64,000 nt of DNA, taken from assembly GCA_951406725.2 (NCBI GenBank), contig OX597827.1, forward strand, positions 30,690,001 to 30,754,000. The letters are read 5' to 3'. Shown in pieces: positions 1 to 64,000 of this stretch. Source of the DNA: Octopus vulgaris (Eukaryota). The notes under the pieces are model-generated. The model did no database searches and was not told the DNA's origin. It worked only from the letters and a program-made list of their open reading frames with translations. The position numbers and the translations under genes were made by a program. How positions within the stretch are numbered: position 1 is the first letter of the stretch; the number at the start of each line of letters is the position of its first letter.

Positions 1-653
1 TTCCGAAAGTGAAAACAGTGAATCCGAGAGCTCTGACAGCGATAAAGAAAATGAATTGGCACCTGAATGGAGTGAAAATTTAAAAACTGTTTCTTTCGGT
101 GATTTTTCTGAAGAAACTGGACCAAGCCACAGTCTTTCCCAGGAGAGTAAAGCCTTAGACTATTTCTATTTACTTTTTCGAATGAGCCTATTTGAAATCA
201 TTACGGCGGAAACGAACCATTACGCTAAATGTAAACAAAGCGAAAGAAAGGATAGTTTGAAATTAAGGCCTATTTTGCCATAAATATTATTATGGGTATC
301 AGAAAGTTACCCAGAATAACAAATTCTATAGTAAAATTTTGTTGCATACCCAATTGAATATTAGCTAATAACCCATTTTCTATAGCGATGTTTGAACAAA
401 AATTTTAATAATTTTATATTTTGTTGAATTTACCTGTATCTACCTGCAATTAGAGTCACTTTGTGACAAAAATTATAGTATAGAATTAGTTGAGAACATT
501 TCATTAAATTATCTTCAAAAAATCATTTTAATATATTGATAAATAAAAAAGTTATAGTTGTTTAATGAAACCAGACTAAATTTATGATTATGTTAGAAAT
601 TAATTGAAACACATAAGGGGTATATTTTGGTCAGAAATATAGTAACGAAAGGG
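1..653 (+). mobile_element. Non-autonomous piggyBac element (3' part; 5' part lies upstream of the window)
   Basis: Ends GTAACGAAAGGG (642-653) followed by TTAA (654-657). ORF 56-283 (ALDYFYLLFRMSLFEIITAETNHYA) resembles the start of the piggyBac transposase core. Closely similar to the reverse complement of 61326-61998. Confidence 0.85.
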
Positions 654-1568
654 TTAAGGACATGAAGGTAGAGAAAGCAGCTGAGATTTTTAAAATATCT
701 GCTGGAGTAGGATATGGGCCAATCATTTGAATGGTCAATCAGCTTTCCTCTCTATGATAACCCTCTATCTCCTCCTCCTCCTCCTTTTCATCAACTGATT
801 CAACTGGTGTTTCTCTGAATCTCTGACTGTTTCAGAGCTCTTTAAGCTTCCTTAGCTTCCTTCACCAAACTGGTTTGTGCACAATCCGCTTTCTCCAAAC
901 AGTGCAAAATTCCATATTTTTTCAGGCAAAATTTATCTTGGAATACATAATGCAGTATGTCCTCCTCTTAAGACAGCAAGAATAGTTTGAGGGATATTTG
1001 TCCTGTAAAAGGTAATTTGGTGTGTATTGTAATGGAAAGAAGTAGATATATGTATGTAATACATATATCTGAATGTCCAAGAGTTTAACCAGTGGGGTCT
1101 AAGAGTTTGACCAGTGGGGGTCCACCTAAGATTTTCTTATTAAAATTTATCTGCAATAATCTTGTTATACTTCTATACAATACACAAAATATTTTAACAA
1201 TTTCTCTATAGAATTTCTAATAATATTTAATCATAAAAATATTCTTTTATTCATTTTAGCCACGTATCTGCAGTTCATACAGGAGCACCACCGGACTTTT
1301 TAAACATTGAATGGCTATGAGGGCACATCCATGTAAAATAGCAATTACCTTTGCTCCCACTGTCATCATCATCATCATCATCATCATCTTCAACATTTTA
1401 TGTCCATAAATTGACAGACTGATACAACATCTCATCATGGGTTTTAGCATTTTGTTAGTATTCCTGCTGTGAGGTTTAGCAATTTGAAACCACATCCCTG
1501 CCTGCCAGTTTTCCTTGGTTTCCCTCTTCCCTGAATACTCTTTATAACTGCATGCAGTCCTTTTGCAG

Positions 1569-1798
1569 CAGTGGTTCTTAACTATTTTTTCCAATGGGCC
1601 CCTTTGATTCCTGTTTTACACAAATGCACCCTTCTAATCATTCTATGTTTTAAAAATCCTAGAGTATTTTTATAATTAAGCATAATTAGGAATTGTATAC
1701 AAAAAAATTGTTAAAATAGTTTGTGAATTGTAGAAGCATAAAAGCAGAATCTTTTACGGACCCCCAAGGGCCATATGGATCCTGGCTGAGAACCACTG
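1569..1798. mobile_element. hAT (Charlie-like) MITE
   Basis: TIRs CAGTGGTTCTTAAC / GCTGAGAACCACTG; degenerate 8-bp flanks ttttgcag / tttttaag (6/8). Related fragments near 1090-1250 and 41270-41310. Confidence 0.6.
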
Positions 1799-3379
1799 TT
1801 TTTAAGCCACCATTCATTAGTCATTTGCATCATAAGTCCACACAAGTGCTATTGTCTCTCTAAGACACTTTGATTGTTGAATTTTCAGTGCCAAGACTTT
1901 ACAGTTTTGAAATAATATATAACTATAGAGAAATTTGTCAGTAAATGATGTCAGAAATGGGAGTTAATCAGAAGTCATACAATCTCATAAGAAATTTGAG
2001 TTGATGTTAGAAAGAAATTTAGTGAACAACAAGCTGTGAAGTGTATTAAAACCACTCACAAGCATCCATTCGTATGCACAGACACACTCACACACATATG
2101 CTCAATCAGTCAAGGCTATCAGGTGCTACCAAACATCAATAACAATAACTGTGCTGTTTAAATTGTGTTCTAAATATGCAAGATAAGGTATGAAAGTGGA
2201 AATTGAAAACCAGGAATAACAAGAAAGAAAATTAGATGATAATTATTCATAATACTAAGCAGGAGATAAAATCCGACATCACCCGTACCTCAATGAGAAA
2301 TTTGTTAGCTTAAAAGCAAGATTCCAACAAACAGATCAACATTGTTAATCTCTCAATTTCAAAATGAAATACAAACATTTGTTGCTTTGTTTTTAAACAT
2401 CTAATCTAGGAATAAGCCATATCTTGTAAAAGAATCACATTGACAAAACTCCAAATAGCCTTATAAACTCAGACAATTTTCTGAATATATTTCGGTTTGT
2501 TGCTTTATTGGTATCACATCCAATACAAATTTTTTTCCTTCAATTTAGAATTATCAGCTATGTTTTTTGTTCAAAGTGATATCAAAATCATTGTTGTCTA
2601 ATAAATATTATCAATTATTATTATCACAACTCAGGTGCAGGCATGGCTGTGTGGTTGAGAAGTTTACTTCCAAACCATGTGGTTTTTGATTCAGTCCCAA
2701 TGTAAGGCACTATAAGCAAGTGTCTTTTTCTATAGCCCTGGGCCATGAGTGGATTTGGTAGATGGAAACTGAAAAAGCCCTTTCATATATATATATATAT
2801 ATATATATATTCACACACACACATGTGTACATGTGTGTATGTTTATGCGTTTTCCTCATGTTCACTTGTGTGTAAACAATGGCCTCTTGACAGTGTCATT
2901 GTTATGCAGTCCACCATGAAAGGGTATCTGGTCTTCCCATTATGTCTTGAAATGTTTCACAATCTTTATAAACAAAAGGTTCCTTAAACATTGTGTTTCG
3001 TGTTCTCCACATAAAACATGTCACAGCTTTTATTTATTCAATAGACTGGGAGATTATCACCTCAATCGGAAACAAGTGGAGGTTGGTAGCAAGAAGGCCA
3101 TCCAGCCAGAGAAAAACTCTACCTCAATGTTCTCTCATCTGACCCTCACAACCATGCAAAAGTAAACATTAAAATGATGATGATGATGATGACAGTTAGA
3201 AAGAAAGGTTTCATTAAAGAATTACACAGAGCAATTACTAATGAGCACAATTATTTTGAGAGGCAGGATTATATGAACTTCAGGTTTTATAAATGTTCTT
3301 ATTTCTATTTTGAGTTATCAATTTATAGACTGTGATAACACTGTCTCTCAATATATTAGAGATTTTGATTATGTCTTGA

Positions 3380-4060
3380 TTTCACCCTCTACAGTCAAGA
3401 TTGTTTGCTGGAAGCTGTCCAGAGACATACAGCCAAAACAAATAACCTCTGTCAGTCGTTCTGTCTTGCTTCTCTGAACATTGACACACTAAAGTTTCAA
3501 CATCTAGCAGCTGACCTGGTAGAAGCCCACAAGATTATCTACCATCTTTAAGTGTTAAAGGGTTTAAAGGACCGATTCAGGGGTCAGAGAATTGGCAAAA
3601 TTGTTAGAGCGTATCACCAGGCATTCTGTAATATCTGTACTGTCTCCTTGCCTTCTGAGTTCAAATCTCAGCCTGGAGCTTCAAAACAACATCTTTTTGG
3701 ATTTGATACTTCAATTACCCATGGAATTACTTATAAAATCAAAAGACAGCTCAATATCCATGATTTACAGAAACATTTTTCTTTTGCTCAGAAATGTGGA
3801 AGCATGAAATAAATTGTGTCAGTTGTTAGCCAACAGAACACTACATCCTTAAAAGATTCCATGCTTCCCCAAATTTACCAATCTACCTCTGACATGTCCA
3901 TACAGTCTTTCCTCACCTTTATGGCTCTTTTACTGTTCACTTTTCTGTGTCCTCCTCATGTACTTTGGGCTTTCATTGCTATCTTTCTTTACTCAACTTA
4001 TTGTAGTTTTATGTTCCCTCTTTTACCCTTTTCTGACAGGTTGTAGTGTATCTGGGTACT
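3380..4060 (+). mobile_element. Degraded CR1/Jockey-group LINE 3' end (RT C-terminus plus 3' UTR), with a SINE fragment inserted at about 3575-3680
   Basis: Frameshifted peptides LLEAVQRH..., LNIDTLKFQHLAADLVEAHKIIY and THGITYKIKRQLNIHDLQKHF resemble the CR1-type LE.VQRRA / RRL..DL...YKI / TRGH..K...RK.FF tail. A similar 3' UTR recurs at about 30245-30390 (+) and 47490-47740 (-). Confidence 0.6.
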
Positions 4061-4445
4061 TTTTATTCTTTTATTCTTTCACTTGTTTCAGTCATTTGAC
4101 TGCGGCCATGCTGGAGCACCGTCTTTAGTCAAACAAATCGACCCCAAGTCTTATTCTTTGTAAGCCTAGTACTTATTCTATCGGCCTCTTTTGCTGAACT
4201 GCTAAGTTACGGGGATGCAAACACACCAGCATCGGTTGTCAAGCGATGCTGGGGGGACAAACACACATACATATATATATATGATGGGCTTCTTTCAGTT
4301 TCCATCTATCAAATCCACTCACAAGGCTTTGGTGGGCCCAAGGCTATAGTAGAAGACAGTTGTCCAAGGTGCCACGCAGTGGGACTGAACCTGGAACCAT
4401 GTGGTTGGTAAGCAAGCTACTTACCCCACAGCCACTCCTGCGCCT
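4061..4445 (-). mobile_element. Full-length tRNA-derived SINE, family A (CORE-like body, internal TA/CA microsatellite)
   Basis: On the minus strand: A-box TGGCTGTGGGG, B-box GGTTCAGTCCC, CORE-like GCACCTTGGACAACTGTCTT, tail ...GACTGAAACAAGTGAAAGAATAAAAG. Many copies in the window. Confidence 0.85.
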
Positions 4446-5251
4446 GTATACAACAAACTCATTATTACTACAAGTGTAAAACACTCAAACTTGTTTCCTT
4501 ATGTTATAAAAATTTCGATTGTCTTCAGTTTTGTTCCATAGTGAAGTCTGTTTAAATCATAACACTCAAATACCATGACAAACAGAATGATACTATAGAT
4601 GAGCTAGACAATGGATCGGAGTTAATGAAAAAAAAAACAAAAGGCTGATGTTAAACCAAAACTTTTTGAAGACCAGTCAATAAAATTTTTTTAATTCTGG
4701 TGTTCATCCTGGAACTTTGCTGAATAAAGTATTTTGTCCCAAACCTCACAGAATGCAATGCTTTTCAGAGCAGTCTTTATTTCATCGATGTTTTATTTCC
4801 TCATTTCTCTGATCAGTGTCACTTCCTTCGACTTACACTTCTAATCTGATTAACTCTTCCTCTCCATTTAGAATCTTACTGTTTGCCTGACTGACTGATT
4901 ACAACAGGTAAGAATAACAATGGCAGTCAAGTGGAAGTTACTTCCCTTTGAAAGTGTAACATTCGAACTCATGTCGTGACGTGCAGAATAATTATTGTGT
5001 GAATGTGTGTACATGTGTATAATATATAAATGTATAATGTGTGTGTTTGTATACGCGTGCGCACTGCTTAATTTGTTGTTCAGCCCAAGATCAATCCTTG
5101 AAGAGCAACTTATGATCAAAGTCATTCTAGCCTTACATGAGGTCTGAAAGGTTACTTGTGGATACATGCCATGTTATATAAATCTGCCATTTTAAGGTAT
5201 CTTAAAGCATGAAACTATCAGAAGCTCTTTTGTAATTGTGCATATTAAATG

Positions 5252-5819
<568 letters not shown>

Positions 5820-6029
5820 TTATATAAATATAAATATATAAGGATCTTCATTGTCAAGTGTGTTCTTCATGTTTTTAAAAGATAGTAGAGTGTGATTTAA
5901 ATGAAATTTGAGAGCTATTTCTATCACCATGAAGAACCAGGTAAAGGTTCCTTTATTAAACTTACATCTAGTTTCCCATGCTTGCATGAATATTGCAAGA
6001 GCAGTTATTTATTTATATTTTTCTAGCGA

Positions 6030-6488
6030 GAAGACTTTGCTACCATTAAGTGACCGAGACCTTTGGAGATATGCTGTGCTTGAGAAGACCTGGCAAGCCA
6101 AGTGAGACCATAACTGTGGCCTATGCCAGTGCTGCATAACCAGCTCATTTAAGAGTACCCTTCGATCATTGGGCAGTAAACTACGCATGATCGTTGCCAG
6201 GGCCACCTGACTGGCTCCTGTGCTGGTGGCACATAAAAAGCACCATTCAAACTTGGTTGATGCTGGTACAGCTTGACTGGCCCTCATGCCAATGGCATGT
6301 AAAAGCACCCACTACACTTTCGAAGTAGTTGGCATTAGGAAGGACATCCAGTGGTAGGAACCTTGCCAGATCAGATTGGAGGCTGGTGCAGCCTCCTGGC
6401 TTGCCAGTTACCAGTTAAACCGTCCAACCCATGCCAGCATGGAAAGTGGACGTTAAACGACGACGATGATGATGATGATGATGATGAT
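6030..6488 (+). mobile_element. Family C short retroelement ending in (GAT)n, probably mobilised by an RTE-type LINE
   Basis: Shared 3' block GTTGGCRTTAGGAAGGGCATCCAGC...CAACCCATGCCAGCATGGAAA...GGACGTTAAACGATGATGAT. Other copies at about 14695-14940(-), 15210-15450, 20655-21150, 21630-21840(-), 24030-24182, 24362-24642, 33545-33720(-), 57850-58048, 60530-60745, 62585-62900 and 63235-63450. The RTE partner is inference. Confidence 0.7.
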
Positions 6489-6798
6489 ATTGAACTTGTT
6501 TTTCTTGTTATTTTTTAGATCCAGGTTGGGATTTGAACTCAGAAGGCAAGGAATGTCTTGTGCTACGCTCTAACAATCTTGCCAATTCTCTGACTCCTGG
6601 ATTGGTCCATTAAACCCTTTAGCACTTAAACCAGCCCTAACTGACCTAACTGAATATATTTCCTGTTTTATGCACATGCATGCCATATCTGGCTTCTCAC
6701 ACCAACTCTACAATGTTATTTTAAATCAATTCATGTCATTGAAATCTTGAAGATATGAGATAAAGGTAGAAGAGATAATGAATGTGTTTGCTTGGCAA

Positions 6799-7216
6799 TT
6801 TATTCTTTTATTTCTTTACTTGTTTCAGTCATGTGACTGCGACCATACTGGAGCACCACCTTTAGTCAAGCAAATCGACCTCAGGACTTATTCTTCTAAG
6901 TTATGAGGACGTAAGGACACCAACATCGATTGTCAAGTGATGTTGGGAGGACAAACACAGACACACAAACATATACATACATAATATATATATATATATA
7001 TCCATATATACATACATATATATATACACACAAACACACACACACACATACATACAGATATATATATACGACAGGCTTCTTTTAGCTTTCGTCTACCAAA
7101 TCCACTCACAAGGCTTTGGTTAACATGAGGCTATAGTAGAAGACACCAAGGTACCACACAGTGGGACTGAACCCGGAACCATGTGGTTGGGAAGCAAGCT
7201 ACTTACCACACAGCCA
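6799..7216 (-). mobile_element. SINE family A copy
   Basis: Same head, body and tail as 4061-4445, with an internal deletion. Confidence 0.8.
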
Positions 7217-7363
7217 GTCTGTACAAAATATTAATTTTTGTTTAGCTGAATCTCTGGTGTTTATGCTTTTTTTGTGTATATAGTGTTTGTGTGTATGTAT
7301 GTATGTATATTTGTGTATGTTAGTATATGTATGTGTGTTTATGTGCACGTATGGATATTTGTG

Positions 7364-7529
7364 AGGTGTGGCCGTGTGGTAAGTAACTTGCTTAACAACC
7401 ACATGGTTCTGGGTTCAGTCTCACTGCATGGCACCCTGGGCAAGTGTCTTCTACTATAGTTTCAGGCCAATCAAAGCCTTGAGTAGATTTGGTAGATGGA
7501 AACTGAAAGAAGTCCGTCGTATATATGTA

Positions 7530-7566
<37 letters not shown>

Positions 7567-7567
7567 G

Positions 7568-7604
<37 letters not shown>

Positions 7605-7608
7605 ACAT

Positions 7609-7679
<71 letters not shown>

Positions 7680-8097
7680 GGTCCCGGGTTGAGTCGGGGT
7701 TAACCACAGTAAATAAGGTACTCAATACATAGCAGAGTAAATTAATTTATTATATAGAAGGAGCTTCTACAGGACTAGAACTGTTTCATTCAAAAGAAAT
7801 CATTTCCTGATGATTTCTTTTGAATGAAACAGTTTTAGTCCTGTAGAAGCTCCTTCTATATAATAAATATATATATATATATATATATGTATGTTTGTGT
7901 ATCTGTGTTTGAGTGTCTGTGTTTCTTCTCCCACCATCACTTGACAACCAATGCTGGTGTCTTTATGTCCCTGTAACTTAGTGGTTCAGCAAAAGACACC
8001 GATAGAACAAGTACTAGGCTTACAAAACAATAAGTCCTGGGGTTGATTTGCTTGACTAAAGATGGTGCTCCAGCTGAAACAATTAAAAGAAAAGAAT
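7364..8097 (+). mobile_element. SINE family A copy interrupted by a fold-back insertion
   Basis: Head 7364-7520 and tail about 7890-8097, separated by (TATC)n/(TA)n and the 7680-7868 insert. Confidence 0.75.
7745..7868. repeat. Near-perfect palindrome, 59-bp arms and 6-nt loop (Penelope-like inverted terminus)
   Basis: 7745-7803 is the reverse complement of 7810-7868 with one mismatch. Contains CTGATGA-tttc-tttt-gaat-GAAAC. Confidence 0.9.
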
Positions 8098-8984
8098 ACA
8101 GATACATACACACATATATACATTACTTACCCCAAAATACATACATACACACAAACACATACTACATGACTATAAGTGATTCGGCTGAAAAGAAAGATTA
8201 AAGAAATAAATATTTTGTCTGGAAATTGCTGGATAAACACTTTCATAATCATGCTATTTTAACCAAAAGATTCCACAATGTGAAGAATATTATATTGAGT
8301 TAGCAGAATTATAACCATGTCAGGCAAAATGCTAAGCAGCATTTTATCGATCTTTACGTTTTGAGTTCAAATTCCATTAAGGTTGACTTGGCTATTTATT
8401 ATCCTTTTGGGGCCAATGAAATAAGTACCAGTTGAACACAGGGGGTTGATGTAATTGACTTAGACCCTCCTTTGAAATTGCTGGTGTTGTGCCAACATTT
8501 GAAATCAGTGATACATTTGATAGAGTAATCTGAATGTGGAAGGGTTAATTAAGAATCCTGAAAGGACATAAAGCAATATTGACTTGGTGAGATTTGAACT
8601 CAGAATTCAGTGAGTCAGTTAACACCAGAGAGCAAACACAAATGGTTGTTTCTATTCCTATTTCTACCTGATGCTTTAACAGGGAATTTACCATCCTATT
8701 CCTCTTGGATGGATTGCAGCAGCAGAAAACAACAGCCACAATAAAATAATAATAACGATGATGATGATGATGATGATGATAATCCTCTCTGCTATAGGCT
8801 CAAGGCCTGAATTTTTTTGGGAAGGGCCAGTCGATTGGATTGACCCCAGTACATAAGAGGTACTTGATTTATTGACCCCGAAAAGATGGAAAGAAAAGTT
8901 GACCTCAGCAGAATTGGAACTCAGAACATAAAGACAGATGAAATGCTGCTAAGCATTTTGTCTGGCATGCTAACGATTCTGTCA

Positions 8985-9023
<39 letters not shown>

Positions 9024-9025
<2 letters not shown>

Positions 9026-9371
9026 CAAGACTACTCAGAGAGCTCAAACCTCTGCCAAGGCAACATCAACGTCCTCTCAACGATTAGTCAGAGATGATTT
9101 TTCAAATGAGAATATCTGAAATAAACTCAACTGCTCTCACAAATGAGAATACTAAAAATGAACCCGACCGGTCTCAAAAATTAAGTAAAAAAACAAGAAA
9201 AATAATCTAGAATCCGTGTCTGGTACTGGATCGATCCCAAAATCTAATCAGTCCGTGTCAGTCACGAGGCCAAACATCCCTGAAAGTTTCATCTGAATCC
9301 ATCCAGCGGTTCTTAAGACAAACAAACACAACTGAAAACAATACCTCCGCCTTTGCTAAGGCAGAGGTAAT
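9024..9371 (-). mobile_element. Helentron-associated non-autonomous element (HINE/DINE-like)
   Basis: Reverse-complement copy of 40239-40598; embedded in (TAA)n. Confidence 0.65.
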
Positions 9372-9375
9372 AATG

Positions 9376-9418
<43 letters not shown>

Positions 9419-10054
9419 TATAGGTGCCAAGCAGGCAGAATCATTTGCACACTGGGCAAAATACTAAAAGGTGAACTTTGCCTTTCATCCTTTCAGGGTC
9501 AATAAAATAAAGCACCAGTTGGGCACTGGGGTTGATGTAATCGATTCACCCCACCTCCTCTGAAATTGCTAGCCTTGTATGAAAATTTGAAATTAATAAT
9601 GATGATGATCATCATCATCATAATAACAATAACAACAACAACAATAATAATACTAATAATGATAATAATAATAATAACAACAACAACAACAACAATAATA
9701 ATAGTGATGATAATAATAATAATAATAATAGTAACGATAATCATAAACTAACTGAATAATGTAACTGAAAAAAAAAACAAAAAAGGCCATCACCACAACA
9801 ATACGTTTATGAAAAACTTAATGAGCTGTGACTAATTTGTTGATGATGGAAATGATATTTCATACGTATTGTTATAAGAATAGTCAAGAGCAAACGTGAC
9901 AATAAGGAAGGATGGAGGTGGGTGCTGGCAGGTGTGTGTGCGTGTGCAAAAGAATGTGAATGTGTGTGTGTGTGTGTGCAAGTGTGTAGAGTTAACTTGT
10001 TTGATGACTGTTTGACACAAAAGATCGGAATAATATCAAGAAGTCAACACTTAC

Positions 10055-10097
10055 CTGAGGGTAGTTTACTAATGCCATCTTCACTAACTTCAGAGCC
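10055..10097 (-). CDS. E93: Micro-exon (43 nt, phase 0-1), probably the next exon of the same gene: GSEVSEDGISKLPS
   Basis: Minus strand reads tcttttcatgttgaccttttcag|GGCTCTGAAG...CCCTCAG|gtaagt: perfect donor, good acceptor, open in phase 0 as the preceding exon requires. The peptide itself is not diagnostic. Confidence 0.6.
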
Positions 10098-11294
10098 CTG
10101 AAAAGGTCAACATGAAAAGATATTTATATAGTGACAATCTTGGGGTTTTTTCATTCAGAAACTATTCAGGTAGCAATTTATCCTTATAGAAGTTCTAGAG
10201 AGAAGTGAGAGAGAGCAGGAGGGAAGGAAAGACAGAGAGAGAGAGAGAAAGAGAGGGGGATGGAAGGAAGTAAAAAAGAGATAGGCAGAAAGATAGGTAG
10301 GTAGGTAGGTAGAGTGAATGAGAAAGAAAGACTCTGTGTGTGTATGTGTGTGTTTGAAATAAACAAGTCTTTAGAGAATTAAGTGCCCTTAACTGGGTCA
10401 ATAACAATAGGCACTGTTGGTTGTTAGAATCTTTGAAATAGAAGATATGAAGAAACAGGGAACATCTTAACTGATACAAGACTGGTGTGGGTAAGTATGT
10501 CCAAAAAAGTCATTGCCAACATTGTTACACACACACACTGGTATGTAGGTACAGATATATATTAATGTGTAAATGTATATATATGAGAAAGTGTGTATCA
10601 CACACACACACAAACATACACACACATGTACACAAATGCATATACAAACATATATATACATTGATTAGTCATGGGATTCATTAGAATCCAGGTGCATCAA
10701 CACATAGGATGCCATAACTGGCTAGGTGCCATGATGTGGGGTTCATGAGATAAAACAACCATGAGGTATCATGTGTTTATAGTGTACTGCAGGTGTGTGT
10801 ATATATATATGTAGGTACCAAATTCAATATAAACCATAGGTCCAACTCAGTGTTAGTTTCAGGTGTGGGGTAGATATAAAAAGAACTCAAATGGGGTTTA
10901 AAATTTACTGTAGCTGTTTTGGTAGAATTTTATTGATGTAGTCATAGATAACACCATGGTATAAATCCACCATCTTCAGGTAAAACTTTGAACAGGTGTA
11001 AACAGGCAAGGTAAGACCTTGAAGATGATCTATCCAACAAATGGAACGATGTTCTTTTATTCTTTTATTTGTTTCAGTCAATTAACTGCAGCCATGTGGA
11101 GCAACATCTTTAGTCAAACACATTGACCCCAGGACTTATTCTCTGTAAGCCTAGTACTTATTCTATCGATGTCTTTTGCCAAACTGCTAGGTTACAGGGA
11201 CATAAACATACCAACATCAGTTGTCAAGCGACGGTGGGGGACAAACACAAACACACACCTACATATATTTATATATATATATAAATATACATAC

Positions 11295-11356
<62 letters not shown>

Positions 11357-12566
11357 CACCTTGGGGAAATGTTTTCTACTATTGCCCTGGATCAGCCAAA
11401 GCCTTATGAGTGGATTTGGTAGAGGGAAACTGAAATAAGCCTGCAGTATATATGTATATGTATATATGTGTGTGTTTGTGTGTACCCTTGTCTAGTCATC
11501 ATGCGACAGTTGTAAACGATCCTCATTGTCATACAAGTGAGGTTTGTTTCCAGTCTGTCATGGAAAACATGTTGAATTATGGGAGAAGACCATTGTGCTT
11601 TTCCATGCCTACTTGGATCAGATGAAGTGTGTTGAAGGAGATGTTTTTTGTGACGGATGTCCTTCCTCTTGGCTGGTTATGTTTGGAAACAAAGGACACT
11701 GCTTTGTATAATGGTGGCACTCGTTTATGACTATCGCGTAGTGTGACCACATGGGGGTACAAACACAACACACACACATATATATGTATGAATATGTATA
11801 CATACATGAATACAAACATACACATATAAATATAGATAGTTAGATGGAAAGGTAGACAAATAGATACACATACAAACACACACACACACACACACACAAA
11901 ATGATAAAACCCTAGGATATATATATATATATATGTATAGACATACTTACATAAATAAGAACCGTTGCAGCCATCATGTATATTTGTGTGTGTGTGCATG
12001 TGTGTGTGTTTTAGTTTGTTTTAACTGTCATGGTTAAGGTGACCATACTGGAGCGTCACCTTAATTATACAGCTTGTGCTAAAATTATGTAATTTATGTA
12101 AGTTTAGTAATCCTGAGGTTGACTGTTATAGAATTTAAAATCCATGATATGCGCTTTACTTCTTGCACTCATTTTAGCCAGCACAGCAAAGGCCATGCTG
12201 GAGCAACAATCTCAGATATAGTATGATATATAGTCAATACAATGATGTAAGTGTTATAACACAACAAATGACCGCTGGTTGGCTGGCTGGGCTTCTGGCC
12301 AGACTTTAGACCCTCAAAATGTATTAACATTTAAACAATAAATAAATAAACAAAAGATTATGTAATAATAATTAATGGGGTATTTAAAAAAACCCAACCC
12401 AAATGTAAATGAATGCTTGTTGGTAACTTCTGATTTAGTGAAAGTCAAATCAGTAGAACAGGGTGTGTTTTTTTTTTTTTTAATAAAAACTTATTTCTGT
12501 TCCCATCAACTCATTCCTCCACCTATACTCACACCCACACAAGTAAAAAAAGAAAGAAATTTTTTC

Positions 12567-12602
<36 letters not shown>

Positions 12603-13132
12603 TTAATGATAGTGAAAATAATAGTAATAATAATAATAATAATCATAATGATTTTTTTCCAACCTTGATCTTAAATTTTGACAATGCACATACATTCACA
12701 CACACACACACACTTGTGCTTGAATATAGATATTTGCATGTCGGCCTCTGTGTGTGTATGTGTGTGTGCCTGTGTTTTGTGTGTGTATGTATATAGGTAG
12801 ATAGATAGAAAAAAATGAAGATTAAGAGATAGATATGATTTCTGATTTATGAAAGTTAGACTTAAATATCCCGTCATTCTTACAAACCATGCACTTTTTA
12901 AAATTTTGTAAAATTATGCTCAGAAAAGAAAAAAGAGAGAAATTTGTTAGAATTTTTGAAAAATATGAACATTACAAATGGTAAAAGACAACAAATAACC
13001 AAGAGAAAAGAAAAGTGGCAAAAAAACAAAAAAAAACAAAAACAAAACAAAACCTACCTAAAAAAAAAGAAGAAAAACAACGAAAGTGAAAAAAAAACAA
13101 AAAAATGAAAATGAAGAAAATATGTTATTTAC

Positions 13133-13209
13133 AGGGTAAGTTATTTTGGAATCACAATAAAAGCAGGTTTCCTGCGGTTCCCAGTCGCTGACAACAGTTG
13201 TTTCTAAAC
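13133..13209 (-). CDS. E93: Internal coding exon (77 nt, phase 1-0) of the same gene: (R)LETTVVSDWEPQETCFYCDSKITYP
   Basis: Minus strand reads atttttctctttctcacag|GTTTAGAAACA...TACCCT|gtaaat. The phase matches the 32867-32935 exon. The DW-x4-5-C-x2-C motif (DWEPQETCFYC) parallels LCORL DWSMDEKCSFC and the equivalent insect E93 motif. The donor is weaker than consensus. Confidence 0.75.
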
Positions 13210-13847
13210 CTGTGAGAAAGAGAAAAATAAAAGTATAAAAAATATCCCGTTAATATCTTTGTTAATAAATATGTAAGAGTATAAAATAATATACAAAGAT
13301 GTGTTATCAAAGAAAAAAAAAGTAAAAAACAAAACAAAACATGAACATCTTATAATGATGTTGTTGTTGTTGTTGGTTTGTTATTTAATATATGCGGCAA
13401 ACAAATGCTGGTTTGAACAGTTGAGTTAAACACAATTACAAAAAGGTCACAAGTGATCAAAGGAAATCCTGCCGTGAAGAAGTTAACGAGTTGGAAAAAA
13501 AAAAGTATGACAAGGACAAGAAATAAAAAAAACTTTTTAAAAGCCAGAAAGAAAAAAGGAAAGTTTGGTTGTCATTTGCTTGTTGTGGTGGCTTAGTGTT
13601 AAGGGAAGTGAAATGACTTGAAAAAAAGAGAAAACAGAATGATAAAGAGGTTATATATATATATATATATAAACATACATACACACACATACATGTTAAT
13701 ATCAAACAGCAAGAATGTGTGCACAACGCCACATTGGAGGGTAAATATTCTTATATTTGTGGGTTAACAAGGCAACCAATGGTTTCATGTCCAGAGATAT
13801 TCACAATTATTCAAGTGTGCAACATGGAAGAGTTGGTACTTCACATG

Positions 13848-14208
13848 AGGCACAGGAGTGGCTGTGGGGTAAGTCGCTTGCTTACTAGCCACATGATTCT
13901 GGGTTCAGTCCCACTGCATGGCACCTTGGGTAAGTGTCTTCTCTATTGCCTCGGGCCAACCAAAGCCTTGCGAGTGGATTTGGTAGATGGAAACTGAAAG
14001 AAGTCCATCATATATATACATATGTATGTGTGTATATCTTTGACGACCCATGCTAGTGTATTTACGTCCCTGTAACTTAGGGGTTCGGCAAAAGACACAG
14101 ATAGAATAAGTACTAGGCTTACAAAGAATAAGTCCTGGGGTCAATTTGCTTGACTAAAGGCAGTGCTCCAGCATGGCCACAGTCAAATGACTGAAACAAG
14201 TAAAGGAA
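13848..14208 (+). mobile_element. SINE family A copy
   Basis: AGGCACAGGAGTGGCTGTGGGG head through the GACTGAAACAAGTAAAG tail. Confidence 0.85.
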
Positions 14209-15614
14209 TATATATATATATATATTGTATGTAATGTGTAGATATGTATCATCATTATCATTTATTTAATGTGTAAGGCCAGTTTATGGGATTACCCTGG
14301 GTTTCCCGTCCATGGGTTGGACAGTTTGACAGGGTTTGTCAAACTGAAGATCTGTGTTAAGCTCCAGTGTCACCTCTGGCAAGTTTTCTTTAGCTGATGC
14401 CCTTCCTAACAGCACCCACTTTACAGTGTGTACTTAGTGCTTTTTCTTTTCGTCCCACCAGCACTACTAGTGACGTGGTAAAATAAGATGCAAGACAAGA
14501 AAAAACAGGAAAGGGAAAAGCCCCCATGTCTAAGTGGTGGTGGGGATTATGACGGGAGAGGTGACTTTATGCCAGGGACTGAGATACTAAAGAAACATAG
14601 AAGGACAAGAACAGGTATTTTGTTGTGTGTGTGTGTGCGTGCATGCAGGTACATGTTGTTGACATAGGAATTTGGAAACTTTGAGAGAATCATCATCATC
14701 ATCATCATCGTTTAACGTCCGTTTTCTATGCTGGCATAGATTGGACAGTTTCACAGAAGCCAGTAGGCTGCACCAAGCTCCAGTCTGATCTGGCAAGGTT
14801 TCTACAGCTGGATGCCCTTCCTAATGCCAACTACTCCGAGAGTGTAGTGGGTGCTTTTTATGCGCCACCGGTATGGGAGCCAGTTAGATGGCACTGGCAG
14901 TAACTATGTTCGGATGGTGCTTTTTATGTGCCACCAGCATATAAAGCTATAAATAATAGCATGTAAATATTGGGTTAAAACCCCTTTGAATAGAAAAAGT
15001 CAAAAGCTGCTCATAAGGCTTGAACTTACACCTTCTGTATACATGACACTGTTTGACTTTTATCTATCCAAGGGGTTCTTATTTATACCTTATCTGCTTT
15101 GAGTTCCATAAAAGGATTATGACACCGATCCCTGTCCCTCTATACCTCTACTTTCTCAACTGGCACAAAGCCCCACCACCCAGCTGAGGTCTGGTTTTTG
15201 TCTAACAAATTACTTGGTGACCCTGTCCGTGCTGGTGCTGCATAGAAAGCACTGGTGTTAGTACCATGTAAAAAGCACCCAGTCCACTCTATGTAAAGTG
15301 GTTGGCATTAGGAAGGGCATCTAGCCGTAGAAACCATGCCAAAACCAAAACCGATAATGGAGCCTGGTGCAGATCCCAGCTTTATCAGCTCCTGTCAAAC
15401 TGCCCAGCATGGAAAATGAATGTTAAATAATGCTGACAATGATGATGATAAATATATATATGTATTTATTTAGCAGAAGCAACAATGTTTGATAAATGCC
15501 AACACACAAAACTCTCGGCCCCAGAGTTACTCTGCTGCTTCAGCTAAATATTAATAAAAATATACATAAACTCTTATTTTGAGTTCTATTTTTCCTGTTT
15601 GCATCATCAAACCT

Positions 15615-15660
<46 letters not shown>

Positions 15661-15666
<6 letters not shown>

Positions 15667-17290
15667 TTCAATTTAGAGATAGTATACCACTACTTTTCAC
15701 CAAATAAAAAGAATTTTAATTTTTATTTTAAATACCTATTGTTTTATTCCTTGGCAACACGTGTTTCATGAGGTACATCCTTCCACTCCATGTTTCCCGG
15801 GAACCCCTCTCAAGATGCCACCCCAATCATCAGGCCCTTATAACTTTATCAATGTTCAATACAATAAACTATATTTTAATTTTTAAATCGCATAAATCCC
15901 ATACCCCAGTACTTCGCAATGTTGGGCCATCATTAGGACGTTGTAGGATAATGGAGCTATCGGTGAATTGCATATTTTCCTTACTTTACCATCAAGTTAT
16001 ATTTATTTTATTTTACTTTGTAAATTTTTATAAAGTTACCATTCGTATCACTTGAAATTAAAAAAAAAAAAGTTACCATTTGTATCACTTGAAATTTTGC
16101 AGTTCCTATTAGAACTATAGCTCTTTTATTTGAAACTAGCAGTATCGCCCGGCGTTGCTCGGGTTTGTAAGGGAAATAACTATATAAGCATTTTTAGAGA
16201 GTTACTTCCTTTATAGATGCCAATTCGGGCTTTCTTAGCCATTTCTGTTTTGGTGTCTTCAAGCCATGAAGTCGTTGTTCTAAAAGAACGCTGGTCTCCT
16301 TGACGACGCATTACGACGTTGATTTCCTTAAACTCCCTTCCCCACAGCTTCATGAGGGAGGGAAGAAGGGGGAGAAGCAAACACAGGTGCAGGTGTTTGA
16401 GCGTAGACGCCAACTCCGCCGCCATCGACACATGAAAAATTATGCATTAAAATGGAATAAAAAATGATGTTAAATTATTTTTAAAATCGTAGACTCATCG
16501 TAGACGCGCACTAATAGCCAGACGGGCTCGATATTAATCACGACTATAAGATACCCGAATTTGGTTAAACTGCACCGCAAAATGTGGGAGGAGTTAGGAA
16601 TCTAAATCGAAGGGGACAGACACTCACACAACTACAGTTTTATATATATAGATTATCTCTTCGTAATTGCCTCCATGTTTATTAACTTTTATTCGTCTAT
16701 ATTTTCCTTGCTATCTTTTTTTATTTTTATTTTTTTATTTTTACTTGGATTTACTTTTATTCACACTTTTTATTAAATATTATTAAAACAGTATTTGTAA
16801 ATTTAATTTTATTTGGAACACTATATATAACTAACATTGTTTTTGTAAATTTTCGTATATTTTTTGTGATTTTTATTCCTTACTTTATTCATGTAACTTT
16901 TTATCTTTATTTGAATTTTTAACTGAATTATGGCTTGTACTGTAAAGTCCAGTAAAACTAAACATACCTAATTTAAACATACTTATGGGATTTAAAATTA
17001 AAATATAGTTTATTGTATTGAACGTTGATAAAGTTATAAGGACCTGATGATTGGGGTGGTATCTTGAGAGGGGTTTCAGGGAAACACGGAGTGGTTTAGG
17101 AAGCCGAGGATGTACCTCATGAAACACGTGTTGCCAAGGAATAAAACAATAGGTATTTAAAATAAAAATAAAAATTCTTTTTATTTGGTGAGAAGTAGGG
17201 GTATACTATCTCTAAATTAAAATATATTTCTTCATTGAGAATAATTTGAACCTCTGTTATGCCGGAATTGTTATTCCTTGAAAAATAATA
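15661..17290. mobile_element. Penelope-like fold-back element (about 230-bp inverted arms) containing a nested Helitron
   Basis: 15661-15892 is inverted relative to about 16985-17227, with a one-sided tail at 17228-17290. Hammerhead-like cores in the arm at 17044-17135. Flanked by (TA)n. Confidence 0.6.
16136..16652 (-). mobile_element. Non-autonomous Helitron (517 bp)
   Basis: The minus strand starts A|TC (TCTATATATATAAAAC) and ends with the hairpin CCCGAGCAACGCCGGG followed by CGATACTGCTAG|T. These are canonical 5'-TC / 3'-CTAG ends, inserted between A and T with no TSD. Confidence 0.85.
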
Positions 17291-17319
17291 TTTATATATA
17301 TATATATATATATATATTG

Positions 17320-17545
17320 TTTATAGAAGACATAAATCTAGAGAAGTACACTCCAAGGTGTAGATTAGAGTATATTTTAAAAATGGGGAAGGCCGGTTTA
17401 TGGAATTTCTTTGGGTTTCCTGCCTATAAAGGGTTTAGCTTTTTGGCATTTCATCAGACCTCAAAATCTGTTGGCCTACGACCTCCTTAGGCCAACAGTG
17501 TAATCCCATAAACCAGCCTTCCCATTTTAAATTTATATATATATT
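17320..17545. mobile_element. Short fold-back element with hammerhead-like core (Penelope-like)
   Basis: Inverted arms (aaaaatggggaaggccggtttatgg / ccataaaccagccttcccattttaaa), internal hairpin ctgttggccta...taggccaacag, and a minus-strand CTGATGA..tgcc..ggca.GAAAC. Related fragment at about 14275-14310. Confidence 0.45.
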
Positions 17546-18127
17546 ATATATAAAGATATTTAATGATACAGTGTTCCAGCATGGCCACAATCAAATGACT
17601 AAAATTAGGAGGAGAAATAAAAAAAAAAGAAAAATATTGGTAATTTATTAGTAAAGCTTAAAATACAAGAAAATATAAATGAAAGCCAGTTTTCTCATAA
17701 CAGCGGTTGTTAAATCTTTAACAAAAGTAAATAACTTCTGTGATACACTTTAATGTATCATTGAACAAGGTTCTAAAGATATTAATTGAAAATATTAATT
17801 AGTGTTTGTTCTATATCAATTATTTTTTTTAGAATTATATTTTTATCGAATAAACTAAGAATGACTGTTAATCAGGCTTTATTCTATCGGATAATTTTAC
17901 TGTAGAACTTTAATTGTCTCCCTTTACAATCTTAAAATCTCCCGTAATGTTATGGTTTCATAAAGAATATTTTATAATGCGAATGCTTGATTAATTAAAC
18001 GAAAATATGTACATCAATACTTCAGTCCTAAAATTTCATTTCTTATCTTATAAGCAACAAATATATATATTAAAATTATGCATGTATGTGCGAGCGAATA
18101 TGTGTGTGTGTGACTGGTTAAAACAAC

Positions 18128-18657
18128 AGGTGCAGGAGTGGTTGTGTAGTAAGTAGCCTGCTTATCAACCACATGGTTCCAGGTTCAGTCCCAATGCGTG
18201 GCATCTTGGGCAAGTGTCTTCTACTATAGCCTCGGACTAGCCAAAGCCTTGTGAGTGGATTTGGTAGACGGAAATTGAGAGAAGTCCGTCATGTGTGTAT
18301 ATATATTATTTTTCTGGAACTCAACTGAGGAAAGAAAACTTTGAATGACCCATCCTTGTTTTCTTTGTATTGTCTATCTGGATGTTTTGTTATCCCTTTT
18401 TTGTATCACCTAACTGTCTGGATGTTTTGCATTCTTGTCCCATTTTAAGGATTTATATATATATGTTTGTGTGTGTGTTTGTCCTTCCACAATCGCTTGA
18501 CAACTGATGTTGGTGTGTTTACGTCCCCATAACTTAGCAATTCAGCAAAAGACACCGATAGAATTATTCTTTGTAATAAGTCCTGGGGTCGATTTGTTCA
18601 ACTAAAGGCGGTGCTCCAGTATGGCTGCAGTCAAAATGACTGAAACAAATAAAAGAA
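18128..18657 (+). mobile_element. SINE family A copy with an unrelated ~150-bp insert in its TA tract
   Basis: Head 18128-18295, insert about 18305-18450, tail about 18465-18657. Confidence 0.75.
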
Positions 18658-18672
18658 CGTATGTGCATGTGA

Positions 18673-18703
<31 letters not shown>

Positions 18704-20822
18704 GCTGTGTGGTCAAAACTTTTGCTTCTCAACAGCATGGTTTTGTGTTCAGTTCTAATGTGCAGCAGTTTGGGCAAGAATCTTCTATGCCCTTGATTAA
18801 CCAATGCCATGTGAGGAAACTGCACAAACCTACACGTGTGTGTGTGTGTGCATATGTGTGTTTGTCTCACACCACTTGACAAATGAGATAGGTTTATATA
18901 CATGTCCAGGGGCAGGTGTGGGTGTCTGACAAGAGGTTTGCTTCCCAACCACATGGCTCTGGGTCCAATCCCACTACTGGCACCTTGGACAAGAGTCCTC
19001 TGCTATAGCCTTGGGCCAACTAAAGCCTTGAGAGTGGATTTGGTAGTAAGCTAGTTGGGTGCATGTGTGTGAGCAAGAAAAAGTAAACCTTAAAATTATA
19101 ATGATGATGATGACTTAGCAATTTGAAAAAAAAAAGGGAAAAAGGGGACTAATAGAATAATTGCCAGACTTAACATAAGTATTGAGGTTGAGTCGATCAA
19201 TTAACTCTAAACCCTTTAAGTGTGGCGGATGCAGGGGTGTTGCCTTAGTTGCCCGGGCAACACCCTTTCTAGCTGAGCCGACACCAAACAAATCAGGACC
19301 AAGATTTTCAAGCAACAGTTTCACAGCATTTCTCTTTCATTTACATATGGTCTGCTACACCAAAGTTAAAATCCATAAAAATAAGTCCATTTGTTACAAA
19401 CTGTGATTCCCACCTTATACAGTATTTTTTCAAAACTTTTGGACAACACTCCAAAAAAATCCCGGCTTCTCCTTTGTTTAAGGTGGCGTGTCAGCATGGT
19501 TGCAGCCCAGCTACTTTTCTCTCCCCTCTTTTACCCTTTTCCAATGAAAAGGTACCTCAATAGTGAATACAATAAGTTCATTATAATTTGAAGAATAAAA
19601 AAAAGTATTATACATTGTATAATAAAAGCAGATTGAATGGTATGATGATAATAATGTCTGAACGAAGGCATCCTACATAAGTTAAGAAATCAAAAACAGT
19701 TTCTGAATTAACAACTAGGAAGAATGTAAGTAACGCTGATACCAGTGAATCTCTCAAAAATATTAATCTTTTTAGTGCAAAATCAAATTTTGTGGTTATT
19801 CCAGTATTGAGGTTAAATATCTACCAAAACATAGAATTGGTATTTTCTGCCAGTTACGTTGCTTCAATAAACTTGACTCAACAGGAAATAGATTCAAACA
19901 TGACATTCCTCAACAAAAGATTGATTGTTATATAAAACTGCTTTCTGCAGTTAAAGATAATGGAATTTTGAGTGGATATTTATTATCTTGATTTCCACAG
20001 TAAAAGGATTAAACAGCAGTGAGGGTCACAAGTTATCGCCCTTAGTACCTTGCCCAGTGGCTTAGAAAGGAGAAAGGCTCTTAATCTCAGCATTAACATA
20101 TACTAGTATTTGACAGCAGCGTAAGTTAAATGATAACCAATAACAGACAGACACATCAACATTCGCACTGATCCTAGCAAAGAACAAAGCAACAAGGAGA
20201 CAGACAACTGTGAACAGGAGATACTTTTTTTTTTCATTCAGAGAATCTTGAATCAATCAGGAAGGTCTAAACATGTTGATGTATCTAAGAAGTTTTTAGT
20301 CCCAAACAAAAAATAGGGTACTTTTTGATATTTCTAAAAAATAGTTTACTCAGCAGAAAAGTGGGTAGTTCTCATGAAATTTTGCAGGACCTCTGCAAAC
20401 TTTGAATAACTCTAAGTCGATGTCTGAACGTGGGTGGGCAGGGAATTCCTGAGGGATTATGCACTGAGGAAGAAGGAGTTAACAAAAAATGGTTAATGCA
20501 GGGGTAGGTCACTCACACACAGATGTATGTAACTGTGTAAGTATGTCTGAATGTATGTATAGATGTGTGTATGCATGAGTCTTTTTGTGCGTGTGTGTGC
20601 ATGTACAACTCCACGCAGTCGAGTATGGGACTTTTCTCTCTCTTTGTCTTATGAATTACTTGGTGACCTCACTTGTGCGAGTGTCATGGAAAAAGAACTC
20701 AACAGATGCTGTGAAGTGGTCGATGCTAGGAAAGGCATCCAATCATTGAGACCATGTCAAAGCAGATATTGGAGTTCAATGCAGGCCTGCCGACTTATTG
20801 AATCATGTCAAATCATCTAACC

Positions 20823-21103
20823 CAGTGGCTCCCAAACTTTTTTCGGGCTTGACACCCAGGTCACATTCATAGCACCCCCACCCCAATTAACCATCACAAT
20901 CATAGACCTCTTTCTGAAGCAAATACAAAGCAACTGTATTTCACAAATAAAACTTAACCTAACAAACCCATTATTTTGTTGTTTTTACATGAATCGCTAT
21001 CTCATTATCATCCCACTTTTCTTCAATGCCCCCTAAGAACTTTCCACCAACCCAGGGGTGGGGTGGGGGTGGGGGGCAATACTGCCCACTTTGGGAACCA
21101 TTG
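20823..21103. mobile_element. hAT MITE inserted into a family C element
   Basis: TIRs CAGTGGCTCCCAAA / TTTGGGAACCATTG; 8-bp TSD atctaacc (20815-20822) / atgtaacc (21104-21111). The host repeat resumes after it. Confidence 0.75.
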
Positions 21104-21490
21104 ATGTAACCCGTGCTAGCTTGGAAAATAAATGGATGATGATAATGATAATGATGAAGATGAGGAGGAGGAGGAGGATGATAGCATTCACAGTCACATT
21201 TTTTTTTTCATTTCCAAGAAGAGTTTCAAAGGAAATAAGACTTATAACAACACAATTTTTGTTTGGTTGGGTTTGTTTCATTTCTACATCTCATCTTCAC
21301 AATGAAATATATAAAAGAAAAATAATCCATTGACGATGATTATATGGGGCCCAGTTTTAGGGTTTCTGCATCTTGGACAGTTCCATCTCAGGTGCCAGCT
21401 TTTTGACAAGAAGGTCAGATGTAACAGGTGTCAGTCTGTTAACCAAACACCATAGAACTTCAATGTTATATAGTTTATGCAAGTGTCAAA

Positions 21491-21633
21491 ATCATCATCA
21501 TCATCATCCTCACCATCACCATCACCACCATCATCATCATCATCCTCACCATCACCATCACCACCATCATCATCACCATCACCACCATCATCATCACCAT
21601 CATCTTCATTATTGTCATTGTCATCATCATCAT
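21491..21633. repeat. Compound (CAT/CAC)n microsatellite
   Basis: Seen directly; it is the source of the poly-His, poly-Asp and poly-Ser ORFs in the track. Confidence 0.9.
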
Positions 21634-22371
21634 CTAACGTCTGCATTCCATGCTGGCATGAGTTGGACAGTTCAACAGGAACTGGCAAGGCTGGAGAGCT
21701 ACATCAAACTCTATTTATCTGTTTTGGCATGGTTTCTATGGGTGGATGCCCTTCCTAATGTCAACCGCTTTACAGAGTGCACTGGATGCTCTTTTACCTG
21801 GCACTGGCACGTGTGCCTTTTACGTGGCACCAATTTGCAAGACGAAGACCTCTCAGCTTAGAGAGTGGAACCAAGGCTGTGAGCCAGGTGGGAGGTTAGA
21901 ATAACACTTTCTGCTGAAGGCACAAGGCCTGAAATTTTGGAGGAGGCGGATGTGGGGTGGTGGTGGCAGGTGGGTTTTTGCTGGTGGGGGAGCTAGTTGA
22001 TTACATTGACCCCAGAGCTGAAATAGTACAGTATTTAATTGACCCTCAAAGGATGAAAGGTAAAGTGGTATTTGAACTCAGAACATAAAGAGCCGGAAGG
22101 AATGCTGCCAAGCATTTTGCCTGGCATTCTGATGACTCAGCCAGCTCACCATCTTAGAAGCAACTATTTCTACTACAGGTGCAAGGCCTGAAATTTTGGT
22201 GGGTTGGTGGATAGTTGATTGCATTGATCCCAGAGCTCGACCAGGACTTTATTTTATAGATCCCGAAAGAATGAAAAGCAAAGTGGACCTTGGTGGAATT
22301 TGAAATCAGAGTTCAATAAATTGGAAGAAATGCTGCTATGCAGTTTGTCTGATGTGCCACCTCATCATCTA

Positions 22372-22406
<35 letters not shown>

Positions 22407-22436
22407 TAACAGTAACAACAACAACAACAACAATAA

Positions 22437-23237
22437 TGTTCTGACCCTAAATGCAGATTCTGCAACACATTTGATGAAACAATAGGTCACCTTGTCTTGG
22501 GATGTCCTGTGCTGACACCAAGCGAATATAAAAATTGCCACGACAGGGTAGGACAGTATTTACATTGGAAAATATGTAAACACTACAAAATCAGCTCTCC
22601 TGCTTACTGGTATGAACATCATCCTGAGCCAGTCATTGAAGATAAAAATGCCTCTATCCTTTGGGATTTTCCAGTCAACACTGACAGAATGATCCAGGTT
22701 AATCGACCAGGCACAATTATTAAAGACAGGGAAGAAAATACTTGTACATTAATAGAGGTAAGCGTTCCTAGGATGACTAAATTACAACAGGTATATAGCC
22801 CATTGTCTGTATTATAGTGCATTGTTGTACCATTCAAAACTTTTTGTTCTTTATAAAAAAATATATCCGTCAAGGAATTTGACAAACTAAGTGAACATAA
22901 GAACCTGGAAATTGAAATACAAAAGATGTGGCATCTTAAAATAAGAACTGTTCCTGTTATTGTAGGTGCCCTGGGTATGATAAAAAAGGGATGTCAGAAA
23001 AAACTTGATAAGATCCCAGGAGAACCATGTCTCAGAGATATCCAAAAGATTGTACTGACAAATACTGCCCACATCCTTAGAAAAACCTAGCCATTTAAAT
23101 GTCTGTGTTGTATTACATGAAGATATTTCACTACCTCCCCTCCCCAAGCTTTCAGTCATATTGTAACATCTCTTATCTTTCACTCATCCCAAGACACTGG
23201 GTGTGTCTCGGCAAGTAACAAACATGCAGATTAAAAG

Positions 23238-23240
<3 letters not shown>
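22437..23240 (+). mobile_element. 5'-truncated R4/Dong-like non-LTR retrotransposon (zinc knuckle, restriction-like endonuclease, 3' UTR)
   Basis: Translates CRFCNTFDETIGHLVLGC (CX2CX8HX4C), KNCHDRV (RHD-like), LWDFPVNTDRMIQVNRPG...LIEVSVP, then KEFDKLSEHKNL...VPVIVGALG...TAHILRK. Flanked on both sides by (TAA)n; interrupted at about 22771-22853. Confidence 0.85.
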
Positions 23241-23284
<44 letters not shown>

Positions 23285-23285
<1 letters not shown>

Positions 23286-23360
23286 GGACAGCTAGGAAAC
23301 TTAGGAGGGTTCCTGGCATCTAAGGCTACTTGTTGTAACCCAATGTTAGGATTCTTTTCT
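23285..23360 (+). mobile_element. Extreme 3' stub of a second R4/Dong-like family
   Basis: Follows the TAA run and reads TARKLRRVPGI*, like the usual TARILRRVL C-terminus of these elements. Confidence 0.4.
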
Positions 23361-24305
23361 TCTCCAACAGTTTAATCTGTTGAGTGTATATGAATAACAA
23401 TAATCCTTTCTACTAAAGGCACAAGGTGTGAAATTTTGAGGGAGGGGGACTAGGCAATCACATCGACTTCCCAGTGTTTCACTGGTACTTAATTTATTGA
23501 CTGCGAAAGGATGAAAGGCAAAATCAACTTGGCAGAATTTGAACTCAGAATGTAAAGCTGGAAGAAATGCTGTCAAGCATTTTGTCCAGAACAGTAATGA
23601 TTCTGTCAGCATGCCATCACTTTAATGAAATAATGATAATAGCTCATCAATCAAATGCCTGAACAATTAATTCCAACAATGGACTACTTAATTGGCAAAA
23701 TGGCTAATTAGTTGTCTAAAAGAAATGAAATTTAACCACTGCTTGTCTAAAAGAAGTGAAATTTAACCAGTGCACGTGTTTCTTGTTGGCATAGTGACCG
23801 TCCCAATATAAAACAAAATCTATTTCAACATGCAATTTTGTATCAATAATCTTGCAAAACCAATTCAAAATCAAGTTATAAAATGGCTAAGATTAATTTT
23901 TAAAGAAAGACTGAGTGCGAGAACGAGTGGTGGAATATGGGAGGAAAATAGCGAGACAGAAGTGAGAAACAGAGTTAGAAAGAAGAGAGTGAGAGGTCTG
24001 TGGAGAATAACACACCTAGGACCCTCCATAATGTGGTTGGTATTAGGAAAGGCATTGAGCTGTAGAAACCATGTCAAAACAAGGCAACTGGAGATTGGTG
24101 CAGTTGTGCAGTGTGCTAACTCCTATCAACCCAACCAACCCATGCCAGCATGGAAAACAGACGTTAAATGATGATGATGATAACTTATATGTGTGTCAGA
24201 GTGTATACATATTTATACATACATACATACAAACACACACACACACATATACATATCGTCTTCTAAATGTTTTGCGTTCTTGTCCCAGTTTGTATTTTTT
24301 TACAT

Positions 24306-24365
<60 letters not shown>

Positions 24366-24784
24366 TCATTGCCAGTGCCACCAGACTGGCTCCTGTGCAG
24401 CTAGCACGTAGAAAACACCTTTTGAGCATGGTCGTTGCCTGAACCATCTGACTGGCCCTCATGCCGGTTGCATGTAAAAGCACCCACTACACTCTTGGAG
24501 TGGTTGGCGTTAGGAAGGGCATCCAGCTGTAGAAACTCTGCCAGATCAGATTGAGCCTGGTGCAGCCTCTGGCTCACCAGTCCTCAGTCAAACTGTCCAA
24601 CCCATGCCAGCACGGAAAGCGGACATTAAACAATGATGATGATACACACACACACACACAGACATACATACATACATAATTAGCAGAGAGAAAGAGATGG
24701 AGGGGAAAAAGAAAGAATTAGAGGATGAGGAGAAGAAGAGTCATCATGTGAAAAAGAAAGTGAGTAGAAGAAGGGGTTTAGTAA

Positions 24785-24831
<47 letters not shown>

Positions 24832-25254
24832 AAAGGAGTATACTGTGTGTGAGAGAGACAGATGGACAGACTGACACTGAATCAGAATGAGAGAAAAAGA
24901 GACGAATAAACCAAAAAAAAAACCTCCCTCCTCCAAAAAAGAAAAACACACATAAACAAAATATCAAACAAACAAGGAATAAGAAATAAGCTGCAAACAA
25001 ACAGCAGCAGCAGCAACAGAGAAAGCAGATTCTTCAACACAAGTAGTTTTTAGCAATGGATTGAATTGTTCTGCTTGTAAAATAAATAATAATGGACTGG
25101 GATGAAAAGAACCAGTAAGTGTTAAAGAAAGAGAACCAATCCGCAAGCAAGGGACAGTTTAAGATATAATCACTGAGAATCTAAATTTAGTTAGTTGAAG
25201 ACAACAAGTAGATGCTAAGTGGGTTTGGCATATTGATACTGGTACACTTGGTCT

Positions 25255-25301
<47 letters not shown>

Positions 25302-25870
25302 TATGTATATGTAATGTAATGTATGGATGTGAGTGTGCTGTATTGAGTAGAGAGGCAAGAGCAAGTCAGCTGATGGGTTCACATATAGATGCGGGCTGAT
25401 GGCAGTAACAGCTGGTGGTGATGGTAGTGTTGGCCGGTGGTGGCTGGTGGCTGTGGTGTGTCTAGTTTTGATCAGTCAGCCTCCAGTTATATTGATAAGA
25501 TCTACCACTTGGGAACACATCGGATCACAATGAGGTCTATTATGCATTCAGTATTATTACAATTTCTACTGATGACATTTTGGTGCACAATAGAACTGGT
25601 TACTCATTACATGTAATAGTAATTCACCTCGGCAATAAAATGTTATACAATGAAAGAAGAAGAAGAAGAAGGAGAAGAAGAAGAAAGAAGAGGAGGAAGA
25701 GAAGAAAGAAAGAAAGAAAGAAGAGGAGGGGGAAGAGAAAGAAGGAAAAGGAGAAGAAGAAGGAAAAATAAAGAGAGAAGAGAGAAAGAAAAGATGGTTG
25801 AAGGTTCAACAATTTATAATGAGAAGGACAGACTCGTACAGAAGAGTAAAATAGTTGTGAAGAATTTTGG

Positions 25871-25902
<32 letters not shown>

Positions 25903-26154
25903 CAGAGGTTGATAGATAGATAAAAAGAGAGATAGATAGATAGATAGAGATAGTGAGAGGGAAAGCGGTGGGGGAGAATGTTGTAAGGTGATTTAAATTT
26001 AAACTGAAATTTAAGATTTCACACCAATTTATGACTCAGACACCAGTTTAATAATGACAAAAGTTATTTTTCTACATTCTTCATTATTTTAAAAGTTAAA
26101 TGAAACAAAAGCAGAGTATTTCAATAGAAACATGATAACAATAGGATTAACAGA

Positions 26155-26548
26155 AGATTTAGCTGCTATTTTTAGTAGGTCGAACAATCATGTAGAGGCC
26201 TCCTTAATTGCAGCAGGGTGTGAGATGAGGGAGATTCAGCTGCCATTTCTAACAGGTCAAACAATTGCAAAGATTATCTGAAAATGTTGTTTTCAAACAC
26301 AGCAATTTGAAAATAGGGATGAGAGATAATGGAGATTTGGCTGCTATTTCTCACAGGTCAAACAATAGCGTAAAGATTCTCTTGTCAGATAATCTGAACA
26401 TCTTGTTTTTATACAAAGCCAGTTGAAAATAGACGATGCGAAATGAGGGAGATTTAGCTGCTATTTTTAGCTGGTCAGACAATCAACACAGATATTCCAT
26501 TGTCAAATTATCTGAAGATGCTTTTATACAAAACCAGTCAGAAATAAG
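26155..26548. repeat. Degenerate tandem array of four units of about 77-117 bp
   Basis: Core GAGATTTRGCTGCTATTTYT..CAGGTC at about 26155, 26231, 26332 and 26449; units 2-4 also share ATWATCTGAA...GAAAATAG. Confidence 0.65.
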
Positions 26549-27420
26549 TTGTTATATGGAAATGGTACAATGTAGATTTGTAATGCTAATTTTGGAAAAT
26601 TTATAGACTTTGATTAATGGCCAACATTACCATTACCGTTTTAACTGTTCAGCGCTATACTATTATGAGTTATGACCCTTCCTTCCTAAGCATTGCCTTT
26701 TATTAACATTTCTCCTGGTCTCGTGCATATTAATTCCTTCCTACTCTCCCTAGATTAATTCCAACTGTCATATCACATTGACATATTGACTTTACAGTAA
26801 TGGCAACAAATGGCCCAACATTTGATCATCAAATTTTCATGATCTATCTTCCTCCTCCTCCTCCTCTTCCTCTTCTTCTTCTTCTATGATTACGATTATT
26901 ATTATTATTTAATCTTCTTCTGCCTAATTATACAAGTGTTGGTGAGATGGAATAAGCAAGTGGATACGAAGCTCAGATGAAGCCAAAGAGAGTTTCTATA
27001 TTATAACTCGATCAGTTTGAATAAAAGCAGCAGACAATCTCATTTGGAAAATACTTCCAGCTTACTTTTCTAACATCAATGAAACTTCTATGTGGTTGCT
27101 TGAAATAGCAGCCAAATCACTCTTAATCACAACCCTGTTTTGTTTCTACGTTTGTTTCATGATTATTTTGCCATGCTTGCTGGTGTTGCTGTGTGGTTAA
27201 GAACCTTGCTTCCCAATCTTGTGGTTTTTGGTTCAATCCCACTACACAGCACCTGAGGCAAGTGTTTTCTATTATAACCCAAAACATTGTCCATCCTTAT
27301 GTTCTGAGTTCAAATTCTGCCATGGTCGACTTTGCATTTCAGCCTTTCGGGGTCAATAAAATAAATACCAGCTGAGTACTGGGGCCGATGCAAGTGCTTT
27401 CTATTTTTATTTTTTTATTT

Positions 27421-27639
27421 TCCACAAGGGGCTAAACACGGAGGGGACAAACAAGGACAGACAAAGGGATTAAGTCGATTACATTGACCCCAGTGTGTAA
27501 CTGGTACTTATTTAATTGACCCCGAAAAGATGAAAGGCAAAGTGGACCTCGGTAGAATTTGAACTCAGAACGTAGCAGCAGATGAAATATCGCTAAGCAT
27601 TTCACCTGGCATGCTAACGATTCTGCCAGCTCGCTGCCT
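27421..27639 (-). mobile_element. tRNA-derived SINE, family B (Nin/Deu-domain-like body)
   Basis: Minus strand GGCAGCGAGCTGGCAGAATCGTTAGCA...GAGTTCAAATTC (B box)...GCCTTTCATCTTTTCGGGGTCAATTAAATAAGTACCAG. About 20 copies, e.g. 8295-8500, 8780-8985, 21905-22350, 23400-23620, 40045-40238, 43000-43218, 43873-44605, 47030-47483, 55148-55580, 56205-56377, mostly beside (TAA)n. Confidence 0.8.
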
Positions 27640-27882
27640 AGCCTCAAACATGGTCTATCTTTATGTTGTGAGTTCAAATTCCACCTGGTTGACTTTGTCT
27701 TTCAACCTTTCAGGCTCAAAAAAATAAATACCAGTTACATACTGGAGTCGATGTAATCAACTTACCCCCTCCTGCAAAATTCAGGTCTGGTGCCTATAGC
27801 AGAAAGGATTATGGCCCAAAGCCAACCAAAGCATTTTGAGTGGATTTTAGAGACTAAAACTGAGAAAAGCCCTTTGCATAAT

Positions 27883-28260
27883 ATGTGTGTGTGTGTGTTT
27901 ATCTGTGTGTGTATGTGTGTGCATGTTTGTATGTGTACATGTGTGTACGAGTGTGTGTTTATGTGGGTGCACATGTGTATTAGTGTGTTTACATGTGTGC
28001 ACATGTGTGTGTGTATGTGTGTATGAATGTGTATGTTTGTGTGCATGTGTACATGTGTGTGTGCGTTGTACAAGTGTACATGTGTGCGTGTGTGCATGTG
28101 TACATGTGGGTATGCATGTGTACAGGTGTGTGTGCATGTACATGTATGCATATGTGTGTGTGTATATGTGTATATGTATGTGTTTGTGTGTACATGTGTG
28201 TTTGTGTATGTACATGTGCATATGTGTACATGTGTATATGTGTGTGTGTGTGTGTGTGTA
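27883..28260. repeat. Degenerate (TG/CA)n-rich alternating purine-pyrimidine tract
   Basis: Seen directly; it explains the cluster of C/V/H/T-rich ORFs. Confidence 0.9.
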
Positions 28261-28719
28261 CCCATGTTTGACATCACATGATAGCTGCAAAGTGGCAATA
28301 CCATCATACAGGTAACATTGTTTGTTCTCAGTCTCTCATGTAAAAACACATGTCTAGCTAAAGGGAAATATTCACTTGTATGGAAACAGGTGAGGGTTAG
28401 CAACAGCAAAGGCATCTAGCTGTAGAAAATGTACCTCAATGAATTGTGTGACCCCTGCAAGCATGAACAGGCAGATGCTAAAACAATCTCTCATCTTTTA
28501 CTTGTTTCAATCATTAGATTGCAGCCACGCTGAGGCATCTGCCTTGAATTTTTAGTCGAAGGAATCAACCCCAGGACTTACTTTTTAAGTTTGGTACTAA
28601 TTCTATCAGTGTCTTTTGCCAAACTGCTAGGTTATGGGGATGCAAACACACCAACACTGGTTGTCAAGCAGTGGTGGTAGGACAAACACAGACAGAAAGA
28701 TACACGCACACATATATAT

Positions 28720-29820
28720 ATAGTACGAAAAAGGCAGGAGGAGAATTTCGATTATTCCCATGTGGTGAGTTGTAATGCAAATATATACATATATATAAAA
28801 TAAAAGAAGGAAAATGCACACAGTCTACATAGTTTAAATATATTTTCTAATATATTTTATAAGTGAAAGAGTCTTGTTTTGTCGACCGGTTTCACTTTTG
28901 CTAATCATGACATTGAAATTATTGTAATTTTGTATTTTCTTAAGAAGATTTTAGTCCATGTTGTGTATGAAAGTTTGTGAATGAAATGAAGTAGAAAATT
29001 CTAAGGGGAGGTAACTGGTGACTGTTATTATTTGGGACAGGGGAGGTAATATCTACTATTTTGGGAAGGGGATAAATAAATATACAGAAACTCAAAAACT
29101 GAAGTAGTGAGATGAAATATTTACAGTGATGGTTATGTGAACATGAGTTAAAATATATACTGAGACCAAAGTTTGTTATGCATTCATATTTAGGCGTGTT
29201 CTGTATTTTTGATAAATAAAGATTCTTTATTTAAATGTTCTTGTACAGATATTGTTGGAAGGCTTGGAATTCCTATTCAAAGAGAGAGGTTCATAATTAA
29301 AACCAACTTAACTTGTGCTTCCAAGAATCTAATTCATGTTATAACTTGTTCAGGTTGTGGACATAACTACATAGGACACATAGAGAGATATGCAGGTAAT
29401 ATCAAACAAATCTTAACACTTTTCCTCATCTACCAGTGCAAAGAAATAATTTCTGTACAAGAACGTTTCAATAAAGAAAATTTATTTGTCAAAAAATACA
29501 GAACATGCCTAAATATGAATGCATAAAAACTTTGGTCTCAGTATATATTTTAATTCATGTTCACATACCCATCACTGTAAATACTTCATCTCACTACTTT
29601 AGCTTTTGAGTTTTTCTGTATTCATTTATTCCCTCACTAAAGTATGAGCAATTACCTCCCTTGGCCCAAATAATAATGATCATCAATTACCTCCCCTTAG
29701 ATAACTCTACTTGTAGCGAAACCGGTTGACAAACGCAATACTCTTTCACTTATAAAATATATCAAAAAATATATTAAAACTATGTAAACTGTGTGCATTT
29801 TCCTTCTTTTATTTTATATA
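28720..29820 (+). mobile_element. Penelope-like retroelement remnant (GIY-YIG endonuclease fragment with inverted pseudo-LTRs), nested in a SINE A
   Basis: ORF 29209-29526 contains NLTCASKNLIHVITCSGCGHNYIG (Penelope GIY-YIG pattern). About 28791-29253 is inverted relative to about 29448-29820. The SINE A tail (28495-28715) and head (29825-29992) flank it on the minus strand. Confidence 0.85.
28880..28912 (-). ncRNA. Minimal type I hammerhead-ribozyme-like motif (variant core)
   Basis: Minus strand TGTC-ATGATTA-GC-AAAA-GT-GAAAC-CG-GTC-GACA: stem I TGTC/GACA, GAAAC, palindromic ACCGGT stem III and a GTC cleavage triplet. The core deviates from CUGAnGA. Confidence 0.5.
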
Positions 29821-30519
29821 TATACACACACGACAGGCTCCTTTCAGTTTTCATCTACCAAATTCACTCACAAGTCTTTGGTCGACCCAAGGGTATAGTA
29901 GAAGATATTTGTCCATGGTGCCAAGCAGTGGGACTGAACCTGGAACCATGTGGTTGGGAAGGAAGCTTCTTACTACACAGCCATGCCTGCACCTACAATG
30001 CTGATGAAAATTTTCCATCCTTGCATGGACTGGAAGAATATATTATTTGAAGCATTGTTTTACAGCTGGATGCCTTTCCTGACATTAAACCTTACCTGTT
30101 TATCAGATAAGGGATCCCTTAATCCTTATGACTTTAAAGACACAAGGTGCCCATACAATTCACTGACTGGAGAAACTGACGACAACATCAACCACTGCAC
30201 TTTTATACAAGCAATTGCAGATGTAAACACGCACACACACACGTGATGCTCCCCTCCATTTTTTAAACAACACATTCACTGTTCACTTTCTGTGCAATAT
30301 TCTATGCACTGTACATGCACTTCTGGCTACTTTTTCTGATGAGTTGTAGTGCACCTGAGCACTGTATACAATAAGTTCATTATACATCATTATATATACA
30401 TACATACAATGGTCCTCTTTTAATGTTCATGTACTAAATCCATAAAACACTTGCCCAAAGTGCTGTGCATGTCTGTGTGTATGTATGTGCATGCATGTGG
30501 GAATGTGTGTGTGTGTGTG

Positions 30520-30566
<47 letters not shown>

Positions 30567-31199
30567 CTCTCCCCAGTGTACACATACATACTCACATTTG
30601 TGTGTGTGTGTGAGTGTTATATGCACATAGCACTGAGAGTACACATGAAATAGATTCCAGTGCCCTGAAGGCTCCCAAGAAGTAGTCATGATAGTTTCCT
30701 GTTGTATCTAGGTGACCTAATTAGTGGTGGAGGTGGGTGTTCTGAGACATTGTTGCCAGAATAGGAACTGGGTGCAAAATGTTTAGGGAACTACTACCTC
30801 TGGTGGTGACAAAGAGAAGGGCTCCTTCGTCAGAGAGGAGTGCAGGTTTGTAAGATGCTTGAGTACAAAGTGGGATGCTGCATAATGCAAAATGTTAGTC
30901 TTGAATATGAAGAATTAGCAGAAGCTGGAAAGAAAAAAGGCAAACATGCTCTGCTAGATGTATTAAGGAAGAATACATGAATGACAGAGTCTTGAAATGC
31001 TGCACTGGAGAGAAACTGCTGAATGATGTAAAACTGTTCCTGAGATTGTGATTGTTTACACTGATATAAACCAGTGTTTGTGTCCCTAATGTCCAGTAAC
31101 TTATAAATAGAGATTGATGAAATAAGTACCATACATATACATATGTATGTACATATGTATGTACATACATATGTATGTACATACATATATACATACATA

Positions 31200-31420
31200 C
31201 AAGTAGGGTGCTGAAAAGTTCCTGGTTTTGGGTAAAATAAAATACAAGAAGATCAATTAATTATGATTTTATTCAACATATTCCCCTCTCAGATTTACAC
31301 ACTTATTGCAGTGGTCCTTCAGTTTTTCTAAGCCCTGTAAAAGAACTTGGAAGGTTGGGCCTCCAGCCAGGCCTTTTGCAATACCTTAAAGCCAAGAACT
31401 TTTCAACCCCCCCCCCCCTC

Positions 31421-31421
<1 letters not shown>
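31200..31421. mobile_element. Tc1/mariner-type MITE (copy 1, part of a local duplication)
   Basis: TA-flanked; imperfect TIRs GGGTGCTGAAAAGTTCCTGGTTT / AAAGCCAAGAACTTTTCAACCCC. Confidence 0.7.
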
Positions 31422-31451
<30 letters not shown>

Positions 31452-31792
31452 TGTATGTATGTATGTATGGATAGATATATACACACACGGTATAAAATGA
31501 AAAACATGAAGATTCCTAATATTTTCAAAAGTAAAAGAAAACAATAAATAGTTAGGAACACACAAGTACTGAGGCTGATGTGATAGACGAAACTTCTGAA
31601 AACACTGCCTCATCATGGTTGCAGTTGAATGGCTGGAACCGAAATAAATAAATAAAAGAGTAAATGAAGAGAAGCTTTTAATGCTTTCTTACCATTTTTC
31701 ATTGAAACCTGTTGTTTGTTGTTACGTAAACAACTGACCTAGACATTTTGATAGTAATACACATTTTCTTGTGTACCACATTTTCCAACATA

Positions 31793-32009
31793 AAATAAAA
31801 TAATAAATGTGCCCTTTTAAAGCCTAGCCAGGCTCATGGGCCCGGTTTCTATGGCGTATGTGTTCCCCAGCTGGACGGGACGCCAGTCCATCATAGCGTT
31901 ACTCATTTTTGCCAGCTGAGTGAACTGGAGCAACGTAAAATGAAGTGTTTTGCTAAAGAACGCAATGCGTCACCCGGTCCAGGAATCGTCACTAAGCCAC
32001 ACGCTTCCA
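31793..32009 (-). mobile_element. tRNA-derived SINE, family D, with a 16-bp TSD
   Basis: Direct repeat cacattttccaacata at 31777-31792 and 32010-32025. Related heads at about 44800-44950 (-) and 56933-57070 (+). Confidence 0.7.
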
Positions 32010-32866
32010 CACATTTTCCAACATACCTTTCTAAAATCCTGTGGCATTTTACACAGAATGTTTGATTCTGAAAAGTTGTCTTGGTGCAAAAGCCAACCTA
32101 CCATTCTTGGGCTGCAAATTTTGGCCTGCAAAAATTTGACTCGCATGTTGGCAACTACAGCAATTCAAGCTTTTACACTCAGTTACCATTCGCAGCACCA
32201 ACAGTGAATTATGCCTCAGCTTGGTAGGTAAGACAATAAGGATTGGCATTGTTGCTGGTGGATCAGTCAAGATCCTTGCAATGGTACAGAAATGAAATGG
32301 TTATTTTGAAGGACTCATTTTTTGTGAGCATTCCAAAGACTACAGAGGCCTGTTTGAAGAGGTTTATATTCTGCTTGCCTAGCTAGCAGTCATTGTTTGA
32401 AATTAAGCTGGCTTATTCTTTGAATTGGGAGAAGGTGTTTAGGTGATACTGTTGTATTGAGAAATGGGAGAGGAGAGAAGGTGGTGCCAAATGGTCTTGG
32501 TTTTCTAGGACTTAATTGTTAAACCCAGTTGTCATTGTCATTTTAACATTCACTTTTCCATGTTTCCATGGGTCGGAAAGAGTTTATCAAAGCTCATTTC
32601 TTATGGTTGGATGCCCTTCCTGTCACCAACCCTGACTCATTTCCAACTAAGATCATATTCCCCCATGGCCAGACATGTTTTCACAGAAGATTGGAAATGT
32701 ATGAAACTGCTTGTATGATGGCAACACTCAGACAAATATAAATAAAAATATTAAAAAATAAAGATCCCAATTTTTTATTTTCTTCCATATAAATGCTGTT
32801 AGGTGATTGCATAAAATACCGAAACCTGATCAATACAGAAAAACATGACAGAAGAATTATACTCAC

Positions 32867-32935
32867 GATTAAAGGGTTCCAGCAATTCTGAAACAAGATC
32901 ATGACCACCAATTTCCAAAGCAACTGCTTCTAAAC
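32867..32935 (-). CDS. E93: Internal coding exon (69 nt, phase 1-1) of a probable E93/Eip93F-Mblk-1-LCOR(L) family transcription factor: (G)LEAVALEIGGHDLVSELLEPFN(R)
   Basis: Minus strand reads ctttcatttcttattcttttacag|GTTTAGAAGCA...CCCTTTAATC|gtgagt: strong polypyrimidine acceptor, consensus donor, open frame, non-repetitive sequence. The peptide resembles insect E93 GLERVAEELMG and vertebrate LCORL GFESILEGLYG (recalled from memory, not searched). Confidence 0.75.
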
Positions 32936-33021
32936 CTGTAAAAGAATAAGAAATGAAAGAAATTGAGAATTGTTTTAAACAATATATACATATGTATGTA
33001 CATACATTATATACATACATA

Positions 33022-33239
33022 CAAGTAGGGTGCTGAAAAGTTCCTGGTTTTGGGTAAAATAAAATACAAGAAGATCAATTAATTATGATTTTATTCAACA
33101 TATTCCCCTCTCAGATTTACACACTTATTGCAGTGGTCCTTCAGTTTTTCTAAGCCCTGTAAAGGAACTTGGAAGGTTGGGCCTCCAACCAGGCCTTTTG
33201 CAATACCTTAAAGCCAAGAACTTTTCACCCCCCCCCTCA
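33022..33239. mobile_element. Tc1/mariner-type MITE (copy 2)
   Basis: Nearly identical to 31200-31421, including the non-element flanks. Confidence 0.7.
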
Positions 33240-34483
33240 TATGTACGTATGTATGTATGTATGTATGTATGGATGGATGGATAGATATATACACACACAG
33301 GATAAAATGAAAAACATGAAGATTCCTAATATTTTCAAAAGTAAAAGAAAGCAATAAATAGTTAGGAACACACAAGTTGTTGTTGTTGTTGCTGTTTAAT
33401 CTCAGGTCAGTCTTGATTGAACAACTCTATGGATTAAACATGTTCCAACTATGACATTCCTGTCTTTTTATTCATATGTAGCAGTGTATCTAGGACTATG
33501 ATATCCAATGTATCCTTTACATACATACACACCACCACCACCACCATCTGTCTTCCATGCTGGCATGGGTTGGATGGTTTTGACAGGATCTGGTAAGTCA
33601 GAGGATAGCCCCAAGCTACACTGTCTAGTTTGACTTTGTTTTTTTTACAGATGGATGCCCTTCCTAATGTCAACCGTTATACAGAGTGGACTGGGTGCTT
33701 TTTATGTGGCACCAACACTAGCACGGTTATCAAATAACTTGCAAGACAAAGATCATTGTGGTGGTGGTGGTGGGTAGGAGATACTATCCCAAACACTCCT
33801 CCCTGGAGTAATGAGCAGAGAAGATGGATGGAGAGATGGATGGAGGAACGCATGGATGTAAAGTGAATGATGTTAGGAACCATAAAAACCACAGCACAGC
33901 TGGATATTGGAACTCCACATAGTTCTGTGGCTCATCAGATTCTGTTGAACTGTTCAACTCATACCAGCATGGAATATGGACATTAAATGATGATGACAAT
34001 GATGATGATAAAGATAAATTTGTTGAAGAAAACTTAGAATTCTGTAAGGGGCAGAGAAACTAACTGGAAATCTATACAGAAATTCTAGATGGAATTCAAT
34101 TAGTGATGTAATTAATGATGCTCTTCGGAAATTAAATGGAATTTAGACATTCTTTTTATTTGCCAGTTCTCCTAAGATAAGAAATAGGAAAAAAATGTAT
34201 ATTTTATTCCAAAAAACAAAATAAATTATAATAATGGTATTAAATGAAATAACATTAAATTTAATTTCACAGATCTTATTCTTTTATTAGTAACACACAC
34301 ACATGCATACGTGTGTGTGCACACACATATGGACTTGTGTGTGTGTGGGGAGGTGAAGTTATATAAGGATCAGTTGGTTGACAGGATAGGTAGAGCATCA
34401 GACAAAATACTGGGGTTATTTATAATGAATTAAACCCATAAACACAGTGCTTAAGCATGGCCACAGTTTAATGACTAAAACTA

Positions 34484-34542
<59 letters not shown>

Positions 34543-34671
34543 TATATACATACATATATATATGTATATATATACATATATATATATATATGCACACACA
34601 CACACACATATATATATGTATGTATATACATACACACACATATATGTGTGTGTGTGTGTGCGTGCGTGTAT

Positions 34672-34709
<38 letters not shown>

Positions 34710-35541
34710 CATATAGGAATTAGTGCTACATTGTAGAAACTTGTTTCTGAAACAATATGGTGAAAGCAATACAGAAATGAGATTAGCAACTTGAATTAAA
34801 TAAAAGATACAGCTGATGAGTCAGATATATGGTACCCCCCCCCACACACACACTGTCATTCAGATGTCTTTAAATTCAACAGCGAAATAAAAACAAACGT
34901 ATCACTAACAGGTATCTTAATTTACATGTTTCTGTGTTTCATCATAAGAAAGGGTGGAAGATTTTAAAAAAATGCATAACAAATAAAAATTAATTAATTA
35001 AAAAACAACAATAACAACAACAAAAATCCCTATTATTTCCAACTGAGTCATAGAAACTTATTTCCAAAGAGCCATTATCTAAGGAAACCACAAATGTACA
35101 ACAAACTGTAGTAGGGCAGTGAACAGCTTTATCATTTAGCTTTTATCTTTCACTTGTTTTTGTCATTAGACTGTGGCCATGCTGGGGCACTGAATTGAAG
35201 AGTTTTTAGTTGAATGAATTGATCCCAATACTTGAATATTTTTTAAAGATTGCTATTTATTCTACCGGTTGCCTTTGCTGAATGTAAACACACCAACACT
35301 GGTTGTCAAGCAGTGATGGGGGACAAACACAGACACAAAGACGTACTCAGAATATGTATGTATATATATATATATATATACACATTTCCTTGCATGTCTC
35401 CACTGTCCTGATTTTGTTCCCAACTTTGACCCTCCATAAATCCCAAATTTTATTTGGTATATATATATATATAAAATTTATATTATTACTTGATTGAACA
35501 CTACACATCCATTTCCAAGTTAGTTTTATATATATATATAT

Positions 35542-37166
35542 ATGTTGCAGCCAAAATGTTTAGAACGGCGTTGTTTTCATCAGAAAAGTAGATATAATTT
35601 TTATCAAAGTTGTTTTATATTCTCTAATTTTCGCAGACAATAAATACGATATTATTTGTTATTGCCTGAGATTTTGGTGTAATTTGAGAGGATAATACAA
35701 AAGTTATGGATGATTTAGTAATTTACTGCAAAACCCATGGCGGCTAAAATGATCAGAACGGTTGCTTTTACTCCGTGTTTTAGTATATTTAACCAGCGAA
35801 CTCTAATGTTTTGAATTTGTTTATGTGACGGTTCGTTTACTAAACATTAGTAAGAATATTTGCAGTGTACTTTGTTAATATAATGCCACTTACTCCGTTA
35901 CCAATTCGTCAGCAGATTATTAAGCTTCGAAGGAAGGATAATTTAAGTATTGGATCTATTGCAAAGATTGATAACAAGTCAAAAAGTGTTGTACACGGTA
36001 TTCTTAAGGTCTACGATGATTGTGGTTCATGTGAAGCAAGAAAGTTTAAAGGTAGGCCAAGAAAAACAACCAAGAGAGATCGTGCTATGGTAAAGTTGGT
36101 TAAAAAGGATAGATTTAAAACTGCTGCTGCTGTTTCTCGGAAAATGAGCATTGTATTGAAGAAAACTTTATCTCGAAAAACTGTGTCTCGTCGTTTAGTT
36201 GAACATGACCTACAAGCAAGAGCACCTGCAGTGAAGCCACTGATCAGCTCCAAGAATAAAAAGTGTCGTCTTACCTTTGCAACTGAACATGTGTTGTGGT
36301 CTCAAGAAAAATGGCAAACAGTGCATTTCAGTGATGAATCTAAGTTTATGCTATTTGGCTCAGATGGGAAAAGGTACGTTCATAGAAAAGTAGGTGAAAA
36401 ATTGTTGCCTAAATGCCTTAAGACTAGTGTTAAATTCGGTGGAGGAAGTGTCATGGTTTGGGGAATGATATCAGGAGATGGTGTGGGCCCTTTGGTGCAA
36501 TTACATGGAAAGTTAAATGCAGGAGTTTATAAACAACTTGTAAAAGATCATGTCTTGCTTGTGCTGAGAAATTCAACTAAGCGACCACCCATATTCATGC
36601 AGGACAATGCCCCATGTCACAAGGCTAAGGTGGTCATGAACTTCCTCAAGGCTGAAAAGGTTATTGTTATGGATTGGCCAGCTCAAAGCCCAGATCTGAA
36701 TCCTATTGAAAATGTGTGGAATATTCTAGGAGAACGTTCGAAAGCCAGAAATCCTAAAACAACTGAGCAATTATGGAATGCCCTTCAGAAAGAATAGAAT
36801 AAGCTCACCCAGCAAGAAATTGAAAATTTAATTTCCTCATGCAGTCGAAGATGTCAGAGTGTGATTGAAGCTAAAGGGCTTCACACTAAATATCAAATAA
36901 TTCCAGTACTCTCTGTCATTTTTGATTATTTTGTTATTTTTTCAACCGTTCTGATCATTTTGGCCTCCATGGGTTTTGCAGTAAATCCCTAAATCATCCA
37001 TAACTTTTGTATTATCCTCTCAAATTACACCAAAAGCTCAGACAATAACAATTATTATTGTATTTAATGTCTGTGAAAATTATAGAATATAAAACAACTT
37101 TGATAAAAACTTATACCTACTTTTCTGACGAAAGCAATGCCGTTCTGAACATTTTGGCCGCAACTG
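35542..37166 (+). mobile_element. Full-length Tc1-family DNA transposon with long IR/DR terminal repeats
   Basis: About 220-bp TIRs at 35542-35764 and 36943-37166. Each has outer and inner direct repeats (GCCAAAATGTTTAGAACGG / GCTAAAATGATCAGAACGG). The right end is CAACTG|TA and the element sits in (TA)n; the left terminal bases are slightly degenerate. Confidence 0.95.
35883..36896 (+). pseudogene. Tc1 transposase (DD34E) with one premature stop
   Basis: ATG at 35883; N-terminal HTH-like region, GRPRKTT, FSDESKF, MQDNAPCH, SPDLNPIE with 34 residues between the second D and E. TAG at 36795-36797 falls at an expected Trp. The frame continues NKLTQQEIENLISSCSRRCQSVIEAKGLHTKY, then CAA where a stop would be expected. 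Confidence 0.92.
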
Positions 37167-37231
37167 TATATATATATATATAAAGAGTAAAAGAGTATAT
37201 ATATATATATATATACTCTTTTTTTTTTTTT

Positions 37232-37640
37232 TTTTACTCTTTTACTTGTTTCAGTCATTTGACTATGGCCATGCTGGAGCACCGCCTTTAGTCGAGCAAA
37301 TCGACCCCAGGACTTATTCTTTGTAAGCCTAGTACTTATTCTATCGGTCTCTTTTGCCGAACCTCTAAGTGACGGGGACGTAAACACACCAGCATCGCTT
37401 GTCAAGCAATGCTAGGGGGAGAAACAGACACACAAACATACACACACACACATATATATATATACATACATATATACGACAGGCTTCTTTCAGTTTCCGT
37501 CTACCAAATCCACTCACAAGGCTTTGGTTGGCCCAAGGCTATAGTAGAAGACACTTGCCCAAGATGCCACGCAGTGGGACTAAACCCGGAACCATGTGGT
37601 TGGTAAGCAAGCTACTTACCACACAGCCACTCCTGCGCCT
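37232..37640 (-). mobile_element. SINE family A, well-preserved full-length copy
   Basis: Intact A/B boxes, many CpGs retained, complete tail. Confidence 0.9.
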
Positions 37641-37658
37641 ATATATATATATATATAT

Positions 37659-37733
<75 letters not shown>

Positions 37734-37734
37734 T

Positions 37735-37928
37735 AGGGAGAGTTTACGAAAAAACAAAAGACGAAGACAGGTGGTGTACAAAACAAACAGATGTACTAGT
37801 ATAATGCTCAGGAATAGAAAACGTATTTTACGTTTCGAGCCTATGCTCTTCTACAAAAATGGACACAAAAAAAAAACAAGGAGAGAAAAAAATGTGTGTA
37901 GTGGCTAACGATCTATCATGGCGACTGG
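37735..37928 (-). mobile_element. Penelope-like terminal fragment
   Basis: Lies between microsatellites; the minus strand TAGAAGAGC-ATAG-GCTC-GAAACGT resembles Penelope 3'-end hammerhead-like motifs. Confidence 0.35.
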
Positions 37929-40238
37929 TATATACACATATATTTATATATACAATGGACTTCTTTCAGTTTCTGTCTATTAAATACACTGACAAGGCTG
38001 GAAGACACTTGCCCAAGGTATCGTCATGCAATGGGACTGAACCTGGAACCATGTGGTTGGGAAGTAAACTTCTTACCATAAAATAAAATACAAATAACAC
38101 TTTATTTCTGTTTAAAAGTGTGCCTAAAAAATATAACGAAATAAATAAAATAAAATAAAGACAAATAAAAAACATAGACTGCTTGGAATGGACAAAATTA
38201 GGAAGACGACAGTCTTCCATAAAAATTTAAATATTTGGTTTTGAGAAATTATCTCCCTTTGATCAAAAAAGAAAAAAAACAAAATCAAATTTGATAAAAC
38301 AACAAAAAAGGATTTCTCAAGTTTAAATGACAGAAAGATGCTCAAACAACATTGCTATAGTAATTTGGAAGTATACGAAAAAACCATCAGTGATAGCGTG
38401 TGTGTGTGTGTCTGCGTATGCATGCGCGCGTGTGTGTACGTGTGTAAGTGTGAACTAAAGCAACAGCAAGTTATTGATCTCATCATGAAAGTTTCCAGGA
38501 AGAATCCACCGAGGCAAGGAGTCAATGCAGTAGAAATATTTCCTCTCTCAGCTTTCTTCTCTGTTGCCGTAGGAACAACCCAATTTGATTTCAGCAGTGA
38601 GTGACGGTGATGGCAGAGCTGGGCTGGGCTGGCTGGCTGGCTGGATGGATGGGTTGGTATTGCTGAGAGAGTAAAAGAGGGAGGCAATAAATACACTCCC
38701 GCCACCACCATCATCATCATCATCACTATTATTATCACGATCATAATCAAGGACTTTTACAAAGTGATAATCTTGTCAATGACCCACTTTGGAATGGAAA
38801 AAAGAATGGAGAGAAGAAAGAAGGGAGACACAAAAGATGAAGAAGCATGAGAAGTTTCCATATTTAGCAGTGTCCATGTGTGAAACAATAAACCGAACCA
38901 ACTTGTCAAAATCAGAGAGCAAGGCCTCAGCTAGTTTAATTCAATAGCTGAGTAATAATAATACTTAGAATTTAATTTCACATATTTAAAAAGGAAAATG
39001 AAAATTAAAAATTATATTTTCATATTAATTTATTCTTATTATTTTTTTAAAATTGAAATTAATTGGACTTTAATAAATAGAAAACAAATGTCTTACAATG
39101 CACACAAAATATGCAGTTGTAGTAATTATTGAGTTAATGCTAACATCAAGTGGATATTAAAAGTAATTAACAATTTTTTTTTTTTAAATTGAAAGAAAAA
39201 TAAATTAGATAAAACAAAACAAAAATGCAACAGTTTTGAAAAGAGAATTTAGAATTTTTTTCCCTTCTAACTAGATGGCTGTAAAAATCTAAATACATAT
39301 CAACAAAATGACTCGAGGGTATAACGTTTTTCAATATTTTTCCGACAGAATTTTCAGTACAACATAGAAAGTTTAAATATGTAATTTTTTTTATAGTTTT
39401 TTTTTTGCTTTTGTGTTTGATAGAACAGGAAAAAACAAACAAACAAATAAAACAACCTGACAAAAAAATCAACGGCTTTTAAATGTATTTTCCCTGCCCA
39501 CTTTGTATGGATGATGTTGCTATTGGTGATCATGGTGTTGATTAGCTTCAGGTTGGACTGATGAAGAATATATTGGATTGAAGACATTCCACTTGTGACC
39601 ACCACCATCATTTTTGCAGCTACACTGTATCTAAGACAACATTATCCATTTATCCCCCCTCCTCAGACTCATCATAATCATATTTTTTTCTTCTTCTTCT
39701 TGTCTGCTTTTCCTGCTTGCATGGGTCAGATGGTATTTGATGAGGTAGATTTCTTTTTAATGGTCAGATGCCCTTACTGTAGCAAACCTTCCAAACAAGG
39801 TAATATTGCCCCATAGCTAAAATATGTTTTCTTAAAAACTGGAAATGATGGCACCGCTTATATGACAGTGACACTCATTTACAACTCACATAATATCAAG
39901 ATAAGGAGACATGCGCGCACACACACACAACACAAATTTCATTTGGTTCCTGTCTACCAAATCCACTCATGAAGCTTTAGTTGGCCTGCAGTGGGCTGAA
40001 AGTCAGAACCATATGGTTGGGAAGTGTATTATTACTATTATCATTAAGGCGATGAACTGACAGAGTCGTTAGTGCACTGAGTGAAATGTTTAATGGTATT
40101 TCGTCTGCCGCTACATTCTAAGTTCAAATTCAGCTCGAGTTAACTTTACCTTACATCCTTTTGAAACACTGGGGTTGATGTAATCGACTAGTCCCCTCCT
40201 TCAAAATTTCAGGCCTTGTGCCTATAGTAGAAAGGATT

Positions 40239-40598
40239 ATTACCTCTGCCTTAGCGAAAGTGGAGGTATTGTTTTCAGTTGTGTTTGTTTGTTTGTTTGT
40301 CCATGGACAAGAACTCTCAAGACCTGCTGGATGGATTTGGATGAAACTTTCAGGGATGTTTGGCTTCATGACTGGCACAAACTGATCAGATTTTGGGATC
40401 AATCCAAGGATTCTGGATTATTTTTCCTATTGTTTTACTTAATTTTTTTAGAGTGGTCGGTTTCATTTTTAGTATTCTCATTAGTGAGAGCATTGAGTTC
40501 ATTTCAGATAATCTCATTATAAAAATCATCTCCAGCTAATCGTTGAAAGGATGTTGGTGTTGCCATGGTGGAGGTTTGCGCTCTCTGAGTGCTCTTGT
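40239..40598 (+). mobile_element. Helentron-associated non-autonomous element (HINE/DINE-like)
   Basis: 5' subTIR ACCTCTGCC with a nearby inverted copy (AGTGGAGGT), a (GTTT)n microsatellite, 3' subTIR GGTGGAGGT, then the hairpin GCGCTC-TCT-GAGTGC and a CTTGT end. This is DINE-1/HINE architecture. Confidence 0.7.
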
Positions 40599-41307
40599 CC
40601 CATTATTATTTGTTAGCATGCTGGACAAAATGCTTAGTAGCATTTCATTAGTCTTTGCGTTCTGAGTTCAGACTCTACTCAACTAAAATGAGCATTAGTT
40701 GAGCACTGGGGGTGGTGATTTAATCAACTTTCCTGTGCTTCAAAATTGCTGACCTTGTGCCAAAATAAAAAAGGGTTATTATTTTTGAGGAAAATTTGAC
40801 TGTTATGTCTAGCAGATAATGTGGCTGTGTAGAGACTCTTGTAATGGCTCATTTGATGCCCCTCACAATTTCCAACTTTACAACCTTCTCCCTAATATTA
40901 CTCTGTCAGCTACATTATAAGATGGGGACTTACTTACAAGTAGAAAAACTGAGGCAAATATTGTATTCTGTTTTATCATAAACAAATCTAATGTTTCCAA
41001 TAAAATGGCTTTGCTAAAAGGTACTATTGCATTAGAGCTGTGTTAATGTTTAAGGCCCACATCAGCCTTCATCCAATCAGATCTCAACCATAAACTCTCA
41101 CCATTTTTCTCCAGTATTATCCGATGTATCCTTCCTTTTTAAGATAAGAGCATGTAACTTGAGAAAGACTTGACTGTTATTTCTAATAGGTTGAGAGTAT
41201 ATGTAGGAGCACCTTTGGCTAGTCTGACAACAGTGATAAAGAGTCAAGGGTTGAAGGGAAGCTTGAGAGCTGTGGTTCTCAACTGGGGTCCATATGATCC
41301 CTGGTGG

Positions 41308-41349
<42 letters not shown>

Positions 41350-42946
41350 ACACATACATGTTCAGGCTAAATTTGATTATTCTTTTTCTGCCTCCTTTTT
41401 CAGCTTGATGCATTGGTGAACAATCCATGACATTGGAGAGCATAAAGATTAAATTTGCAGTTGAGAAAAAGTTAGCTGACATGAAGGGTTGGAAACCGTC
41501 TAAATATTGGGAAAAAGTTACCTGTATCATGATGATTTGCAGGTATCAAAATGCTGGTATCATGATTGCTGCTCAATGCTCTGAGAACAATGTAAAGGTT
41601 CTAAGATGTGGAATGGACATCATGGAAACCAAGTTCCATAAAACTGTCGTTGTCTTTGGATGTCTCCCGTGAGAATGATGTCATGACCCCCCCCCCATCT
41701 TTACGCAAGGCCTTAGGCTACAGCTGTGTCCTTCAGCCTACTTGAGTGTTAATTAAAACAAAATGTAGCCTGATTAATTTTCCTTATTCTCTAGATGTGT
41801 CTAATAATCACGAAAACTCTTAAACTCACTTTGTTTCCTCCTACCCCCAACTGACTTCAATAAATGGAAAAGAAAGAAAAAAATGGGGAGTGACAAATAT
41901 GCTTCTTTTATTCCAAAAATCTCAAGCAGTTCACAAACATGATTAACATGCTTAATACTTCACATATATTTCAGTTTAGTTATGGAAAATCAATAGACTT
42001 GCTCGCTTTCTTTTAGTGGCCTTTTTTGTAAAAATACAGTGGGAGATATATTGACATTGTTATTATTATTCAGCAATACATGGTACATATTCATTTACTT
42101 AAAATTGTTGGTTTCTATGTCAATTGTAAGAATGAGAATGCTCACAATATGTTAAACGAATGTAGTAACTACGCGGTGGTGGTGGTGGTGGGGCACTATA
42201 CATTACAGATGCTGACTCAGCTATAATTCTTTATATTTTGTTCAAGTGGTTTCAGTCGTTGGATTCAAAGCCATGCTGGAGCACACTACTCATCCATGGT
42301 GTGCCTGATTGGCTGACTCCAATATTTTATGGTTTAGCATTTATTTTTGTGACCTTGGAAGGATGGACAACAAAATGGACTTGGGTGGTATTTGAACTGG
42401 GAATGTAAGGGATGCAGCAAAATGTTTTGGGCTTGGTCTTAATGTGTGGTTTCTTAGGCAAGTGTCTTCTGCTATAGCTCCAGGGCCCAGGCCGAGCGAA
42501 ACTTTTTGAATGAATTTGGTAGACAGAACCTAAAAGAAACCTCTCATGTGTGTGTGTATGTGTGTGTGAGAATATGTGTGTGCAGGTATGTGTGTGTAGC
42601 ATGTGTGTGAGTGTGTGTGTGTAAGCACGTGTGCATGTGTGAGTGAGCATGTGTGCATGTGTGTGCGCATGCGTATATGCACATGTTTGTGTTTCCTTGA
42701 CTTGACATCACAGAATAGTTGTAAATGAGCATCACCACCATACAAGTGGTGTTGTTTGTTACCAATCTTCAGTGCTAACATGTCTAGTGATGGGGAAATG
42801 TTATCTTGCTCAAAGACAGAAAATCTGCTGCAATGAAATCCATCTGACCCAAGGAAGAATAGAAAAGTGGACATAAAAATGATGATGACACCATCACTAA
42901 AAAATATCTAGCTTAAGTTATATTTTGCTAGATGCTTCTAATAAAC

Positions 42947-43002
<56 letters not shown>

Positions 43003-43216
43003 CCTTTCTACTATGGGCACAAGGCCTGAAATTTAGGAGGAGGGGACTAGTCAATTACATTGACCTCAGTGTTTCACTGGTACTTCATTTATCGACCCTG
43101 AAAGGATGAAAGGCAAAGTTGACCTTGGTGGAATTTGAACTCACAATGTAACAATGGGTGAAATACTGCTAAGCATTTCATCCAGTGTGCTAACGATTCT
43201 GCCAGGTCACCACCTT

Positions 43217-43257
<41 letters not shown>

Positions 43258-43259
<2 letters not shown>

Positions 43260-43784
43260 GCCCTGATGCAGTACCAGGCAGTGGCTCTCATGGCTTCTGA
43301 TCTTAACTGATTGGAAGCGTTATCATGTACATTGTTTTGTCTTGGTATAAAAGATGGGCTACAGCAAATATTCTGCTCAATACCACAGATTTGCTTGTCA
43401 GTTGTTTGACCTTAACCAGTTGAGCATGTCCCTTAGTGGCTGACGATATGTGCATCTCTGATCACGAGCAGAAGTAGTGGGGGAGCATCATAGCCATGTG
43501 TTGAGAAGGATTCTTTGGGGTTTGAATAATTCACCTCTAAAAAACATGGGTGTTTCGTTCAACGTCCTTAAACAACCCTTATTCAGGGACCTTTTGAGCG
43601 GGATAGGTTACTCGATCTGAAGAAAATTCTAACTGGGCTCCACCTGCAAGGTCATGTGCTGTTTATCTTGATATGAGATCACCATGTCGCGCACATATGG
43701 TTGTGATGCATGTGCCTGGTGTACCCTGGGCTTCGTATATTTTACCCCAGTGTCACTTTGATGGCATGCTCTGCTCGCTCACTC
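43258..43784 (+). mobile_element. TAA-embedded retroelement 3' UTR (probably Dong/R4 group)
   Basis: Flanked on both sides by long (TAA)n. A 5'-truncated copy with the same 3' end lies at 46761-46961, also between TAA runs. The clade is inferred from the target only. Confidence 0.55.
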
Positions 43785-43825
43785 AATAATAATAATAATA
43801 ATAATAAAATAATAATAATAAATAA

Positions 43826-43859
<34 letters not shown>

Positions 43860-44241
43860 GGTTTCAAATAAATCGGTGAGCTGGTAGAAACGGTAGCACG
43901 CTGGGTGAAATGCTTAGCGGTATTTCGTCTGTCTTTATGTTCTGAGTTCAAATTCCACCAAGGTCAACTTTGCCTTCATCCTTTCACACTCAATAAAGCA
44001 AGTACCAGTTGTGTACTGAGGTCGATCTAATCAACAGGACCTCACCCCCAAAATTTCAGGCTATGTCCCTAGAGTAGAAAAGAATAATGGTTTCAAATTT
44101 TTCCACAAGGGGCAGCCATTTTGAGGAAGGTAATGTGTTGAGAAAATCGGCCCCCAGTGTTACACTGGTACTTAATTTATTGATCTCGAAAGGATAATAA
44201 TAATAATAATAATAATGATAATAATGATAGTGATAATAATA

Positions 44242-44279
<38 letters not shown>

Positions 44280-45742
44280 AATGATAATAATAATGCTAAG
44301 CATTTTGTCCAGTATGCTAATGATTCTGTCAGCTCACCACTTTAATGATGACAATGACAATGACGATGATGACGACGATGACAATAATAATTCTTTCTAC
44401 CAAAGGCACAAGACCTGAAATTTTGGAGGAGGGGGCTAGTAGATTTCACAAAGCCCACTGCTTATCTGGTACCTATTTTATCAATCCTGAAAAGATGAAG
44501 GGCAAAGTTGACCCAGGCAGCATTTAAAATCAGAATATAAAGTTAGAAGAAATGCTGCTAAGCATTTTGTCCAGTGCCGTAACAATTCTGCCAGTTTACC
44601 TCCATAAATAATAATAATCAGTAACCTAGCAACGATGGGATTGCACCCAGAAAGTTACCCTCTGAGGCACAAGTCCAAGCAAGGTTGCTTATGGAAAACT
44701 AGCAGTCGCCCATGCATACCAGCCCCCACCTCCTCATGCCACCGATATTATCCAAGGGAATGGCAAAGGGGCCAATACAGCTTGGCACCAGTGACGTCGC
44801 AACTCATTTCTACAGCTGAGTGAACTGGAGTAATGTGAAATAAAGTGTCTTGCTCAAGAACACAACACGCAGCCCAGTCCAGGAATTAAACTCACTACTT
44901 CATGATTGTGAGCCTGACATTCTAACAACTGAACCATGCACCTTCACCAGTAACTTAGTAATGCTATATCATAGATCTTATGAAACAATATATAATTCTT
45001 TAATCCATTTATCACAAATATCAGGTGATTGCTAATTTAATTGGCTCCAGTATTTTTGCACCTGATTCCTATTTTGCAACCCCTCCCCAGAAAGGTGAAT
45101 AACAAAGTTGACCTTGATGTGATTTGAACTCAAGACATAAAAGCAAAATAATGGTTAAATCTTAGATGAATATGAATGTGTAATTGATCCTGGAGACTGT
45201 GAAGAATATTTTTTTTCTTTGCGTTTCTTTGATATTTCTTTCTTCTTCGTTTTGTTTTGTTTCGTGGAAAAATGGAGCACAAATAAATGTTTATTCCAAA
45301 ATTCATTGCAGTGAAAACACCATAAAAGTCATGTGTTAAATTAGATTTTTAAGATCAGAAATTCAAAAATATCGATCGGCATCTCAAAATATTGATTCAT
45401 TTGGATATTTTCAAGGTATTTCAGATATGGCAAAAAACAACAGCTAAAAAATTGAAAAAAAAACAACCAATATTTTCAATATAAATATTTTTTCTTGTTT
45501 TTCTAACATCTGCAACATCTTCACTATTTACTGGGTTTATATTTAATAATTCTTTTTCACAGCTGTCCCTGTCACTCACCCCACTCCACACACATTATTT
45601 ATTTCAGAGGTGAAGCAAAGGTATTAGGAAGGGTATTAAACCAAAAATAAATTTCTTCAACAATTCATATGAGAATGTCAACATTTGAATAACAATTTGA
45701 CCAATGAGGAAAAGTGGCTGTCAGAAAGAAATAAACAAACAT

Positions 45743-46347
45743 AGGCATAGGTGTGCCTATGAGGTAAGCAGGTTGCTCTCTAACCACATGGTTCCAAGTT
45801 CAGTTCCATTGTGTGGCACCTTGGGCAAATGTCTTTTACTATAGCACCAAGTTGACCAAAGCCTTGTGAGTGGATTAGGTACATGAAAACTGAAAGAAGC
45901 CCATCAAATATATATATATATACACACACACAGACACACACATATATATATTATACAGATATGCACGCACACACACACACACACATTTCTGTTTCCTTCA
46001 TCAAATAATATTATGCGTATATATATATATATATATATATATATGTAAGTATATATATATAAATGTCTGTGTAAATATATATGTATGTATGTGTGTCTGT
46101 GTGTGTGTAAGCGTTTATGCCTTTGTGTTTGTTCCCTACTACTGCTTGACAACTGGTGTTGGTTTGTTTATGTTCCTATAACTAATCGGTTTAGTATAAA
46201 AAAGACCAATAAAATAATACAGGGCTTAAAAACAAAAACAAAAAAAAACAAGTACTGGAAGCAATTTGCTTGACCAAAACCCTTCAAAATGGTGCTCCAG
46301 CAGGGCCACAATCCAATGCCTGAGATAAGTTAAAGGTAAAGGTAAAA
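45743..46347 (+). mobile_element. SINE family A, diverged copy with expanded internal microsatellite
   Basis: Head and tail are recognisable by similarity to the other copies. Confidence 0.7.
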
Positions 46348-46699
46348 TGACTAGTGCCATCCATCAAACCGCCACCGCACCACCCCAAGACTCCCCAAAG
46401 TAAGAGAAAGACTCCAGCTGGTCTATTCATTCAAGTGACAGCCCATTGGCTAATAATTCATCTTACACTATGTGTAACTGTCACTGTATTGCTGCCACAG
46501 GCCAGACATTTAGCTCTTATGTCCAGCTAGTCTCACCAAGCTGTTATTAGAGATACTACTGAGGTGTCTTGCCTGTACACATATCAGACCTTGCTGTTAC
46601 TTTGTGTTACTTTGCGGAGCTGAGTTTTAATTCTCCCATGAATGAGGTTTGGAGAGATATGAGCTTCATATGCAATGGCACAATAACATTCTCAAGTTG

Positions 46700-46742
<43 letters not shown>

Positions 46743-46975
46743 TAAAATAATCATACTTGGCCTGAAGAAAATTCTAACTGGACCCCACCTGCAAGGTTAT
46801 GTGCTGTTTATCTTGATATCAGATCACCATGTTGCACACGTATGGTCGTGATGCATGTACCTGGCGTACCTTTATCAGATGGCTAATCATAATGGGTACA
46901 CTGGACTTTGTATATTTGTACCCCAGTGTCACTTTGAGGGTATGTGTGGCTCTCTCATTCATTTAATAATAAATA

Positions 46976-47029
<54 letters not shown>

Positions 47030-47223
47030 GGTTTCAAATTTTGCCACAAGGGCAGTAATTTTGGAGGAGGGGATAAGTCGATTCACTGATACTTAATTTA
47101 TCGACCCCGAAAGGATGAAAAGCAAAGTCAACCCAGTGGAATTTGAACTTAGAATGTTGCAGCAGATGAACTACTGCTAAGCATTTTGCCCAGCATGCTA
47201 ATGTTTCTGCCAGCTCACTGCCT

Positions 47224-47254
<31 letters not shown>

Positions 47255-47810
47255 AAAACAAATAATAATTCTTTCTACTGTAGACATATGGCATGAAGTT
47301 TGAGGGAATGGGTTGGCCATTACATTGACCCCCAGTGTTTCACTGGTACTTTGATTTATCGACCCTGAAAGGATGAAAAGCAATGACAACCATGGCAGAA
47401 TTTGAACTTAGAGCATAAAGCCAGAAGAAATACAGCTAAACATTTTGTCCTGTGTGCTAACGATTCTGCCAGCATGCCACCTTTATTGTCTATAGTGCTG
47501 AAGAGCACTACAACTCATGTGAAAAGGGTAAAAGTGGGGCAGAAAAGCAGCAACGAGTCAACTGAGGGAAGACTGTGAAGGTAGCCAAAAGTGCACACAC
47601 AGTATGCAGGAAAAAACACAAAAAGACAGAAAAACGAACAGTAAAAGAGCCATAAAGAGGAAGAAAGAGTATATAAGCATGTGGGAAACAGTGTTGGCAA
47701 ATTTCAGAAATTGTGGAATTTTTTAAGGATGCACTCTTTGTTATGGTATTGGATCCAGCAAACACATGATGAAGGTTGCATCAAGGCTGTGACAATTCTG
47801 TCTTTTATTT

Positions 47811-48054
47811 CTTTATTGCCCACAAGGGGCTAAACACAGAGGGGACAAACAAGGACAGACAAAAGGATTAAGTTGATTACATCGACCCCAGTGCGTAACT
47901 GGTACTTAATTTATTGACCCTGAAAGGATGAAAGGCAAAGTCGACCTCGGAGGAATTTGAACTCAGAATGTAGTGGCAGATGAAATACCGTTGAGCATTT
48001 CGCCTGGCGTGCTAACGTTTCTGCCAGCTCCTCGCCGCCCTAAATAGTAAAAGG
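47811..48054 (-). mobile_element. SINE family B copy with an 18-bp TSD
   Basis: caattctgtcttttattt is duplicated at 47793-47810 and 48055-48072; head and body are well preserved. Confidence 0.85.
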
Positions 48055-48179
48055 CAATTCTGTCTTTTATTTACACTTAGTATATTTATGACTATCTTAT
48101 CCAGTGTTGCCATAAATTTGTTTTTAAAACACATTAACAGCCATGACCTGTTAATGGAAGTTATTGGTGATTGCTCTTC

Positions 48180-48439
48180 CTTCTGTAGAAGATAAAATTC
48201 AAATCGGACCATGTTAAGACGAAAAATGATTTACATCAAAAAGATGCTTTTTTTCTATGAAAATCCCTATTTTTTACGATTTTTTGGCTGCTGTGTCACC
48301 ATTTTTTTGGTGTATTTCAACCAGAAAAATGTTCACTGAAAGAGAATAACAAACTACATAATGCAAAATTTATACTTTTCAAAAATTCCAATTCTAAAGG
48401 GTAGAAACAAAACCGAGCAACACCGGGCGATACTGCTAG
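48180..48439 (+). mobile_element. Helitron 3' terminal fragment
   Basis: Ends CCGAGCAACACCGGGCGATACTGCTAG|T, the same terminus as 16136-16652 but with a different interior. The 5' boundary is approximate. Confidence 0.65.
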
Positions 48440-49446
48440 TATATGTATATATCTATGTATGTGTGTATGCGTTTGTCCCCAACTCCACTGCTTGACAACT
48501 GCTGTTAGTGTGTTTATGTCCCCATAACTTGGCGGTTCAGCAAAAAAAAAAGCACTGGGGTCGATACATTTGACTATAAATTCTTCAAGGCAATGCCCCA
48601 GCATGGCCGCAGTCTGATGACTGAAATACATAAAAGGTAAAATGGTAAAAGGTTACGGAAATGTAGCATTGGTAGTGTATGTGGCAGTTGTGTAGTGTTT
48701 GCAGTGAACCACAGATGGTACCAATGTAGCAGTTAACATGTTGAAATGCCAGGTGCAAGGTGTGATGGGAGGGGTGGAGATTTGATTTGGCCAGACATTA
48801 TTATAGAAGTTTGGCTGGCCACAATAAAGAGTTAATCTCTAAGACCTTATAGAAAAAAAATCATAGACACTGCTTTTTTCTCATCGGACCAAACGATGGA
48901 GGAGAGAGAGAGAGTAATTGAGAGAGGGGGAGGGGAAGGGTGGGAGAGACTCACTCACTGGGGTCTGAAATCTCCAAGTCGAACCCTCCAACCTGACCCA
49001 AGGCATAAGAGGAACATCTAACATTAGTGATTAGAGAGCCAACAACCACTAAAATAACAACAGCAATAACAACTGAGTATGTCCTTGATTAAGAATGGAT
49101 ATCAACGAAGGAATAAATATTTATTCTAAGAAGCAGATTGCCATTTTCTTTTCTTTTCTATTCTTTTCTTCTTGCTTCCCTTCTTCTCTTCTCTCCATAT
49201 CACAACTTATTGACAGCTATTGCCAAATTAATATTAGCAGAAAAGTATATTATGTTAGATGTGGAATTGTGTCTTAAAGTAAAATAAGAGAAATAGGAGA
49301 AGGCAGACACAAAAGGGTGATTTTTGCTTAGAGGTAATGTATCTACTTATCAAAACAATTTTGGCATCAGAGCCATTTTATTTTATAAATTTATCACTTC
49401 TACCTTGCCTGAGAAAAAACAACAAAAAACCCAAAATATTGTTGCA

Positions 49447-49492
<46 letters not shown>

Positions 49493-50571
49493 GAGACAAC
49501 CAGTTTTTTCGTTGTTGTTGATGATTTTTTTGAGTAAATGTTGGTGTGGGATGAGAATATTATAGCATTTTTGGATTCCATCTCGTTAATCAATATCAAA
49601 CAGATTAACTATAATGAAACCTTCAGCTACAAATGCCATTAAAATTTCTTAGCAAATTATTGTTTCAGTTATTTTTTTTTGTTTTTTGTTTTTAATTTTT
49701 TTCTTTGGTGGTGGGTAAGAGGAGAGGAAAATGTGCGAGTGTATATACGGTGTGTGTGTTTGTTGTGTGGTGTGTGTGTTTTAACTCAGAGCAACATACT
49801 TATCTATGCAGAATATGTTGGAAACGTTAATTAAGGCTTTTACAGCTCTAGGATAAGGATTGTTACTTTGTTATTCCAGTATTTCATGTGTCGTTGTTGT
49901 TGTTTTTGGTTTTTTCTCTCATCTTTCACAAACATGCATCTGTATATGTATATCTACATGTCTATGTGTGTGTGTGTGTGTGTGTGTGTATTTGTGTGTG
50001 TGTGAGTGTTTAGGTGTGTGTATGTATATATGTATATCTACATATGTGAAAATGAATGTCAATGTGTGTGCATGTGTTAAGGTTTGTGTATGTGTATGTG
50101 TTTGTATCTCAGTGTTTATGTCTTGGTGTGTGTGTGTGTGTGTGTGCGCACTTTTACATGTGTGCATGTGTCACTGTGTCAAAAAAAAATTAAGGAACAG
50201 AGAAAGAGGGAGAGAGAGGGAGTGGTGGTGGTGAAATTTTTTGTTTTTATTTTGTTATCTTTCACAAATGTGCATGTGTGCATTTATGTGTGTGTGTGTG
50301 TGTGTGTGCGCGTGTCTACATGTATGTGTGTATGCGTCTCTGTCTATCTGCATATGAGTCTAGATGTCTGAATGTGCATGTGTGCCAAGAATTAAGGAAA
50401 GGAGAGAGAGGGAGAGAGGGAGGGAGCAGAGACCAAGAGAGAGAAAGAGAGAAAGAGAGTGTCAATGAGTTAGGAGTGAGAAAATAAAAGGAAAAAGCAA
50501 CAAAAAAAAACCCATTAAGCAAAAGAAAATGTAAACCCTTCTCCCCAAAAAAACAAGAAGGAGAACAGAAA

Positions 50572-50610
<39 letters not shown>

Positions 50611-51214
50611 AGGTGGTGGTGGTGGTGGTGAACCAGAGAGTGGATGTAATCATAAAGTAAATATTCCTTCCATGAACTACTGTGACAAGACAAGATATAA
50701 CAATAGAAAGACAGGAATCTATCAATTTAAGTGTGTAGAACAAAGACCTGGAGAACCTCCAGATGGTGCTAAAAGTGGGCCTTCCAGAGAAGAGTGAGAG
50801 TGGGAGGAACAAAGAGGAGGAGGAGGAAGAGTTGGCATGGTGGTGGTTGGTTGGGATGACAATAGTCAGGCTACAGGTGGTTGTAGAGATATTGAATGTC
50901 TCATGTGGAGAGACCAGGGGAAGTTTGAGAAAATAGGTCAGTTCCCAGGCAGCAAAATGCTGGATTTATTCCAGACTAGAGAAGCCGGCATTGTTTGACC
51001 TGTTCAACTGCATAAATATATAAAAAGATTCAAACTAGGTGCAGGGCTAGAAACTGGTATTTGTTTGGAATTAGATTCCAGATGCCTCACTCCACAGTGT
51101 GTATGTGGTCAGGTTATCAAACAATGTAAGAAACTTAGTGTGGTCATTAGCTTTTACAACTGATCGTGAGCCCAGATTTTATCTGTTATTTCTTATAGCA
51201 TACATAATAGATTA

Positions 51215-51700
51215 TCCCTATCATTACGGTATTTATTTCGAGATGCTTTGTATTTCTTTCAATTAATTTTAAATATAACAAAGAATTTAGTAAAATAACT
51301 TAGTTGTGTCTGAGGAGAGTCATTTTCTTTTTGTGCCTTATAATGTAACACACTCACCGGTAAAATTTCCACTTATTTCTTATTTTTATTTTCCTAAAAT
51401 TTTCATTGTATCTTGAAACCTTTTCAATAGTCTATAGAAATTTTACCAGTGAGTGTGTTACATTATAAGGCACAAAAAGAAAATGACTCTCCTCAGACAA
51501 AACAGGATATGCTTCAACACACGAACTCATATAAAGAATCTTGCAAACCAAATCCAAAAACGAAACTTAGTTATCATTAAGCTAGTGTTAGGAACATAAA
51601 TTGTGACTAAGGTTTGGTGGAAGATTCTAATTCAGGACTTTGGAAAACAAGACATTTGTACTACAAAACCAGAGTTTCAGCCGGGTTGGTATTGAAAGGG
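51215..51700. mobile_element. piggyBac-type MITE fragment, interrupted by the 51306-51563 insertion
   Basis: Ends GAAAGGG|TTAA (TTAA at 51701-51704); the left end was not identified. Confidence 0.4.
51306..51563. mobile_element. 258-bp fold-back insertion with a 9-bp TSD (Penelope-like)
   Basis: TSD aacttagtt at 51297-51305 and 51564-51572; 63-bp arms 51307-51369 / 51437-51499 with one mismatch; one-sided tail homologous to 5275-5326. Confidence 0.75.
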
Positions 51701-51945
51701 TTAAAAGCCTTGTAGTACTTAACTTCAATCTTATGTCTGAGATTAAAACCTACCCCAAGGTTAATTTCATTCTTTGCTGCCTCAGGATAGATAGTACCAG
51801 ACATATACTTAGATCAATTCAATCAGCTGAGACCACTCCTTTCATATTTTGAAGTGTAGAATCTATTAACTCCACAAATTATTAGGAATCAAAATCTTAA
51901 ATCTATTTTTTTCCCAAATAATTATCAGTTGGAATTTTTCAAGGA

Positions 51946-51977
<32 letters not shown>

Positions 51978-51982
<5 letters not shown>

Positions 51983-52219
51983 TTTTATTTGTTTCAGTCA
52001 TTTGACAGCAGCCATGCACCACTTTAATCGAACAAATCAACCACAAGACTTATTCTTAGGAAGCCTAGTACTTTTATCAGTCTCTTTTACCAAGCCACTA
52101 AGTTATGGGGACATAAACACACCAGCATCGGTTGTCAATTGATGGTGGTGGTGGTGGGCAAATACAGACACACAAATATATACATACACACACACATATA
52201 TGTATATATATATATATAT

Positions 52220-52266
<47 letters not shown>

Positions 52267-52434
52267 CATACAACTGGCTTCTTTCAGTTTCCGTCTGCCA
52301 AATCCACTCACAAAGCTTTGGTCAGCTTGAGGCTGTAGTAGAAAACACTTGCCCAAGGTACCATGCAGTGGAACTGAACCTGGAACCATGTGGTTGGAAA
52401 GCAAGCTTCTTACCACACAGCCACTCCTGTGCCT
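51978..52434 (-). mobile_element. SINE family A copy
   Basis: Full head-to-tail similarity; head-to-head with a diverged + strand copy at about 52465-52839. Confidence 0.85.
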
Positions 52435-55084
52435 ATATATTTATTCTTCAATATACATAAAAATGAAGGGATGGCTGAGTGGTTAAGAAGCTTGCTTTGC
52501 AAGCATATGACTTCAGGTTCAGTCTCACATTTGGCAAATATCTTGTACTATAGCCACAGGCTGACCAATGACTTGTGAATGAATTTGGTTGACAGAAATT
52601 GTAGTAGAAGCTCATGACACACACACACACGTGTGTGTTTTTGTCCTGCTGCTCTACTTGACAACCAGTGTTGGTTTGCTTATGTCCCTCTAAATTAGCA
52701 GTTCAGCAAAAGAGACTGATAGAATAACTAGCAGACATAAAAAGTGAACACTGGGTTTGATTTGTTCAATTAAATCATTCAAGATGGTGCCATAGCATGG
52801 TCACAGTCTAATGACCAAAACAAGTAAAAGATAAAAGATAATGATGAATGATGCTGTCTCTCACACACATACACAAATGAGCGCCTAAATATCCGACATG
52901 TCATGTGATCATGTGAATATGTTAGTGCTCATGTGAGTGGCTCTTTGTACACATAAATATGTGAAGATCTCTATTGCATGACATTTATTTACTTTCTATC
53001 AAATATATAATGCATTCTGTTAATATCAGGCCAATCACTGGACCATTGAATTTATGATGGCAAAAGCCACAAGGGAGCACCTATGAAACTTAGGTGGAAC
53101 AAATAGCATAAAGTATATTTTCTTTGAAAAATTATAGTCTGCCAGTTTCTACAAAATAAATCACAAAAAGAGTGTGTGTGTGTACTGAAAGATGCTTGCT
53201 TTTGTACATTTGATTATGTTAAAGGAACTCTACCCTTGAGTTGAATGTGGGCCAAGAACAGATATTTAGAGGTGCTTACTACTTTATTCTTGGTTGAACA
53301 AGATGTTCCGTAAAACATCTTGATATTCTATAAAGTACATTCTATAGAGGACTAACAGCGAGCTTATAGACAGCAGACTATAAAAGAGAAGATGTTTGAA
53401 GAAAGCACTAAGTATTGAGTGAGATATTCACAACTTGAACTGGAATATTATACACTGGAGAATATGGAAGCTTTTAAAACGTCTTAGGCATGGCAGTGCT
53501 CCAGAACAAGCTGCCATTTCAAGAGAAGCTGTGAAAGAATGCCTCAGGGGCAATCTTCCTCCTTGTATTTTTCTATTAGCCAACAGTCAACAGCATATGG
53601 GTTTGTATCAGGCTGTTGAATAAACCCATAGAGGATCTACTGTTTTCTATTGACAATGACAATAAGACAGCTTTTCTTTGCTTGGAGGCTGCTGATGTGA
53701 ATGAGGTATGAACATGAAGCTTGAAGCCCTAACTTTTCCTTGCCAATGAATCCCACATCATCATTTCAAGTATCACTTACGTAAGAAGCTGTGGGCAGTG
53801 AGAGAAGTCTTCTTGCCCTTAGGCTATATTTTATGAATGCTTGGTGAAAATGGCAAAACATCATATGGGTAAATAAGCATAATGTGGGTGAAAAGATGGT
53901 TGTTTGGGTTGAAGGAAACTCAGTTAACCGAACCTTTCTTAAACACTTACAATACCTATTTTGTTTCCTTGCTTTTAGGAATAAAATTTATTAACACCAT
54001 TCATACAATGGCTTGTCGCATATAATATACTAATGATGTATTTGTTTTCTAATGTCATTTTGCTTTTTTGGTGCTCTCTGTGGTAACTTAATAAATTATC
54101 ATCATCATCATTAACACCAATATAATTGTTACTTATTACTATTATTATTATCATTATAATTGCTGTTGTTATTATTATTATTATTATTATTTAACATTGG
54201 AGCTGATGAGTTGGCACAGATGGGTAAGTGATGAGATGTTTTATAGTTTAGTCGCATTTAGTTTGCTATCTCGCATTTCTGTTCAAATCCCAGAGGAAGG
54301 CGGCAGAGGGTGGGGAGTGGGGTGAGAGAAGGCGATTTGCATTTTATCCCTTGGGGAGTGGATGGATGGGTGTTGGTTGTTCATTGTTGTAGTTGTTGGA
54401 GGTGCTGGTGGTGGTGGGTGTCAACAATTCCATCATCAATGATACTCCTTTCACTCACAAAAAAAAACTGGTAGTTGTGCTCAGTCAAAAGAAACTATTA
54501 TATAAAAAATATGTGTGTGTGTGTGTATATACATACATATATATATGTATGTATGTAGGTATGTATTGTTATGTAGGCACAAAGCATTTGAATAAGGAGG
54601 ATGGGAAAAAAGCAGCAGTTACAGTGCTTTTTCCCCAGAGTATCAGCCACAATAATTGAACACACAAAGGGGAGACAGCTGGACGGGATGCTTTATTGCT
54701 CTATGGTTGATCTATTTCAGTACCTCACTGCTTTGAATTAAAAATCTTGCTGGGGTGCACTTTGTCTCTCAGCCAAATGCAATCAATAAAATAAGTATCA
54801 ATAGTGTATGAGAACAGATCTCAGTCCAATTATAAGCTCCTCCCTTAACAAAAAACAAAAAAAAACAAACACATAAACACCATGACCCTACTAAAAAGAA
54901 ACTACCACCATCACCACCACCCCTGCTGCCACCAGTGCAGTTTGTTCAGTGGTGACCTATTTTAACCCCAGGCATCATACAAGTTCTCACAGGTGATTAT
55001 TTCATTGAGCCTAGAAGAGTGAAATATGTCTTAGATTTGAAAGAATCACACTCAACTCTAACCATTCCAATAATAATAATAATG

Positions 55085-55149
<65 letters not shown>

Positions 55150-55607
55150 CCTTTCTACTATAGGCACAAAGCCTGAAATTTGGGGATGGGGGGGGCAGTC
55201 GATTAGATTGATCCCAGTACACAACTGGTACTTAATTTATCAACCCTGAAAGGATGAAATGCAAAGTTGCCCTCAGCGGAATTTGAACTCAGAACGTAAA
55301 GACAGACAAAATACCACTAAGCATTTCGCCTGGCATGCTAACGATTCTGCCAGCCCACCGCCTTCATAAAAATAATAATAATAATTCTTTCTACTATAGG
55401 CACAAGGCCTGAAATTTTGGGGAAGGGGTTAGTTGATCACATTGATCCCCAGCACTTGCACTATTTTATCATCGACCCCAAAAGGATGAAGAGCAAAGTC
55501 CACCTCGGTGGAATCTGAACTCAGAATGTAAAGAATCAGAAGAAATACTGCCAAACATTCTGCTAGCTTACCTGCTTAATAATAATGATGATGATGATGA
55601 TGATTAT

Positions 55608-55649
<42 letters not shown>

Positions 55650-56199
55650 ATATGATATGAGCCCAAAAGACCTTTAACATTAAAGATAAAAACAGGATGA
55701 TACAATGGGTTTTCACGTGTACACAATATAAATAACAGTTAAAAATTAAACAAATTAAACTCCCAATAGGGGAGGTGCTTTAAGGTCCTTGAGGAAAAAT
55801 CCACAAAAGCCACGCGTGCCTGAACAACAGGGCAAGAGTCCTTTTTTTTACAGGTGCATGCTCAGAACTGGTCCTTTCACACTGGCCATTCTTCCAACAT
55901 TCACCCACCTTTCAACAAACTTGCTACAAGGCAACACTTCCCTCTGCACCCTCAACTTCCTTTTCAAGTGAAACTTGAGAAAGTTGATGAGGGCTTGGCT
56001 AAAGACGAAAGTGTCTGTCTTTAGCCCTTTCACACAGGTCCACCATACTACCTCTTTCGCTACAGCCACTAGACAAATAAAAATTGCCTGCCCCACACGA
56101 GAGGGCAGTAGGGCAATCTTCACAATGGATTCAGCTGATAGCTGGATTCATTCCACATGCAATGGCAGGTGTTCGACATAAACCCACAGGTCAGCAATC
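55650..56199 (-). mobile_element. L1/Tx1-group LINE 3' end
   Basis: Minus-strand peptide IADLWVYVEHL...LVAVAKEVVWWTCVKG...FLKFHLKRKLRVQREVL...FVERW resembles the Tx1-type ORF2 C-terminus; it is followed by a 3' UTR and an (ATC)n tract. Confidence 0.6.
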
Positions 56200-56385
56200 T
56201 TTAGAGGAAGGTACACTGACCCCAGTGCCCAACTGCTATTCTATTTTCTTGATCCTGAAAGGATGAAAGGCAAAGTTGACCTTGGCAGGATTTGAACTCA
56301 GAATGTAAAGAGTCAAAAGAAAGTACCACAAAGTATAATGAACAATGCACTTATGATTCCGCCAGCTCACCACCTTAATAATAAT

Positions 56386-56760
56386 AACAAGAACACTTAG
56401 AGAGTGCAAACCTCTGCCAAGGCAACACCAACGTCTTCTCAACGATTAGACAGAGATGATTTTTAAAATGAGAATATCTGAAATAAACTCAACTGCTCTC
56501 ACAAATGAGGAAACTAAAAATGAACCTGACCGCTCTGAAAAATTAAGTAAAAAACTGGAAAAATAATCCAGAATCCTTGTCAGGTACTGGATCATTTCCA
56601 AAATCTAATCAGTTCATGCCAATCATGAGGCCAAACTTTCCTGAAAGTTTCATTTGAATCCATCCAGTGGTTCTTGAGATATCTTGTCCACAGATAAACA
56701 AACAAACAAACAAACACAACTGAAAACAATACCTCCGCCTTCATGAAGGCTGAGGTAATA
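56386..56760 (-). mobile_element. HINE/DINE-like element, third copy
   Basis: Reverse-complement copy of 40239-40598. Confidence 0.7.
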
Positions 56761-58754
56761 ATGTTGATGATGATGATTTATTTTATTTGCTACAGGAGCA
56801 TCTAATGAAGAGGGCATTAGAAGGGCAGTTAACAATTTATGTGTGTGTGTGTATGGGGGGGGGGGGTCACTTAAAAGTACAAAGAAAAGGGGCAGGAGGG
56901 GGGGAAAGAAGGGAGAAAATGTATACATGTGTGAAGACACATGGCCTTGTGGTTAGGGTGTTACACTCATGATTGCAAGAGCATGGTTTCCATTCCCAGG
57001 CTGGCGGTGCATCGTGTCCTTGAGCAGAACACTTCATTTCAAATTGGTCCAGTTCATTCAGCTGTTAATGGGGAAGCTTTTTGATGGACTAGTGAATGAG
57101 GGTGAGATGGCCACACAGGAAGATCAATCCAATGGAGGCCTCATGGGCCACGTTTTGTGTTCAGTAATCAAAAGAATGAATAGTACAACTCATTCAGAGA
57201 ATCGCAATTGATTGGGATTGATTGTTCAACCACTTCAAAGGATGCATGATACAAAATATGTAAACACATGGATGATGTGGTCCTTCTAATACATGAGGGC
57301 TTTCAACAAGGGGCAATCGAGACACCTCATATATCCTGGATGCACAAGGTGCGTGTTTAGAGTAATTATATTCACTCTAACCATTTTTGTCACTGTCACC
57401 TACCCCCACCTTTTGATAAATTCCCAGGGGAAGGGCACTTTCTTCTCCACTCTGTTTCTAGTTTAAGGCCAGAAATTCCAAGGAGAGAGGATTAGTCAAT
57501 TACCTCAATCTGTTACTTTATTTAAATGACCCTTGAAGAAGGAAAGGCAAAGGTGACGACCCTAGCAGGATTTGAACTCAAAGGGCTGTAGCTAAATATC
57601 ACCAGGTATTTTATCTGATGCTTCAAAAATTCTACCCTGTTGTCAATAATCTTTCTTTTATTAGCTACAGAGTGTTCAAAGAGAGACAATACAATGTAAT
57701 CTGCATTGAACAAGGGACTTACAAATATATGTGAATGGGTTAGACAATTTATATAAAGATGGTATGAAAGAGGTTTTACAACTGAAGCAGAGACAAATTA
57801 AAAATTTTAAAAAACCCACAAATAATAATTATATAGAATTAAATAAAACAAAACTGGTAGCATGCATAAAGCACCCAATACACTTTTTAAAGTGTTTGGT
57901 ATTAGGAAGGGCATCCAGCTGTAGTAACCATGCCACAAGAGACAATTGGAGTCTGAAGAGGCCCCTAGCTGGCCAGCTCCTGTCAAATTGCCCAATCCAT
58001 GCCAGCATAGAAAACAGATGTTAAACGATGATTGATGATGATGATGATAAAGTATAATGAAAGCCTTGTGACTTTCAGGGTTCTTTATGACTTTGGAGGT
58101 CTATCCTGACCCCTCTCAGCTTTGTTTGCCTCTCATCAACCTTGCACCAACCATTTGCCCATGCAGCAATACAAAGTTGGTGTCAAACCACAAATCAACA
58201 TTGTTATTAATGTGCTTGATCCTTACTTTTGTATCTTGCTGCCCAAGCACTGGCACATATATGTACCAGTGGAAGTATGTTTAATTATTTTATCGTGTTT
58301 TGGCTGATTGCAAAGTCTTGAAAATACAGCAGCCATCCCCACGAATCTAACCCTGCTCAATGCAGAGAGTTTCTCATGAAATGGGTTTTTTTTTCAGCTG
58401 TTGTTTGGACAGGAAGTGGGACCCCACTTTGCTTCATAAAACAGACATATGTTAGTTTTCAATTTGACCTCTCTTGGATTAGATCTCGGAGTAAAATGAT
58501 CTAATAAAACAGCCAGGTTTTATGAAATTCTGGTCAGTTATTTATTAATTCCTTTTTTCTTCTTTCTTTTTTTTTTATTGTTTTTCTGGGAACTTTGCCA
58601 AATCTAAAAACTACATCTGAGTAAAGACAGAGACAAAGCTGATTCATTAGTAGAACCAGTCATGACCTGTCACCTAGTGATTGACTCAAAAAAAAATCAT
58701 CTGACTAACTCGGTGGTGAATAATAACAACAACAACAACAACAACAATAATAAT

Positions 58755-59185
58755 GAGGCTGTGATGGGGAATAATAATTACAGGCTATGGGCTTTCTCCA
58801 TAAAGACTGACCATAAAATTAAAGTAATGAGATCAGATGTGATTGCAGAGGGCAAAAATGAAAGGAAAAAGTTTAAGATCATAGACTTTGTAATACCATA
58901 TTGTAACAGAGTGGATACCAAAGAAAGAGAAAACTGAGAGACATCAGGACCAAACCAGAGAGAATATGGAAGACAGAAGTAATAATTGTTCCGGTGGCTG
59001 TTGGTGCACTTGGCACAACACCTATATTGTTACATAAGAGAATATTTGGATTAGCACTTGCATTGTCAACCTGAAGAAAAGTGTCATTCTCTATTCTGTA
59101 AGGATCCTAAGAAAGATTTTCAAAATTTGAGGAAACTTGTTGCTGCAAAATCTCAAGACACATCCTTGCTAAGTAAAGAAGCATG
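58755..59185 (+). mobile_element. Degraded R4/Dong-like LINE 3' end (restriction-like endonuclease)
   Basis: EAVMGNNNYRLWAFSIKTDHKIKVMRSDVI...KIIDFVIPYCNRVDTKERE, then VIIVPVAVGALGTTP; begins directly after an AAC/AAT run. Confidence 0.7.
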
Positions 59186-59980
59186 TAATAACATGTAATA
59201 ACAATAATCATAATTTCTTTATTTTTTACAATAAGAATGGTAATTCTGACTTAGTGTAAAACCAATATGGCTAAAAATTCAAATACAGTTGATTGATTTA
59301 ACTTCAGCATATTACTGGTACTTATTTTCTTGGCTCTGAAGAGATGATAAAGTAATAAAAACAATAAATATATAAATAAAAAAATAAAAGTGCTAAGCCT
59401 ACCCCAACAGGATTTGAAACTGAAATATATATTAAAGGATGAAATAGGATACTTTAATGCATTTAATCAGGCATTCCGTTATTTCTGTCAACTTAATGGT
59501 CACACCATCTTAATCACAACAACAATTATATCATATTATTCAGTATTATGATTATGGTTATTATTATTATTATTATGATTATTAGTGGGAGCAAATGACA
59601 TGACATGTAAGTTGGTAAAGCTAAAAACCAAGCCCATGGTACCGTTTTTGATTCCCAGCTGGAACTGCCTCCTTTACATTGTTAATACCCTTTGGAACAA
59701 TATAAATGTCAAAACTATTCAATCCCCGCTCGCACCCAACACGAAGGCTTAATGACCGAGGAAGTGATAGACTTATTATTAATGGTGTGTTAAGGTCCTT
59801 GTTGAATGGAATTGACTGTGTGATTATAATTTAAAGTAGCAATGGTTTCATCTACTATTCTGATGCTTTGAATGAACAGCCTGGACTCAACAAATTTGTG
59901 TGTGCATGTGTGTGTATGTGCCACAACAGAATTAAAGCTTCACTGTCAAACAATAAAAAAGAATATATATATACTTATAT

Positions 59981-60376
59981 AGGCGTAGGAGTGGCTGTGT
60001 GGTAAATAGCTTGCTTATCAACCACATGGTTGCGGGTTCAGTCCCACTGCGTGGCAACTTGGGCAAGTGTCTTCTACTATAGCCTTGAGCTGACCAAAAC
60101 CTTGTGAGTGGATTTGATAGATGGAAACTGAAAAAAGCTCGTCGTATATATGTATATATATGTGTGTATGTGTGTGTGTGTGTGTGTATGTTTGTGTGTC
60201 TGTGTTTGCCCCCACAACATCGCTTGACAACCGATGCTTAGGGGTTCGGCAAAAGAGACCGACAGAATAAGTACTAGGCTTACAAAGAATAAGTCCTGGG
60301 GTCGATTTGCTCGACTAAAGGCGGTGCTCCAGCATGGCCGCAGTCAAATGACTGAAACAAATAAAAGAGAAAAGAG
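59981..60376 (+). mobile_element. SINE family A copy
   Basis: Head-to-tail similarity with a small internal deletion. Confidence 0.85.
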
Positions 60377-61029
60377 TATATATATATACACATATTATAT
60401 GTGCGTGTGTGTGTTAAGCATGTAGCTCTCGACAGCAAGAAACCTATTCTGAATTTGCCTTTCCTCTCATAGTTTAAACGCTCAACTTGAAATAAAACTG
60501 TATTTTTCGGGGTTCATAATCTCTTACAACCTGCATGGCAACCTAACCTGTGCTGATGCCACAAAAAAAAAAAAGGAAAAGGCACCCAGTACATGCTGTG
60601 AAGTGGTTGGCATTAGGAAGGGCATCCACTCATAGAAATCAGGCTAAAGTGGACAATGGAGCACAAGACGGTCATTGGATCTGTCAATTCCAGTCAAACT
60701 GTCCATACCAGCATGGAAAATGGATGTTAAAATGAAGATGATGGAGATTTCATCATTAACATTATTTAACATACGCATTAGAAGTGCTAAGCAATGATGT
60801 GTTTCAATACAAACTTGTTACCAATTCAAATATGTTTGGCGGACATATTCAAATCTATAAGGAAGCTGTTCACAGTATTTCGTCGAGTATTTTGTCTACA
60901 ACAAGAATTTTTCTCCATCACAGAATATGGTGAATGACATTCTCAAGCAGATTTGAACTGGAAATATGTTTGCATTCAATATTTTCATCCAGTATGTGGA
61001 GCTTTCAAGAAAAAAAGGAAAAATTTAAC

Positions 61030-61184
61030 AGGTATGGCTGTGTGGTAAGAAGCTTGCTTCCCAATAACATGGTTTTGGGTTCAGTCCCACTGTGTGGCGC
61101 CTTGGGCAAGTGTCTTCTACTATAGCCTCGAGCAAACCAAAGCCTTATGAGTGAATTTGGTAGAGGGAAACTGAAAGAAGCTTG

Positions 61185-61232
<48 letters not shown>

Positions 61233-62586
61233 CAGAGATGTACTTGCATAGCAAGTGACCTGATCTGAGATTGTGTGCTGGAACGAAAACAATTGCAGCG
61301 TGGAAGGTGCTTATAAGCCATTTAACCCTTTCGTTACTATATTTCTGACCAAAATACACCCCTTTTGTGTTTCAATTAATTTCTAACATAATCATAAAGT
61401 TAGTCTGGTTTCATTAAACAACTATAACTTTTTTATTTATCAATATATTAATCTGATTTTTGGAAGATAATTTAATGAAATGTTCTCAACGAATTCTATA
61501 CTATAATTTTTGTCACAAAGTGACTCTAATTGCAGGTAGATACAGGTAAATTCAACAAAATATAAAATTATTAAAATTTTGTTCAAACATCGCTAAAGAA
61601 AATGGGTTATTAGCTAATATTCAATTGGGTATACAACAAAATTTTACGATAGAATTTGTTATTCTGGGTAACTTTCTGATACCCATAATAATATCTATAG
61701 TAAAATAGTCTTAATTTCATTTAAGGTTGTGGGAAACCACTAACTATCCTTTCTTTCGCTTTGTTTACATTTAGCGTAACGGTTCGTTTCCGCCGTAATG
61801 ATTTCAAATAGGCTCATTCGAAAAAGTAAAAATAAATAGTCTAAGGCTTTACTCTCCTGGGAAAGTCTGTGGCTTGGTCCAGTTTCTTCAGAAAAATCAC
61901 CGAAAGAAACAGTTTTTCAATTTTCACTCTATTCAGGTGCCAATTCATTTTCTTTATCGCAGTCGGAGCTCTCGGATTCACTGTTTTCACTTTCGGAAAA
62001 TGAAACATCAGATTCATTATCAAATACCATGTGCTTTTTTTTTTTCAGTCATAGAGTTAGATTTATCAAGGTCTTCAGTAGAAAATCCTTCGAATTCTGA
62101 CTCGCTGCTTGATATGATGAAATTCGTATCCATTTTTTGTCAGAATTACAAAGTTTGAAAACACAATAGGAACAAATTTTGGAAAAAAATCTCCCAAAAT
62201 TTACGGAATTAAAATTACACTTCGATCGTTGTACAAAACTGTAGATGAACTGTTTACGAAGTATAATCACGTGTTTTCACAAATGTAATAAAGAGATTTG
62301 CTCTGATATTCTCATTTAAATATGAATAGGTAAATACGGGCGGGTTTGGGCGGTTTGGTTACATTAACCAAAATTTTTTTCGGGCGGTTTTGGGCGGTTT
62401 GGTAACGAAAGGGTTAAGAAACACACAATGCATATATATATATATATATATTGTGTGTGTGTGTGTACCAGTGTTTGTCCCCCCACCATCGCTTGACAAT
62501 CAATGCTGATGTGTGTATGTTCCCGTAACTTAGTAGTTTGGCAAAAGAGGTCTATAGAATAAATACTAGGTTTACAAAGAATAAGT
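61030..62586 (+). mobile_element. SINE family A copy split by nested insertions
   Basis: Head 61030-61187 and tail about 62470-62586. Between them lie a non-SINE fragment (about 61230-61325, resuming 62418-62428) and the piggyBac element. Confidence 0.7.
61326..62413 (-). mobile_element. Complete non-autonomous piggyBac element (1088 bp)
   Basis: TTAA TSDs at 61322-61325 and 62414-62417; 12-bp TIRs CCCTTTCGTTAC / GTAACGAAAGGG; repeated subterminal GGGCGGTTT motifs at 62338-62400; frameshifted acidic N-terminal transposase remnant on the minus strand. Confidence 0.92.
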
Positions 62587-64000
62587 GCCGAGGTTTCTTT
62601 CAAGCATTGGGCCTTATGGAGGCAATGTGGCTGATTTCCTTTTGAGTGTTGGGCCTCAAGGAGGCAATGACCGAGAGACCTTTGGCATTATGTCGTGCTT
62701 AAGAAGAAGACCCATTAAGCTGAGCAAAACTGCAGTCATGTCAGATACCGGTGTCATGCAAATTGGCACCCATGCCACCAGTGTCATGCAAACGGTACCC
62801 GTGCTGGTGGCACATAAAAGCACTCATTACACTCTCGGAGTGGTTGATGTCAGGAAGGGCATCAAGCTGTAGAAAACCATGCCAAATCATTTGACAGCTA
62901 CAGCAATGTAAGGAAGTGCATTGTGACCAGCAGTATATAACAACATCTGATAGACCGGTTGATACAGTGATATATATACATATATACATTTATGTCATTA
63001 CTACTATATGAACCTGAAGATTGCAGAGTTTAATGTATGAAAGTACTAATTCCATCAGAATGGACATTTAATATTCTATCATTTCATTATATCATATTAT
63101 CTTATCTTATCTTATTATAAGATTGTAAATAAAACATGAAAATCAGACAAAGTTAGAATTTCCACAAGTAATACACACATATACATGCACATATATACAC
63201 AAACATATGTGTTTGTGTATGTATATGTGAGAGTAAAAAGCACTCGTGCTGGTGTCATGTAAAAAGCACCCAGTACCCTTTGTAAAGAGGTTGGCATAAG
63301 GAAGAGCATCATGCTATAGAAACCATGCCAAAACAAGACAATTGTGGCCTGGTGCAGCTCTCCGGCTTGCCACCTCCTGTCAAACCATCCAACCCATGCC
63401 AGCATGGAAAATGGACATTAAATGCTGTTGCTGCTGCTGATGATGATGACAACGATATATGTATGTATGTATAAAGGGAAATGTTTGTCGACCATCGAGG
63501 CAGTAGCCATTGAAATGGGGTAATTCATTAGTGCAAGTGTAAAGACTTGAAAATAGTTGAAAACCAAACACAGAGAAGAATATTATATGCACAAGTATTA
63601 TAAAGTTAGTGAATTAGGTTTGAACAAACACAGACTGAGGTGATGGTGTGACAGGTTGTAATGAAGTTGGTTACTATGGTAATAACGGTGGCAGTTGGTA
63701 GATAAAAGAGGGAGTCTCTTGTTGTTGTTGCTGTGTAACTTCAGGTTGACCCTAGGCATTCTAGCCATACTATAGCTGTTCCGTTGTTTCTATAAGTGCA
63801 TAGAAAACTACAAACTCTAATGCAGTCTTTTATTATTTAATATGAAAGGATCTGAGTTGAGAGAAATTTAGCTGCTATTTTAGCAATTTTCACATCTACA
63901 TTGGGTTTTGATGTATTGATTAGAGTCCTTTACTCCTGATGGTGGAGATGGCGGTAATGTTGCTGTTGACATATTTTTGTTGTTATTGTTGTTGTTATAC

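What the first reader, a model, noticed from the sequence alone, without database searches (positions are those of the whole stretch)
10055..32935. Three micro-exons of a probable cephalopod E93/LCOR-family gene, not recoverable from the ORF track
Seen: three minus-strand exons (69, 77 and 43 nt) with AG/GT sites and phases 1-1, 1-0 and 0-1 that join into one open peptide across introns of about 19.7 kb and 3.0 kb. Knowledge (from memory): the GLE-x-VA-x-E-x-x-G and DW-x4-5-CxxC motifs characterise the N-terminus of insect E93, the adult specifier of metamorphosis, and of vertebrate LCORL; the C-terminal pipsqueak HTH domains would lie below coordinate 1. Inference: this is the octopus orthologue and retains the N-terminal Cys-containing module, possibly with conserved intron phases. 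Such exons are easily missed by gene predictors.
Basis: partly seen in the sequence, partly recalled or inferred. Interest (0 to 1): 0.75.

Follow-up and report, generated by a model that had tools for sequence, protein, structure and literature searches.

The report
Micro-exons of a mollusc E93/LCORL gene
Two of three tiny exons in this window match the front end of E93/LCORL, a known animal developmental transcription factor whose DNA-binding part lies just beyond the window, so this is likely the ordinary single-copy gene of a cephalopod, although that front end is a conserved cysteine module, likely zinc-binding, that Pfam does not list.

Summary
The three minus-strand exons are there as described (69, 77, 43 nt; AG/GT; phases 1-1, 1-0, 0-1). 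Beyond the window's low end lie a 208-nt exon with a PLDLS motif and a 2212-nt terminal exon holding the genome's two best HTH_psq matches; the five exons read through 868 codons without a stop. Homologues are mollusc, annelid, arthropod, nematode and ambulacrarian E93/Mblk-1/LCORL-like proteins. Exons A and B match their N-terminus (up to 13/22 and 13/25 identical) with the modal spacing. Exon C has no sequence match and rests on splice sites and phase. Not shown: spliced reads, and the first coding exon (the C-x4-C half of the module), which was not found in 1.39 Mb upstream (four assembly gaps) nor genome-wide. So this is a new member of a known family, probably from a cephalopod. The residue of interest is the roughly 75-residue four-cysteine N-terminal module: conserved across bilaterian homologues, without a Pfam or solved-structure match here, likely a zinc site, and halved in some insect isoforms by alternative first exons.

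The parts
32867..32935 (-). Exon A, 69 nt, phase 1-1: the GLE..PFN segment of the N-terminal module (second coding exon in homologues)
   Evidence: Splice sites; 13/22 identical to Owenia and Solemya proteins, best placement at residue 33 in 27 of 33 homologues
13210..32866 (-). Intron A-B, 19,657 nt, phase 1, GT-AG
   Evidence: no exon is missing between A and B by spacing
13133..13209 (-). Exon B, 77 nt, phase 1-0: DW-x5-CxxC, the second cysteine pair
   Evidence: 13/25 identical to chiton, Solemya and Potamilus proteins; top profile hit in 1.45 Mb; found genome-wide by a Solemya query
10098..13132 (-). Intron B-C, 3,035 nt, phase 0, GT-AG (inferred with exon C)
10055..10097 (-). Exon C, 43 nt, phase 0-1: 14-residue linker without sequence similarity to homologues (inferred exon)
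   Evidence: Splice sites; needed to keep frame between B and D; no similarity
1..10054 (-). Window part of intron C-D (15,557 nt, phase 1). It leads out of the window to exon D (G000:C14:30684290-30684497, 208 nt, phase 1-2, with PLDLS) and terminal exon E (G000:C14:30678706-30680917, 2212 nt, two HTH_psq domains)
   Evidence: Exon D. Exon E; PF05225 E 3.7e-28, two stretches; human LCoR 2cob_A E 2e-14

Best explanation
Exons A and B match the N-terminal coding exons of E93/Mblk-1/LCORL proteins and, with exon C, are likely spliced to two further exons below the window, giving what is likely this mollusc's single E93 orthologue, a transcription factor predicted to bind DNA through two pipsqueak helix-turn-helix domains. 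How it would work: the two psq domains bind target DNA (shown for Mblk-1/Mlr in the literature; inferred here from a near-invariant second domain); the PLDLS motif of exon D recruits the corepressor CtBP (motif shown, binding inferred); an LLxxL motif between the psq domains may contact nuclear receptors (motif shown, binding inferred). Exons A and B, with an upstream exon not yet located, build a four-cysteine module (C-x4-C, long helix, DW-x5-CxxC) that most likely clamps one zinc ion and serves as a protein-interaction surface (inferred from conservation only). An upstream coding exon must exist if A-D are translated, since the first Met in the chain is codon 129, at the end of exon D.
For: Splice sites and phases chain over five exons, 868 codons with no internal stop. 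Best two HTH_psq matches of the genome on the right strand and side. Named homologues are Mblk-1-like/LCORL-like. Profile of homologue N-termini ranks B, D, A top among 50,931 pieces. A+B spacing equals the modal spacing, 37 of 52. A chiton full-length query hits one locus significantly, with exons E, D and (weakly) B in order. Tree: inside Mollusca (SH-aLRT 92, quick tree), with two unnamed relatives. Cys conservation: 45 of 45 rows at three positions and 43 of 45 at the fourth, the other two with a nearby Cys.
Against: No read or transcript joining the exons was seen. The first coding exon was not found in 1.39 Mb upstream (best 11.0 bits against 52-75 bits for held-out true exons) nor by three protein and four pattern searches of the genome. 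Exon C has no homology. No database protein holding exon D was found (0 of 7 candidates). The N-terminal LxxLL found in 12 of 27 spiralian homologues (near-variants in 12 more) reads TPDLL here. The AlphaFold model of the module has pTM 0.42 and gives no metal geometry.
Confidence: 0.92

Rival explanations
1. Same gene, but this lineage has lost the ancestral first coding exon and uses another first exon, so the protein keeps only half of the cysteine module, like the short Drosophila isoform.
For: No C-x4-C exon in 1.39 Mb upstream or genome-wide. D. willistoni and Plodia isoforms splice unrelated first exons onto the same LE acceptor.
Against: Four scaffold gaps lie upstream (window 161178, 303799, 987031, 1082547); genome searches are seed-limited and also missed exon A; the exon is kept in chiton, gastropod, bivalve, annelid and brachiopod homologues; both Cys of exon B are intact.
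Confidence: 0.2
2. A, B, D and E are real but exon C is not the true linker (another phase 0-1 exon, or the shorter donor, is used).
For: No similarity to homologues; 5 other phase-compatible candidates pass a loose filter.
Against: C has a full-consensus donor (CAG|GTAAGT) and good acceptor; by eye the other candidates are repeat-derived or pyrimidine runs; its length roughly fits the gap between CxxC and the YCPQ block in homologues.
Confidence: 0.1
3. The micro-exons are untranslated relics and the protein starts at the Met at the end of exon D.
For: No upstream start found; first Met at codon 129; some insect isoforms start downstream.
Against: About 50-60% identity to the best homologues, intact GLE, DW and CxxC, intact splice sites and frame are not expected of relics.
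Confidence: 0.04
4. Chance: AG/GT-bounded open stretches in repeat-rich DNA.
For: A loose scan gives 22 candidate exon rows on this strand of the window; exon A alone scores only E 0.04-0.06.
Confidence: 0.01

Closest known systems
Insect E93 (Eip93F) / honeybee Mblk-1
   Same: Two HTH_psq domains, PxDLS and LLxxL motifs, N-terminal GLE and DW-x5-CxxC motifs, a splice boundary at the residue before LE consistent with phase 1 (PMC5345709 passage: E93B's 5'-most 32 codons lie apart).
   Different: Insects often carry long insertions between GLE and DW; in pancrustaceans PxDLS lies between the psq domains (PMC12897451 passages), here upstream of the first; no ecdysone or metamorphosis role is shown for a mollusc.
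Mollusc, annelid and brachiopod 'Mblk-1-like / LCORL-like' proteins (e.g. chiton XP_064600310.1)
   Same: Exon A and B sequence, spacing, YCPQ and ELKIP blocks, both psq domains, C-terminal block.
   Different: Linker after CxxC is unrelated and split as a 43-nt exon; N-terminal LxxLL reads TPDLL; PxDL[ST] is kept as in chiton, Lingula, Owenia, Lamellibrachia (4 of 27) but not in the bivalves and gastropods seen; long Q/N runs.
Vertebrate LCoR / LCORL (mouse Mlr2 / Mlr1)
   Same: Second psq domain matches human LCoR 2cob_A; CtBP binding is reported for LCoR and Mlr (PMC5343783) and a CtBP-type motif is present here.
   Different: Mammalian proteins have only the second HTH (PMC5343783). That LCORL shares the N-terminal Cys module and exon sizes is recalled, not tested: no vertebrate N-terminus was retrieved.

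Membership tests
E93/Mblk-1/LCoR(L) | Two HTH_psq domains (RHF1, RHF2) | tested here: met
   PF05225, two stretches, E 3.7e-28
E93/Mblk-1/LCoR(L) | RHF2 of the E93/LCoR type rather than another psq family | tested here: met
   Top named homologues 85-97% identical over the region, named Mblk-1-like/LCORL-like; only PDB sequence match is LCoR; the genome's 5 other psq matches look unlike it
E93/Mblk-1/LCoR(L) | CtBP-interaction motif PxDLS | tested here: met
   PLDLS in exon D; none in exon E
E93/Mblk-1/LCoR(L) | NR box (LxxLL or LLxxL) | tested here: inconclusive
   LLHEL between the psq domains and LLRKL near the C-terminus, but no LxxLL in exons D or E, and the spiralian N-terminal box reads TPDLL
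E93/Mblk-1/LCoR(L) | N-terminal GLE and DW-x5-CxxC motifs at family spacing | tested here: met
E93/Mblk-1/LCoR(L) | First coding exon with C-x4-C and QERR..ELxxW | tested here: inconclusive
   Not found in 1.39 Mb upstream or genome-wide; four gaps; seed-limited searches
E93/Mblk-1/LCoR(L) | Single-copy orthologue placed by phylogeny | tested here: met
   One locus (stricter first look, so a floor); inside Mollusca in a quick tree without outgroup
E93/Mblk-1/LCoR(L) | Exons joined in one mRNA | not tested
   No reads were laid; inferred from phases and homology
E93/Mblk-1/LCoR(L) | Sequence-specific DNA binding, CtBP binding, hormone response | not testable with these tools
   Known for insect and mammalian members (PMC5343783, PMC11053319)
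Cys4 zinc-binding domain | Four conserved Cys in two pairs | tested here: met
   In homologues: 43-45 of 45 rows per position; in this genome only the second pair is located
Cys4 zinc-binding domain | Four thiols converge on one metal | not testable with these tools
   Model coordinates are not returned; helices 7-41, 43-49, 71-92 put both pairs at helix N-ends, compatible with a hairpin closure but not proof

The most novel reading that the evidence does not exclude
The first ~75 residues of E93/Mblk-1/LCORL proteins form an undescribed pan-bilaterian Cys4 zinc-clamp domain (C-x4-C, 35-residue helix, DW-x5-CxxC), spread over three small exons, which insects switch off by alternative first exons that delete the first Cys pair; this cephalopod either hides that first exon in an assembly gap or has lost it for good and makes only the half-module form.
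Probability: 0.5. Interest if true: 0.55.

Novelty: new member of a known kind. Interest (0 to 1): 0.3.

Why it matters
The gene itself is expected: orthologues are annotated across molluscs. It supplies a five-exon model for a probable cephalopod E93, a candidate for juvenile-to-adult timing and neuronal remodelling in an animal without insect-type metamorphosis. The part that could matter more widely is the N-terminal module: the family papers read here list only HTH, NR box and CtBP motifs, while the module is conserved from nematodes to sea stars and differs between the E93A-type and E93B-type isoforms, so it offers a testable reason for isoform-specific function of a master developmental regulator.

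Tried and rejected
First coding exon: profile scans of 424 kb, 824 kb and 1,424 kb above coordinate 1 (best 9.4, 9.7, 11.0 bits); genome-wide protein queries and patterns (1 match; 31: 3; 46: 17; 47: 0). The 21 pattern matches and the one weak hit were scored and rejected: they match only the pattern's own positions, and most are copies of one LINE-type repeat. Expression: no RNA holder on record was listed, and no reads were laid, so splicing stays open. Exon D as query against longer proteins: 0 of 7 candidates scored, so whether a cephalopod annotation includes these exons is unknown. N-terminal module: no Pfam family over it on 7 full-length homologues (one sub-threshold MitMem_reg row just behind it in one) or on exons A, B, D, none in NCBIfam (0 of 4; a prokaryote library), no ESM Atlas hit, no Foldseek match and best VIA Z 4.5 to unrelated long helices, no PDB sequence match to it: none of these shows the fold is new. 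Full-length model uninformative (pTM 0.25). The complex predictor was not available, so a homodimer with zinc is untested. The careful tree did not finish; the quick tree is used. Earlier findings: none near or by words. Nine paper searches listed nothing on a mollusc E93 or on the Cys module; listings only, subscription papers and supplements not seen.
Full report
Observation. The three exons are in the sequence at the stated coordinates, each with a pyrimidine tract, CAG acceptor and GT donor, and one frame is open through all three. The window is 36% GC and rich in microsatellites, and is G000:C14:30690001-30754000 of a 2.80 Gb genome in 227 contigs. Introns are 19,657 and 3,035 nt. Negative coordinates below continue the window's numbering past its low end.

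The rest of the gene. A genome-wide Pfam HTH_psq search gave 7 matches; the best two (E 1.4e-11, 3.6e-10) share one 750-residue open frame on the minus strand 9-11 kb below coordinate 1. An acceptor scan between exon C and that frame gave 12 loose candidates, of which one, exon D, -5503 to -5710 (208 nt, phase 1 to 2), carries PLDLS and blocks shared with homologues. The terminal exon E begins at -9083 in phase 2 and ends with the stop at -11294. The chain A-B-C-D-E reads 868 codons to a stop with none inside; skipping B, C or D brings a stop at codon 25, 98 or 84, while skipping A keeps frame; the first Met is codon 129.

What it is. The second psq region found 649 proteins at E up to 1e-10, 120 listed; the named ones are mostly mollusc, annelid, brachiopod, nemertean and arthropod proteins called Mblk-1-like, LCORL-like or hypothetical. 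No octopus-named protein was listed and exon D found no database protein (0 of 7 candidates). A profile made only from homologue N-termini ranks the frames of B, D and A first to third of 50,931 pieces in 854 kb. Exon A is 13/22 and exon B 13/25 identical to the best homologues, placed at residues 33 (27 of 33) and 56 (21 of 33). The distance from GLE to DW across the A/B junction is 31, the value in 37 of 52 matched rows, and DW-to-Cys is 5, as in 50 of 52. Exon C matches nothing. The second psq domain matches human LCoR, 2cob_A, at E 2e-14. A chiton full-length query finds one significant locus (stricter first look). A quick tree of 32 rows, from the first psq domain onward, puts the protein with two unnamed sequences (100) inside Mollusca (92), outside the bivalve and gastropod clades.

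Intron conservation, indirect. Three Drosophila willistoni models differ up to the residue before LERV, which is G, C or G, as a phase-1 split codon would give; two Plodia isoforms switch at the same place; a Bulinus model repeats exactly the 23-residue unit of exon A; a Lottia model has an insertion at the end of that unit. PMC5345709 (passages seen) states that the 5'-most 32 codons of E93B lie outside a deletion that removes all of E93A. Vertebrate exon phases were not tested.

What is missing. Homologues begin with 32 residues holding C-x4-C. Held-out versions of that exon score 52-75 bits whole and 16-38 bits in halves (8 tests); the best score in 1.39 Mb upstream of exon A is 11.0 bits. 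Three protein and four pattern searches of the genome gave only chance matches for it, but the protein searches also missed exon A. Four 100-N gaps lie upstream. Of 308 longer open frames in the first 854 kb, 80 were scanned: 50 hit transposon-type families, 30 hit nothing, none a host gene family; genes of small exons would escape this. An assembly gap is the likeliest reason; loss with a replacement first exon is the rival (0.2). No spliced reads were obtained, so joining is inferred.

The module. In 45 of 54 aligned rows that have the N-terminal half, three Cys positions are invariant and the fourth is Cys in 43, with a nearby Cys in the other two. Rows include hemichordate, echinoderm, nematode, mite and centipede proteins. 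Pfam has no family there. AlphaFold2 on a gastropod homologue (96 residues, 54 rows) gives mean pLDDT 81.9 but pTM 0.42, with helices 7-41, 43-49 and 71-92; structure searches found only unrelated helices. A Cys4 zinc site closing a helical hairpin is my inference (about 0.6). The family descriptions I read name HTH, NR box and CtBP motifs and not this module: PMC5343783 (parts 1-2 of 4 and passages), PMC12897451 and PMC11053319 (passages); PMC12728225 (passages) mentions the two isoforms only. Nine searches listed no paper on it; that is not proof it is unpublished, and figures and supplements were not seen.

Mechanism. Shown: exon structure, psq domains, motifs, homology. Inferred from the family: DNA binding by the psq domains, repression through CtBP at PLDLS, possible nuclear-receptor contact by LLxxL. 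Against a full NR box: the N-terminal LxxLL of 12 of 27 spiralian homologues reads TPDLL here. A role in developmental timing or neuronal remodelling is extrapolated from insects and C. elegans and untested in molluscs.

Verdict. Real exons of a known, expected gene: new member of a known kind, interest 0.3. The uncatalogued Cys4 module and the unlocated first exon are the leads worth following.

Noticed in passing
window 35844-36797 (+): 317-residue open frame of a Tc1/mariner-type transposase (PF01498 E 7e-19, PF13358 E 1e-15), upstream of exon A.
   Followed up: partly
window 31162-31567 and 32983-33377: Two 94.6% identical copies of a ~400-nt stretch, one ending 48 nt above exon A's first base, one inside the A-B intron; the exon is not duplicated. 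By eye the core has inverted ends, like a small DNA-transposon derivative.
   Followed up: partly
window 11052-11484, 13843-14232, 18133-18657, 28494-28722, 37229-37640, 45739-46228, 51980-52434, 59981-60402: Many 70-85% identical copies of a dispersed ~400-nt SINE-like repeat, on both strands.
   Followed up: no
window 61802-62158 (+) and -153..197 (-): Two near-identical copies of another repeat about 62 kb apart in opposite orientation (nearly the same translation).
   Followed up: no
window 32936 to about 824000 (G000:C14 up to 31514000): Transposon-rich stretch above exon A: 50 of 80 scanned long frames of the region hit reverse transcriptase, endonuclease, integrase, transposase, PIF1 helicase or LINE-associated families, none a host gene family; may be a very large first intron or gene desert.
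   Followed up: partly
exon E, G000:C14:30678706-30680917 (L011): Long poly-Q and poly-N runs; 736 residues against about 600 in the closest unnamed relative P0002.
   Followed up: no
exon D, G000:C14:30684290-30684497 (L008): The N-terminal PxDLS is shared with chiton, brachiopod and annelids (4 of 27) but absent from the first 200 residues of the bivalve and gastropod homologues seen.
   Followed up: partly
L003-L007 (C3 three times, C11, C1): Five further HTH_psq matches in the genome, unlike the E93-type domains.
   Followed up: no
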